Source of the DNA: an archaeon
GTDB taxonomy: Archaea > Nanobdellota > Nanobdellia > Woesearchaeales > UBA9642
Reading direction: 5' to 3'
NCBI GenBank assembly: GCA_043806035.1
Contig: JAZDHK010000029.1
Span: 1 to 64,000 of the forward strand
DNA: 64,000 nucleotides
Each line of letters starts with the position of its first letter. Positions within the stretch are counted from its first letter, which is position 1. Both the position numbers and the translations under genes were made by a program. The notes beneath the pieces were generated by a model. It made no database searches. It was given only the letters and a program-made list of their open reading frames with translations, and was not told the origin of the DNA. This document shows, in pieces, positions 1-64,000 of the stretch.

Positions 1-6
1 CAGTAC

Positions 7-462
7 GTGTCTGTAGAAAGGACGTTCCCTGTTGTCATGGAAGGTGTTGCGGGCGGAGCACTTTTTGGCCTTGAAACGATCAGGGCAGAGCTCGTCCACC
101 CCGATGTCAGCGTCATAGGTATCATGAACAAGGCAGCAGGACTTCCTGTGCACGACCGCATCAGTACTGCGCAGAACACGAATCTTGAACTCTACAAAAC
201 CTTGCAGCATGGCGGTAACGTCATCGAAGGATATGGCCTGTCGTTCTGCGCGTATTATGCAATGCATTGGCTTTTTCCGAGAAGCAGCGAGAAGCTCAAG
301 TGCTGGACGAGTTTCTTGTTCAGCAGTGCATTCATTGCATCATACGAGTCAGGCTTGCTGACAGGAAAAACTCCTGATTACTGGGATATTCCTGCGGGTG
401 TCGTGGGGAGCCTGCTCTATCTGGGCGTGCATTCTTTTTTTCGAAAAAAACAAAAACTTTAA
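7..462 (+). CDS. Hypothetical membrane protein
   Basis: 151-aa ORF with about 4 hydrophobic segments. The start is uncertain because it is a GTG at the window edge. Confidence 0.55.
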   Translation: MSVERTFPVVMEGVAGGALFGLETIRAELVHPDVSVIGIMNKAAGLPVHDRISTAQNTNLELYKTLQHGGNVIEGYGLSFCAYYAMHWLFPRSSEKLKCWTSFLFSSAFIASYESGLLTGKTPDYWDIPAGVVGSLLYLGVHSFFRKKQKL

Positions 463-469
463 ATAATAT

Positions 470-483
470 CTACTTTTTAGTCA
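470..483. promoter_or_regulatory. YYACT-N4-AGTSA palindromic site, copy 1
   Basis: CTACT-TTTT-AGTCA just after TTTAAATA (458-465) and before the ORF at 506. It matches sites at 5335, 5346, 26263 and 39952. Confidence 0.45.
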
Positions 484-505
484 TAACTGTTTGTTGGGGT
501 GAATC

Positions 506-931
506 ATGAAACCGCTTATTTCTGCACTGATGATTGCTGCAGCAGCGTATGCTGGGGACAGTCTTCCCACGCTCAACGCGGCAATAACAAAACAGTGGAA
601 CCAAGAGGCGGACAGCGTACTTGCCGAGTACGACGGTAAATATGATGTGCTTGTTCAGCAAGCGAGGAAGGTTTTTGGCGAGGACATAACGGATCGTGTG
701 CTTACAAAGCAGGAACGCAAGCGTGTCCTCGACATCTACGACAGAGCGGCTGTTGCCTTGGCAAACAGGAATGAAGCTGCAGAGGTGTATGGACGCAAGG
801 CGAGAGACGCAAAGGGCTCTGATGTCAACCTGGCCCAGCTGCTCCATGCCTGCAGGCTCGGCTCCCAGTTCAAGTATGCCGCCGAAGTTGCGATGAAGCA
901 GGCATATCGCGTCGATATCGACGTCAAATGA
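506..931 (+). CDS. Hypothetical secreted protein
   Basis: Signal-peptide-like N-terminus MKPLISALMIAAAAYA, with a GGGGTGA Shine-Dalgarno-like site upstream. Confidence 0.7.
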   Translation: MKPLISALMIAAAAYAGDSLPTLNAAITKQWNQEADSVLAEYDGKYDVLVQQARKVFGEDITDRVLTKQERKRVLDIYDRAAVALANRNEAAEVYGRKARDAKGSDVNLAQLLHACRLGSQFKYAAEVAMKQAYRVDIDVK

Positions 932-1010
932 ACATTTTTTTCTTTTCCTTGTCTTCTTAATCAGAAACTTTAAAAAAACAACCAATAGTACTTCAAAAGA
1001 AGGTGATAGC

Positions 1011-1409
1011 ATGGCAGTCATTGGTTTTCAATTCACGAAAATGAGCGTTGAACGCAAGAATGTCCCAACAGGGAATATCAACATCAACAACAACATCTCT
1101 ATCGTCGAAGTCAAAGAAGAGCAGGTGGCCATGGCTACGAATGCCTTGCGCATGACCTTCGCCTTCAGCTCACGATACGACCCTGATTTTGGGGTAATAG
1201 ACCTTGAGGGATTTCTCATCTACGTCCCTGAAGGCAGCTCCAAGGACATCCTGAAGTCGTGGAAGAAGGACAAGAGCCTCCTCAAGGACGTACGCAAAGA
1301 GGTCATGAACGCAGCCCTTGCCCGGTGCAATGTCGAAGCCATCCTCATGGCACGAGAGCTCGGCCTGCCCAGCCCCGTACCCATGCCTACCCTCGAGCCG
1401 AAGAAGTGA
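1011..1409 (+). CDS. Conserved archaeal protein, possible SecB-like fold
   Basis: Four beta-strand-like segments, then a helix ending in LGLPSPVPMP, similar to the SecB layout. AGGTGA RBS and TTTAAA box upstream. Confidence 0.5.
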   Translation: MAVIGFQFTKMSVERKNVPTGNININNNISIVEVKEEQVAMATNALRMTFAFSSRYDPDFGVIDLEGFLIYVPEGSSKDILKSWKKDKSLLKDVRKEVMNAALARCNVEAILMARELGLPSPVPMPTLEPKK

Positions 1410-1504
1410 CACTTTTGCTTCATAAAGCACGACTATTTAAATAGCGGCCGTTTTCGAAACCTTTAAATTCTGCCTCCAGGTAGCCGTATGCTAAGGTGGT
1501 TGTC

Positions 1505-4273
1505 ATGGAAGTCAGGCTCAAAGTCGCGGAAGCGATGCAGGAAGACGTCAACAAAGGCATTGTGCGAATCGATGCGAGTTCTATGAAGGAGATGGGCGTC
1601 CGTCCTGGAGACATCGTCGACTTATGGGGAGAGAAAGGAGGCAGGCACACCGTAGCCATCGCTGACAGAGCCTTCCCTGGAGACTATGGCCTGAACATCA
1701 TCCGCATGGACGGCCTCATCAGGCGAAACGCCAAAGCCGCCATCGACGACATCGTCGTCGTCAAGAAAGCGGACGTCAAAGAAGCCAAAAAAGTCGTCAT
1801 CGCGCCAGCACGAGAAGGCATCGTCATCCGCGCAAACCCCATCATTTTCAAGAACGGCCTGCTCGGACGGGCAGTGGTCAAAGGAGATGTTGTCTCCTTG
1901 GGCGGAGCGAGAAGCAGACGCACGAGCTTGAGCAGCAGCCCCTTCTTTGACGACATCTTCAACATGCTGTCAGCAGAGCAAGGTTTCGGCTTTGGTCTGG
2001 GAGACCTGAAATTTATTGTCACGGATACTGCGCCAAAGGATGCCGTCATCATCGTGAATGACACCCAGGTCGTGTTCAAGCAGGAAGCTGAAGAGATCAA
2101 AGAGGACGAGGAAGTCCCCGACATCTCATATGAAGACATTGGTGGGCTAGGAGACGAGCTCAAGCAGATCAGGGAGATGGTAGAGCTGCCGCTCAAGCAC
2201 CCAGAAGTATTTGAGAGATTAGGTATTGAGCCGCCAAAAGGCGTGCTCTTGCACGGTCCTCCGGGTACGGGAAAGACCTTGCTAGCAAAGGCAGTGGCAA
2301 ATGAAACAAACTCTAACTTCATCCTCATCAACGGCCCTGAGATCATGAGCAAGTATTACGGTCAGTCAGAGGAAAACCTGAGAAAGAAGTTCGAGGAGGC
2401 GGAGAAGAACGCTCCCAGCATTATCTTCATCGATGAGATAGACGCCATAGCTTCTAAGAGAGAGGAAACGCACGGAGAGGTAGAGAAGCGAGTCGTTGCT
2501 CAGCTCCTTGCCATCATGGACGGCCTGAAGAGCAGGGGAAAAGTCGTGGTTATTGCGGCAACGAACATTCCCTCATCGTTGGATCCTGCGTTGCGAAGAC
2601 CAGGTAGATTCGACAGAGAGATAGAGATCGGTGTCCCCAAGAAGGAGGGCAGGCTCGAAATCCTTAAAATCCACACGAGAAACATGCCCCTCTCGCATGT
2701 AAACCTTATGGCAGAAGTCAATTATTTCGAGAGGAAATTCAAGGAGAACTTCAGCAAGCGCCACCAGCAGAAAGAGACGTGGGAGAGCGACCTGAAATCT
2801 GCCGAGAAGCAGAAGAAGGAATACGATGCAGAGCTCAAGCAGCTCAAGAAAGACCCTGACCAGGATGAAATGAACCGGCTCAAGGCAGAAATCCTCAAAG
2901 TCCAGAACAGAATAACCAAGCTCCACACCAGTCTCATCGAGTACAAGAAGAGCATGGACTTGTTGGAGAAGCACGAGCCGCTGCTCAGCCACAAAGCTGA
3001 CTTACATGATTTCGTAGAGTACTTGCAGAAGGAACGGCTGGGCACGCAGGCAAAGCTCGATACGAAAACAAGAGAGAAATTCGAGGCATTGCGCAAAGAC
3101 TTGTCCGAGGCAGGTTTCCTCACCCCTGAATACAATGTGGAGATAGATCTTGAATCCGTCAAGTTCATGATAACCGAGATAGCAGAAGTCACCCATGGCT
3201 TTGTGGGAGCTGACCTTGCAGCGCTCGCCAAGGAAGCAGCAATCATCGTCTTGAGAAGGGTCCTTCCCGAGATCGACCTCAAAAATGAGGAAAGAATCCC
3301 TGAAGACAAGCTGGCAGGCCTCCGCATCAGGAAGGAAGATTTCATCGAAGCCCTCAAAACAGTAAGGCCCAGTGCCATGCGTGAAGTGCTCATCGACATC
3401 CCCAACGTGAAGTGGGAAGACATAGGCGGATTGGATGATGTGAGCCAAGAGCTCAAGGAAGCGGTGGAGTGGCCACTCAAGAACAGGCATGCATTTGCAC
3501 GATTGGGCGTCAAGCCACCAAAGGGAGTCCTGCTCTACGGTCCTCCGGGTACGGGAAAGACTTTACTAGCAAAGGCAGTGGCGCATGAATCCCAGGCAAA
3601 CTTCATCCTCGTCAACGGCCCTGAAATGCTCAGCAAGTGGGTGGGCGAATCAGAAAAAGGCATACGGAAAGTCTTCCAGAAGGCACGACAGACCTCCCCC
3701 ACGATTATCTTCTTCGACGAGATAGACAGCATAGCACCGCAGCGAAGTGTCAGTTCAGACAATCACGTCTCGGAGCGCGTCGTCAACCAGCTTTTGACGG
3801 AGATGGACGGATTGCAGGACCTGCAAAATATTGTCATCGTCGCGGCAACGAACAGACCGGACATACTTGACACGGCACTGCTCAGGCCGGGCAGGTTCGA
3901 CAGGATAGCGTACGTGCACCCTCCCAACAAGGAAGCTCGAAAGAAAATCTTTGAGATTCACACGCGAAACATGCCCCTCGCGGAAGAGAAGAGCAAGAAG
4001 AAGTCAGAGGGATTCCTTGCCAAGCTCGCCGAGAAGACCGACGGCTATGTAGGATCAGATATAGAGAACGTCTGCAAGGAAGCGGCCATCTTCGCCCTGC
4101 GTGAGAACATCGAAGCCAAGGAAGTCACCATGGACCACTTCATGCACGCTATCGAAAAAGTCAGGCCTTCAGTCACCAAGGACATCGAAAAGGCATACGA
4201 GGACTTGCAGGACAACTTCACCGCCGCAAAAGGCAGAGAATTGCGGGATGCGAAGCCGAGCTATTTCGGCTAA
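1505..4273 (+). CDS. cdc48: CDC48/VCP family AAA+ ATPase with a ~160-aa insertion in D1
   Basis: N-domain, two GPPGTGKT Walker A motifs, IFIDEID/IFFDEID Walker B motifs, RPGRFDR arginine fingers and a C-terminal YFG (HbYX-like). ATG 1505 is preferred over GTG 1496 because of the upstream AAGGTGG RBS. Confidence 0.97.
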
Positions 4274-4277
4274 TTAT

Positions 4278-5300
4278 TTAGTATGTTTTACCTGTTTGGG
4301 TAAGAATGGCGTCGTCTGTGCTTTTTCTTAACGCAAAAGGAGTTGTTAGTATTTTCTTTTCGAAGGATAATTCTGATATGCTTCTTCTCATTTCTTCTGC
4401 CCTGTACTGAGGACTGTTTCTGTATACTTGCAGTAACGTCTCCGTTGCTAATCTTAATGCCTCTATTTCTTGTGCCAATTTTTCATCAGCTGTTCTCATG
4501 TCGGGTTTGCTTTCTTGCATGATCTTTTCTGCAAGATTCTCAGGGAGCAAGCCCAGTTGTCTGAGCTCTGCGATGCTCTTTTCGTAATCGATACCGTAAT
4601 CAGTCAATATTGCAGGATTAGGCAACTTCCACGACAGGAATGCTTCCTGCTCTGCAGGTCCTCTTCCTGCACCGATATGTCTATCGATTGAGTCATACCA
4701 TACATTTCTTTTTTTATTTTTTCCTGAGTCGTCAGGAATGAAATGGAGAAGTTGTTTACCTCCCTTGTAGAGTACATTATTGGTGGGGTGAGGGCCATAC
4801 AATCCTTCCCAGACCTTGCCTTTGAAAGAAGTTCCTTCATTAGGATATATTCGGTCGAACCAACACGGTGAATCCGTCACATCTCCTCGTGTGTTGATAT
4901 TCTCAATGCCTATGCAGACGACGCTCGGCTTTTCGATTGTGGAAAGGTGTTGTGCAATCTTGGCTTTTTCTTCTTCAGGAATGTATTCATCTGCATCAAG
5001 GGACATGACGAAAGGAGTCTTGACTTTTCTTTTTGCGGCATTTCTTGCCTGTGCGAATCCTTTGAATGGCCCGTCAAAGACGTGAAGGTGAGGATATTCC
5101 CCCTGCAAATGCTCGAGAATCTGTCTTGTTCCATCGGTCGAGCCTGTATCCATGACAACTGCGTTGCTAAAGAGTGGAAGGTGGTGCTTGAGCATCGTAT
5201 AGATGCCGCCTGCAGGATTTATGAGCTCATCGCGAACGATCATGCACAGAGTCACGTCATCCCAGTTCATGTTATTCGGTTCTTGTTTTTTCCGAAACAT
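4278..5300 (-). CDS. Glycosyltransferase family 2 protein
   Basis: TLCMIVRDE, DTGSTDGT, FAQARN and LDADE (DxD) motifs, plus a C-terminal helical extension. Confidence 0.85.
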   Translation of the reverse strand: MFRKKQEPNNMNWDDVTLCMIVRDELINPAGGIYTMLKHHLPLFSNAVVMDTGSTDGTRQILEHLQGEYPHLHVFDGPFKGFAQARNAAKRKVKTPFVMSLDADEYIPEEEKAKIAQHLSTIEKPSVVCIGIENINTRGDVTDSPCWFDRIYPNEGTSFKGKVWEGLYGPHPTNNVLYKGGKQLLHFIPDDSGKNKKRNVWYDSIDRHIGAGRGPAEQEAFLSWKLPNPAILTDYGIDYEKSIAELRQLGLLPENLAEKIMQESKPDMRTADEKLAQEIEALRLATETLLQVYRNSPQYRAEEMRRSISELSFEKKILTTPFALRKSTDDAILTQTGKTY

Positions 5301-5334
5301 ACTCTTATTTGGTAGTTCAAGTATTTAAATCTTT

Positions 5335-5359
5335 CTACTTTGTAGTCACTTTATAGTGA
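5335..5359. promoter_or_regulatory. Tandem overlapping YYACT-N4-AGTSA palindromes
   Basis: CTACT-TTGT-AGTCA (5335-5348) and TCACT-TTAT-AGTGA (5346-5359), offset by 11 bp, next to TTTAAA (5324-5329). Confidence 0.5.
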
Positions 5360-5447
5360 TAACATTACTTTGTTGTGAGATCACGTACGTATTGAAGATA
5401 CGTCATTTTATGGAAAATCATAAATACTACTGAAAAACAGGAAACGT

Positions 5448-6752
5448 ATGCAAGCAGGAGACAGAATCCAGCTCCAGTATCACGACGAGATGCTAGACGG
5501 CGTCCTCATGCCAAGCACCGACGAACACATTATAGTCTTAAAGTTAGACAATGGGTACAACATCGGCCTCAAGAAGAGAGATGTAGCCAGCATGACCGTG
5601 CTCGGCAAGGCACCGACAGAAAAGCAGACCTTTCCCAATCAGGAACGCACTGATTTGCCTGTCGTGAGCATTCTGCACACTGGCGGCACGATAGCCAGCA
5701 AAGTGGACTACACGACGGGGGGCGTCTCCTCAAGATTCTCTCCTGAAGAATTGCTCGAACTCTTCCCTGAGCTGGGCAGCATCGCTTCTATTCGGTCACG
5801 GCTTATAGCAAACATGTGGAGCCAAGACCTCAGGTTCGGACACTACAACAAACTCGCAGAAGAAGTAAAGAAAGAACTTGCAGAGGGAGTGCAGGGCATC
5901 ATCATCACGCACGGCACGGACACCATGCACTACACGGCAGCAGCGCTCTCGTTCATCCTCGAAAACATACCTGTTCCTGTCGTCCTCGTCGGCAGCCAGC
6001 GCAGCTCGGACAGGGGCAGCAGTGATGCAGGCATGAACCTCCTCAACGCCGTCTTTTTCGCAGCCCACGCAAACTTCTCTGGTGTGGTCATCTGCATGCA
6101 TCATAGCAGCAACGACGACGGCTGTGCCATACTGCCCGGCACGAAAACCAAGAAGATGCACTCGAGCAGAAGGGACGCATTCAAGGCCATCAATGCCCAG
6201 CCCGTAGCGTTCGTCAATCATGGTACAAAAACCATAACGTTCAACAGCACACACTACCTGCAACGCCATGACGGAAAAATCAACCTGAAGCTCATAGATG
6301 GCAACATCAAAGTCGGCGTGCTCAAGCAGCACACGCACATGCACGCGGAAGAATTCCTCTTCTACAAAGACTACGACGGACTGGTCATCGAAAGCACGGG
6401 CCTCGGCAATCTTCCCATCACTGCCTTCGACGAGTTAACCAAAGAACACGAGCACATCATGCTAGCCTTGCAAAAACTCATCCACCAAGGCGTCATCATC
6501 GTTCTTAGTCCAGAGACCATCTTCGGCAGATTGAACCTCAACGTGTACGAGAACGCGAGACGGCAACAGCAAGCAGGGATTCTCGGGCACAACAACGACA
6601 TGACGACAGAAACGACGTTCATCAAACTCGCCTGGCTGCTCAGCAATTACGACAAGCAACAAGCCAAAGACCTCCTGCTCAAGAACCTGCGAGGAGAGCT
6701 TGCCGAGCGGACATCCTACACGGATGACTTCTTGCAAGACGACGCATCATGA
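5448..6752 (+). CDS. gatD: Glu-tRNA(Gln) amidotransferase subunit D
   Basis: KLDNGYNIG N-domain, asparaginase motifs TGGTIAS and HGTDTM, and SQRSSDR. Coupled to gatE. Confidence 0.97.
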   Translation: MQAGDRIQLQYHDEMLDGVLMPSTDEHIIVLKLDNGYNIGLKKRDVASMTVLGKAPTEKQTFPNQERTDLPVVSILHTGGTIASKVDYTTGGVSSRFSPEELLELFPELGSIASIRSRLIANMWSQDLRFGHYNKLAEEVKKELAEGVQGIIITHGTDTMHYTAAALSFILENIPVPVVLVGSQRSSDRGSSDAGMNLLNAVFFAAHANFSGVVICMHHSSNDDGCAILPGTKTKKMHSSRRDAFKAINAQPVAFVNHGTKTITFNSTHYLQRHDGKINLKLIDGNIKVGVLKQHTHMHAEEFLFYKDYDGLVIESTGLGNLPITAFDELTKEHEHIMLALQKLIHQGVIIVLSPETIFGRLNLNVYENARRQQQAGILGHNNDMTTETTFIKLAWLLSNYDKQQAKDLLLKNLRGELAERTSYTDDFLQDDAS

Positions 6753-8584
6753 ATCTGGACAAGCTCGGCATCAGGTGTGGCCTGGAAATCCACCAGCAGA
6801 TCGAAGGGAAAAAATTGTTCTGCGACTGCCCGACCATCATCCGCGACGATTCTCCTGATAAGACAGTCTTGAGGAGATTGCGCGTCTCCGCAGGAGAGAT
6901 GGGAGAACTCGATGCGGCGGCAAAGCACGAAGCACGAAAGGACAAGACATTCCTTTATGAAGTGTACGACGACACTACCTGTCTTGTTGAGCTTGACGAA
7001 GAGCCGCCGCACGCACTGAACGAAGACGCACTCAACCTCGTGCTCGAATTCAGCGCCATGGTGCATGCAAAACTTCTCGACCAAGTGCACGTCATGCGCA
7101 AGACCATCGTCAACGGCTCCAACACCTCTGCATTCCAACGAACGGCACTCGTCGCAAGAAATGGTCACATGCTCGTGCAGGGACAGAAGATAAGCCTGCC
7201 CACCATCTGCCTCGAGGAAGACGCCGCACGAACCATACGCACGACCACCACAGAAACCACGTATCGTCTTGATCGCTTAGGCATACCGCTCATCGAGATA
7301 GCCACAGGGCCTGACATGACCACTCCTGCAGCATGCCTTGCCGTCGCCAAAGAAATAGGCATGTATTTGCGTAGCACGGGAAAAGTGAAGCGCGGACTAG
7401 GAACGATTAGGCAGGACGTGAACGTCTCCATCAAAGGAGGCTGCAGGGTCGAGATCAAAGGTGCGCAAGAGCTCAGGATTATCGACAAGCTTGTCGAATA
7501 CGAGGCACTGCGCCAGCATAACCTTTTGGAATTGTTTAAGGTACTCAAGAAGAAAAAGGCACACGTCCATGACATCCAGGACGTCACGCACATCTTCTCG
7601 GCAACGGCGGCGAAAGTCATCAAGGCAGCTCTCGACAAGCAGGGCGTCGTGCTCGGCATGAACCTGTCAGGATTTAAAGAATTCCTCGGTAGGGAAATCC
7701 AGCCCGGCAGACGGCTCGGCACGGAATACAGCGACCATGCCAAACGCATGGGTGCAGGAGGGCTCTTCCACGGGGACGAGCTGCCTAAGTACGGCATCAC
7801 GCAAGAGGAAGTCGATCTGCTCAGGACGGCGTTGCAGTGCGGAAAGGAAGACAGTTTCATCATCATCGCAGACACCTTGCCCATCGCGAGAAGAGCGATT
7901 ACTGCCGTGCATGACCGTGCGGCGATTCTGGAATTGCAGCAGGAAGTGAGGAATGCGAACCCTGACGGCACGTCATCGTTCTTGAGGCCGATGAGCGGCG
8001 GCAGCAGGATGTATCCCGAAACAGACATACCTCCTTTCTTCCCCAAAGCACGCCGCGTCTCAGTCGAGCTATGGACGCAGAAGCAGGAACGGTACGTGAA
8101 GCAGTACGGCCTTGCCAAGGACTTGGCACGAGACCTCATCTCCGCAGAAGTCGATATGGACTTCCTACAAAAAACATTCTCCCAGCTCAAGCCTGCATTC
8201 ATGGGTGATGTCATCACCTCTTCCGCCCAAGAACTCTCTATGCGAAATGTCGACGACAACACAGTCTCCTCTTTGTTGTGGAGTGGGCAGTCCTGTCCTC
8301 CGCTTTTTGCCGAAGCGCTCAAGGCATCGAATGAGGGGAGTATTCCACAAGAAAAAGCTGCAGTATTCGATTTTTTGGCAAAACGCCTGCGTGGCGAAGA
8401 GATAACCTTTGTCGACATAGCCGATGACGAGATCATGATTGCATTAAAAAAATTGTTGGCAGAAAAACCAGACCTTTCAAAGCAGGCACTCATGGGATTG
8501 GCCATGCAGCAATTCCGAGGAAAGGTGTCTGGAAAGAAGATAGCGGAATTGCTCAGTACGCTGCACGACAAAAAAAAGAAGTGA
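6749..8584 (+). CDS. gatE: Glu-tRNA(Gln) amidotransferase subunit E
   Basis: GLEIHQQ, LDRLGIPLIEIAT, RGLGTIRQDVNVSI and RMYPETD motifs. ATGA overlap with gatD. Confidence 0.97.
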   Translation: MNLDKLGIRCGLEIHQQIEGKKLFCDCPTIIRDDSPDKTVLRRLRVSAGEMGELDAAAKHEARKDKTFLYEVYDDTTCLVELDEEPPHALNEDALNLVLEFSAMVHAKLLDQVHVMRKTIVNGSNTSAFQRTALVARNGHMLVQGQKISLPTICLEEDAARTIRTTTTETTYRLDRLGIPLIEIATGPDMTTPAACLAVAKEIGMYLRSTGKVKRGLGTIRQDVNVSIKGGCRVEIKGAQELRIIDKLVEYEALRQHNLLELFKVLKKKKAHVHDIQDVTHIFSATAAKVIKAALDKQGVVLGMNLSGFKEFLGREIQPGRRLGTEYSDHAKRMGAGGLFHGDELPKYGITQEEVDLLRTALQCGKEDSFIIIADTLPIARRAITAVHDRAAILELQQEVRNANPDGTSSFLRPMSGGSRMYPETDIPPFFPKARRVSVELWTQKQERYVKQYGLAKDLARDLISAEVDMDFLQKTFSQLKPAFMGDVITSSAQELSMRNVDDNTVSSLLWSGQSCPPLFAEALKASNEGSIPQEKAAVFDFLAKRLRGEEITFVDIADDEIMIALKKLLAEKPDLSKQALMGLAMQQFRGKVSGKKIAELLSTLHDKKKK

Positions 8585-8600
8585 CGCTGCCTGCACCGCA

Positions 8601-9218
8601 TCAGGGTATTTGCAGTCTTTTTTTTAACGACACCATGACTTCTGCTCTCGGCAGGTTCTTGTCGAAGAAGAACGTCTGCAGTCCTGCTTTTTTTGCATTG
8701 TCAATATCCATCTCTTCACTATCCCCGATATGCAGCATTTCCCCTGGTTGTACGTGCAGCATGCGTGCAATCTTAAGATAGAGCTCGACTGGTTTTCCGG
8801 CAATGCCAAAATCATCAATGGAAGAATACACTGCACTGAAGTATTTCCTGTTCTCTCCAAGTTCTCTGTTGATGAACTCTTTTTCCGTCGAGGAGGTCAC
8901 GATCACTGTCGTTTTTCCCTGCAATTCTTTCAGGAGCGCGATGCTGTCGGGAAAGAACAGCGGTGTATGCTTCATTCTCTTCTCGATGCCGCTCAGCGAT
9001 TCTTGCTGCAAGGCGGACAGCCAATAGTTCAAGGAATAATAGCGATAATCATATACTCCCCACTCCGCAAATTGTTTTTTGAGAACATCTTTTGCCTCTT
9101 CGCAGGTCATACCGTGCACGACTGCATACAGTATGGGGAGCGTCTCCTGCCAGAACTCATCAGAGAATGCGGAATCGGACAGTGTTCCCTGCAAGTCAAA
9201 ACTTATGACCTTTATCAT
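8601..9218 (-). CDS. HAD-superfamily hydrolase/phosphatase
   Basis: FDLQGTL motif I (DxQ variant), GKP and HIGDSEEMDIDNAKKAG motif IV. Confidence 0.9.
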   Translation of the reverse strand: MIKVISFDLQGTLSDSAFSDEFWQETLPILYAVVHGMTCEEAKDVLKKQFAEWGVYDYRYYSLNYWLSALQQESLSGIEKRMKHTPLFFPDSIALLKELQGKTTVIVTSSTEKEFINRELGENRKYFSAVYSSIDDFGIAGKPVELYLKIARMLHVQPGEMLHIGDSEEMDIDNAKKAGLQTFFFDKNLPRAEVMVSLKKRLQIP

Positions 9219-9757
9219 CGTATTTTCTTCTCTTTGATGTGCACGAGCGAGAATACATCGTACTTGCCTAGGTGCTCACGGCCTCTCAAGTAGTCGAGCT
9301 CAATGACGAACGCGCACCCAGCAACGCGAGCTCCCGTCTCCTCGACAAGCGCAATTGCCGCCTTTGTCGCCCCAGGCCCTGCCAGGATATCATAGACGAT
9401 CAGCACCTCGTCTCCTTTGTTGAACGCATCCTTCTTTAGGGCATATTCGCCTGTGCCGTACTCCTTCTCGAACGTTCTGGAAAGAACATCCCTGGGAATG
9501 AGATTTGGTTTTCTGATTAGGCACAGAGGCACGTGCATGGCGAACGACAATGCAGCACCGATAGTGAACCCTTTCGCTTCTATCGCGGCAATCTTCGTAA
9601 TCGCTTTGCCCGCATAGTGGTTTTGTATGTCCGCTATTGCCTGCTTGTACACTGTAGGATGTTCGAGCAATGGCGTGAAATCCCAAAAAATGACATCTTT
9701 CTTAGGAAATCCATCGAATGACGCAATATATTTTTTGTATGGGTTCATGTCACTCAT
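9215..9757 (-). CDS. Adenine phosphoribosyltransferase-like protein with an atypical PRPP loop
   Basis: FPKKDVIFWDFTPLL, IEAKGF, IRKP, EKEYG and FVIELDYLRGR match APRT. The PRPP loop reads YDILAGPGAT rather than DDLLATGGT. Confidence 0.85.
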   Translation of the reverse strand: MSDMNPYKKYIASFDGFPKKDVIFWDFTPLLEHPTVYKQAIADIQNHYAGKAITKIAAIEAKGFTIGAALSFAMHVPLCLIRKPNLIPRDVLSRTFEKEYGTGEYALKKDAFNKGDEVLIVYDILAGPGATKAAIALVEETGARVAGCAFVIELDYLRGREHLGKYDVFSLVHIKEKKIR

Positions 9758-10370
9758 CCTCTACCAATATTGCTCGTGCAGGTGCAGCATCAATGCCCGT
9801 CACTTTAATAGGCAAGCAGATGAACTGGTACTCTTTCGCTTCTGCCTCGCGCAATCGCAGATTATCTATCAGGATGATGTCTTTCGCCATGAACAGCCGA
9901 TGGATGTCTGTGCTCCCCGCACGCTCAAATGACTGATAATCATACCCCAAGACAGTAATTCCTTTACTGATCAGATAGTTCGCCCCGCCAGGACTTAATG
10001 CTACATGATGAGGATTGTACTTCTCTAGAGGATCATACGAATTTTTTGTTTTCAGCAAGAGCATTGATTGTGAGATGGTCTGCTTGCTCAATTCCTTCTC
10101 CGTGATGTACTCATCGACGTTAGTCAGGTCGAGCACCTGGCATGTCCCCATCAGTCGGTCGAGGGGGACTTGATCTGACGTCCACTTATCAGTGAACAAA
10201 TAGTACGGCGCATCGATGTGCGTTCCTGCATGCGCCCCAAACTCCAGCCAGGTGAAATTACATGGCGCCTGTGGCATTCTCGCAAGGGGTTTGAGTTTCG
10301 GCTGTGCATCGTCAACCCACACAATCGTCTTTTCATTCAGCTCCATGGAAATATCGATAATGCGGTTCAT
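9750..10370 (-). CDS. Cyclase family metal-dependent hydrolase (KynB/arylformamidase-like)
   Basis: HAGTHIDAP metal motif and C-terminal LPIKVTGIDAAPARA. The start is reassigned to ATG 10370 (ATGA overlap, GGAGG RBS). Confidence 0.9.
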   Translation of the reverse strand: MNRIIDISMELNEKTIVWVDDAQPKLKPLARMPQAPCNFTWLEFGAHAGTHIDAPYYLFTDKWTSDQVPLDRLMGTCQVLDLTNVDEYITEKELSKQTISQSMLLLKTKNSYDPLEKYNPHHVALSPGGANYLISKGITVLGYDYQSFERAGSTDIHRLFMAKDIILIDNLRLREAEAKEYQFICLPIKVTGIDAAPARAILVEDE

Positions 10371-18613: not shown

Positions 18614-19653
18614 TTTTCGGTAATCCTCCTGATGTATTCCGCACGTTCCTCTTTCCTCTCGACTGCCGTGTTCTTGAAGGTGATGCCATAGATGAGCATG
18701 AACGCCACACCTATCATGGAGATGAAGATGTCCTTTGCCCTGATGATCAGCGAAACGCCTATGCCTGTATCTGCACTGTTTCTCAGCAGGGAGAATGCGG
18801 ATACCTGTCCTGCCTCAAGGCTGCCCAACGCCATCGGCAAAGGAAGCAGGTATGCGAATCCTACAAAGCTCACGATGAGGAAAATGACGCTGATGTTTGC
18901 CGTGATGCCGAACATTTGCAACAAAAAGTAGTACTCCAAAAACATGGCAACCCACGTCAAGAAGGAAATGGCAAGGGTTATTAAAAAATGGATTCTGTCC
19001 TTCTTGTAGAACTTGATGATGTAAAATTCAAAATCAAGTATTTTTTGTTCGTACTGCTCGAACCGTTTGAACTTATGCAGGCCAAAAAATCTGAACATGC
19101 GGTGAAACACAGTCTTGCCCCGCAACACCTGCCGGAAGAAGAAGAAAATGAATACGAGCAGCAGGAATCCGGTGAGGAGCAATACGGTTTTTGTCCTCCA
19201 ATCAGAGGGGATGACGGCAAATCCGACGATGATGCCGATGAAGAAAAAAATACCAGAGGTGCTGAGCTCTACGGTCCTATCGATAAAGATGCTGGAGAGC
19301 GATTGGGTGAACGAAATATGCTCCTTTCGCATGGCCGCAGCTTGGAACGGCTCTCCTCCCACTCTTGGCCCCGGCGTGAGATAGCTCATGGCATTGCCGA
19401 TGAGACGGTAGGCGAAGAGGCGATGGAAAGGAATGTGCACGTGTTGGCTTCTCAGTACCACGTCCCACCTGAACACGCCGAGGGTGACGATGACGAGGAC
19501 AGCAAGAAGGTATTTGACCACTAATTCCAAGGAGACGTTGGTCATGCTCATGAATGCATTCACGAGACTGTACTTGCTCAGGAGAAAAACGAGTACGATA
19601 ACGCTAAAGCTGACGCTCAGGATGAGACTCTTGTGTTTCTTCCAGGACAGCAT
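18610..19653 (-). CDS. Lysylphosphatidylglycerol-synthase-TM / flippase-like membrane protein (UPF0104)
   Basis: About 8 TM segments with RW, TPGPRVGGEP, DR and LPMALGSLE motifs. The start may be 19653 or 19710. Confidence 0.85.
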   Translation of the reverse strand: MLSWKKHKSLILSVSFSVIVLVFLLSKYSLVNAFMSMTNVSLELVVKYLLAVLVIVTLGVFRWDVVLRSQHVHIPFHRLFAYRLIGNAMSYLTPGPRVGGEPFQAAAMRKEHISFTQSLSSIFIDRTVELSTSGIFFFIGIIVGFAVIPSDWRTKTVLLLTGFLLLVFIFFFFRQVLRGKTVFHRMFRFFGLHKFKRFEQYEQKILDFEFYIIKFYKKDRIHFLITLAISFLTWVAMFLEYYFLLQMFGITANISVIFLIVSFVGFAYLLPLPMALGSLEAGQVSAFSLLRNSADTGIGVSLIIRAKDIFISMIGVAFMLIYGITFKNTAVERKEERAEYIRRITEK

Positions 19654-19802
19654 AATGAGACAGCGAGTTTGTCCTTTAAATGCTTTTTCCCCATCATTGT
19701 TTGCTGTCATGTTCTCTTTTTTCCTAACATTTTTAAATGCCGTGTGCAGGCATCATGGAACGGGCACAGAAGGGATGCCCTTGTCTTGTACGGGTGAAGT
19801 TG

Positions 19803-20531
19803 ATGCACGATGTCATGATTATTCTTTGCATAACCATTCTTGGACCGTTCATCGGTTCAGCCATTGGTGTCTTCTTGCCTATGTCCAAGCGACGCATGTA
19901 TGACTTCCTTGCATTCGCGGGAGGCATCATGATCGCAATATCATTCAAGCTCATCATGGATGCAGCAATCACGAACACGCTCTACTGGGTCGTGCCCGGA
20001 GTTCTCTGTGGGGCGCTGCTGATGTACATTGTTGATGCAGTACTGCCCCATGTCCATCCCGACGTTCGTGCCTCTCAAGAATGTTCGACGCTGAAACGGA
20101 CGGCAGTCTTTCTCATCATAGGCATAGGCATACACAACCTCCCCGAAGGCATGGCCATCGCGCTCAGCCAAACGTCCCTTTTTGCAGATGCACTCGCCGT
20201 TGCCATTGCCATTGCCGTGCATGACATTCCTGAAGGCATTTGCACCTCAGCACCCTATTATCACTGCACGGGAAAGCGTGCAAAGGCATTTTGGATATCC
20301 TCGCTGACTGCCGTGCCCACCCTGCTCGGCTTTGCTTTCGTGTACTTTTTTCTCCACGCTCTCTCTGCGCAAATGCTGAGCTTTTTGCTCGCCAGCACCG
20401 CGGGAGTCATGCTCTACATGGCATTCGATGAGCTCGTTCCTAGCGCTCTTGCCGTGCACGCAGATACGAAAAGAACAACCCTTGCCGTGCTTGCAGGTGT
20501 GGTGTTCGTGTTCGTGCTCGGATTATTCTGA
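19803..20531 (+). CDS. ZIP family metal transporter (ZupT-like)
   Basis: HNLPEG and HDIPEG transport motifs, HVHP loop and DELVP. The start is reassigned to ATG 19803. Confidence 0.92.
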   Translation: MHDVMIILCITILGPFIGSAIGVFLPMSKRRMYDFLAFAGGIMIAISFKLIMDAAITNTLYWVVPGVLCGALLMYIVDAVLPHVHPDVRASQECSTLKRTAVFLIIGIGIHNLPEGMAIALSQTSLFADALAVAIAIAVHDIPEGICTSAPYYHCTGKRAKAFWISSLTAVPTLLGFAFVYFFLHALSAQMLSFLLASTAGVMLYMAFDELVPSALAVHADTKRTTLAVLAGVVFVFVLGLF

Positions 20532-20558
20532 AAAGAAACAGTAACCAAGAGAGTAAAG

Positions 20559-20633
20559 CGCACCCGCGGGGATTCGAACCCCGGATCTCCACATTAGGAG
20601 TGTGGTGCCCTATCCAAGCTAGGCTACGGGTGC
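20559..20633 (-). tRNA. tRNA-Arg (anticodon CCT), CCA not encoded
   Basis: The reverse complement GCACCCGTAGCCTAGCTTGGATAGGGCACCACACTCCTAATGTGGAGATCCGGGGTTCGAATCCCCGCGGGTGCG folds as a cloverleaf, with anticodon arm CCACA-CTCCTAA-TGTGG. Confidence 0.95.
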
Positions 20634-20685
20634 AGAATTGTGCAAGCAAAGGAGCATTTTTAAACTTTATCACAATACTCCCGAC

Positions 20686-21648
20686 ATGAACGACCTCAAG
20701 ACCGTTCCCGAAGACTTTATTGTCGAAGAATTGCCCAACCTTCCTTTCGCGGAAGAGGGCAGCTATGCCGTGCTCAAGCTCACCAAGACAGGCCTGACGA
20801 CAGAAGATGCGCTGGAAAAACTAACACGACTGCTGCACAAATCCCGCAGCGACTTCAGCGCGGCAGGAAACAAGGACAAGCACGCCACGACAACACAATA
20901 TGTCAGCGTCAAACACGTTCAGAGAAACACCATAGAAAACGCAATGACCAAACTCGTGCCAGACAAACTCACTTTTTCCCTTGCCGGATTTCTCGACAGA
21001 CCGCTTAGTACAGGCATGCTTGCCGCAAACAGATTCACCGTCAGCATCCGCAACTGTACTGGCATATCGTCATTGCCGTTCATGATCAACTATTTTGATG
21101 ACCAACGATTTTCAAAAGACAATGTCGCTATCGGCATGCTCCTGCTCAAAAAAAAATTCAAGGAAGCAGTACAACACATCTCCTGGCATGAGGTGCAATC
21201 CTATCTTATCATGCATCCGACCGATGCAGTGGGTGCTCTCCAAAAAATTCCACCGCGAATACTCACCATGTACGTCCATGCAGTCCAGAGCCTGCTCTGG
21301 AATGAGGTCGTCAGCAGCATCATCGAGAAGAGCAAACACAGAAGCATACACTACTCGCAAGGCAGCCTCGCCATCCCCCTTGAAGTAATTGGTGACAGAA
21401 GCATACCTCTCGTCGGCATAGGCACGGATGTGACACTCTACACTGGCGTTCTGGAAAAGCACAATCTCGTGCAGGGAGACTTCCTCATCAGGCAACTGCC
21501 TCACCTCACTAGCACAGGCGGAGAAAGGCAGCTCCTTGCAGAAGTGAAAGACTTCACTGCTCGTTGGGAGGGCAGCACCTGCATTCTCTCCTTCACGCTT
21601 CCGAAGGGCAGCTATGCCACCATGCTCATCAAGCAACTGCTCACATAG
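20686..21648 (+). CDS. truD: tRNA pseudouridine(13) synthase
   Basis: PEDFIVEE, AGNKDKHATTTQ, NYFDDQRF and FTLPKGSYAT motifs. The start is reassigned to ATG 20686. Confidence 0.93.
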   Translation: MNDLKTVPEDFIVEELPNLPFAEEGSYAVLKLTKTGLTTEDALEKLTRLLHKSRSDFSAAGNKDKHATTTQYVSVKHVQRNTIENAMTKLVPDKLTFSLAGFLDRPLSTGMLAANRFTVSIRNCTGISSLPFMINYFDDQRFSKDNVAIGMLLLKKKFKEAVQHISWHEVQSYLIMHPTDAVGALQKIPPRILTMYVHAVQSLLWNEVVSSIIEKSKHRSIHYSQGSLAIPLEVIGDRSIPLVGIGTDVTLYTGVLEKHNLVQGDFLIRQLPHLTSTGGERQLLAEVKDFTARWEGSTCILSFTLPKGSYATMLIKQLLT

Positions 21649-21702
21649 ATGCATGATTTTCCAAACAAAAACTACTTAAATACTGTGTACTCTCAACAGA
21701 AT

Positions 21703-22278
21703 ATGGAGCATCTCTGGCAACTCATCATCCTGTTCTTCGTCATCTTCGACCCAGTCATGAGTTTCGCCCTGTTCTTTACTGCAACGAAACCCCTTGCGGC
21801 AAAGCACAGGAACAAAACTGCCGTGTATGCCATACTCGTTGCAGGCGCGCTTAGTTATTTGGTGCTGTTCTTCGGAGAAGGCCTGCTGCAGCTCTTCAAC
21901 ACACCGCTCTCTGATTTCAAAATAGCGGGAGGCATCATCCTAGGCATTCTCGGTATAAAGATGGTGCTCGGTCAGGCAATCATAGAGCCTGATGACCAAA
22001 AACGCACGAGTTATGCCGTTGCTGTCGTCATAGGAACACCGCTCATCACCGGGCCTGCAGCAATAACTGCCATCATCATCGCCGTGCATGACTTCGGCAT
22101 GGCCGTGACCGGTGTGGCTATAGGCATCATCCTCATCTTCACCCTGCTACTGTTCCTCTTCTCATCATTGATCAGGAAACACATAGGATATACGTTCATT
22201 CAAATAATCAGCACCATTCTCGGGCTCATCACGGTCGCGTGGGGCGTGACGTTCGTGCGTGCGGGTCTGGGCATTTGA
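21703..22278 (+). CDS. MarC family membrane protein
   Basis: FKIAGGIIL and PLITGPAAIT motifs with 6 TM segments. The start is reassigned to ATG 21703. Confidence 0.9.
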   Translation: MEHLWQLIILFFVIFDPVMSFALFFTATKPLAAKHRNKTAVYAILVAGALSYLVLFFGEGLLQLFNTPLSDFKIAGGIILGILGIKMVLGQAIIEPDDQKRTSYAVAVVIGTPLITGPAAITAIIIAVHDFGMAVTGVAIGIILIFTLLLFLFSSLIRKHIGYTFIQIISTILGLITVAWGVTFVRAGLGI

Positions 22279-22346
22279 CTTCTGTCGTGATTGCAGCTAA
22301 CACAAACCATTTATACGAGTAGGCACTCCTGCTTTTTGGTGATAGC

Positions 22347-24437
22347 ATGAGAACCATAGTCATGAGTGTCTGCCTTTTTATCATCGTTTTCGTGGTAGCG
22401 TGTGCCCCCCAACCACTTCCCGGGCAGGGAACGTATGCGGCAACGGAGACATTTGATCCGGCTGCAACGATTGCCACACACCACTTCTCCTCAGAAGCGG
22501 ACTTCAAAGCATTTGCAAAAAAATATCAGAACAACCAGGCAGTGCGCGGATATGGCGGCGTCTTTATGGAGACGCTCGCCATGACAGATGCTGTCCCGAA
22601 AGCAATAGCTATGGACCAGGCAAGCGAGGCATCTGCAGGGAATGGCGCTATCGATTATTCCGGCACGAACAACCAAGTGCAGAACGTTGACGAAGCAGAC
22701 ATCCTCAAGACAGACGGATCATACATCTATACGGTAACGGGCAGCACAGTATTCATCGTCAAGGCATATCCTGGCGAAGATGCTGAAGTTGTGTCGACGC
22801 TCACGTATGACAGCAGTCCGCAAGGACTCTTCATCAAGGGCAACTTTCTTGCCGTTTTTGGCTATTACAACGACCTCGACTTCTTCAAGAAAGTCAACTT
22901 CAGGCCGAGACAAGGCATGACCTTCTTCAATATCTATGATGTCAGCGACAAGGAAAATCCAAAACTGGTCAAGGAATACAAGTTTGAGGGAAGCTACTTC
23001 CAGAGCAGGATGACCGATGACTGGGTGTATCTCGTGGTCATGAGCAGTCCCGAATACAGGGAATTCCCCACACCTGTGCTCTTTGATGGCCTCAACAGGA
23101 AGAACCTACCCATCGAGAGCATAGCCTATTTCCCCATTCCGTACCAGAACCCGGAATTGGCGACCATCCACGCCATCAAACTGGACGGCAGTGATGCACT
23201 CGAGAGCGAAAGCCTTGCCGTCGAGGGGAGCCAGGCCATGTACATGTCAGCAGAAAACATCTACCTCACCTACACGGAATACATCAACCAATGGGAGATA
23301 GAGCAAAAAGTCACCATGGATGTCATGGAAAAATATCTTACTGACGCGGACAAGGAACTCATAGACAAAATCAAGAATACGGATGATGACGTGCTCTCTT
23401 CGTGGGAGAAGCAGAGCAAGATCTACAGCATCATCACCTCCTACAGCGCATATCTTGACGAGCAAGAGCAGGAAGCCGTGCAAGAAGAAATTGCCAAGAA
23501 GACTAAAGCAATACTCGACGATTATGACTATCTCGAGTACACGATCATCAACAAGGTGCACGTCAGCGATGGCAGCATCAGTGTGGATGCGAATGGCAAA
23601 GTACCCGGGCATATCAGCAACCAGTTCAGCATGGACGAATATGACGGAATTTTCAGAATTGCCACGACGCTCAGCGAACGCTGGCAGCCATGGATCAACG
23701 GCATGACTGAACAGCAACGTGTGCAGAGCAGCAACAACGTGTACACGCTCGACAGCAATCTCAACGTGCTCGACTCCATAACTGGCATAGCAGAAGGGGA
23801 ACAGATCTACAGCACGAGATTCATGGGAGAGAAACTCTACATGGTCACGTTCAGGCAAGTGGATCCCTTCTTTGTCATTGACTTGAGCAATCCCAAACGC
23901 ATTCAGTTGCTTGGCGAGCTCAAGATCCCTGGATTCAGCAGGTACTTGCACCCGTATGATGAGAACACTATCATCGGCATAGGACGGGACACGTCAGAAA
24001 CGGGACGGATGCAAGGGCTCAAGATCAGCCTCTTTGACGTGAGCGATTTCTCCCATCCTCGTGAGATAGCAAAGTTCGTCACAGAAGAAAAATACGCGCA
24101 GAGCACGGCGGAGTACGAGCACAAGGCATTCCTCTTCAGCAAGGAGAAGAATCTCTTAGTCATTCCCGCATACAGCTATGCCTATGCTCGAGATGCGACA
24201 GACGCATACAACGGCGCGATGGTATTCACCATAACAAAGAACGACATCGAGATGCGCGGCATCATCGACCACAGCGCAGGCCAGCCAAGCTACAGTGCCA
24301 TGGTGGAGCGGAGCTTGTACATCAACGACTTGCTCTACACCAAAAGCCCAGGACTGCTGCGCATCAATGAGCTGGACACGCTCAAGAGCGTTAAAAGAGT
24401 GGATCTTAAGACGTCAGGGAAATATGTTATTTACTAA
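22347..24437 (+). CDS. Secreted/lipoprotein with a beta-propeller domain (Beta_propel family)
   Basis: Lipobox-like VVAC, plus YSGTNNQVQNVDEADILKTDG, NQFSMDEY, VTFRQVDP and GELKIPGFSRYLHP. Confidence 0.88.
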   Translation: MRTIVMSVCLFIIVFVVACAPQPLPGQGTYAATETFDPAATIATHHFSSEADFKAFAKKYQNNQAVRGYGGVFMETLAMTDAVPKAIAMDQASEASAGNGAIDYSGTNNQVQNVDEADILKTDGSYIYTVTGSTVFIVKAYPGEDAEVVSTLTYDSSPQGLFIKGNFLAVFGYYNDLDFFKKVNFRPRQGMTFFNIYDVSDKENPKLVKEYKFEGSYFQSRMTDDWVYLVVMSSPEYREFPTPVLFDGLNRKNLPIESIAYFPIPYQNPELATIHAIKLDGSDALESESLAVEGSQAMYMSAENIYLTYTEYINQWEIEQKVTMDVMEKYLTDADKELIDKIKNTDDDVLSSWEKQSKIYSIITSYSAYLDEQEQEAVQEEIAKKTKAILDDYDYLEYTIINKVHVSDGSISVDANGKVPGHISNQFSMDEYDGIFRIATTLSERWQPWINGMTEQQRVQSSNNVYTLDSNLNVLDSITGIAEGEQIYSTRFMGEKLYMVTFRQVDPFFVIDLSNPKRIQLLGELKIPGFSRYLHPYDENTIIGIGRDTSETGRMQGLKISLFDVSDFSHPREIAKFVTEEKYAQSTAEYEHKAFLFSKEKNLLVIPAYSYAYARDATDAYNGAMVFTITKNDIEMRGIIDHSAGQPSYSAMVERSLYINDLLYTKSPGLLRINELDTLKSVKRVDLKTSGKYVIY

Positions 24438-24528
24438 TTTTTTTTCTTTTTTTTGCATTTGCCTCTACTCAGCGGCATCTTCAGAATATTTATAAACTGA
24501 TGTGATTATCTGTAAATAGGGTGGTTGT

Positions 24529-24834
24529 ATGAAGATACTGCGAGAGTTCAAGGAATTTCTGAAGGAGTACAAAGTGATAGGCCTGGCCATAGCCTTCATC
24601 ATCGGCATTGCCGCAACCGCATTAGTGCAGAGCCTCGTGAACGACATCATCATGCCCCTTATCACACCCTTCATTCCCGGCGGAGCGTGGCGGGAAGCAA
24701 AGCTTGCGCTCGGCCCAATCAGCATGAGCATCGGCAGCTTCGCAGGAGCGCTGCTCAACTTCATCATCATGGCATTGGTCGTCTTCTTCATCGCCAAATA
24801 CGCGCTGAAGGAAGAGAAGGTGGCGAAGAAATAA
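24529..24834 (+). CDS. mscL: Large-conductance mechanosensitive channel
   Basis: EFKEFL N-terminus, LAIAFIIG and SLVNDIIMP. Confidence 0.92.
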   Translation: MKILREFKEFLKEYKVIGLAIAFIIGIAATALVQSLVNDIIMPLITPFIPGGAWREAKLALGPISMSIGSFAGALLNFIIMALVVFFIAKYALKEEKVAKK

Positions 24835-24873
24835 GGAGCTTCATCAATTTTTTATTCGATTATTCTTTTCCCT

Positions 24874-26139
24874 TCATCGCACGTTCGCATAGATGGTCTT
24901 TCCTGAACCTCTTCGTGGTCCACCTCTGTCCCGCAGTGCGTGCCCATTTCTCCGAGGCCCTCGAGAGAATCCACTCCGTCCTTGTGGCCGTTCCTGGCGA
25001 TGGAACATCACCCTCTCTGTCCGAGGAGGCTGCTCTCGCTTGATAGTGAGGCTCCTGTCTCGCAAGACCTGGTCGAAGTTCTGGTAATCACGATCGGACA
25101 GCAAGGTTACCGCCTCGCCGCTCTCTCCCGCCCGTGCCGTCCTGCCGACGCGATGGATGTACTCATCAGACGTCTTGGGAACATCATAATTGTATACGTG
25201 GGAGATGTTCTTGATGTCAAGCCCTCTTGCCGCTACATCTGTTGCGACAAGGATGCGTATTTGCTCATGCTTAAGCTTGTCCAACACCTCGAGCCGCTGC
25301 TTCTGGGAAAGCCCGCCATGGATGGGCAGTGCCTTGATGCCTTGCTTCTTCAGGTTATTGGCTACAAGGTCGACTTCTCGTCGTGTCGCGCAGAAGACCA
25401 GGGCAAGCCCTGATGTCTTGTGCTTGAGGAGATGCACGAGCAGCGAAAACTTCTCGTGCGAGGGAATCTCATAATAGGTCTGCTTGAGCTTTGATCTATC
25501 TACGTAACTTTCGCTCTTGATGTGCACAGGATTACGCAAGTGGGTCTCGGCAAGCTTCACTATACTATAGGGGAGCGTTGCCGAAAAGAGCATGGTCTGC
25601 CTGTCCTTCGGTATGCCGTGGATGATGCGCCGTACGTCGTCGATGAAGCCCATCTCGAACATCTTGTCTGCTTCGTCGAGGACGAGAAAGCGCACCCACG
25701 CGAGTTGCAGCGTTCCTCGCTCCAGATGGTCAAGGATTCTGCCTGGCGTGCCTACGACGACGTCTGCGCGTTTCAACGCGTCAATCTGCGGGCTTATGCC
25801 GACGCCGCCATAGATGCTGGCAATCTTGAGCTTGGTGTGCTTGGCGAAGCTCTTGAGGGCATCAGCGACCTGCACGCACAATTCTCTCGTTGGCGTGAGG
25901 ATGAGCGCTTGCACGCTCCGTCCCGGCGTGATCTTCTCGATGAGCGGAATGCCGAATGCTGCAGTCTTTCCTGAGCCCGTCGCTGACTGGCCGAAGATGT
26001 CCTTTCCCTGCATGATTTCGGGAATGCATTTTTCCTGTATGGATGTCCATTCTTCAAAGCCGAGATCGTGCAATGCGCGTTGTGTCGTTTCCTGTAATTG
26101 GGTGTGCATTATTTTGCTTTTTTGTTCTTCTGTTGTCAT
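24874..26139 (-). CDS. DEAD-box RNA helicase
   Basis: ATGSGKT, PTREL, TPGR, DEAD, SAT, ARGLD and HRVGRTAR motifs, with an R/G-rich tail. Confidence 0.96.
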   Translation of the reverse strand: MTTEEQKSKIMHTQLQETTQRALHDLGFEEWTSIQEKCIPEIMQGKDIFGQSATGSGKTAAFGIPLIEKITPGRSVQALILTPTRELCVQVADALKSFAKHTKLKIASIYGGVGISPQIDALKRADVVVGTPGRILDHLERGTLQLAWVRFLVLDEADKMFEMGFIDDVRRIIHGIPKDRQTMLFSATLPYSIVKLAETHLRNPVHIKSESYVDRSKLKQTYYEIPSHEKFSLLVHLLKHKTSGLALVFCATRREVDLVANNLKKQGIKALPIHGGLSQKQRLEVLDKLKHEQIRILVATDVAARGLDIKNISHVYNYDVPKTSDEYIHRVGRTARAGESGEAVTLLSDRDYQNFDQVLRDRSLTIKREQPPRTERVMFHRQERPQGRSGFSRGPRRNGHALRDRGGPRRGSGKTIYANVR

Positions 26140-26262
26140 GTTCTCCCTTATTTTCCTAAGTGTTCAGTACTCCTTTATAAATGTACGATATTTTTGAGGG
26201 GCAATTGCCTGTTTTATCAGTGATGCAGCAGGTGTTGTGCTGTCCGAACCGATAATTTGTAA

Positions 26263-26276
26263 CTACTTTTTAGTGA
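26263..26276. promoter_or_regulatory. YYACT-N4-AGTSA palindromic site
   Basis: CTACT-TTTT-AGTGA upstream of TTTATAA (26291-26297) and the ORF at 26320. Confidence 0.45.
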
Positions 26277-26319
26277 CTCTATTAGTAAGATTTATAAGTG
26301 AAGGCGTGTTTCTTCGTAC

Positions 26320-26988
26320 ATGCCAAAACAATTACCTGTGTGTAAGCCATTCACGCAAGATCTTGTCATGGCCATGACGAAAGGTAACCTCGTCTTCCTC
26401 AACCAGATCTATGCGGGCATGCAAGAAACACCACTGGATACGTTCTCTCCCTACCTGAACAGGACGGATTTCTTCCCCTTCTGGATAATTACAAGACTCG
26501 AGAGGTATCTTGCCAGTCTCGGCAGAGACAGCGAACTCCTCGAGATAATCAAAACAGAACCTATTATTACTTGGTTCAAGGCAGCCAACAAGTTTGCCCA
26601 AGACATACGAGTGCGAGGAGAATCCGTGAATCTCTTTCAGTACTTCAATGCAGTTGGCAACGATGCTGACTTCAAGGAAACACTGGCAAGCATGAGACTC
26701 TACAATCCACGGACGCTCGAGCAGCGACTGAACCTCGTTCCTCTAGCACATGTCGAAAAACTGCAAGAGCAGCTACTCTCTCCTCCCTTAGAATATATCA
26801 GCACGCCTGAATTCCAGCAAAGGACACCGAACGGCATATACAACGAAAAACTTGTCCAGCTACCCTGGCTGCCTGGCACGAAAAAAGGAAAAGCACGAGC
26901 ATACGTCAAAATTATCACGAACCAACTCAAAGACTATCCTCGAGAGTATGCGCTGCCTATGTTCCTAACAGCGAGCAGATTTTCTTGA
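26320..26988 (+). CDS. Hypothetical protein
   Basis: 222-aa ORF with a TTTATAA box about 25 nt upstream and no recognised motif. Its 3' end overlaps adk. Confidence 0.65.
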   Translation: MPKQLPVCKPFTQDLVMAMTKGNLVFLNQIYAGMQETPLDTFSPYLNRTDFFPFWIITRLERYLASLGRDSELLEIIKTEPIITWFKAANKFAQDIRVRGESVNLFQYFNAVGNDADFKETLASMRLYNPRTLEQRLNLVPLAHVEKLQEQLLSPPLEYISTPEFQQRTPNGIYNEKLVQLPWLPGTKKGKARAYVKIITNQLKDYPREYALPMFLTASRFS

Positions 26989-27583
26989 AGATCTCCTCGA
27001 TGCTCGGTGAGCCATCGACTTTGTAGTATTTTGCCTTGCTCTTTAGCAAGCTCATGACTGGCCTGTTGTTCTTGTGATAGTCAGCAAGCCGCTTCTTGAT
27101 GGCATCAGGATAGTCATCGGCACGCTGGATAAGCTTTCCGCCACAGCTGTCGCACACGCCTTCCTTTTTCGGCTTCAAGGTGACGGTGTTGAAGTTCATC
27201 CCGCACTTCTCGCACACTCTTCTCGTTGAGAGTCGCTCTACAGCTTGCCCGTCGGTGAGAGTAAGCTCGATAATCTTGTCTATCTGTAGTGTGCTGGTGA
27301 TGAATTCCGTCTGGTCCTTCGTTCGCGGATACCCGTCAAAGAGAATGTTCTGCTTCTTCAGGTCAAGAATCTTCTTCTCCATGACTTCATTCATGAGCGT
27401 ATCCGGAATAAGATTGCCTTTGTTGATGATGTTGGAAATCTCCTGACCGAGCACTGTCTTCTTGGCCATCTCCTCTCGCAAGACATCTCCCGCGCTGACG
27501 TGGGTAAGGAGATACTTCTTTGCAATAAGCTCTGCCTGTGTCCCTTTTCCTGACCCTTGTGGTCCTGCTATTACGATATTCAT
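26957..27583 (-). CDS. adk: Adenylate kinase (bacterial-type, Zn-lid)
   Basis: GPQGSGKGTQA, FDGYPR, CxxC...CxxC lid and QRADD. The start is reassigned to ATG 27583. Confidence 0.95.
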   Translation of the reverse strand: MNIVIAGPQGSGKGTQAELIAKKYLLTHVSAGDVLREEMAKKTVLGQEISNIINKGNLIPDTLMNEVMEKKILDLKKQNILFDGYPRTKDQTEFITSTLQIDKIIELTLTDGQAVERLSTRRVCEKCGMNFNTVTLKPKKEGVCDSCGGKLIQRADDYPDAIKKRLADYHKNNRPVMSLLKSKAKYYKVDGSPSIEEIFKKICSLLGT

Positions 27584-27587
27584 GGTC

Positions 27588-28031
27588 TCACCCGAAATAC
27601 GTCTCTGCTTCCTTATGTTTTTTTTCTGTGTTCCAGCCCTCTTTGACATGCTTGAGCAGCTTGAGGATCTGTTCTTTCAGCTTAGGCCATTCTGCACTGC
27701 ATTGCTTGATGGTGGTGGCTTGCCCTTCAGGATGGCCTTGCAATTCCTTTTCCAGGCAGAGCCGATGATAGTACATGAGCTCTCTATAGAGCGTGAGCGC
27801 TTGCTTCTTCTCGAATTCGTCTAGCGTGTCCGCTTCCTGCAGGCTGTGCAAATTCTCTGGCTGGACAAGCTCCTCGCAGAATCTCGTCCAGAACTCAATC
27901 TTCTCCATGGTCTTCTTGAGGATCTGCCTGAGCACGTCGCTGTTCTCCTCGAGCTTGCCAATCTCGAACTGCTCGTTCAGCACGTTCCAGTCCGGCAGAC
28001 GATACGTCTTCTTGAAGTCAGCAAAGGACAT
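27588..28031 (-). CDS. Hypothetical helical protein, co-oriented with adk
   Basis: 147-aa ORF ending 4 nt before the adk start, with a C-terminal YFG. Confidence 0.75.
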   Translation of the reverse strand: MSFADFKKTYRLPDWNVLNEQFEIGKLEENSDVLRQILKKTMEKIEFWTRFCEELVQPENLHSLQEADTLDEFEKKQALTLYRELMYYHRLCLEKELQGHPEGQATTIKQCSAEWPKLKEQILKLLKHVKEGWNTEKKHKEAETYFG

Positions 28032-28101
28032 GTCCTGAGCGCGGGGAGGACTGTTTATATAGTTTGTTGAAAATAAAAGATTGAAATTAGTAGTTCTCTC
28101 T

Positions 28102-28467
28102 TCAATACTTCACTTTCACCGGTTCGCCATACCAGACGTGCTGAAGACCTTTTCGTACCTGCCTCGCATTGACGATACCGATGACGTGATTCTCGATTAA
28201 TCTATCATCGATTGAGCCTGGTCTGTGGGTAACGCACGCCTGTCCGTCTATGTATACTGACTCGAGTCGCGTATCTTTACTCTTCTCGAGTTCATCTTTG
28301 CATCCAGTATAGACGATGAATTTCTCTGCATACATCTTCCTCGCTTCCCGAACGAGTTCTTTTTTGTTCTGTAACTGCTTCTTCAATCGAAGGATGCTCT
28401 CTTGGCTGTCCCACAACTCAAACGCGATATCAGCTATGTTTCTATCTTCATAACGGTTGATTTTCAT
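28102..28467 (-). CDS. Hypothetical protein
   Basis: ORF with a GGTGA RBS before ATG 28467. No recognised motif. Confidence 0.6.
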   Translation of the reverse strand: MKINRYEDRNIADIAFELWDSQESILRLKKQLQNKKELVREARKMYAEKFIVYTGCKDELEKSKDTRLESVYIDGQACVTHRPGSIDDRLIENHVIGIVNARQVRKGLQHVWYGEPVKVKY

Positions 28468-28602
28468 GTTCTCACCATCTTTTTTTCTCAGAAACACGTC
28501 GTTTCTGATACTACTCAATAATAACTAAACTATATCAATATTTGTTCTCTCAAAAAAGACTATAATGGAAACCCATATAAACCCAGAAGAAGGAAGAAGA
28601 CT

Positions 28603-29337
28603 GTGGACACGTCCATTTTCGAAGAGCTCGGTCTAACCAATTCAGAAGTGAAGACGTACATGGCATTGCTGGACCTGGGTAGCAGTACGGCAGGACCTCT
28701 TCTTGAAAAATCAGGCCTGCAAAACAGCGTCGTGCACAGAGCCCTGAACACGCTCATAGAGAAAGGACTCATCAATTATGTACTCGAGGGCAAGCGAAAG
28801 ATCTATCAAGCAACAGACCCAGAACAATTCTACAACTACATCGACGACAAGAAGAAGAAATTCCAGGACATCCTTCCTGAACTCAAGCAACGACAGCAAC
28901 TTGCACTACAGCACAAGCCCGAAACGGCGTCTATCTATAAAGGCAAACGGGGCATCATGGAAGTCTACCAGAAGCTCGTTAGCCTCAAGGCAAAGGAATA
29001 CAACACCTTCGGCGGAGGAGAGCAAACAGTGAACTGTATGGGCATGCATTTCTGGCTCAACATTCACAAGAGAAGGGTCGAGAACAAATTGCCTGCACGT
29101 CAGGTGTGGGATGAAACCGTAAGAAAGCCAGGCGCTGATATATTAAAGAATCCGATGACGTCAGTCCGTTTTCTTGCTCACGAGATGGCTTCCTTCCAAG
29201 AAACCGTCATCGTTGGCGATCATGTTGCCATCACTGTCTTTACTGACACGCCTTACAGCTTCCTCATAATCGACCAACAAGTAGCTGATTCTTACAGGAA
29301 ATACTTCGAGCTGCTCTGGAAACTGGCGAAGCCGTGA
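28603..29337 (+). CDS. TrmB-family transcriptional regulator
   Basis: LGLTNSEVKTYMALL wHTH, LIEKGLI, YQATDPE, YKGKRG and C-terminal YFELLW. Confidence 0.9.
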   Translation: MDTSIFEELGLTNSEVKTYMALLDLGSSTAGPLLEKSGLQNSVVHRALNTLIEKGLINYVLEGKRKIYQATDPEQFYNYIDDKKKKFQDILPELKQRQQLALQHKPETASIYKGKRGIMEVYQKLVSLKAKEYNTFGGGEQTVNCMGMHFWLNIHKRRVENKLPARQVWDETVRKPGADILKNPMTSVRFLAHEMASFQETVIVGDHVAITVFTDTPYSFLIIDQQVADSYRKYFELLWKLAKP

Positions 29338-29363
29338 TTCTTTGCGAACATTTAACCACTATT

Positions 29364-29446
29364 TGTCATACAAATGTAATACAAATAAACAACAAATGTC
29401 ATAATCGAAACATATTTAAAGGAGAAGAATCATGAATTGTCATACA
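29364..29446. promoter_or_regulatory. Repeated TGT(C/A)ATACA boxes flanking a TATA box (candidate RHH operators)
   Basis: TGTCATACA 29364, TGTAATACA 29375, TGTCATAAT 29397 and TGTCATACA 29438, around TTTAAA at 29415-29420. Confidence 0.6.
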
Positions 29447-29517
29447 AACAGATTACAAGTAACTTCAAGTAACAACAGCGACAGAATATCTGTTCCCGCA
29501 AGGGAAACAGCGACGAC

Positions 29518-29682
29518 ATGCCAGCAAAAAAGACAGAGCCTACAGAAGTATTAAACGTCAGGCTGCCCGCGAAAATCATCAGCGTTCTCGACGTTCTTGT
29601 AGAGAAGGGAATCTACAACAGCAGAAGCGAAGCAGTCAGAGAATTTCTCAGACAGCACATCCTTGAACGGAGGGCTCCATGA
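29518..29682 (+). CDS. Ribbon-helix-helix (CopG/Arc/MetJ) protein, 54 aa, absent from the ORF track
   Basis: Hand translation MPAKKTEPTEVLNVRLPAKIISVLDVLVEKGIYNSRSEAVREFLRQHILERRAP. ATGA overlap with the next gene. Confidence 0.88.
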   Translation: MPAKKTEPTEVLNVRLPAKIISVLDVLVEKGIYNSRSEAVREFLRQHILERRAP

Positions 29683-29966
29683 GCGACGCCCTCGTCTCCG
29701 TACGCCTTCCCAGCAGCCTCGTCAGAGAACTCAAAACTCTCGCTGAAAAAGACCACTATCTGGACTTGAGCGAATGCGTCAGATCCATTATCCGGACAAA
29801 AACGCTACGGACTGCAGACCCCTATGCCTCTGAATTGCGAGAAGTCAAAGAGGAAATAAAAAGCAGACTTTCTGAAAAAGCAGAACTCGTCAAGCAAGAA
29901 GCCAAAAAAGAGAAAGTCACCCAAGACCTACGAAAAGTGCTCGAGCAGCTGGAGGACCTCCCATGA
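29679..29966 (+). CDS. Ribbon-helix-helix protein with a C-terminal coiled coil
   Basis: VSVRLP...YLDLSECVRSIIR RHH pattern. ATGA overlaps on both sides. Confidence 0.85.
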   Translation: MSDALVSVRLPSSLVRELKTLAEKDHYLDLSECVRSIIRTKTLRTADPYASELREVKEEIKSRLSEKAELVKQEAKKEKVTQDLRKVLEQLEDLP

Positions 29967-32758
29967 GAAAACTCCTCGCACTTCTCCTGCTGCTCGCACT
30001 CCTGCCCGCAGCCCTGGCAACAACCATCAATGTTACCTCCTTCACATACACGTTCAATGCGACACAAGCATTCTCGACGAGCGAAACCGTTCTCGTCACG
30101 AGCCAGGCAAACGACACCATAACGCTTGCCTTTGATGAATGGCTGACGGGCGATGACCTGCTGAACTTCTCCAACGAAACAGGGCTCACCTTACAGATCA
30201 GTGTCGACGTTCCAGCACAACCAACTGCAGGAAACTGGACAAAGGCTGCAACACTGCTCATCCGGCACCAGGACAACACCACAGAAAATCTCTCCCTGAC
30301 ATTCACCTGCATCGCCGTATTCCCTGATCTTGATGGAGACGGATTCACTGCAGACATCGACTGCAACGACACCAATCCTGAGGTCAGGCCGAATGCAACA
30401 GAACTCATCTTTAACGGCATTGATGATGATTGCAATGCAGAAACGTTGGACAACCCAGAATTCAGTGTCGAGACAGATAAGCACGACTACAGCATAGGCG
30501 AAGAGGCAAGCATGCGTATCACTGCGCCAGAACAAACAAGCGTCAGCATCACCATTTGCCCACAAGGTAATGGCTGGGTGAGCTGCTACGGCCCCTATCT
30601 GTACACTGGCTCCTTCCCGCGAATAGAACCGATGCACACGACGAACAAAACAGGCACGTACATCCTGGAAGCGACCTTGCGGTATTTCAACGGCACGCAC
30701 AATCGCACGAGAACGTACAACACGAGCTATCTTGTCAGCAACTCCCTCCAGATAGAAGTTGCAGGCGACCGCACCATCCGTGAGAATCAACAGACAAATC
30801 TTACTGCGGCAGCAGCAGGAGGCATCAGTCCCTACACGTACACGTGGAAGCTCAGTACGGGAACCATCCGCAATGACCGTAGCGTCAACGTCAGCTATGA
30901 CACTGAAGGAACGTACGCGCAAATTATCACCGTCACTGATGCTGCAGGCAACACCCTGAACGAGACAGTGAACGTTGTCGTGCGGAAATACGTGAACATC
31001 ACCATACAAGTGAAGGACAAGGACACGGCCTCTCCTTTGAACCTTGCGACGGTGAAACTCGATGATGAGGAAGAAATCACAGATGATGATGGTAGGGCAG
31101 TCTTTGAAGTAAGAAAAGGAACGTATTACCTCAGAGTCACTGCTGAGGACTACGCAACGTTCACGCAGGACATCCTCTTCAACACCTCACAGACATTCAC
31201 AGTAAACTTAACTGTGCTTGATACGACCGATCCAAGCATAGACCCACTCACGCCAGCGAATCAGAACTTCAAGGACACGGTCGTCCTGCGCTTCAGAGCA
31301 TATGACACGAGCCCGCTGAACTGTACGCTCTATCTTGGTAACAGATCAGACTCCTGGCTGGCCAGGCAGCAAAGCATAGCAAATATCACCACCAGCATAG
31401 AACGATCATTCACACTTACACTCCCTCCTGGACAATATTTCTGGCGTGTTGACTGCATCGACGCACGGAACAACCAAGGAAGCATGCAAACCTCATCATT
31501 CATCGTCGATGCGAACGAAGAGCAACTCATCGGCGAGCCTGTTCCGAACGACAGCATGAGCCGCCTCGAACAGGCCATAGAGCAGCTGGACAGCCTCAAC
31601 CTAGACAGCAGGCAAGCTGCAGAGGCACTCCAACTCAAGGATGTCATCGACACTGCAATAACGCAGATTCAACGCAACCTACGAGACATCAACACCTTGG
31701 ACTACAGGAGAGACCTCACATCAGACGAGAAAGAGCAGCAAAAAGAACTCTTACGACAAAGCACACTCAATATCACCACGCAAACGCCCATCAGCATAGA
31801 TATTACGCGTGTTGATCGGTATGTCAAGTACGTGAAGGACGAGGAGCTGCAAGCATTCCTCGATGATTACGCGACGGTGCAAGGGACGATTGATAATGCC
31901 CTGTTCTTCTCAGCAACGAAGAACATACAGGATTTCATCACCGTCTCCACAACCGTCTATGTCGGAGAAGTGACGCTCATGGATAATTCCCGACAGCCCA
32001 TAACCGTCATTGAAAAGACCCTCACGTACAAGAATGCGAGTGATTCCTGGCTCATTTTCGAGTACCTTCCCAAGAATGTCGCAGCAAGCGTGCAAGCGCT
32101 CTCCATAACTCAAGAGCATGTCGTCATCAAAGAAGATCCGATACTGCAGTTCGGCCAAGTGGACAAAATAGTCTACAGCATCAACGAACAGCTTGATTCC
32201 GAGCAGGCAATGACCATCAACACCATACTCTTCAATCCAAAACCGACACGCTTCACCCAAAAAGTAACTGCCTTCAGCATATTGGGCGTGGCTGCAGGCA
32301 GTTTCGACATAAAGACGGCACTCATCATTCTCATCGTGCTTCTCCTCTGCACGTACGGCTTCTACGCTATCGAAGGAGGGGAGAAAGTCAAGGCAGTCTA
32401 CTATTACGTCTTCAAGGACAAGAAACTACAGTACCTCAAAGTACTCATCAATGATGTATACGATTATCTCGGTGAAAGCGATGACATCCGTGCAGGCCTG
32501 GTGTATCGGGAAATCAGGCTTGCCTACGAACAATTGAGCCAGCACAGCAAGCAAATCATCTATGAAGAGGGAAAAACGGTCGGTGGAAAGCTGAACGCAC
32601 GCTATGCTGAAGAACTCATGGAACGCGTGCAGCACCTCCGCTCAATACACAACTCTCGTGCTGGCGAAGAACAGCAAAAACTGCAGGAAGCACTTAACAT
32701 GCTCGATGAAGAGGACAGGAAGAAACTGGAAAAACAACGAGAGGAGATGAAGGCATGA
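29963..32758 (+). CDS. Membrane-anchored surface protein (MopE-like metal-binding motif, PKD and Ig-like domains)
   Basis: Signal peptide, DLDGDGF..DCND...NGIDDDC motif, GGISPYTYTW PKD-like domain, carboxypeptidase-regulatory-like repeat, TM near aa 790 and a helical cytoplasmic tail. Confidence 0.8.
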   Translation: MRKLLALLLLLALLPAALATTINVTSFTYTFNATQAFSTSETVLVTSQANDTITLAFDEWLTGDDLLNFSNETGLTLQISVDVPAQPTAGNWTKAATLLIRHQDNTTENLSLTFTCIAVFPDLDGDGFTADIDCNDTNPEVRPNATELIFNGIDDDCNAETLDNPEFSVETDKHDYSIGEEASMRITAPEQTSVSITICPQGNGWVSCYGPYLYTGSFPRIEPMHTTNKTGTYILEATLRYFNGTHNRTRTYNTSYLVSNSLQIEVAGDRTIRENQQTNLTAAAAGGISPYTYTWKLSTGTIRNDRSVNVSYDTEGTYAQIITVTDAAGNTLNETVNVVVRKYVNITIQVKDKDTASPLNLATVKLDDEEEITDDDGRAVFEVRKGTYYLRVTAEDYATFTQDILFNTSQTFTVNLTVLDTTDPSIDPLTPANQNFKDTVVLRFRAYDTSPLNCTLYLGNRSDSWLARQQSIANITTSIERSFTLTLPPGQYFWRVDCIDARNNQGSMQTSSFIVDANEEQLIGEPVPNDSMSRLEQAIEQLDSLNLDSRQAAEALQLKDVIDTAITQIQRNLRDINTLDYRRDLTSDEKEQQKELLRQSTLNITTQTPISIDITRVDRYVKYVKDEELQAFLDDYATVQGTIDNALFFSATKNIQDFITVSTTVYVGEVTLMDNSRQPITVIEKTLTYKNASDSWLIFEYLPKNVAASVQALSITQEHVVIKEDPILQFGQVDKIVYSINEQLDSEQAMTINTILFNPKPTRFTQKVTAFSILGVAAGSFDIKTALIILIVLLLCTYGFYAIEGGEKVKAVYYYVFKDKKLQYLKVLINDVYDYLGESDDIRAGLVYREIRLAYEQLSQHSKQIIYEEGKTVGGKLNARYAEELMERVQHLRSIHNSRAGEEQQKLQEALNMLDEEDRKKLEKQREEMKA

Positions 32759-35700
32759 ACAGAACTCTTGCTGACATTCCGGGAAAGCAGGACAAAAAAG
32801 AGCTCGTGCTCTACATTGCGCTCATCCTCGTCATCGGCATGCTTGCCCTCTCCGGGCTGTATATCGTCGGTAAATTCATCGGCATGGCATTCCATGCGGG
32901 TCAGGCAGGATACATTTATCAGATCAACATCCTGCAAAAACAGCAGTCAGCATACTGGATGGGCGTGTACGGCGTAGCCGTACGCGTGCCCGACTACACC
33001 AACGAAATTTATTATCCAGCATCTGGCGGTGGCATGCTTGAAGCAAATCTTTTATTTGAATGCCTGCAACCGGGCATAGAGCATGAGGTGTACGCCAGCC
33101 AAGTTCCCAGTTCAAGTATCGATTGGGCAACATTGCAGCCTGCGACAACTACTGATGTTGATGACTATGTAGAACTCTCGGCCTCTGCCGCCGCCTCGGG
33201 AACGTCAACATTTCAGATAACGCAATCCTACCAAGTAGGATCTACAACGTACAATGCACCAGCGACCTTCACGTACAAGGAAGGCGAGCTCACTCCCGCA
33301 ACCTTCGATCTTGGTGTGCTCAAAGACGGGAATGGCAATCTGGTTTTTGTCACGCACATCATGAACTTCACCTCAGGATTCAACGGACGACTGTACAATT
33401 ATCAGCTCATGATCCCTGTTCGGTTCAATACAACACCAACCTATTACTTTTTTACAGACAGGAATGATGTCTGTCCGGAAGGAGAAGGGCAAGGGGCGAG
33501 TTTCGGCAGAGTCTATGGCAACGTCACCACCAACGCAGGTATACCCGTAGAAGGGGTCATTGTTGAAGTCGCCGGCTACACCACTCTCACGGATGCAAAT
33601 GGATTCTATAACCTCTCGACACGAGAAGGAGAGCACAACATCTATGCAATAAAGACCGGTTACAATGTCTACAAGAACAATGTAACGGTGATTGCAGGCA
33701 ATGAGACAGAGCACAACATCATCATGGTCCTCAATGCAGTCCCTAACCCGAACACGGGACCCGGGCAGAATGATAATACTGACGTCAATCCTGACATCGG
33801 ACCGAGTGAAGAGGACCAGACAGAATCCAATACTGACGTCGGCCCTGGTGAGGCGCCTCTCGTCCCTATCCTCGAGCAGCCCAAACTCATCGAGGGCAAA
33901 GACTACATCATCAGCGTCAAGGAAATAAACAGGAAGCTGCTCGTCGGCAACTTCCTCCAGGAAATCATCAGCTTCTACAGCTTCAAAAAAACACAAGCAA
34001 CCCTCACCTTTTCCGTTTCTGGTGATGTTGCAGACCTCATCAAACTAGACAAGTCAGGACTTGTCCTCAACCCCAATGCAAACGACCAACTTACGCTCAC
34101 CATCTTTGGCAAAGGCGAACCGAAATTGTACACGGGAAATTTGACCATCGACGGAGACATCAACGAGACCATCCCTATAACAATCGACTTACTCAGCCCA
34201 GACCGGCTTCCCGTAGAGGCGTTGCTCATCAGGCTCGATCCTGTCAAGAGAACCATGTTCCCAGGAGACACGTTCAAGTTCGAAACCAACCTCCAAAATC
34301 TCCTCTCCGATCAGGAATATCCTGTTGCACTCAGCTTCACTGCGCAGGATGCCGCTGGAGACAAGACCATATGGACGGACCAGGCGAATGTCTACATCAA
34401 GACAAGTTTCAGCATCATCAAAGGATTCAAAATTCCAGAGAACACTCCTCCTGGAGATTACGTCATCAGGGTGTCTGCGCACTATCTGGGATTGAGCGGA
34501 GGGTCCAGCACGGCATTCATCATTTCCCTGCCGTTCTACCAATACATGGTGTTCGGCCTGCTGCCGCTCTGGAAGATAGCGCTTATTCTTGCAGGCATGC
34601 TCCTCATCATCGGCATACTCTTGTATGTGAAGAGGAATATTGAAAGCAAGAAAAAATATCATCTCACGGTCGAATATGGTGAATTGCCGCAGCCAGGACC
34701 TAAGACCATCTTCGTCGGCAAGATTGCGGAGACCGATCACAAGGCGTATTTTCAGCTCAACAATTTCAAGACGCACACGATTACGGCGGGAGCGACGGGC
34801 GGAGGAAAATCCTTTGCCGCACAAGGTCTTGTTGAGGAAGCACTCTTGAAAAACGTCTGCGTCTTCGTCTTCGACCCAACTGCGCAATGGTCGGGCATGC
34901 TGCGAAAATGCACGGACAAAGGCATCCTTGCATTGTATCCTCCGTTCGGCATGAAACCGACGCAAGCCAAGGCATTCAACGGCAACATCAGGCAAATAAC
35001 CAACCCGCTCGAGAAGGTGAACATTCACAAATATTTGAAGCCAGGGGAAATCCAAATTTTTGCCTGCAACAAGATGGACCCTAAAGACATAGACATTTTT
35101 GTGGCGAACACCATAAAAGAAGTGTTCCACTCCAACTTCGACGAAAGCCAAGATCTCAGGCTGCTGCTCGTCTACGATGAAGTGCATCGACTGCTGCCAA
35201 AATTCGGCGGCTCGGGCGAGGGATTCCTGCAAATTGAGCGTGGCTGTAGAGAGTTCAGAAAATGGGGCGTAGGCATACTGCTCATCTCGCAAGTGCTCGC
35301 AGATTTCGTCGGACAGATCAAGGCGAACATCAATACAGAAATCCAGATGAGGACGAGGGATGAAGGTGACCTGGAAAGAATCAGGGTCAAATACGGTGAG
35401 GGCGTCCTGCAGAGCCTCGTGAAGGCGAGCGTGGGAACGGGCATGGTAGAAAATCCTGCCTACAACAGAGGCAGGCCGTACTTCATCAGTTTCAGACCCA
35501 TCCTGCACAGCGTCCAACGACTGAGTGATGAAGAACTGGAGAAGTACAACAAGTATAATGAAATCATCGACGACCTGTACTACCAGCTCGACCAGCTCGA
35601 ACAGGAAAAGCTCGATGTCTTCGACCTGCGACTGGAACTCAAACTTTCTCTGGACAAGGTGAAGTCAGGAAATTTCAACATGGTCGATATTTACTTAGAA

Positions 35701-37503
35701 GGACTCACGCCACGAATAGAAACACAATGGAAGAAAATAGGGAAGACGCCAAAAAAGTACACAGTAGAACTGGTGAGCGCAGCAGAAATTCAGGAAGAGC
35801 TCAAGAAGGCGCAGGCAGAACGTGCAAAATTCGAGGCAGAGCAGAAGAAGAACGACGTGCAGCAACAGCAAGAGACTGTCCAAAAGAAAAGGTTGCTCTT
35901 CGACAAGACGCTCGACTTCAAGCAGGCGTTGAATTTCAAGAACGGCACGACCGTGCTGAGCCTGCAGGAACTCCTTGACGTCCTGCCCAACATCAGCCCA
36001 AGCATCTACGTCCAGCATGTCAGCCAGAATAAGCACGATGTTGCGGACTGGGTGGAGAAGAACTTCAGCGCCACGCTCGGACAGAGTATCAGGGCAGTCA
36101 AAAAGAATGAAGAGATTGTCAAGCTGCTGCAAGATGCAAAAGACAAGAAGATGGAAGAGGAATCACCAACATCTCCTGCGCCAGTAGCAATCACTTCTCA
36201 AGATTTGAAAGCAGAGGAGATGAAGGCGTTCCAGGAAATGGCTCAACCCGTCAGCCAAACTCCTGAAAAACAACAAACAGCTGATGTACCTGCAGCTCCG
36301 GATGTACCTGCAGTGCAACAGCAGGAAGCGGCAACAGCAACGTCACCTGCAGCCAACGTGCAAGAGCCTGTTCCTGTACAGGCATCCGTACAGGAAACAC
36401 CCACTGTGCAAGCTGACGTACAAGAATCTGCTTCTGTACAGACATCCGTGCAGGCACCGATAATACAAGCTGGCGTGCAAGAGCCTACATCCGTGCAAGA
36501 AACACCTGCAGTGCAAGCTAGCGTGCAGGAACTTGCTTCTGTGCAGACACCTGTGCAGCAAGCTCCTGAAACTGCACCTCAAGAAACTGTTTCTCCAGTA
36601 CAAGCAGTTGCACCACCTGCATCACCACAGACGGGCACCGTGCAGGAGCAAACACCATCAGCACCTCCTGTGCAGCAGGAGGTTGTTGCCGTTCCACCTG
36701 CAAGCATGCCTGCTTTAGCTCTTGCAGAATCGCAGCAAGCACAGAAGTCTCCACCTCTTCCATCTCCTGTTCAAGAGCCAGTTGTAGAGACAGTACAACA
36801 AATACCCCTCCCGCAAGTCAGCACACAAGAACTGCAAGCAACTACGCCTGCAACGCCACCTGCTGAAGAATCTGTGCCACCAGCAACGACAGAAATCACA
36901 ACTCCAATCCAAGCAAAGGTTGAGACAACGCAACTTTCCCCTGTACAGGAGGTGGCAACAGCTCCACCAGATATAGCTGTGCCCACATCGCCCATACAAT
37001 CGGAGCAGCAAGCAGCGCCAGTCCAAGAACACCAGATCGTGACACCGCAGATTGCAACGACCGCCGAACAGCAAACCACTCCCGTCGTTCAAGAAACAAC
37101 ACCGCAACAAGAAGAGTCAGGAACATCATCTGTGGCGCAAGCTCCTGTACCACCTGTACAACAAGATTCCGTGCAAACACCTGCGCCCTCTTCTCAAGCA
37201 CAGACATCACAGACATTGGAGACGATAACCAAATCAGCATCCTATCACGTGAGTACAAAGGCCATCCCTGAAGACAAGTACTTCTATGCACGGGACGGAA
37301 AGGCCATGAAGACCATCACTGACTTAAAGGAAGAGCTCACGGTGATGCCTGACGATGAATTCAACCACCACGTCACGCAAGACAGAAACGATTTTGCCAA
37401 CTGGATACGTGACGTGTTTGAGGACAGAGAACTCGGAGACCAACTCCTGAGAGCACACAGTAGGACGGACATGCGAAACATACTGGTCGCATACGGGTAT
37501 TGA
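32755..37503 (+). CDS. Membrane-spanning HerA/FtsK/VirB4-like (DUF87-type) ATPase with extracellular domains and DUF5752-like domains
   Basis: N-terminal TM, ~550 aa of beta-rich ectodomain, second TM (~34540-34630), GATGGGKS (34789-34812), VFVFDP, LLLVYDEVH, REFRKWG and LISQ. These are followed by a coiled coil and two HV..N(D/H)..(N/D)W domains separated by a Q/P/T/V/A linker. Confidence 0.85.
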   Translation: MNRTLADIPGKQDKKELVLYIALILVIGMLALSGLYIVGKFIGMAFHAGQAGYIYQINILQKQQSAYWMGVYGVAVRVPDYTNEIYYPASGGGMLEANLLFECLQPGIEHEVYASQVPSSSIDWATLQPATTTDVDDYVELSASAAASGTSTFQITQSYQVGSTTYNAPATFTYKEGELTPATFDLGVLKDGNGNLVFVTHIMNFTSGFNGRLYNYQLMIPVRFNTTPTYYFFTDRNDVCPEGEGQGASFGRVYGNVTTNAGIPVEGVIVEVAGYTTLTDANGFYNLSTREGEHNIYAIKTGYNVYKNNVTVIAGNETEHNIIMVLNAVPNPNTGPGQNDNTDVNPDIGPSEEDQTESNTDVGPGEAPLVPILEQPKLIEGKDYIISVKEINRKLLVGNFLQEIISFYSFKKTQATLTFSVSGDVADLIKLDKSGLVLNPNANDQLTLTIFGKGEPKLYTGNLTIDGDINETIPITIDLLSPDRLPVEALLIRLDPVKRTMFPGDTFKFETNLQNLLSDQEYPVALSFTAQDAAGDKTIWTDQANVYIKTSFSIIKGFKIPENTPPGDYVIRVSAHYLGLSGGSSTAFIISLPFYQYMVFGLLPLWKIALILAGMLLIIGILLYVKRNIESKKKYHLTVEYGELPQPGPKTIFVGKIAETDHKAYFQLNNFKTHTITAGATGGGKSFAAQGLVEEALLKNVCVFVFDPTAQWSGMLRKCTDKGILALYPPFGMKPTQAKAFNGNIRQITNPLEKVNIHKYLKPGEIQIFACNKMDPKDIDIFVANTIKEVFHSNFDESQDLRLLLVYDEVHRLLPKFGGSGEGFLQIERGCREFRKWGVGILLISQVLADFVGQIKANINTEIQMRTRDEGDLERIRVKYGEGVLQSLVKASVGTGMVENPAYNRGRPYFISFRPILHSVQRLSDEELEKYNKYNEIIDDLYYQLDQLEQEKLDVFDLRLELKLSLDKVKSGNFNMVDIYLEGLTPRIETQWKKIGKTPKKYTVELVSAAEIQEELKKAQAERAKFEAEQKKNDVQQQQETVQKKRLLFDKTLDFKQALNFKNGTTVLSLQELLDVLPNISPSIYVQHVSQNKHDVADWVEKNFSATLGQSIRAVKKNEEIVKLLQDAKDKKMEEESPTSPAPVAITSQDLKAEEMKAFQEMAQPVSQTPEKQQTADVPAAPDVPAVQQQEAATATSPAANVQEPVPVQASVQETPTVQADVQESASVQTSVQAPIIQAGVQEPTSVQETPAVQASVQELASVQTPVQQAPETAPQETVSPVQAVAPPASPQTGTVQEQTPSAPPVQQEVVAVPPASMPALALAESQQAQKSPPLPSPVQEPVVETVQQIPLPQVSTQELQATTPATPPAEESVPPATTEITTPIQAKVETTQLSPVQEVATAPPDIAVPTSPIQSEQQAAPVQEHQIVTPQIATTAEQQTTPVVQETTPQQEESGTSSVAQAPVPPVQQDSVQTPAPSSQAQTSQTLETITKSASYHVSTKAIPEDKYFYARDGKAMKTITDLKEELTVMPDDEFNHHVTQDRNDFANWIRDVFEDRELGDQLLRAHSRTDMRNILVAYGY
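36150..37230 (+). repeat. Low-complexity Q/P/V/T/A-rich linker with imperfect VQE repeats
   Basis: Recurring VQEP, VQET, VQAS and VQTP units in the 1582-aa ORF. Confidence 0.8.
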
Positions 37504-37505
37504 CG

Positions 37506-38180
37506 ATGGAACTTGCAACCGCAGACAAAGCGTTCATGACCGCACGAGGAGAACCCATCAGGAGCATCATCGAGCTGCGCTATGCCCTGCTCGTCATGAG
37601 CGATGACATCTTCAGCAAGCACGTCACTGCAGAGAAGAATGACTTCTCAGTCTGGATACGGGATGTCTTCCATCGTAACGACATCGCCGATGCTGTACAA
37701 AAACAGACGACACGACAAGGCATCATCTCCATACTTGAAACCTATGCCAATCAGGCAAATGCCATCAAAGAGTTCGGTGTTGAGCAGCAGACACCAGATG
37801 ACCTTTCTATGCAGGCAGAGAAGCTCAAGGAACGCATCAACGACATCAAAGAACAGTCCACGCAGATAAAAACAATCATGGGCAATGATAGCTACGCCGT
37901 CAGAGTGATGCGCACCCAAGCCCGATTCAAAGGCCTCAGGGAAAAAATAACTGCAGCACGAAAAGCAGGCCATGATTTGTTCGTTGTTGAGATGCAATGC
38001 CAGCAGATAAAGCCAAAATTCCTCTACCTAGAATATGGCGTCCATGAGGAAGAGCTCGGAAAGATCAACCAACTGCTCGACAAGCTCGAAGCAGAGATTG
38101 CAGAGGCCACTGCAGAACCAATATTCGATATCAGAAAAGAAATGCGCGCAGCGCTAGGCATACCTGAGAAGGAGGAATAG
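37506..38180 (+). CDS. DUF5752-like domain protein with a C-terminal helical region
   Basis: FMTARGEPIRSIIEL...FSKHVTAEKNDFSVWIRDVF, homologous to the C-terminal domain of the upstream ATPase. The start is 37500 or 37506. Confidence 0.75.
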   Translation: MELATADKAFMTARGEPIRSIIELRYALLVMSDDIFSKHVTAEKNDFSVWIRDVFHRNDIADAVQKQTTRQGIISILETYANQANAIKEFGVEQQTPDDLSMQAEKLKERINDIKEQSTQIKTIMGNDSYAVRVMRTQARFKGLREKITAARKAGHDLFVVEMQCQQIKPKFLYLEYGVHEEELGKINQLLDKLEAEIAEATAEPIFDIRKEMRAALGIPEKEE

Positions 38181-38246
38181 CAGAGAACTAATCATCACGT
38201 ATAGTAAACTATATGAAGAGAACAGCATAAAAGAGAAAAGAGGTGG

Positions 38247-39266
38247 GTGATGTTCTTTTTCAAGAAGAAGAAAGCGCCTGAGGAGGCAGCAACAGAAGAA
38301 GTTCCTGCAGCTGAAGGCGAGCAGAAAAGCTCCGGCGTCTCGGGGAGCGTGGAAGTAGAGCTGACCAAAATCAAGAGCCAACTCGAGGCCATGAATGAAG
38401 TGCGGAGAAGCAATTCTGAGCGATTCTCAAGAATCTCTGAGCAGATCGGCGAACTGCGCGGCATGATCGTGGATACGAACAAGACCATGACCTCTGTCGA
38501 GATATCCGCGACGAAGGCGATCGATCTCGTGAATGCAGTCCATCCCGACCAGCTCATGGTAGAAGTCAGAAAGTCAGAAGGGAAGGTGGAGGCGCTCAAA
38601 GCAAGCATCGAAGCAAACGAGGCCATCATGCAGGACATCATGAAGGAAATGAAAGAGATGCGCAGACTCATGAACTTCTACAAGGGAACGGACCAAGTGG
38701 TCAAGCTCAACGATGATGTGAAGAAAGAACTGTTCGATATCAAAAAGACAGAAGCAATCGTCAGCAGCCACGCAGACCGGGTCGACACTATTTTCCTTGA
38801 GGTGGAAAAGAAATTCACCGAATTCAACAAGTTCAACGACACCGTGAAAGACCTCGGAAGGCAGATGGAGAAACTCAATGGTGACTTCGACAAGATCAGG
38901 GTAAGTACGGATCAGAAGGAGGACAAGAAGGAATTTGTAGGCCTGCTCACAAAATTCAACAATTTCGAGAAGCATACTACAAACATTCTCAAGCTGCTCG
39001 ATGTGAGAGGAAAAGCAATTGAGACCGAGCTGCGTGAGAATTTCAGGAGGCTGGCCATCGAAGCAAGCACGAAACTCAATGTCGATCTCGATCCCGAAAA
39101 GATACAGTCAGCAACGCAGAAAGAACTCGGCACTGCTCCCGCACCCGCCCCGTCTGACGAGCAGAAGGAGCAGCCTGCTCCTGAGAAGAAACCGTCAAAA
39201 CTGAACATCAAATCCTTGTTCGGCAAGAAAGATGAGACAAAACCTGAAGAGCAAAAGTCTCAATGA
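38247..39266 (+). CDS. Long coiled-coil protein
   Basis: Heptad-rich K/E sequence with a basic/aromatic N-terminus (MFFFKKKK). GAGGTG RBS upstream. Confidence 0.75.
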   Translation: MMFFFKKKKAPEEAATEEVPAAEGEQKSSGVSGSVEVELTKIKSQLEAMNEVRRSNSERFSRISEQIGELRGMIVDTNKTMTSVEISATKAIDLVNAVHPDQLMVEVRKSEGKVEALKASIEANEAIMQDIMKEMKEMRRLMNFYKGTDQVVKLNDDVKKELFDIKKTEAIVSSHADRVDTIFLEVEKKFTEFNKFNDTVKDLGRQMEKLNGDFDKIRVSTDQKEDKKEFVGLLTKFNNFEKHTTNILKLLDVRGKAIETELRENFRRLAIEASTKLNVDLDPEKIQSATQKELGTAPAPAPSDEQKEQPAPEKKPSKLNIKSLFGKKDETKPEEQKSQ

Positions 39267-39919
39267 AGGAACGTTGCGGTGAAGTACGCGTTGGAGATGC
39301 ATTGGCATGCACCTTCGACGTACGTGATTTTGCTGCAGTCTGTCCTCTGGAATTGTTCAGCAAGCGCGTTCACCGTGTACACTAAATCTCTTGTTTTGTA
39401 CGCTTTTTTCCCTTCAGGCGTTATGTGCAAGCGGGTGATGCCGAGCGGGCTGACGATGTTATACGTGAGAAACGTATTCGGGGCGCTGATGCTCATATCG
39501 ATGGCATCAAGAATATTCAGTGCAGTGGGGAGCGCTGCGCTAACCGTATCTTGAGCCGTCGCGAGCGGGGTTGCATTGATAACATAGACGTGGACTGTGT
39601 CTTCTTTTCTGGACTGCGCAATGAATTGCAGGTAGTCGTAGCCTGCAAAATATTCTCTGATGCCCAGTTCTTGCCATTCCTGTTTTTCAGGAAGGTACAT
39701 GAATGTTTCATTCTTGTTCGGCCGGACAGCAGCTCTGATGTCTGCCAGGCCATCCTGCTCTGATTTCTTTGCCACTTGGATGTGTTTACTGTCAGTATTG
39801 AGGTGCAGTGTTTCTACTGTTTCCGTGTGTGCACGATATGGTCGCTTGTAGCGCAGGACAGGATCTTGTGCTGCTGCTAATGTGACTAATCCGAGTGTGA
39901 TGAGCAGTGCGGTTTTCAT
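39260..39919 (-). CDS. Hypothetical secreted protein
   Basis: Signal peptide MKTALLITLGLVTLAAA from ATG 39919, with a TTTATAAA box upstream. Confidence 0.7.
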   Translation of the reverse strand: MKTALLITLGLVTLAAAQDPVLRYKRPYRAHTETVETLHLNTDSKHIQVAKKSEQDGLADIRAAVRPNKNETFMYLPEKQEWQELGIREYFAGYDYLQFIAQSRKEDTVHVYVINATPLATAQDTVSAALPTALNILDAIDMSISAPNTFLTYNIVSPLGITRLHITPEGKKAYKTRDLVYTVNALAEQFQRTDCSKITYVEGACQCISNAYFTATFLH

Positions 39920-39951
39920 GTGTTCGGGAATACAACCCCCTTTATAAATAT

Positions 39952-39965
39952 TCACTTTTCAGTGA
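39952..39965. promoter_or_regulatory. YYACT-N4-AGTSA palindromic site
   Basis: TCACT-TTTC-AGTGA-CAACATT, nearly identical to TCACT-TTAT-AGTGA-TAACATT at 5346, and next to TTTATAAA (39941-39948). Confidence 0.5.
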
Positions 39966-40423
39966 CAACATTTTACTGATAATTTCGGTATGCGTTTCAG
40001 CAAAATACGTGGCAAGTTATCCGTAATCTTTTTAAATGCCTTTTCTGGCAATCGTATCGGGGGTTACATACGTGGGTGAGTCACTGAGGATGCCTACTCG
40101 CTTGCTGCAGCAAGGCATCGTTGGCATTTTTTGTGGGCATCTTCATCTTTCTTTAGATGGTAGAAAGCAGGATATCATTCCTTTCTTCTTTTTCATATTA
40201 TATCTTTTTTATTATAATGTTGGCGTGGTCTGTTCAAAGATGTGTCTCTTTTGTGAACGTAACTCTATTTGTGTGTTCAAAGTGAAAAAAACAAAATATT
40301 TAAAAAGAATTACTATGATATAAGTATGTATCTATAAAGATATAATGGTGAATGGTGCTGGCAATTACACAAAACCGTATAGGAGAACAGTGAGGACAGT
40401 GAAATAGGAAGGGTGGGGGAAGA

Positions 40424-40999
40424 GTGACGACAAGGATAGAACAGGACATCGTGCATGTTTTTGCGAGAGACCTGACGCGGAGCTACAGCATCCATCAACT
40501 TTCGAAAGAACTCCACAAGCAATACCCCTCAATCCACAGGACAGCAACGAGGATGATTCGCGAGGGCATCCTCACCAAAAACGTTATCGGCAGAAGTTTT
40601 CTGTGCAGCCTCAACTTCCATGAACCGCAAGCGGCACTGCTTTTTGCCCAAGCAGAACTGCAGCAACGAAACGCATTCTTTTCCGCAAGAGAAAACAAGA
40701 ATAGCAACCTGCTCAAGACGCTAAACCTGCTTACCAAGCAACTACCCATCAAACTCATCCTTCACGTGCATAACAGCTACTACGTGGTTGTCCCTGAAGA
40801 GACGAAGCGCCAACTACACTTCCTGCCGAACACCGTCGTCCTGCTCACCCGTGAAGAATTCCAGACAAAACTGCTCAACGATACTGCACTGCTCAAAGAG
40901 AAGACGGTCATATATTCATTTGAAAGCTATGCCGAAATGATAGCAGATGTACAGGACCAGATTAGGGTCAAGTGGCTCTTGGAGGGAAAACATGCGTAA
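40424..40999 (+). CDS. Winged-helix DNA-binding protein, possibly with a degenerate nucleotidyltransferase-like C-terminus
   Basis: YSIHQLSKELHKQYPSIHR...EGIL...IGRS wHTH pattern. It overlaps the start of the giant gene by 8 nt. Confidence 0.7.
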   Translation: MTTRIEQDIVHVFARDLTRSYSIHQLSKELHKQYPSIHRTATRMIREGILTKNVIGRSFLCSLNFHEPQAALLFAQAELQQRNAFFSARENKNSNLLKTLNLLTKQLPIKLILHVHNSYYVVVPEETKRQLHFLPNTVVLLTREEFQTKLLNDTALLKEKTVIYSFESYAEMIADVQDQIRVKWLLEGKHA

Positions 41000-43900
41000 A
41001 CTCGCATTGTTTCTCATCCTCCTGGCCTGCCTGCCTTGGACAGCAGGGTTCATACTCAATGTGACGAACGAAAGCGTGCCGCTCCAGCCGTTCACTATGG
41101 AATTGCTTGGAGACATTCCCGCTGATGCCTACCTCACCATAACCTTGCCTGATGGCACGCTGCTCAAGAACAACAAACTGCAGCCAACCATGGAGTTCAT
41201 CCCGCAGCAAGAAGGGAAATATCTCGTGCAACTGCTCAGCCCAGAACGGCAGGAACTATCAGAAGCGACCATCAGGGTACGCAGTGATGGGAAAAACAAC
41301 ACACAATATAGAACAAATGCTAGTGCGCAAGTGAACAATACGGCAATGGTCATGACCGCAAATGAAACAGCAGATGACAACCTGACTGACGTCGCAAACG
41401 CATCACGTGACGTAATAACTATCTCCAACTACCCTTACCTTGTCGGGTGGCCCATGACCATACTCCTCCCTGAAGGGACAGACGTGCTCGACATCCAGAC
41501 ACCGACATCGCAAGCAAGATATTTGGGAGCAGTCACTGAGCCTGTAGCATTCGTCCCTCGAGAGCAAGGCAACTATACCATCATCGCCTCAAGAAACGGA
41601 GAGACGTTCGCCAAAACATTCATCGTTGAGGAACAGCAGCCCATACCACGAAGCAGTATCTTCATCGGCGACAAGGAGGCGCTGCCTGTCGACATGACAT
41701 TCTATGCCAGTTCGGGAAAGACCGAACTCGTCTTATCTCTGAAAGAGCAACCGATACGCATGCACTTCTTTAACCTCACCCAGCAAGAACGATACGTCAT
41801 CAAGTTCAAACAAGTGCAGAAATTCACGACGATTGAAAACAAGCAAGTGCAAGCACTCTACGCCATCGACCCCTCGGCACTGAACTTCAGCTCAGCAACG
41901 CTCACCATCCGCGCCAGAGGAACAGCAGTATGGAAGTGCAAAGAATGGGATTTCGACCAGGACACGTGCGAAGGCAGCTGGCAGCAGCTCCTCAACCTCA
42001 CGCCAGGACAAGATTACACGCTCAACCTCACGCCCGAGGATCCTGGATTTGCAGAGACAGGACTTGCCACCATCAACGCAAAAAAACCAATATACCATCC
42101 TGGAGAAACCGCGGAGTTGTTCATGGTGGTGCTCGACCAGCAAGGCTACCTCGTTCCCGATGCCCAATTGACACTCGCCATAACCGACCCTGACGGCAAC
42201 ATCACATCTGACACGCCGATAACGAACATCAGCAGAGGCATTTATGCGAGCAACTACACCACGCAAGGTGAGGGAACGTATTGGCTGGCAGTGACTGCAG
42301 TCAGCGATAGCGTGAATTATACCATGTACTCCTCGTTCCTCGTCAATGCATCCTTTCCTTTTGACATCATCAGAGAAACCCCCCTTACCATCGATCCGTG
42401 GACGGAGAATCTCACCAGCACAATAACCGTCTATGCAGAACGGGAAGAGGAATTCTCCCTGACAGAAACATTCTCCGCAAACATGACCGTCCTCGACGCA
42501 GGGGGTGCTGTCCAGAGTAGCGTTGCAGACAGAACGCAACTCACGTGGCAGCTCATCAACGGATCCAGCGTGCACTACACCCTCCTCCCTCCTCTTGAAA
42601 CTCCTGCACTTTACGACTTCCAAGCGCATATCACTTCATCATCAGGAACGTACACTGAGGCACGGCCGTGGTTCTTGGCTGTTGATCCTCAGTTCGCCAG
42701 CACTGGTGGATATGATGTTGAGCTTGCAGCGCTCGACAACAGAACGATCGTTGTCGCATGGATTGACAGCGGAACGGGAGGCAATGCTACATTCGCCGTC
42801 TACGACACGAACGGCACACAGCTGGTCAAACAAGTGCTTGATACTACAGGAGATGCCCAGAGCAGAATATCCGTCGAGGCGATCAACAGCACGCATTTCA
42901 TCATCCAACAAATCGATGGACCGGGCACGAATAATGCAGCATTCTATATCTACCGGAGGGATGGGGGTGTCGTGCAGGGCAGGACGGCGCTTAATGCCAA
43001 CGTCGGCACGAACAATGACGTGGCGACCTGTGAGCTAGGGGACGTGTTCTCTACGCTTTACATCAATGATCAGAACAATCAAGCGGACTTCCAGATGTTC
43101 TTGAATGACGGCACACAGACGGTAGCCCAGACCGCAGCCATAGGCAACGTGAATCCCGGTGCGAGAGAGCAGAACCTTGTAGACTGCGCCGTCATCAACA
43201 GCACACGCTGGGTGTATGCAGCGTTCAACGACCAAACAAACCGCATCAATATTGCATTGAGAAGTGAAGATGGCACGAGCATCATCGCGGCAACAAATGT
43301 CGACAATTCAGTGGGCGAGACTGCCCAAGTTGCGGCAACTGGCCTGCGGAACAACAGTTTCGCCCTTGCCTACTATCACTCCACTGCTCAGAGCATAAAC
43401 CTCACGGTAATCAACACGGCAAGCGACACATTCGACACCACGTGGACAACAGGTGTTGACGATGATGCTGGCGGTGATGGTTGGTTGAGCCTTGCAGAGA
43501 TCGAAGACAACGGGAAGAGCTACATCGCCCTGGTGTGGCAGGACGCAACGGACAACGCCATCAAAGCGACCGTATACGCCAGCGATGGCATGCTACTCAC
43601 CCCTACCTTTGTCGTTGCAACGCAGAGCGCCACAAGAAAGCTCATTGACATTGTCGGCTACTCCTCACATGCAAGCATGGGCCTCTGTCCAGGAACGTTC
43701 ATCGTCGTCTATGCCAATGCGACTGAAGAAGCAGTCTTTGACAGGTTCTTCATCAATGGCAATGCCTGGAATGGCAGTTGTGAATACACACCACCCCTTG
43801 CTGCATATACTGGCCAAACTCCTCCCAATCATCAGGCGACGAGCAACACCTCATTTATCGTCAATGTTAGCATCAACGAGTCAGACTTGTGGAAAGCTAC

Positions 43901-46900
43901 ATGGTTATGGAATGGAGCAGCATATGCACTGTTCGACACGACGCTTCTCGCCAAGTACAATTTCAACAACGTCAGCGCAATCGGCGATACTGCCTCTTTG
44001 GCTGTCGACGTGAGCAGCAATGGCGCGAATGCGACCGTCACCAATGCGAACTGGACCGCAAGCGGCAAGCACGGCGGAGCGTACACGTTTGCCGATGCTG
44101 GCTACCTCATGGCCAACATCTCTTATGCTCCCCTCTTTACTATAGGTGCATGGGTGAAGGCATCTGTCGGCAGCCCTGCTGACTATCAGACGGTGTTGAA
44201 TAAGGAATTTTCCTCATCGAATAGAAACTTCTGGTTGGGGTTGTGGACGGATGGCAAGGCGCGGTTGCAGTTCAGTTCTTCGAGTTCTGTGACGGATTGC
44301 GATGCTGCAGGCAGCACGGACTTGCGTGATGGAAGATGGCACTACCTTGCCGGCGTGTACGATGGTGCGAACTGCATACTGTACGTCGATGGAGTTGTCA
44401 AAGCGACGGACGCCGTGACAGCGACCCCGCAAGGAGTTGATGCCAATCTGAGCATAGGTTACGCCATCGGCGATGCTGGTAGAGGCCTTGTGGGCAGCAT
44501 TGATGAAGTCACGATCTTCAACACCTCCATGAATACGAGCGCAGTCCAAGAGTTGGGCATGAGCAACCTCTACAAATATGCTCAGGACAAGTGGAATTTC
44601 ACCATCAACCAATCAGCGCTGAAAACGGGCATCAACACCTACCAACTACTCTCAACAGACATAACGGGCAGCATGAACAGAACAGGCCTGCGGGACATCA
44701 AATACTACAAATACGGACTGCTCGATGATGAACCTGCCATCGACCTCGACACGACTGCACTGGATAGCACTACTGTTGTGGTCGCATGGATTGACGGAGG
44801 AAATTATGATGCCAACTTCCAGGTATGGTCCACAACAGGAATGGTGCTGGTGAACGAGACCAAAGTAGACACAACAGGCAACAGCGAAAGCAGAATAGCG
44901 GTGACAGCAATAAACAGCACGCACTTCGCAATAGAGCTCTCTGACGGGTATGATAATGCCACTACACTCTATATATACAATCGCTCAGGGCAGAATGTAG
45001 TAGACAGAACCATCTTAAACGCGAACGTGGGAACGTACACGGATACTGCACTCTGTGAACTCACGGATTCGCTTGCCGTTCTTTATGCGAACGACAATGA
45101 TAACGATGCAGACATGCAAATGTACTGGAACGACGGCACCCAACGAACCATAGAGACGCCCGTCGACGGTAACATGGGACCTGAGGCACTGCAGCAGAAT
45201 CTCGTGGATTGCGCGTCGCTGAATAGTGACCTCTGGGTCTATTTCTGGTTCGACGATGCCAGCAATTATGTGGATATTGCCGCACTGAACGGGGATGGCA
45301 CAATCGTCCGCGGGGCCACCGCGGTCGACACTACTGCCGGAGAGACTGCACAAGTCGCCACTATGGGTGTCAAGAATGACGTTTTCGGCCTGCTCTACTA
45401 CGACTCATCAACGTCAGAGATACTCTTCGGCATCCGCAACGTCACAGCGACGGTATTCCAGACCATGCTTGCCAACACTGTCATCGACGCTGATGCGGGA
45501 GCAGACAGCCGCGTGAGCATGACTGAAGTGGAAAACACGCTTGGAGAAAGCTACTTCGTTACGGCATGGGTCGACAGTGCAGACAATACCATCAAAGCAG
45601 CAATCTATGATAGCAACGGCTTGCAAATCACTGCCCCCTTCGTCGCAGTTTCTGACGTGTCCACGGTTAACATCATCGACCTTGTCGGCACGGCATCATT
45701 AATCAACACAGGATTGTGCACGGAAAAATTCGGCCTCGCCTATGTCAACGGCAGCTATGCCACGGTCTTCAAGACGTTCAACTTGGACGGCAGTGTGTGG
45801 AATGGTGTCTGCGACAAGACGCCCGCGAACATGACGTTCACCAGTCCAACACTTCCCGATAATTCGTCAACAGCGCAGCCTTTCATTGCCTTCAACCTCA
45901 CTATCACTGAACCAGACCTGCGAGATATCGTGCTAGAATGGAACAGGACATCGTATACGCTCTTAGGTCTTACTACCCTGCTCTACTTCAATTTTGATAA
46001 CATCTCCGCTCTTGAAGAATCGGACACGGTCGTCAAGGACATGAGCACGAACAATTTCACGGCCACAACAAATGCAACGCTTGTCGCAGGAAAGTACGGC
46101 AAGGCATTCTGGTTCAACGACTCGCAAGCAGTCATCCTTGAAAACAATGCCGTGCTTGACATAACTCAATTTACCATAGCCTCGTGGATAAAGGCAGATG
46201 TTGGTGGACCTGCAGACTATCAGACCATCATCAGCAAAGAGGCATACGTCTCAGGTGATCAGGACAGGAATTTTTGGTTGGGGTTGTGGACGGATGGCAA
46301 GGCGCGATTGCAGTTCAGTTCTTCGAGTTCTGTGACGGATTGTGATGCTGCAGGTAGTGTGGATTTGCGTGATGGGCAGTGGCATTATCTTGTGGGTGTG
46401 TACGATGGTGCGGACTGCACGCTGTATGTCGATGGCATGCTTGATGCCACTGATCCGGTCAGTGCAGCCCCTGAAGGCAGTGGTTACAATGTCAGCATCG
46501 GTGCTGAGCTCGGCCAGTCAGGCAGAGGATTTGTCGGCAGCATCGACGAAGTGCGCGTCTCGAGAAGCGCAGCGCCTCCAGAGCTGGTGCAGCAGTTCTT
46601 CATCAGCAACCTCAACAAAGTCAACATGGAGAACTGGACGTTGTTCGCGAACGAGACGAACCTCACGCCCCAAAACTATAATTATATCGTGCGTGCAGTG
46701 GACACGTACGGCACGACAGGAGTGGCAAACAGATCTGCCAGCTACTACCGTTCGTACTTTGATGATTACGGCTTTGTCGATGTAAGTATGACTGCACTTG
46801 ACAGCACGACAGTTGTTGTTGCATGGATTGATGAAGAGCTTGATGATGCATCCTTTAAAATCATGAGCACGACAGGCGCACAACTGATAGGGGAGGTCGA

Positions 46901-49900
46901 TATAGACACGGACGGCACTGCACTCAACCGAATAGCAGTGACGCCCATAGATGCCAACAAGTTCGCCATACTGCTCATCGACAACAGCACCGTCTCCTTC
47001 TTCATCTACAATCGGACAGGAGGAAAAGTGGTGGACAGGACACTCATCGATGCGAGTGTGGACATATACACGGATGCTGCGGCATGTGAACTCGGCACAA
47101 CGCTTGCCCTGCTCTATGCGAACGATAATGATAACGATGCTGACTTCCAAATGTACTGGAACGATGGTGCGCAACGAACGGGAGAAAATTTTGTTGACGG
47201 CGGTATGAATCCTGAAGACGTACAGCAGAATCTCATCGACTGCGCAGCACTGGGCGCAACACGGTGGATATATGCGTGGTTTGATGATGGCAGCAACGTC
47301 GTCAGCATGGCCGCCCGTGATGAGACAGGCACTGCTGTCGTCGGGCAGACGAATGTGGATGGTGCTGTGGGAGAGACTGCGCACGTTGCTGCTGCTGCAT
47401 TGCGCGACAACCGTTTCGCCTATGCCTTCTATGACAGCACGACATCAGCGCTCTCCTTCACCGTCAGGAATCTAACTGGGGCTGCATTCGGTAACACGCG
47501 CGCAAACACGGTCATCGACGCAAACACGGGCGTTGATTCCAGAGTCAGCGTTGCCGAAATAGAGAGTTCGGGCAGTAGCTACTTTGTCGTCACTTGGCTC
47601 AACTACAACGACTCCACCATCAAGGCAGCAGTCTTCAACGCGACAGGAGGACAAGTCACCGCTCCCTTCAACATCACCACGAAAACGAACACTTCATTGC
47701 CGTTGTTCTCCGTCGTAGGCTACGACTCACTCCTCGGTTTCGGCTTGTGTGATGAGCGGTTCATGATTGCGTACACGAACGATACGGGACAGGCAACGCT
47801 CGCAGGCTATCTCATCGACGGTAGGCAATGGGATGGCATCTGTGATAGAACTCCTCCTGTAATAGCCTTCGTCAGCCCAACGCCTCCTGACAAGTCGTCC
47901 ACCACGAACGACTATGTCGTTGTTAATGTCAGCATCAACGATTCTGCACTAGGAAATGTCGCCTGGACATGGGATGACCTACAATTTGTCATCTATAATG
48001 ACAGCACTACCCTTCTCATAAACCTGGATAACGTATCAGCACTGGGAGAGTCAGACAGTGTTGTCGTGGACAGCAGCATCTACGCCAAGACGGGAAGTGC
48101 CACCAACAAAACCATCCCTGCCGACTGTAAACGCAATGCGTGTGCAGCATTTGCCGCAAATGGCCTCATCAATTTCAGCAGCGACACTACCAACACTTTA
48201 CGTGATAACTTCACGATCAGCATGTGGATTAACGATGCAGCAGCAGCACAGGACGTGCAGCTCGACAAGGGAACGTATGCCATCCGCGATGACTACACGG
48301 GTGGAGACTGCTCAAACCCAGGCAGGTGGCAGTTCTTCGTCAACAGGTCAGGAACACCTATCTGTGTAGAGGACACTGCAGCACACCCACAAAATGTGTG
48401 GCAGCACATCGTGGCAGTCAAGAACAGCACGAGCATCAACCTCTACGTTGATGGAACGCTTAAGGCAACCACATCAGCATCTGGACTCATCAATGAGAAC
48501 GCACTGTCCCTCTTGCTTGCAGCAGGCCATGATGGAAGCCACTTCAACGGTAGCATCGACGAAATAGCGATATACAACAGGGCATTGAATGCTTCAGAAG
48601 TGCAGCAGCTCAGCATGACCTTCCTTACCAGGTACGGCTTCAGCAGCAACATCAGCAGATGGCTGCTGTACAGCAACACCACCAATCTCAGCCTTGGCAT
48701 GCACACGTATTTCGTCGACGTGACTGATGTCAGTTACAATCCCGCATCAACTGGGAATAGGACGATTAGTAGGTACAACACGACCTTTGTCGACGACACG
48801 CCCTTCATCGATGTGGACAGTACTGCGTTGGATAATGTGACGGTAGTTGTGGCATGGATAGACGCGGACTCCTTGCAAGCAAGCTTCCAAGTGAGAAACA
48901 CGAACAAGACAGTCATTGTGGGGGAGATCGATGTTGACCTGAACGTCACGACAACGAGCAGGATATCCGTAACCGCGATTAACAGCACGCACTTTGTTGT
49001 CGTCGTGAATGATGGCGTCGACCAGGCACTTGACTTTTACATCTATCACCGCAATGGAACGCTGATCTATACGTCACGGATAAGCGCGAACATAGGCACG
49101 AACACGGACACGGCTGTGTGCGAGCTCGGAGACAGGTTCGTCATCACGTACGCCAATGGCGCTAACTTACAGTATGACACTCAGATATACTGGAACAACG
49201 GCACGCGAATAACCGCACAGACCGCTCTTGACGGCAACATGCTGCCAGAAGACACCCTGCAGAATCTGGGAGATTGTGCAGTCATTTCCTCAACACGCTG
49301 GATAGGGAATTGGTATGATGATTCTGTCGATGACGTCTACGTAAGCCTCCGTAATGAAGTGGGCACTGCCGTGCTGGGAACGGGATCCATTGATTCTGAT
49401 GTTGGTGATACAGGACAGGTGGCCACGACAGGCATGCGCAACAACACCTTCGTCGTTGTCTTCTACGACGCCACCGCGGACACCGCTTATTTTGAAATCA
49501 GGGATGTGACGGGTGACTCGAGCTATGCACTGATAGCAGACAATACTATCGTAAACACGCAAGTGGGTGGCCAGAGCAGAGTCAGTGTCGCAGAGTTAGA
49601 CATGGACGGCAAGAGCTATTTCGTCATGACCTGGTGGAATTCCCAGAACGGAACGCTGCTCGCGAGCGTCTTCAACCAGACAGGATTCCAGATAACACCT
49701 CCCTTTGTTGTCGATGACATGCCCTCAGCCTATCCCCTCCTGGATGTTGTGGCAGATGACAGTCATCTCAACCTCGGCCTGTGCAACGGCACATTCGCAA
49801 TAGCGTACACAAACGCGTCCAGCCAGGCAGTACTGAAGACGTATTTCGTCAACGGCACACCCTGGCACGGCTATTGCGACTTTGCAGGGCCAGACGTCAC

Positions 49901-52900
49901 TCTCGATAGACCACCAACAAATGGAACTATTACGACGCTACAGTACATGGTCAATGCAACCGTCTCTGATGTCAGTCCTGTCGTGAATGTGAGTTTCTGG
50001 TTCAGACCGGACAACACCTCCTCCTGGCAGCTAGCCTGCGTCGCCACGCCTTCAGGAGGGAAGGCAAACTGCACCTGGGACCTTAATGGATTGACGGAAA
50101 GCTCAACGTATGAAATCATGGCGTACGGCGAAGACATCGCCGGCAATATCGGACCGAACAGCACGCACTACAACATTACGGTAAGCCTGGGCTTGCCCAT
50201 CCTCAATAATATGCAGTGCTACAAGAGTGGTTCCTGGCAGTCATGCACCAATGTCGTCTACGACAACACCTTGGCTGGTGTCAGGGTGAACTGCACGAGT
50301 GAAGTGGCGACGATAAGCAACGTCACCTTCAACCTCACGAACATCCCTGATGCAGCACTTTACTTCATGAATACGACGACAAATTACACGGGAGGATACT
50401 TGACATTGTGGTTGAGCAGAACCATAAATGATTCGGGGCCGTTCACGCTCACCGCCCTTTGTGAGGACAACCAATCTGGGACGAGGAGCTCCTCGACAAC
50501 ATGGCTTGTCCCGTGGGGGACATTGACAGGAACATTGCTCGACCCAACAAGCCCTCTTGATGTAGTCCAAAACACGACGTTCAACTTCTCAGCAAGAGTC
50601 TCCTGCACGGGCGGCGAATGCGGAACGGCGAATGCGACGCTCGACCCGGACATAGGCTGGTGGAACAGGAACTGGAGCTACAGACAGAACGTCACCATTG
50701 TCAGCGTCGCCAACACGACGCTGCTTGAGTTTCCCATCTTCCTGTCCGTGGCAAAAGATCCGTTCATGAGTGCCAACTATTCTGACTTACGATTCTTGGA
50801 CGGGAGCTGCGGCAACACATCAGCACTGCTCGCATTCGAGATCGAGAATTATACAGACAGCGACGCCAGCATATGGGTAAGAGTCAATGTGAGTCTTGGC
50901 AATAATAGCATCTGCATGTATTACGGCAATGACAACGTATCTGCTGCCGATGACAGGACAGGGACGTGGAACAGCAACTACGCCCTCGTCTACCATATGA
51001 ACTACACGGGAGAGGACTCGACGAGCAATGCTCGAGACAGAGTCGCGAATGTCGGCGTTCCCACAAACGTCAGCGGCTATCTTGGTTATGGCCTCTCTTT
51101 CGATGGTAGAAATGATGCGTGGAGCGAGGCGAACCTTCCCTATTGGGAAACGGCGTTCAGCACGAGAACGTTTGAGGTGGTCTTCGAAACGGGCCTGGAC
51201 ATCAACACGAGACAGGTGCTCTTTGCAGAGGGCAGCACGACAAATGGCGTCATGCTCTACCTGTTGAACGGACAACTCTATGCGCGCTGGTGGTCGGAAA
51301 CGTACGGGTGGACGGGGCACTACTTCAACACGAGCGTCAACAGCAACACAAAATACCACTCCATCCTGGAATACAGGTATCCAGGAGTCATCGGGATTGA
51401 TAATTTCACCTTCTACCTGAACGGACAAGTGATAGGAACAAATCAGACATCAGCAAACATCGGAGCGCACACGGCAAACGGAGGCATTGCATACACGGGA
51501 AGCAGCAATAAAGACTTCCACGACCTCACTGGTGCGGGCTACTATTTCGCGGGCACTATGTACGAATTCAGGGCATTGGACACCACCGTTGGAAAAGAAT
51601 ACGCAAACCAGAGCTATCAGCAGCTCATCAACTACAACCAACACATCTTCTTCTCCAACCCAGAACCCCAGTCGAAAGGGACAATACCTATGCTTGCAGG
51701 AGATCCCTTCTATACGACGACGCAAAACCCGCAGGATAGCATATTCACACCCTGCCTGGACATCCTGCCGGGCAACACGTGCGATGTCTCCTGGATCGTC
51801 AACGCAACAGGTCCCATCAGTACCGTGTGGGAATTCTTCGTCATCCAGGAACCTAACTACTATGCAGGGTGGTACAATGCCAGCATTTCAAATAGGGTCA
51901 ACATCACCATCGTCGACAAGCTCAGGCCAAAAGTGCAGAGCATCTCCTGCCAGAGGAACAGCACGACATGGGTGGGCTGCAGTGCCATAGTGTATGGAAA
52001 CAACATCACTGCCGTGCGTGCGAACTGCACGTATTCCGGCGGCGAACCTATCGTAAACGCAACCTTCACTCTGCGCAACGTAAACGACAACAACACCTAC
52101 TTCAGCAATACAACCTTTGACAACACGACTGCATATTGGCTGTTGAACATAAGCCAGCTCATCCTGGACGGTGGCAATTTCTCCATCGAAGTAAATTGCA
52201 GCGCAGATGCGCCAGGAGCCATGGGCTGGAATTGGACAAACTGGACCATACCATTTGGAAAACTGCTCGGCAACTGGTACACGCCAACAACGAACGTCAA
52301 CGTCACACAACACAGGTTCAGCACGTACATACTCAACATCTCCTGCTCTGAAGGAGAATGTGGCAACATTACTGCAGAGCTCGATCCACCGACAGCGTTC
52401 GTGCTTGCAAGCATGAACTTCGAGACGCCCTCTGACTTCGCCAATTATGATACTGACTGCCCAACAAGCACAACCTGTGTCACCAGCACGCCCTGGGATG
52501 AGTTCGATAATTGCCTTGCCGGCAATGGAGGGTATGGCATTTGTTCGAGCAGCAATGCATCTGCTGTCGGCTCGAGAGGCCTCGAATGCAGAGCCTGTGA
52601 CAGGAATGATGCGTCTAATGCAGGTGGAGTGTACATCTATGTCAACAGCACGCCTTGTGGAGGCTATCCTTGCCAGTCGCTCAACCTGAGCTTCTACCAG
52701 GTCGTCGAAGGATTAGATAATGTGAACGAAGGCAGCGCAGTCCTAGTAAACGATACCGATGGCACATTGCGAATAGCCGCAAGCTGCATAGACACCGATC
52801 CCTACTGCGACTGCAACAGCATCGCTGGATGCTCGCGAGCGAACATGGGCACATATGCGCAATTCGTCACGGTAGACCTCTGCCAAGTCTTAGGCATATC

Positions 52901-55900
52901 CTGCAATGAACCGCTCACCATACGATTCACCAGCTACACTACAACAAACAATCTTGACGGGTCAGACTATCTAGCGTGGGACAACATCAGCCTCACCGGA
53001 TACGTGAATAAAGGCACCATTCCTATGGTTGATTCCACTCCGTTCTACACGACAGACCTGAATCCCATCAATGCGACGAATCTCACTTGCCTTGCGAACA
53101 TGCAATCAGGAAACTGGTGTCTCGTCAGCTGGAATGTCAACGCCACAGGACCACTATACAGCATCCATGACCTCTTCGGCATATTCAACAGCACGTACCC
53201 AATTACGAACATCACACGAAGCATCCGTGTCAACATCACAGGAAATTATCCACCTATCGTCTCATCAATCACACTTTTGCCCACTCTGCCGGTATCAACA
53301 GATAATCTTAACTGCTCATTCAAGGTAACCGATGCCAACTTCTTCGACAATCTGAGCGCGAACATCACGTTCTACGTCAATGGCACGTATTTCAACAGCA
53401 CCCTCATGAACGTCACCAGAAATATTATGTATTCTCTGTTCATCAACAACACCGAAACCTCTCCGGGAGACGTGTGGATGTGTGGCGTCACTCCCTATGA
53501 CCAGTATCTGTGGGGCAACCAGACGAACAGCAGCAACGTCTCCGTCCTGATAAGCCAACCGCCATTCATTACTACCATACAATGCCAGGAGAAGAGTACA
53601 TGGCAGAGTTGCAGCGGTGTGCAATACAATGAAGTCCTCCAGGGCGTGCGAGCAAACTGCACTGATGTCGATGGATTTGTGCGAAACGTCACGTTCTCGC
53701 TCTTCAATGTGGAGGACAACATCACCTTCTTTACCAGCACGACCATGACGAAGACCGCAGGCTACTACACGATAGGCAGCCTCAACATCAACTTCTCCAA
53801 CTCGGGAAGATACAATCTTAGCGTGCTCTGCTATGATGATGCGGACATCGGCGTCTCGAACATCTCCAACTGGACCTTGCCCTGGGGAATGTTCAATGTC
53901 TCCTGGATACAGCCGACGACAAATATCACCATGCGCCAGAACCAGACAGGAAATTTCTCAGTGCTCGTCACCTGCCTGCAAGGTGAGTGCAATAATGCAA
54001 CCGTCGTTCTCGATCCCATGCAGGCGTATCCGTACGCGTATATGGACTTCGAACCAGGCACAGATTTCAAGGTCTTTGATGGCGCATGCCCCACTTCTGC
54101 GTATACGTGCAGTGACTCCTCTCCCTGGGATGATTTTGATGACTGTCAGGAGAGTGCAACGCCGTACAGCATGTGCGTATCTACGGGTGTGAACAGCGGC
54201 AGCACGGGTGCGCGAGGTCTTGAATGTAGAGGCTGCGACAGAGCCGATGTGGGCAATGATGGAGGATTACACATTAACATCACTCCGCGATTCTGCAACG
54301 GCTACGTGTGCAGCAGCATCAACGTGTCCTATTATCAAGGCACGTATGGCCTGACACTGGCAACGCATGGCAGTGCAGTCTGGGTGCGGGATGCGGACAG
54401 TATATGGCGGCTCGTCAGCAACTGCATGAATGGTGACACGTGTGAGAGCACGACGCTCAACACCATGGGCAGCGATGCAAAATATGTCATGACCGACCTC
54501 TGCACGATATCAGGAATTGACTGTTCAGAAGAGCTTGAATTATTCTTTACCAGCAACAACACCGTCAACCATGGTTGGGGACAGTACTTCGGCTGGGACA
54601 AGATCAACATCACCGGCTATGGTGAAAAAGGAATTATTCCCATGGGTAGCGGCACGCCATTTTATACCCTGCAGGCGAATCCAGCATACCCTGCAAACTA
54701 TTCATGCCTCACGAACATGAGCCTTGGACAGAACTGCACCGTCTACTGGATCGTGAATGCGACAGGCGAACTCGGCCTGACTCATGAAGTATTTGCCTAT
54801 GCCAATAGCTCAGTCTATCCCTCGTACATTCCACAGAACCAGTCAAAACACATCTATGTGACAATAACAGGCAATGTGCTGCCGTCTGTCGTCGATGCAA
54901 TTGTTTTCCCTATCGCTCCTCTGAACGACTCTGATCTGTACTGCAACTTCACCATCACGGACACGAACTATTTTGACAGTTTAGGTGCGAACGTCACCTG
55001 GTACAGGAACAACGTTTCCTTCTCAACCGTACAAGTTGCTGCGCTCATCAATCAAGTGACCAGTGTCAACCTCACGGCAGACAATACTGAAGTCGGGGAG
55101 TACTGGCATTGTGGTGTGAAGCCTTTCGATGAGACAGGATATGGCAACCAGACGAACAGCACGGCACGGCTCATCCTTCTCTATCCACCGCCAAGCGTCG
55201 ATGTCATCGAATGCAGTGTCTCGGATGAATGGGGACCTTGCAGTAGAGCCATCTACTATACGAACATCAGCCAGGTCAGAGCAAACTGCAGCAGTGCCTT
55301 TGCCCTCACGAACGTCACGTTCAATCTGACCAATAGTCCGGACAATACCACCTATTTCAGCAACACCACCACCGATTTTGTTGATGTCTATTTCGTCCTT
55401 GATAATGACGATGTGAACATCACCGATTCAGGACAATTCACGCTTAACGTGCAATGCATGGATGAAATGAATCAGACGGCAACGAAGAATGTGAACTGGA
55501 CTGTTCCCTGGGGCAATCTCACCGGAGAGCTCTTGAGCCCTGCTACAGCCACATCTGTCCAATACCTTGACTTTTTCACATTCATTGTGAGAGTTAGCTG
55601 TTCTGGAGGAGAATGCGGTGATGTCAACGCAACACTCGACCCCTACAATGGGACAGTGCTCTATGACTTCCTTACTGGCTACACGACAGACAAGTGGCCT
55701 TACCAAGTGATCAGCAATAACAGACCACCAGAGAGCAATCCCGTCAGCAGGGTCTTACTTAGCCAGGCACAAACTGCACTTATCAATGCAACGGACAATA
55801 ATCGATGGGCAACGGGAAATCCTGGCGCGAACAGATACATCAGTCTCGACATGGTCATGGATCTCAATGAATCAAAGAGCGAGATAACCCAGCTCAAGTT

Positions 55901-58900
55901 CACGTTCGAAGGACAGCCGAACAATAATGCCAACATGAGCATCTACATCTACAATTTCAACACCAACCAATGGAATCTGGCGACGTGGCAGTTCTATACT
56001 GCGGACACGGATGCGGTCATGACCGCAACCACTACAAACATTGCAGATTACGTGAACCAGACGAGCACGGTGCGCTGGCTCGTCACGCAGAACAGGACAG
56101 CAGACATCATGCGTGTCGACTACGTCAGCCTGAACGTTACGTATCAGAAGAACAAAGGAATCATCAGCAACATTACAGGAAGCATTCCTTTCTACACCAC
56201 TGATCCCAATCCTAATGATTACACGAACATCTCCTGCCTTGCCAATCTCACTGCAGGGGAGAGCTGCAGAGTGACTTGGAACGTCAACGCCACAGGACCC
56301 ATAGGCAGCGTGCACGAATTCTTCGCCTACTTCAACGCTACGACGTACTCTTCTGTCAACGCAAGCCAAACGCCAAAAGTGAACATCACCATCTACGATG
56401 CGGCAAGCGTCCCTCCCACCGTAATATTGCTCAGCCCAGCCAACTTGAGCTATACGAATCAGGCGACGCTCAACTTCACCTGTGCAGTCAGTGACAATTA
56501 TGTGGTAGAAAATGCAACGTTGTATGCAGATTTCAACGGTACCTTCCAGGCGAACGAGTCTCGGGGGATAGGTGTAGCAGAAGCGAATGTGAGCTTCAAC
56601 AAGACACTCGCCGATGGCACGTACGTGTGGAATTGTCTCGCGTATGACAACCAAGGCAATCCCGCATGGGCATACGAGAACTGGACGGTGCACATAGACA
56701 CGCAGCCACCGTTCATTAACCTATCCGCACCAGAGAACCTCAGCAACGTCAGCGATGACGATGTCTACTTCAATTTCACCATCACGGATGAACTGTCGGA
56801 AAACTTCACATGTAACCTCACTGAAGACGGCGGCGTCAAATATCTGTACTGGAATGTCTCCAATGATACGTTCACGAGCTGGAACGTCTCCGGGAACATG
56901 CTCGGCCAGCACGAATGGTTCGTCTCCTGCATAGACCTCGCAGGCAACTATGCAGAGAGTGACACGCTGCTCTTCAACGTCCTCGACTTCCCGCCGAGCG
57001 TCTATCTCATCACGCAAGAGAATGCCAGCTTCAACATCCCCAATGTCAGCCTCTATTATAATGCGACGGATCTTATCGGTGTTATCCTTGCACGCCTTTT
57101 GCTCGATGGTGAGCTGAACGATACGCAGAACAATCCTCTGAATGGTGTTGCTGTGGCATTCAATGTCTCGGGCCTCACCGAGGGTTGGCATAATTGGACG
57201 GTGAACGTCTCGGACATCAGCAGCCTCTCCGATCAAGCAGCGCTACAGCAGTTCCTCATCGACCTCAGCATGCCCAGCATCCTGCTCAACAGTCCTCCTG
57301 ATGCGAATGTCACTAACGAAAGCCAGGTAATTGTCAACTTCACGGCATCGGACAATTATGCAGACATTCTGCTCTGCAACCTCACCGTCAATGACAACAT
57401 CCAGACAACAGACATCATTGCATACAACACCCAGCCAACGACGACGAACATGACGAGTCTGTGGGATGGCAGCAATTACTGGAATGTCACCTGCAGCGAT
57501 GATGCAGGGAACGTGAACGTCTCCGAAACAAGAGTCATCAACGTCAGTCAACCTCCTGTCGTGGTGCTCGACAGTCCTGCGGATAATCAGTCACAGCGCC
57601 TGTCCGCATTGCTTCTCTACTACACACCAACAGACAACACCAACATCAGCTCCTGTTCGCTCTATCTCGATGGTCAATGGAACCAGACCGAATGGGTCAT
57701 ACTGAACGGCGTGCAGCATAGTTTCTTCGTCGACAATCTCATCGAGGCAACGTACGAATGGAATGTGACGTGTAACGACACCATCAACCTCACTGGGTAT
57801 TCCGAGACAAGAAGATTCACCGTTGATCGGACAGGACCCATCATCACGCTCATAAGCCCGGGATTGGGCGATACGTGGTACGGCAAGATGACGAATTTCA
57901 CATTCAACGCGACGGACAATGTCGGCAAGAACATAACCTGCAATCTCACCGTCGATGATACGCTGCAGCTCTACAATCAAACAATCGACAACGGGTCTAC
58001 CGTGACGTTCAATACGACGATAACGAATGAAGGCACGCACTACTGGAACGTCTCCTGTACCGATCCTGTGGGGAATAGCAACACCAGTGAGACGTGGTGG
58101 TATCAGAGCTTCAACCCACCATCAGTAACGCTCGTCCAACCCACGCCGAATGCGCTCTACAATGCCAGCACGACCATCTTCCTCTACATCCCCTCTGACG
58201 AGAATCTCACGCTCGCCATATTGGTCATTGATGGAGTGAACAACGAGACGAACACGTCGCTTATATCTGATGTCGAGAACAGCTTCACCGTCTCTTTGCC
58301 TGATGGTGTCCATACCTGGACGGTCAATGTTACGGACAACAACAGCCTCTCTACCATCCCTGCAGCGGTGACCTTCACTATCGACACAACTCCTCCTGAT
58401 ATTGTCATGAATACCCCTTTGCAGGATGATGTTCTGACGTGGAACAACGTCCTGTTCAGCTTTAACGTCAGCGATGTGCTGAGCAGCGCCATGCTTTGCA
58501 CCATTACCATTAATGACGCTCCGGTCTTCGAGAACATCCCTGCAAGCAATGGCAGCACTATCACCCGATACAAGAACTTCACGGACGGTAACTATAACTG
58601 GTCGGTGCTGTGCAAGGACTCGGCGAACAACACCCACCAGCACGAGCTTGTTAATTTCAGTGTGGAGGCACCCCCCACTATCACGCTTAACTCCCCGACA
58701 GACAATGCGCGACTGAAGACAACGACGCCGACATTCGATTATACGCCATCGGACTTTTTTGGCATCACGAACTGCACGCTCTACATCAACGGTACTGAGA
58801 ACGGCACGAACAGCAGCATCACGCCTAACGTCCCCAACTACTTCACGCGGACGCTCCTCGAAGGGGACTATTATTGGACGGTCATCTGCATCGATGCATA

Positions 58901-61900
58901 CGATGACAATCCAGGAACGGCACCTGCTGAGAACTTCACCCTCGATATCTCTGGGCCAAGCATCGTACTCGACCAGCCAGACCCGGACACAACGTTTAAT
59001 CAGGATTTCGTCTTCTTCAACTGGACCGCAACAGACTATTCTGTGCTGATCACGTGCAATCTCAGCATCGATGGAGCGGTGAACGTATCAGGACTGAATG
59101 CAGTAAGCCCTGCACTGCTCAACACCACGGTCTTCTCATTCCCTGCCGGCAATCACACGTGGAATGTGACGTGTTGGGATGATCTGATGAACGTCCAGCA
59201 ATCTGAGAACAGGACATTCACCATCAACAACCCTGACCTGATCATCAATGCGTCAGCAATCTCTTTCAACGAGACGAACCCGAGAGAGAATGCGACACTC
59301 ACCATCTCTGCGAACGTCAGCAACATCGGCGGCACGAATGCGCAGGATGTCCTTGTGCAGTTTTTCGATAACGGCGTGCAGATCAGCAACAGCACGAACA
59401 ACATTACCTATAATTCGAGCAAGGTCTTCACTGCACTCTGGAACATCACCCGAGAATTCCACGACATCACTGTCGTCATTGATCCCCTTGATACCATCAC
59501 TGAGCTTGACGAGGACAACAATAATGCGACAACCAACATGACGTTGCTCATCTCCGAAATCCTCGATCCCCAGAATGATACGTGGATGAACCAGCTGAGC
59601 ACGGCATTCACGGTCCGCATCGCTGACTTCACTGGAACACTGCTCGACTACACTGCATACATTGATGGCAACAGCAACGAATCAGGAACGGCAAACGATA
59701 ATGAGAGTTTCATCCTCAACCTCGACTTCTTTGAAGGGACGCACATCGTGACGGTAGAAGCACGTGATGGGTTGTCGAGACGAAGGAATGCAACCCCACT
59801 CACCATACACGTCGATGTCACGCCGCCATCACCGAACATCACCTTGCCCAACATGAGCTGGTTCAACACCACCACGCCGAACATTACCTTTATCGTCAGA
59901 GATAATGCAGACCTGAGCATCAACTATACGTTCTACCTGAACGATACTATCATCGATGCAAACGTCACCGCGAACAACACGCCAAACTATGTTATCCTAC
60001 CCTCAAGACCTGAAGGGGCGTACGTGCTCATCCTCGAAGCGATTGACGAAGCAGGCAATGCCGCAAACACAACACCTTTCACCTACTTCATAGATACTAC
60101 TCCTCCTGATATCGTTCTCGACAAGCCAGATCAGGGAGCGAATTTCAGCACGAGAAATGTCACGCTGAACTTCACCCTCACGGACAACCTTGCACCGAAC
60201 GCCACGTATGCTCTCATCCTTGACACGGGAGAGGTTGCGCAAGGGACTATAGACGTCCCTGCACTCCTCGAGTACAATGCGACCGACCTGGTTGAAGGTG
60301 TGCACTTCTGGAACGTCACTGCCCGTGATGCCGCGAACAATTCGAACAGTTCAGTGACACGAGACTTCGGCGTGTACATCGCACCCATCATCACGCTGAT
60401 CTCACCGCCTAACGATTCTTGGACGAACAATGCTACGGTCACGTTCTTCTTCAACCTCACGGAAGAGACAGGACTGGAGAATTGCAGTGTCATGATTGAG
60501 GGAGGCAGCATCGCCACCAAACAAGGTGACGAATTGAACACGATCGGAACGAATAACATCACAGCAGTTCTCCCCGATGGGCAGCAGAACTGGTCCATCC
60601 GGTGCTATGATAACACGAGCATGTACGTCATGGCTTCGTCAGAGGAAAGGACGCTCAATGTCGACACAAGCCCTCCTGAAGCAGCATTCATCACACTAAA
60701 CGAATCATGGTATAATGCAACTCCCGTCAACATCAGCTTCACCCTGAGTGATGATCAGGCATTGCAGCTCAACTACACCATCTATGTTGCAGGACAGGTG
60801 AATGCAACAGGACAGGTGGACAATGCAACACCCTCATGGGATCTGCTCTCCTTGGCAGAAGGCTACCATGCGCTCATCTTGGAGGCGACTGACTGGGCAT
60901 TGAACAGGTACAACACGACACCCTTGCTCGTCATCGTCGACCTCAACGCCCCGAACATCACACTCCACGAACCACTGCCAGGCAACATGACCGATAATGA
61001 GAATGTCACCTTCAACTTTACAATCACTGATGCCATTGTCGAGAACATCTCGTGCAGCCTCCTTGTATCAGGGAATGACAGCATCAACCTCACCGTCACG
61101 AATAACACTGTCAGCAACTACACGTTCTACAACCTCTCTGCAGGACTGCATTATTGGAACGTGACGTGCTGGGACTATGTCAACAACACGCAAACATCAT
61201 CAACGAGAAATTTCACCATTCCCCGACCTGACCTTGAAGTGAATGCGGCATTCATCACCACCAACAATACTTGGCCGAAGGAGAACGAGACCATCATGAT
61301 AAATGCGACCGTGCGGAACATAGGCAATACTGCAGCAGGCGCGTTCATCGTCCAATTCTTCAGAACACACCCGAACAACAGCATGCAAATAGGAGACAAT
61401 GTAACAATAGACAGCCTCGCGCCGGGAGAGAACGTGACGCTGAACATCACCTACACGACTATTCTCGGCATCAATGACATCTATGTCCTTGCAGATGCAC
61501 CGCTGCCAACTGGACAAGTCGTGGAAGAGAATGAAAGCAATAACCTCAACCATAAGATCATCGATGTCAGCAGCTGGAACTTCATCTCCGGCAACACGTC
61601 AGGTCTCATTGCCCTGACCAATCTTGGCAATGACACTATCTTTACGTGGAATGTTGAGAACATCACGGGCAGCATCATCTATGTCATAGACGCGGATAGC
61701 GCCATCCATTGGACGAACCTCACCGCTCTCGGAAGAAGGACGAATGGAGTAAGCAACGTCGCTGATTTCCTGACTCTTGACAGCATACTCGATCTTACGA
61801 ACAACTCTGACAGCATAAACAAGACCTATACGAGTGCAGGACTGCCTTTGTTGGAGAGGAACATGACTTTGTATGATAAGACTGTGCTGAACATTCCGCA

Positions 61901-62111
61901 GGCGAACAGCACGAACACCAGCGATTTCTTGACGGGCATCCTCTGGGACGCGGGGGATGGCGGTGTTGCCTACACGGGAGCGCAGGATGTGGTATTCGTC
62001 ACCACACTCAATGATACGGATACGAATGACTTCGAGATACGCGTACCCGCGACACTGCGCAGCTACACGGGCAGTACAGACCAAGTCGACTTTTTCGTGG
62101 AGCTACGATGA
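40992..62111 (+). CDS. Giant (~7039 aa) secreted modular surface protein/adhesin
   Basis: Signal peptide MRKLALFLILLACLPWTA after GGAGG, an MG2-like domain, four propeller-like repeats, LamG domains, DUF2341-like, Cys-rich modules, ~16 Ig-like repeats and 2 CARDB-like domains. N-x-S/T sequons are very dense and there is no C-terminal TM. Confidence 0.92.
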   Translation: MRKLALFLILLACLPWTAGFILNVTNESVPLQPFTMELLGDIPADAYLTITLPDGTLLKNNKLQPTMEFIPQQEGKYLVQLLSPERQELSEATIRVRSDGKNNTQYRTNASAQVNNTAMVMTANETADDNLTDVANASRDVITISNYPYLVGWPMTILLPEGTDVLDIQTPTSQARYLGAVTEPVAFVPREQGNYTIIASRNGETFAKTFIVEEQQPIPRSSIFIGDKEALPVDMTFYASSGKTELVLSLKEQPIRMHFFNLTQQERYVIKFKQVQKFTTIENKQVQALYAIDPSALNFSSATLTIRARGTAVWKCKEWDFDQDTCEGSWQQLLNLTPGQDYTLNLTPEDPGFAETGLATINAKKPIYHPGETAELFMVVLDQQGYLVPDAQLTLAITDPDGNITSDTPITNISRGIYASNYTTQGEGTYWLAVTAVSDSVNYTMYSSFLVNASFPFDIIRETPLTIDPWTENLTSTITVYAEREEEFSLTETFSANMTVLDAGGAVQSSVADRTQLTWQLINGSSVHYTLLPPLETPALYDFQAHITSSSGTYTEARPWFLAVDPQFASTGGYDVELAALDNRTIVVAWIDSGTGGNATFAVYDTNGTQLVKQVLDTTGDAQSRISVEAINSTHFIIQQIDGPGTNNAAFYIYRRDGGVVQGRTALNANVGTNNDVATCELGDVFSTLYINDQNNQADFQMFLNDGTQTVAQTAAIGNVNPGAREQNLVDCAVINSTRWVYAAFNDQTNRINIALRSEDGTSIIAATNVDNSVGETAQVAATGLRNNSFALAYYHSTAQSINLTVINTASDTFDTTWTTGVDDDAGGDGWLSLAEIEDNGKSYIALVWQDATDNAIKATVYASDGMLLTPTFVVATQSATRKLIDIVGYSSHASMGLCPGTFIVVYANATEEAVFDRFFINGNAWNGSCEYTPPLAAYTGQTPPNHQATSNTSFIVNVSINESDLWKATWLWNGAAYALFDTTLLAKYNFNNVSAIGDTASLAVDVSSNGANATVTNANWTASGKHGGAYTFADAGYLMANISYAPLFTIGAWVKASVGSPADYQTVLNKEFSSSNRNFWLGLWTDGKARLQFSSSSSVTDCDAAGSTDLRDGRWHYLAGVYDGANCILYVDGVVKATDAVTATPQGVDANLSIGYAIGDAGRGLVGSIDEVTIFNTSMNTSAVQELGMSNLYKYAQDKWNFTINQSALKTGINTYQLLSTDITGSMNRTGLRDIKYYKYGLLDDEPAIDLDTTALDSTTVVVAWIDGGNYDANFQVWSTTGMVLVNETKVDTTGNSESRIAVTAINSTHFAIELSDGYDNATTLYIYNRSGQNVVDRTILNANVGTYTDTALCELTDSLAVLYANDNDNDADMQMYWNDGTQRTIETPVDGNMGPEALQQNLVDCASLNSDLWVYFWFDDASNYVDIAALNGDGTIVRGATAVDTTAGETAQVATMGVKNDVFGLLYYDSSTSEILFGIRNVTATVFQTMLANTVIDADAGADSRVSMTEVENTLGESYFVTAWVDSADNTIKAAIYDSNGLQITAPFVAVSDVSTVNIIDLVGTASLINTGLCTEKFGLAYVNGSYATVFKTFNLDGSVWNGVCDKTPANMTFTSPTLPDNSSTAQPFIAFNLTITEPDLRDIVLEWNRTSYTLLGLTTLLYFNFDNISALEESDTVVKDMSTNNFTATTNATLVAGKYGKAFWFNDSQAVILENNAVLDITQFTIASWIKADVGGPADYQTIISKEAYVSGDQDRNFWLGLWTDGKARLQFSSSSSVTDCDAAGSVDLRDGQWHYLVGVYDGADCTLYVDGMLDATDPVSAAPEGSGYNVSIGAELGQSGRGFVGSIDEVRVSRSAAPPELVQQFFISNLNKVNMENWTLFANETNLTPQNYNYIVRAVDTYGTTGVANRSASYYRSYFDDYGFVDVSMTALDSTTVVVAWIDEELDDASFKIMSTTGAQLIGEVDIDTDGTALNRIAVTPIDANKFAILLIDNSTVSFFIYNRTGGKVVDRTLIDASVDIYTDAAACELGTTLALLYANDNDNDADFQMYWNDGAQRTGENFVDGGMNPEDVQQNLIDCAALGATRWIYAWFDDGSNVVSMAARDETGTAVVGQTNVDGAVGETAHVAAAALRDNRFAYAFYDSTTSALSFTVRNLTGAAFGNTRANTVIDANTGVDSRVSVAEIESSGSSYFVVTWLNYNDSTIKAAVFNATGGQVTAPFNITTKTNTSLPLFSVVGYDSLLGFGLCDERFMIAYTNDTGQATLAGYLIDGRQWDGICDRTPPVIAFVSPTPPDKSSTTNDYVVVNVSINDSALGNVAWTWDDLQFVIYNDSTTLLINLDNVSALGESDSVVVDSSIYAKTGSATNKTIPADCKRNACAAFAANGLINFSSDTTNTLRDNFTISMWINDAAAAQDVQLDKGTYAIRDDYTGGDCSNPGRWQFFVNRSGTPICVEDTAAHPQNVWQHIVAVKNSTSINLYVDGTLKATTSASGLINENALSLLLAAGHDGSHFNGSIDEIAIYNRALNASEVQQLSMTFLTRYGFSSNISRWLLYSNTTNLSLGMHTYFVDVTDVSYNPASTGNRTISRYNTTFVDDTPFIDVDSTALDNVTVVVAWIDADSLQASFQVRNTNKTVIVGEIDVDLNVTTTSRISVTAINSTHFVVVVNDGVDQALDFYIYHRNGTLIYTSRISANIGTNTDTAVCELGDRFVITYANGANLQYDTQIYWNNGTRITAQTALDGNMLPEDTLQNLGDCAVISSTRWIGNWYDDSVDDVYVSLRNEVGTAVLGTGSIDSDVGDTGQVATTGMRNNTFVVVFYDATADTAYFEIRDVTGDSSYALIADNTIVNTQVGGQSRVSVAELDMDGKSYFVMTWWNSQNGTLLASVFNQTGFQITPPFVVDDMPSAYPLLDVVADDSHLNLGLCNGTFAIAYTNASSQAVLKTYFVNGTPWHGYCDFAGPDVTLDRPPTNGTITTLQYMVNATVSDVSPVVNVSFWFRPDNTSSWQLACVATPSGGKANCTWDLNGLTESSTYEIMAYGEDIAGNIGPNSTHYNITVSLGLPILNNMQCYKSGSWQSCTNVVYDNTLAGVRVNCTSEVATISNVTFNLTNIPDAALYFMNTTTNYTGGYLTLWLSRTINDSGPFTLTALCEDNQSGTRSSSTTWLVPWGTLTGTLLDPTSPLDVVQNTTFNFSARVSCTGGECGTANATLDPDIGWWNRNWSYRQNVTIVSVANTTLLEFPIFLSVAKDPFMSANYSDLRFLDGSCGNTSALLAFEIENYTDSDASIWVRVNVSLGNNSICMYYGNDNVSAADDRTGTWNSNYALVYHMNYTGEDSTSNARDRVANVGVPTNVSGYLGYGLSFDGRNDAWSEANLPYWETAFSTRTFEVVFETGLDINTRQVLFAEGSTTNGVMLYLLNGQLYARWWSETYGWTGHYFNTSVNSNTKYHSILEYRYPGVIGIDNFTFYLNGQVIGTNQTSANIGAHTANGGIAYTGSSNKDFHDLTGAGYYFAGTMYEFRALDTTVGKEYANQSYQQLINYNQHIFFSNPEPQSKGTIPMLAGDPFYTTTQNPQDSIFTPCLDILPGNTCDVSWIVNATGPISTVWEFFVIQEPNYYAGWYNASISNRVNITIVDKLRPKVQSISCQRNSTTWVGCSAIVYGNNITAVRANCTYSGGEPIVNATFTLRNVNDNNTYFSNTTFDNTTAYWLLNISQLILDGGNFSIEVNCSADAPGAMGWNWTNWTIPFGKLLGNWYTPTTNVNVTQHRFSTYILNISCSEGECGNITAELDPPTAFVLASMNFETPSDFANYDTDCPTSTTCVTSTPWDEFDNCLAGNGGYGICSSSNASAVGSRGLECRACDRNDASNAGGVYIYVNSTPCGGYPCQSLNLSFYQVVEGLDNVNEGSAVLVNDTDGTLRIAASCIDTDPYCDCNSIAGCSRANMGTYAQFVTVDLCQVLGISCNEPLTIRFTSYTTTNNLDGSDYLAWDNISLTGYVNKGTIPMVDSTPFYTTDLNPINATNLTCLANMQSGNWCLVSWNVNATGPLYSIHDLFGIFNSTYPITNITRSIRVNITGNYPPIVSSITLLPTLPVSTDNLNCSFKVTDANFFDNLSANITFYVNGTYFNSTLMNVTRNIMYSLFINNTETSPGDVWMCGVTPYDQYLWGNQTNSSNVSVLISQPPFITTIQCQEKSTWQSCSGVQYNEVLQGVRANCTDVDGFVRNVTFSLFNVEDNITFFTSTTMTKTAGYYTIGSLNINFSNSGRYNLSVLCYDDADIGVSNISNWTLPWGMFNVSWIQPTTNITMRQNQTGNFSVLVTCLQGECNNATVVLDPMQAYPYAYMDFEPGTDFKVFDGACPTSAYTCSDSSPWDDFDDCQESATPYSMCVSTGVNSGSTGARGLECRGCDRADVGNDGGLHINITPRFCNGYVCSSINVSYYQGTYGLTLATHGSAVWVRDADSIWRLVSNCMNGDTCESTTLNTMGSDAKYVMTDLCTISGIDCSEELELFFTSNNTVNHGWGQYFGWDKINITGYGEKGIIPMGSGTPFYTLQANPAYPANYSCLTNMSLGQNCTVYWIVNATGELGLTHEVFAYANSSVYPSYIPQNQSKHIYVTITGNVLPSVVDAIVFPIAPLNDSDLYCNFTITDTNYFDSLGANVTWYRNNVSFSTVQVAALINQVTSVNLTADNTEVGEYWHCGVKPFDETGYGNQTNSTARLILLYPPPSVDVIECSVSDEWGPCSRAIYYTNISQVRANCSSAFALTNVTFNLTNSPDNTTYFSNTTTDFVDVYFVLDNDDVNITDSGQFTLNVQCMDEMNQTATKNVNWTVPWGNLTGELLSPATATSVQYLDFFTFIVRVSCSGGECGDVNATLDPYNGTVLYDFLTGYTTDKWPYQVISNNRPPESNPVSRVLLSQAQTALINATDNNRWATGNPGANRYISLDMVMDLNESKSEITQLKFTFEGQPNNNANMSIYIYNFNTNQWNLATWQFYTADTDAVMTATTTNIADYVNQTSTVRWLVTQNRTADIMRVDYVSLNVTYQKNKGIISNITGSIPFYTTDPNPNDYTNISCLANLTAGESCRVTWNVNATGPIGSVHEFFAYFNATTYSSVNASQTPKVNITIYDAASVPPTVILLSPANLSYTNQATLNFTCAVSDNYVVENATLYADFNGTFQANESRGIGVAEANVSFNKTLADGTYVWNCLAYDNQGNPAWAYENWTVHIDTQPPFINLSAPENLSNVSDDDVYFNFTITDELSENFTCNLTEDGGVKYLYWNVSNDTFTSWNVSGNMLGQHEWFVSCIDLAGNYAESDTLLFNVLDFPPSVYLITQENASFNIPNVSLYYNATDLIGVILARLLLDGELNDTQNNPLNGVAVAFNVSGLTEGWHNWTVNVSDISSLSDQAALQQFLIDLSMPSILLNSPPDANVTNESQVIVNFTASDNYADILLCNLTVNDNIQTTDIIAYNTQPTTTNMTSLWDGSNYWNVTCSDDAGNVNVSETRVINVSQPPVVVLDSPADNQSQRLSALLLYYTPTDNTNISSCSLYLDGQWNQTEWVILNGVQHSFFVDNLIEATYEWNVTCNDTINLTGYSETRRFTVDRTGPIITLISPGLGDTWYGKMTNFTFNATDNVGKNITCNLTVDDTLQLYNQTIDNGSTVTFNTTITNEGTHYWNVSCTDPVGNSNTSETWWYQSFNPPSVTLVQPTPNALYNASTTIFLYIPSDENLTLAILVIDGVNNETNTSLISDVENSFTVSLPDGVHTWTVNVTDNNSLSTIPAAVTFTIDTTPPDIVMNTPLQDDVLTWNNVLFSFNVSDVLSSAMLCTITINDAPVFENIPASNGSTITRYKNFTDGNYNWSVLCKDSANNTHQHELVNFSVEAPPTITLNSPTDNARLKTTTPTFDYTPSDFFGITNCTLYINGTENGTNSSITPNVPNYFTRTLLEGDYYWTVICIDAYDDNPGTAPAENFTLDISGPSIVLDQPDPDTTFNQDFVFFNWTATDYSVLITCNLSIDGAVNVSGLNAVSPALLNTTVFSFPAGNHTWNVTCWDDLMNVQQSENRTFTINNPDLIINASAISFNETNPRENATLTISANVSNIGGTNAQDVLVQFFDNGVQISNSTNNITYNSSKVFTALWNITREFHDITVVIDPLDTITELDEDNNNATTNMTLLISEILDPQNDTWMNQLSTAFTVRIADFTGTLLDYTAYIDGNSNESGTANDNESFILNLDFFEGTHIVTVEARDGLSRRRNATPLTIHVDVTPPSPNITLPNMSWFNTTTPNITFIVRDNADLSINYTFYLNDTIIDANVTANNTPNYVILPSRPEGAYVLILEAIDEAGNAANTTPFTYFIDTTPPDIVLDKPDQGANFSTRNVTLNFTLTDNLAPNATYALILDTGEVAQGTIDVPALLEYNATDLVEGVHFWNVTARDAANNSNSSVTRDFGVYIAPIITLISPPNDSWTNNATVTFFFNLTEETGLENCSVMIEGGSIATKQGDELNTIGTNNITAVLPDGQQNWSIRCYDNTSMYVMASSEERTLNVDTSPPEAAFITLNESWYNATPVNISFTLSDDQALQLNYTIYVAGQVNATGQVDNATPSWDLLSLAEGYHALILEATDWALNRYNTTPLLVIVDLNAPNITLHEPLPGNMTDNENVTFNFTITDAIVENISCSLLVSGNDSINLTVTNNTVSNYTFYNLSAGLHYWNVTCWDYVNNTQTSSTRNFTIPRPDLEVNAAFITTNNTWPKENETIMINATVRNIGNTAAGAFIVQFFRTHPNNSMQIGDNVTIDSLAPGENVTLNITYTTILGINDIYVLADAPLPTGQVVEENESNNLNHKIIDVSSWNFISGNTSGLIALTNLGNDTIFTWNVENITGSIIYVIDADSAIHWTNLTALGRRTNGVSNVADFLTLDSILDLTNNSDSINKTYTSAGLPLLERNMTLYDKTVLNIPQANSTNTSDFLTGILWDAGDGGVAYTGAQDVVFVTTLNDTDTNDFEIRVPATLRSYTGSTDQVDFFVELR
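42711..49880 (+). repeat. Four tandem modules with ~2030-nt period (propeller-like domain, followed by LamG in the first three)
   Basis: ALD.tt.VVAWID starts at ~42711, 44739, 46776 and 48807, and each ends in W.G.C(D/E). Confidence 0.85.
44232..46354 (+). repeat. 80-nt near-identical direct repeat (44232-44311 and 46275-46354)
   Basis: 78/80 identity, encoding WLGLWTDGKARLQFSSSSSVTDCDAAG in two LamG domains. Confidence 0.9.
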
Positions 62112-64000
62112 AAGCATACGTGTTTATACTATCCTTGCTGTTTTCTCCACTAGTGCTCGCGCTCAATGTGCAGTATGACTTCTCCAATACCCTGCTCATC
62201 AGCACGACAGCAGCCGAGGCGCGCATAGACATTCTTTTCAACACCGACCTGTACCGCTATGTCGGCGCGTCAGCAAATCTTTCCTTCATTCCACAACAAG
62301 ATGGGCTGTACACCATCATCAGCTATGACGAGCAAGGGCAGGAACTTGAGAGAAAAACAGTGACCATCGATCAGGGATCGTTAGCGACACCCACTGTGAA
62401 CACGGACAAGCAGTACTATCGTATTGGCGAGAGCGTTAGCATCACCGCAACGCAGGGGACGTATCTGTATATTGCCGTTGATGGCGAACGTGTCAGGCAT
62501 GACTACCAGCCAACGCTCACCTTTGCTCCGGAAAAAACAGGAACGTACCAGCTCATGCTCTACGACGATGATGTGCTGCTCGCAACAACAACATTCGCCG
62601 TGCTCCCCTTCCTGCCGAAACAAACAGCAACAACGGAAAATCCCGTCATCACCTTTCCTATCGGCGCGAGAAACATCTCCTTCAAAAAACCATTCTCAGG
62701 ATCGTTCAGAACAGACACATTGCTCGACGTCCCCTATCTGGTCATGGACAAGACAACCATCCAGCCAGGACTCTACGAGATAACTTATGACGATGATTTA
62801 GGCGAGCACACCCTGCTTTTTTCATGGGGGCTGCTCAGCATCAACACAAAAAAATCAGCGTATCGCCCGGGAGAACGCATCGAAGTGTACGTAGTTGCGC
62901 TCGACAGTGCAGGCAAACCCCTCGAGAACGCACCACTCCAACTGTCGGCTGTTGCCCCGAGCGGCAATCGCGCATTCTTCTTCACAGAAGACCAGACACT
63001 CCTTCCAGTTAGTCCTGGCATCTATCTTGCGAACTTCACCACCTGGGAGGAAGGCACGTTCTTCATCAACGCCACAAGCTCCCTGCCCGAAAGCGACATT
63101 TCTGCAGAAACAACATTCCTCGTCACTACTGACTTGCCTTTTGAGATCATCCGCGAAGTTCCCTTCATGATAGACCCGTGGACTGCACCCTTCATGAACA
63201 TTTTTTCAGTACAGGACAACATAGGTGCAGACCAATACACGCTGACGGAAACACTTCCAGAACAGATAACCATCCTTTCCACGAATGCAGAACTGACGAC
63301 GACAGACGGCAAGACAGTTCTTTCTTGGGACAGCAACATTGCCCAACCCTATTATGTTGCCACGACACCCCTTATCAGCCCATTCCTCTACCAACTCGGT
63401 CCGGCGACAATCATTGCAGAAAACGTGACGTATGCGGAATCACGACCCTGGTCGTTGGCAGTGGATCCGCAGACGCATTTCAAGATGGAAATAAAAACAA
63501 TAGGCAATGCAGGCACGACCTGGCAGCATGTCAACTTCACCAACACCTTCCTTACTCCAGTACCTATAGTTGCAGCAGTGCCAGCAGTGGGCTGGGCTAC
63601 CAATGACCCTCCTTTCGGAGTGAACGTGAGAAATCTCACTGCGACAGGTGTTGATGTTCGAATCTCTATCCCTGATCGGCAGTTCGGCGTTGGTGTCATG
63701 CCTGCAGATAATACTATATATCTTGCTGTTGTCGAGGAAGGCTTCTGGAATAGTGCGAGCAGCAACATCAACTTCACCATCGAGGCAAGAAGTCTTACGT
63801 CATCATCACGACCCACGTATACATTATATGATGCAGCCATGCTCGGCACGTATTCGACATCAGTCAACCTGAATTCTTCGTGGGGATCAACATCAAGGAC
63901 ATTCCAACTGAGTGCAGCACTCGATGCAAATGATACATGGATCGCTACGGCATTGTTCGGCAGTACCTCCCGAGGAAACCCTCCATCGCAAACGCAGACA
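62108..64000 (+). CDS. Second large secreted protein, paralogous N-terminus, truncated by the window end and absent from the ORF track
   Basis: ATGA overlap and signal peptide MKAYVFILSLLFSPLVLA. In-frame SINTKKSAYRPGE, FEIIREVPFMIDPW and YAESRPWSLAVDP match TINAKKPIYHPGE, FDIIRETPLTIDPW and YTEARPWFLAVDP of the upstream giant protein. Confidence 0.88.
   Translation, partial: MKAYVFILSLLFSPLVLALNVQYDFSNTLLISTTAAEARIDILFNTDLYRYVGASANLSFIPQQDGLYTIISYDEQGQELERKTVTIDQGSLATPTVNTDKQYYRIGESVSITATQGTYLYIAVDGERVRHDYQPTLTFAPEKTGTYQLMLYDDDVLLATTTFAVLPFLPKQTATTENPVITFPIGARNISFKKPFSGSFRTDTLLDVPYLVMDKTTIQPGLYEITYDDDLGEHTLLFSWGLLSINTKKSAYRPGERIEVYVVALDSAGKPLENAPLQLSAVAPSGNRAFFFTEDQTLLPVSPGIYLANFTTWEEGTFFINATSSLPESDISAETTFLVTTDLPFEIIREVPFMIDPWTAPFMNIFSVQDNIGADQYTLTETLPEQITILSTNAELTTTDGKTVLSWDSNIAQPYYVATTPLISPFLYQLGPATIIAENVTYAESRPWSLAVDPQTHFKMEIKTIGNAGTTWQHVNFTNTFLTPVPIVAAVPAVGWATNDPPFGVNVRNLTATGVDVRISIPDRQFGVGVMPADNTIYLAVVEEGFWNSASSNINFTIEARSLTSSSRPTYTLYDAAMLGTYSTSVNLNSSWGSTSRTFQLSAALDANDTWIATALFGSTSRGNPPSQTQT

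Follow-up and report, generated by a model that had tools for sequence, protein, structure and literature searches.

A previously undescribed domain shared by a membrane HerA-type ATPase and anchorless giant proteins of a woesearchaeal locus, and its probable role in docking

The locus analysed here encodes a membrane ATPase of the HerA/DUF87 type and giant secreted proteins without a membrane anchor, both of which carry copies of one and the same domain. Judging from a complex model, the giants are probably plugged onto the motor ATPase by means of this domain, and the locus resembles an adhesin-motor of the SPEARE type that has been split and is kept together by the shared module. We take this module of about 190 aa, with fair confidence, to serve for extracellular docking within a surface apparatus that is conserved in Woesearchaeota-type (DPANN) archaea, and in which an A-type socket would clamp a B-type plug.

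Giant surface proteins and SPEARE-type motors, which have so far resisted study, are the prime suspects for the means by which DPANN archaea hold on to their hosts and exploit them. The present locus splits such a machine into parts, among them a small pair of foldable domains (about 190 aa each) that are predicted to bind and whose contact could be studied by expression, binding, mutation and structure analysis without culturing the organism. The docking reading would also account for the retention of anchorless giants by a cell lacking an outer membrane, for the constant position of the domain at the extreme C-terminus, and for the display of several different adhesins and cargo proteins by a single motor.

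The shared domain and its subtypes

The window (the whole stretch of 64,000 nt that was analysed; contig C29) derives from a tiny archaeon of the symbiotic type, and all features below lie on its + strand. Delineation by hhalign and an hmmsearch of the own genome placed the ATPase copy of the domain (A-type) at residues 48–236 (32896..33462) and the giant copy (B-type) at residues 6877–7054 of the first giant (61575..62108), in agreement with the location proposed in the preliminary description. The match, which had been recognized there by eye, is not provable from the pair alone, since BLASTP of one segment against the other gave no significant result (best E 1.6). Profiles were therefore compared, built from 30 ATPase N-termini, 8 giant C-termini and 90 small proteins. 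The ATPase and giant profiles matched each other in hhalign with a probability of 94.7% (E 5.6e-8), and the small-protein profile was matched by that of the ATPases at 99.7% (E 5.8e-26) and by that of the giants at 98.0% (E 1.7e-13), as compared to no more than 1.2% (E of 0.04 or higher) in seven controls that used profiles either reversed or unrelated. In addition, the ATPase and giant segments both matched the small ORFs in the genome, and the order of secondary-structure elements was identical in two AF2 models of the domain. The similarity of the two segments is real.

Five out of the six motif pairs noticed by eye fall in register within the ATPase–giant alignment; the sixth (TYYFFTD / QVDFFVE) lies past its end, although both of its members map to the last strand of the small-protein profile. 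The extra N-terminal strand of the ATPase copy (AGQAGYIYQINI; the strand comprises residues 48–65), for which no counterpart had been seen in the giant, is indeed absent there, but it does have a counterpart in the small proteins.

Overall, the family comprises three old subtypes. A-type domains are located directly after the first transmembrane segment (TM1) of the membrane HerA/DUF87-type ATPase; B-type domains terminate large adhesin-like proteins that are secreted and not anchored in the membrane; and C-type domains constitute small secreted proteins as well as the C-termini of mid-size cargo proteins. In a quick tree the A (30 rows) and B (18 rows) sequences each occupied one side of a branch (SH-aLRT 98). 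The N-terminal segment is kept in C-type and systematically lost in B-type only: the 12 B-type sequences that were aligned all have the domain directly after the ExxExNN motif of the preceding domain, so that this terminal (tip-like) copy lacks the segment that would be the donor. In the first giant this motif belongs to the Pfam match of the last CARDB domain (61227..61547; E 1.1e-11), whose end precedes the first conserved W of the shared domain by 9 residues, thus leaving no room for an N-terminal segment. A further mark of the B-type is an acidic TGILWD..D motif, which is invariant. The family has 1515 representatives at E 0.001 or better, and among the longer proteins within the best 150 the domain ends at most 4 residues from the C-terminus in 36 out of 36, as would be expected if the last strand formed part of the plug.

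No Pfam, NCBIfam or PDB relative of the domain, which is unnamed and previously undescribed, was found in the libraries searched. Pfam and NCBIfam scans of the small subunits and of the giant tail returned no family; Pfam run on all 91 members with E up to 1 yielded scattered matches only (1–2 members each); a sequence-profile search of PDB gave nothing below E 0.68 for the domain; and Foldseek against PDB and BFVD gave no domain match at E 0.001 or better. In ESM Atlas only Woesearchaeota clusters annotated as 'hypothetical' were retrieved, the structural neighbours outside the family having TM below 0.3. A full-text literature search found no description of the domain or of a split adhesin/ATPase pair. 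A paper on a Thermococcales Ig module (PMC8416519) was considered and set aside as dealing with a different subject; the words ATPase, HerA and FtsK are absent from its available text.

Organization and conservation of the locus

The ATPase (1582 aa; 32755..37503) consists of TM1, an ectodomain of about 550 aa, TM2, a P-loop ATPase, a coiled coil and a long tail of low complexity that contains two DUF5752-like modules. A hydropathy scan detected two TMs, at residues 14–45 (32794..32889) and 597–629 (34543..34641). Within the ectodomain, the A-type domain is followed by a CarboxypepD_reg-like beta-sandwich (residues 254–324, 33514..33726; Pfam PF13715 at E 0.0018, under the cut-off, with PF13620 precomputed on many homologues) and by a membrane-proximal 'stalk' delimited by BLASTP (about residues 376–600; 33880..34554). 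TM2 directly precedes the cytoplasmic core (residues 626–982; 34630..35700), which passes the gathering score of DUF87 (PF01935; 36.4 bits for the core and 30.5 bits for the whole protein vs. a cut-off of 23.2) and matches PDB HerA chains at E 8e-7. The Walker A (AGATGGGKS) and Walker B (VYDEVH, in LLVYDEVH) motifs are intact, and G679–K685 and D808/E809 are invariant across 30 homologues. The heptad-like stretch at about residues 925–1000 was assigned by eye only. Neither a second ATPase of this kind nor a fused giant form was found in the own genome.

Upstream, a TrmB-type transcription regulator (28603..29337; Pfam TrmB, E 6.2e-14) stands at the head of the locus as context, followed by a 931-aa surface protein (29963..32758) with a signal peptide, one TM (residues 772–806) and PKD and CarboxypepD_reg-like domains, the stop codon of which overlaps the ATPase start. 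Its homologue directly precedes the ATPase in 11 out of 11 relatives' loci and in 54 of the 56 loci that have at least 3 kb of upstream sequence. Downstream are a 226-aa cytoplasmic protein with a DUF5752-like module (37500..38180) and a 339-aa coiled-coil-like protein (38247..39266), a conserved partner whose homologue occurs within 3 kb downstream of the ATPase in 43/48 loci.

The first giant (7054 aa; 40947..62111) is a secreted protein with MG2, LamG, DUF2341, Big_13 and CARDB domains and 370 N-x-S/T sequons. The hydropathy scan bore out the earlier statement that it has no TM anchor, with none detected beyond the signal peptide (two segments lie right at the threshold of 1.6). The second giant begins within the window (62108..64000) and runs past the contig end into another contig, C20, whose reverse complement overlaps the end of C29 by exactly 141 bp. 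This 141-mer occurs nowhere else and the reading frame runs on across the junction, the join being an assembly-graph overlap rather than read-level proof. After joining, the second giant is 3643 aa long, has no TM and likewise ends in a B-type domain; the C-terminus of this gene, which starts at 62108, was among the checks proposed in the preliminary description. Contig C20 also carries all five small secreted C-type proteins, and the overlap thus brings the ATPase, the two giants and the small subunits into one locus. The stand-alone copies anticipated by the preliminary description exist, as five small secreted paralogues, but they are encoded directly downstream and not elsewhere in the genome. 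In total, exactly 8 ORFs of this genome bear the domain (one ATPase, two giants and five small proteins).

A comparable arrangement is seen in relatives. In five of them, which are represented by long contigs, one or two large proteins ending in a B-type domain come after the ATPase, and 2–6 C-type genes reside on the ATPase contig; in a sixth, the ATPase is preceded by four C-type genes and a B-type protein of 564 aa. Across 80 loci the A-type domain is present on 67 of 81 ATPase ORFs, and a large ORF follows the ATPase in 25 of the 36 loci with at least 8 kb of downstream sequence. Among 150 other genomes of the order, a strong ATPase-type match (E of 1e-15 or lower, with the match beginning no later than query residue 7) was detected in 35, and 30 of these 35 also have a B-type match, as compared to 13 of the remaining 115.

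The link to giant membrane motors comes from two fused ORFs of relatives (8055 aa and 5222 aa), in which a signal peptide and one TM precede the ATPase core. The core of our ATPase matches them at E 1e-177 and 1e-175, and the region ahead of their TM shows homology to ATPase residues 375–600 (BLASTP E 7e-16 and 2e-11). No A-, B- or C-type domain is present in either fused ORF. Since the homologous ATPase and stalk are fused to a giant ectodomain in relatives, the locus can be viewed as a split SPEARE-type adhesin-motor. The SPEARE proteins ('giant membrane-anchored extracellular proteins') of Nanohaloarchaeota are described, in the passages available, as a LamG-/Ig-rich giant ectodomain, a membrane segment, a cytoplasmic VirB4/HerA-like P-loop ATPase and a coiled coil, with an unproven function (PMC6642349, Hamm et al. 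2019; PMC10266531, Reva et al. 2023). The assignment as SPEARE-type is made here by way of the relatives' fused ORFs, the published Nanohaloarchaeota proteins being compared by description. As far as described, the common features are a DPANN host and a giant adhesin-like ectodomain coupled to a VirB4/HerA-like ATPase; here too, the ATPase directly follows a TM and is itself followed by a coiled coil (the latter by eye). Unlike in SPEARE, the giants (7054 aa and 3643 aa) are separate anchorless ORFs without a TM, and the ATPase has its own two-TM ectodomain of about 550 aa with no giant part in the chain. A further difference from the SPEARE passages is that both halves carry the shared domain, which also occurs as small free copies.

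Predicted docking and alternative readings

The preliminary description had proposed a docking or polymerising module. Its docking part is now supported by profile homology, by the stand-alone copies and by a complex model of the ATPase and giant domains that passes its controls. Three runs of this model scored 0.40, 0.77 and 0.77 (median 0.77), as compared to 0.01 for the best of three controls; of 157 solved complexes 116 attain the pass mark applied, and of 215 mismatched pairs 2 do so. The runs share at least 83% of their contacts, with a partner pLDDT of at least 75, and all of this stems from one structure-prediction job with its own shallow alignments (30 + 12 rows). The predicted interface comprises residues 51–65 (the N-strand), 68–72, 92–94, 146–152, 171–174 and 209–219 on the ATPase side, and the first strands (6877–6904) together with the last strand (7046–7053), i.e. 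the 'plug', on the giant side; ATPase residues 51–65 touch giant residues 6877–6894. Contacts at residues 41–46 of chain 1 probably involve TM1 residues and would sit in the membrane, a point against the model. The two domains are modelled as clamping each other, with burial of the giant's own hairpin as well; this is a predicted clamp rather than a demonstrated classical donor-strand exchange.

In the mechanism that we favour, the N-terminal strand of the A-type socket and the groove behind it would grip the B-type domain by its first beta-strands and its C-terminal strand. The Sec-exported giants would be tethered non-covalently to the motor by this contact, so that two polypeptides would recreate the one-chain layout of the relatives (giant ectodomain, stalk, TM, ATPase). 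C-type subunits, having both socket and plug elements, may extend or bridge the A–B contact. Several observations count against direct docking. One of the three runs reached only 0.40, and the B-type domain folded alone has a pLDDT of only 69. The predicted interface is not conserved better than the rest of the domain (0.61 vs. 0.60 in A, 0.50 vs. 0.57 in B). A B-type match occurs in 13 of the 115 genomes without a strong ATPase-type match and the reverse in 5, several of these genomes being incomplete. Finally, no large ORF follows the ATPase in 11 of the 36 loci with at least 8 kb of downstream sequence.

The strongest competitor, doubtful in our opinion yet deserving serious attention, is a filament in which C-type subunits polymerise head to tail between an A-type membrane base and a B-type giant at the distal tip. 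Giants would then meet the ATPase only via the fibre; apart from the direct A–B touch, this overlaps with the docking reading. It is consistent with the five C-type paralogues in the locus (2–9 per genome in relatives), with the fact that C-type retains the plug strands as well as the N-terminal segment, with the acceptor-only character of B-type, which resembles chaperone-usher tip adhesins, and with the large size of the family. On the other hand, the A–B pair is modelled as a confident complex by itself, and C-type genes are less tightly linked to the ATPase than B-type genes, being at times 20–45 kb away. In the C-type monomer model the N-segment packs in cis on its own domain (pLDDT about 88–94). 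Nor was any likeness to known archaeal filament subunits, a comparison proposed in the preliminary description, returned by Foldseek or by the VIA wide search, where no filament subunit was prominent among the matches (the C-type model reached a best Z of 2.9, with rmsd 4.7 and 122 aligned, and the B-type model, which is of lower confidence, one of 4.1, with rmsd 4.2 and 91 aligned).

To a bolder version we would give somewhat less credence still, namely a polar socket-and-plug polymer that would be a new archaeal surface structure with a fold unlike any solved, where a chain of C-type subunits links the HerA-type base to exchangeable giants capped by B-type domains and plugs might be exchanged at the expense of ATP. 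The N-terminal strand of the socket would be tethered within about 5 residues of the motor's first TM helix, so ATP-driven movement could load, exchange or release plugs. If true, energy-driven strand exchange would replace the chaperone and usher of bacterial pili, and host attachment may be coupled to transport through the motor ring.

Distinctly improbable, in our estimate, is the suggestion that the copies bind not each other but the same external component (S-layer, envelope glycan or a host surface molecule), the shared domain reflecting shared localisation only. Secreted proteins commonly end in modules that bind a wall or surface, the acidic TGILWD..D motif of B-type could bind metal or sugar, interface residues show no special conservation, and the family occurs in only 57 of 151 sampled genomes of the order (about 38%). 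This is opposed by the contrast between the complex model and its controls, by the existence of three old subtypes tied to architecture, by the systematic loss of the N-terminal segment in B-type only, and by the relatives in which giant part and ATPase form one chain in the same position. As for a coincidental or merely compositional similarity of the by-eye motifs, to which the BLASTP value lent some colour, it is refuted by the profile comparisons, the common small-ORF matches and the AF2 models, and its likelihood is practically nil.

Relation to known surface systems

A type IV coupling protein or a CedD/VirB4-TraC-like component was considered and rejected as the identity of the ATPase, as NCBIfam gave only weak matches (CedD 19.0 vs. 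a cut-off of 600, TraC 18.9 vs. 567, TraD 17.1 vs. 366, and HerA). The P-loop core, the Walker A/B motifs and the membrane anchoring are shared with CedD/TedD, VirB4/TraC and HerA; unlike in type IV coupling proteins and CedD, there is a large ectodomain between two TMs. Pfam scans revealed no pilin, VirB6 or CedA-like gene in the locus.

In chaperone-usher pili (FimH/FimG, PapG), the end domain of the tip adhesin has no N-terminal extension, which the other subunits carry. By analogy, the large adhesin described here ends in a subunit-type domain without such an extension, and an N-terminal strand of the partner takes part in the predicted interface. Unlike these pili, the present system has an ATPase as its base and lacks an outer membrane, an usher and a chaperone, and the structure searches revealed no similarity of fold. 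Closer in lineage are the archaeal donor-strand filaments, i.e. Sulfolobus threads (PMC9715654), Pyrobaculum bundling pili/TasA-like (PMC9245690), Pyrodictium cannulae (PMC12518558) and haloarchaeal Tat-dependent pili (PMC12337348), which according to their abstracts have in common with our system small beta-rich Sec-/Tat-exported subunits, paralogue arrays and proposed strand donation. No sequence or structural match between them and the domain was found by Foldseek, by VIA or by the PDB profile search, and their abstracts mention no ATPase bearing a copy of the subunit fold, unlike here.

The cohesin–dockerin system is a modular docking pair in which many cargo proteins end in one small module. 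Membership of the domain in a family of this type found no match in Pfam scans, and, unlike in cohesin–dockerin, the partners here are homologous to each other, with fold and organism unrelated. The likeness lies in the varied cargo proteins, which here too end in a module that would plug into a membrane-tethered partner.

The shared domain and its homologs

A preliminary description, based on an alignment by eye, had placed one and the same domain at the start of the ATPase ectodomain and at the end of the giant protein (giant 1). Direct comparison of the two segments (ATPase 32896-33490 and giant 61530-62108) gave no significant match (BLASTP, E 1.6). When each segment was used as a phmmer query on the full ORF set of the 1.5-Mb genome, a bridging ORF of 275 aa emerged on another contig (C20), matched by the ATPase segment with E 3.9e-7 and by the giant segment with E 3.8e-4; among the same ORFs, the tail of giant 1 matched the tail of a giant encoded on C20 (E 3e-35). 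Profiles were built from 30 ATPases, from 7 giants together with the C20 giant, and from 90 small proteins. Their comparison by hhalign linked ATPase to giant (probability 94.7%, E 5.6e-8), ATPase to small proteins (99.7%, E 5.8e-26) and giant to small proteins (98.0%, E 1.7e-13), while seven controls with reversed or unrelated profiles remained at or below 1.2% (E of at least 0.04). Judging from these comparisons, the copies are almost certainly homologous, with the similarity between ATPase and giant demonstrable at the profile level only. The initial observation of a common domain was thereby confirmed, and its collinear motif pairs are in register with the hhalign alignments. We refer to the copy in the ATPase as A-type, to those in the giant tails as B-type, and to the small proteins as C-type.

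The N-terminal strand of the A-type copy (AGQAGYIYQINI) aligned to an A-x-AGNVTEL-x-I segment that is conserved in the small proteins. In the giants, the domain begins only at the first conserved W, immediately behind a CARDB domain, in agreement with the earlier remark that this strand has no obvious counterpart there. In a quick maximum-likelihood tree, the A-type (30 rows) and B-type (18 rows) sequences each fall on one side of a branch (SH-aLRT 98), and the C-terminal fusions are nested within the C-type. The B-type copies have in common an invariant TGILWD motif and, behind it, an acidic DGG..Y.G.QD loop that is lacking in the C-type (giant residues 6996-7004, window 61932-61958; columns ~145-165 of alignment A2); it could form a metal or sugar site.

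The domain belongs to no Pfam or NCBIfam family and has no relative in PDB by sequence. The AlphaFold2 model of the C-type (91 sequences) is confident (pLDDT 92.9, pTM 0.86) and found no Foldseek match in PDB or BFVD, a best VIA Z of 2.9, and only clusters of Woesearchaeota hypothetical proteins in the ESM Atlas. The B-type model (12 rows) is weaker (pLDDT 69; best VIA Z 4.1) and has an identical order of strands and helices. The structure searches (PDB, BFVD, VIA), which included the comparison with archaeal filament subunits proposed earlier, brought up neither a known filament subunit nor a lectin or an anchor domain, an absence that does not amount to proof of a new fold. Full-text searches of the main articles in largely open-access literature turned up neither an account of this domain nor one of a split adhesin/ATPase pair. 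The domain family is new and undescribed.

The family comprises 1515 representatives at E ≤0.001 (549 at E ≤1e-30). Among the best 150 of them are 36 longer proteins (343-2359 aa), in all of which the domain ends no more than four residues from the C-terminus, preceded by N-terminal parts that include beta-helix, LamG and DUF2341 domains. Ten of these 36 mid-size proteins, all from other metagenomes (P0144, P0147, P0148, P0157, P0182, P0198, P0217, P0251, P0257 and P0280), have a match to the Nup98-type S59 autopeptidase (PF04096) ~100 residues before the C-type domain, with only one match exceeding the Pfam cut-off. All three inspected sequences with such a match contain HFS, which we take to be the cleavage motif of this autopeptidase family; through self-cleavage, the domain might be released and acquire a free N-terminus.

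Reconstruction of the locus

The ATPase (32755-37503, + strand; 1582 aa) has two TM segments by hydropathy scan (residues 14-45 and 597-629), ~550 residues apart. A DUF87/HerA-type P-loop core (Pfam 36.4 bits, cut-off 23.2; HerA chains in PDB at E 8e-7) sits behind the second, and its Walker A and Walker B residues are invariant among 30 homologs. The cytoplasmic tail includes two copies of a ~75-aa module with weak DUF5752 matches and a (N/H)D(F/V)..W motif (window 37378-37449), which also forms the N-terminus of a 226-aa protein (37500-37740) and the C-terminus of a 318-aa protein (L002:9593-10549, - strand); this distribution is repeated in relatives, and the module may mediate cytoplasmic interactions.

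Giant 1 (40947-62111, + strand; 7054 aa) starts with a signal peptide and contains 370 N-x-S/T sequons. As had been stated before, it lacks a TM anchor, or at least one that is convincing in a hydropathy scan. Giant 2 starts at 62108 and runs past the end of its contig (C29). The last 141 bp of C29 (64273-64413 in window numbering) exactly match the start of reverse-complemented C20 (C20 59280-59420), and this 141-mer is unique among the 42 contigs. The open frame continues across the join into the C20 giant, yielding a giant 2 of 3643 aa that lacks TM segments by hydropathy scan and ends in a B-type domain, which answers the question raised earlier about its C-terminus.

Profile searches of the genome identified exactly eight ORFs with the domain: the ATPase, the two giants and five small secreted C-type proteins. 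The anticipated stand-alone copies thus do exist; all five are encoded on C20, and since C20 joins C29, they belong to the same locus rather than being encoded elsewhere, as was originally supposed. In gene order, the joined locus comprises a TrmB-type regulator, a 931-aa anchored surface protein, the ATPase, the 226-aa protein, a 339-aa coiled-coil-like protein, an opposite-strand gene, a 191-aa protein, giant 1, giant 2, the 318-aa protein, two C-type genes, an HTH gene, one C-type gene, thioredoxins and glycosyltransferases, and, ~13 kb further on, two more C-type genes. Small regulator genes of the HTH_38/HTH_23 type (e.g. L002:7011-7484, - strand) are scattered among the C-type genes both here and in six relatives (G078, G113, G096, G087, G149 and G082). 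C20 also encodes a MetK (L001:11225-12367, - strand) matching the three S-AdoMet_synt Pfam domains, an architecture of the bacterial/eukaryotic type. The genome itself is assigned to the Woesearchaeota-type DPANN archaea by GatD/GatE and by what its top database matches are called.

Predicted docking of the ATPase and giant copies

For the complex prediction, ATPase residues 40-246 were paired with the C-terminal 181 residues of giant 1, an alignment being supplied for either chain. The result was scored as supporting binding, with a median of 0.77 over three runs (0.40, 0.77 and 0.77, one run being weak) versus 0.01 for the best of three controls. In benchmarking, 116 of 157 solved complexes reached the pass mark, as did 2 of 215 mismatched pairs; these rates apply only approximately here due to the use of custom alignments. 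At least 83% of contacts agree between runs, and partner pLDDT is at least 75. The result is unlikely to be memorized because no related structure exists.

On the ATPase side the modeled interface would involve the N-terminal strand (51-65), the first core strand (68-72) and residues 92-94, 146-152, 171-174 and 209-219, and on the giant side the first three strands (6877-6904) and the last strand (7046-7053). According to the residue pairs of lowest expected error, giant L6890 and I6898 lie in a predicted pocket of ATPase residues 64-72, 92-94, 171-174 and 209-219; modeled contacts at 41-46 probably fall within the first TM segment. Interface residues are no better conserved than the rest of the domain. 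Overall, the model leads us to favor, with moderate confidence, direct docking of the ATPase copy to the giant copy. The A-type would then act as a socket dependent on its N-terminal segment, and the B-type as a plug. Such an assignment of roles would account for three facts: the dispensability of the N-terminal segment in the B-type, the invariably C-terminal position of the domain in secreted proteins, and the ATPase being the only protein whose chain can run on past it. The formation of a filament by the small C-type subunits appears rather doubtful.

Fused relatives and conservation of the system

Hamm et al. 2019 (PMC6642349) reported on giant proteins of Nanohaloarchaeota that have a TM segment at the C-terminus and a conserved cytoplasmic part, the latter re-annotated by Reva et al. 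2023 (PMC10266531) as a VirB4/TraG-like ATPase with a coiled coil behind it. The motor roles put forward there, secretion (Reva et al. 2023, PMC10266531) and DNA handling (Hamm et al. 2019, PMC6642349), are both hypotheses. Our search of 201 genomes of the phylum with an ATPase-core profile matched 38, including open frames of 2059-9416 aa. Two fused giants, of 8055 aa (G166:C4 13992-38156) and 5222 aa (G034:C1 117632-133297), consist of a signal peptide, a giant ectodomain, a stalk, a single TM segment near the end and the ATPase core (E 1e-177 and 1e-175, respectively). The 220 residues ahead of their TM segment are homologous to residues 375-600 of the window ATPase (E 7e-16 and 2e-11), which, together with the core match, makes stalk, TM segment and ATPase a shared module. 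No A-, B- or C-type domain was found in this stalk region or elsewhere in the two fused giants. In the fused forms the stalk is preceded by the giant adhesin part, whereas in the window ATPase it is preceded by the first TM segment, the A-type domain and a CarboxypepD_reg-like domain, and the giants are separate proteins ending in B-type domains. In the split form both halves bear the same domain at the break point; G166 encodes both a fused giant and a split A-type form.

When two proteins are fused in one genome and separate in another, this is a well-known indication that they interact. The fused relatives accordingly lend independent support to ATPase-giant docking, and together with the complex model they favor the proposal that the domain links the giant adhesin to the membrane ATPase. 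By published descriptions and fused relatives, the window locus may be likened to a variant of the known, unexplained SPEARE-type systems of Nanohaloarchaeota, in which a giant adhesin-like ectodomain is joined to a cytoplasmic motor.

The locus arrangement is conserved. A homolog of the 931-aa protein lies immediately upstream of the ATPase in all 11 relatives compared, and the coiled-coil protein downstream in all seven whose contig goes on. On the long contigs of five relatives, one or two large proteins with a C-terminal B-type domain come after the ATPase; a sixth has a 564-aa B-type protein and four C-type genes upstream of the ATPase, and each of these six contigs contains 2-6 C-type genes. 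Among 80 further loci collected via the ATPase core, 67 of 81 ATPase ORFs have the A-type domain (about half of the other 14 are cut by contig ends, one is split, and the rest are short forms of ~790 aa). Where the sequence extends at least 3 kb upstream, the upstream partner was identified in 54 of 56 loci; where it extends at least 3 kb downstream, the coiled-coil partner was identified in 43 of 48. For 36 loci the sequence reaches at least 8 kb downstream, and in 25 of these a large ORF on the same strand starts no more than 6 kb downstream; C-type genes lie downstream in at least three of the remaining 11 (L055, L062 and L064).

In 151 sampled genomes of the order, matches were found to the C-type profile in 57, the B-type profile in 44 and the ATPase N-domain query in 55. 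Of the 150 sampled genomes other than the window's own, 35 have a strong full-length ATPase-type match, and 30 of these also have the B-type, versus 13 of the remaining 115, a purely descriptive co-occurrence, as related genomes are not independent. Among 201 genomes sampled across the phylum, with an unspecified number from other orders, all 57 that matched the C-type fall in this order.

Short ATPase paralogs (~770-845 aa) with the same core and stalk occur in L092, L094, L096, L098, L099, L100/L102, L078 and G085:C1 (L003 9365-11779), all of them without an A-type domain. They are located beside a ~620-630-aa B-type protein in four loci (L092, L098, L099 and L100/L102) and adjoin the long form in G085, L078 and L100/L102. 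Many public records with this Woesearchaeota-type ATPase locus (L026-L028, L034, L038, L039, L041 and others) bear the title 'uncultured Methanosarcinales archaeon', and a single one is called 'Candidatus Saccharibacteria bacterium'; such names appear to have been assigned automatically and are at odds with gene content.
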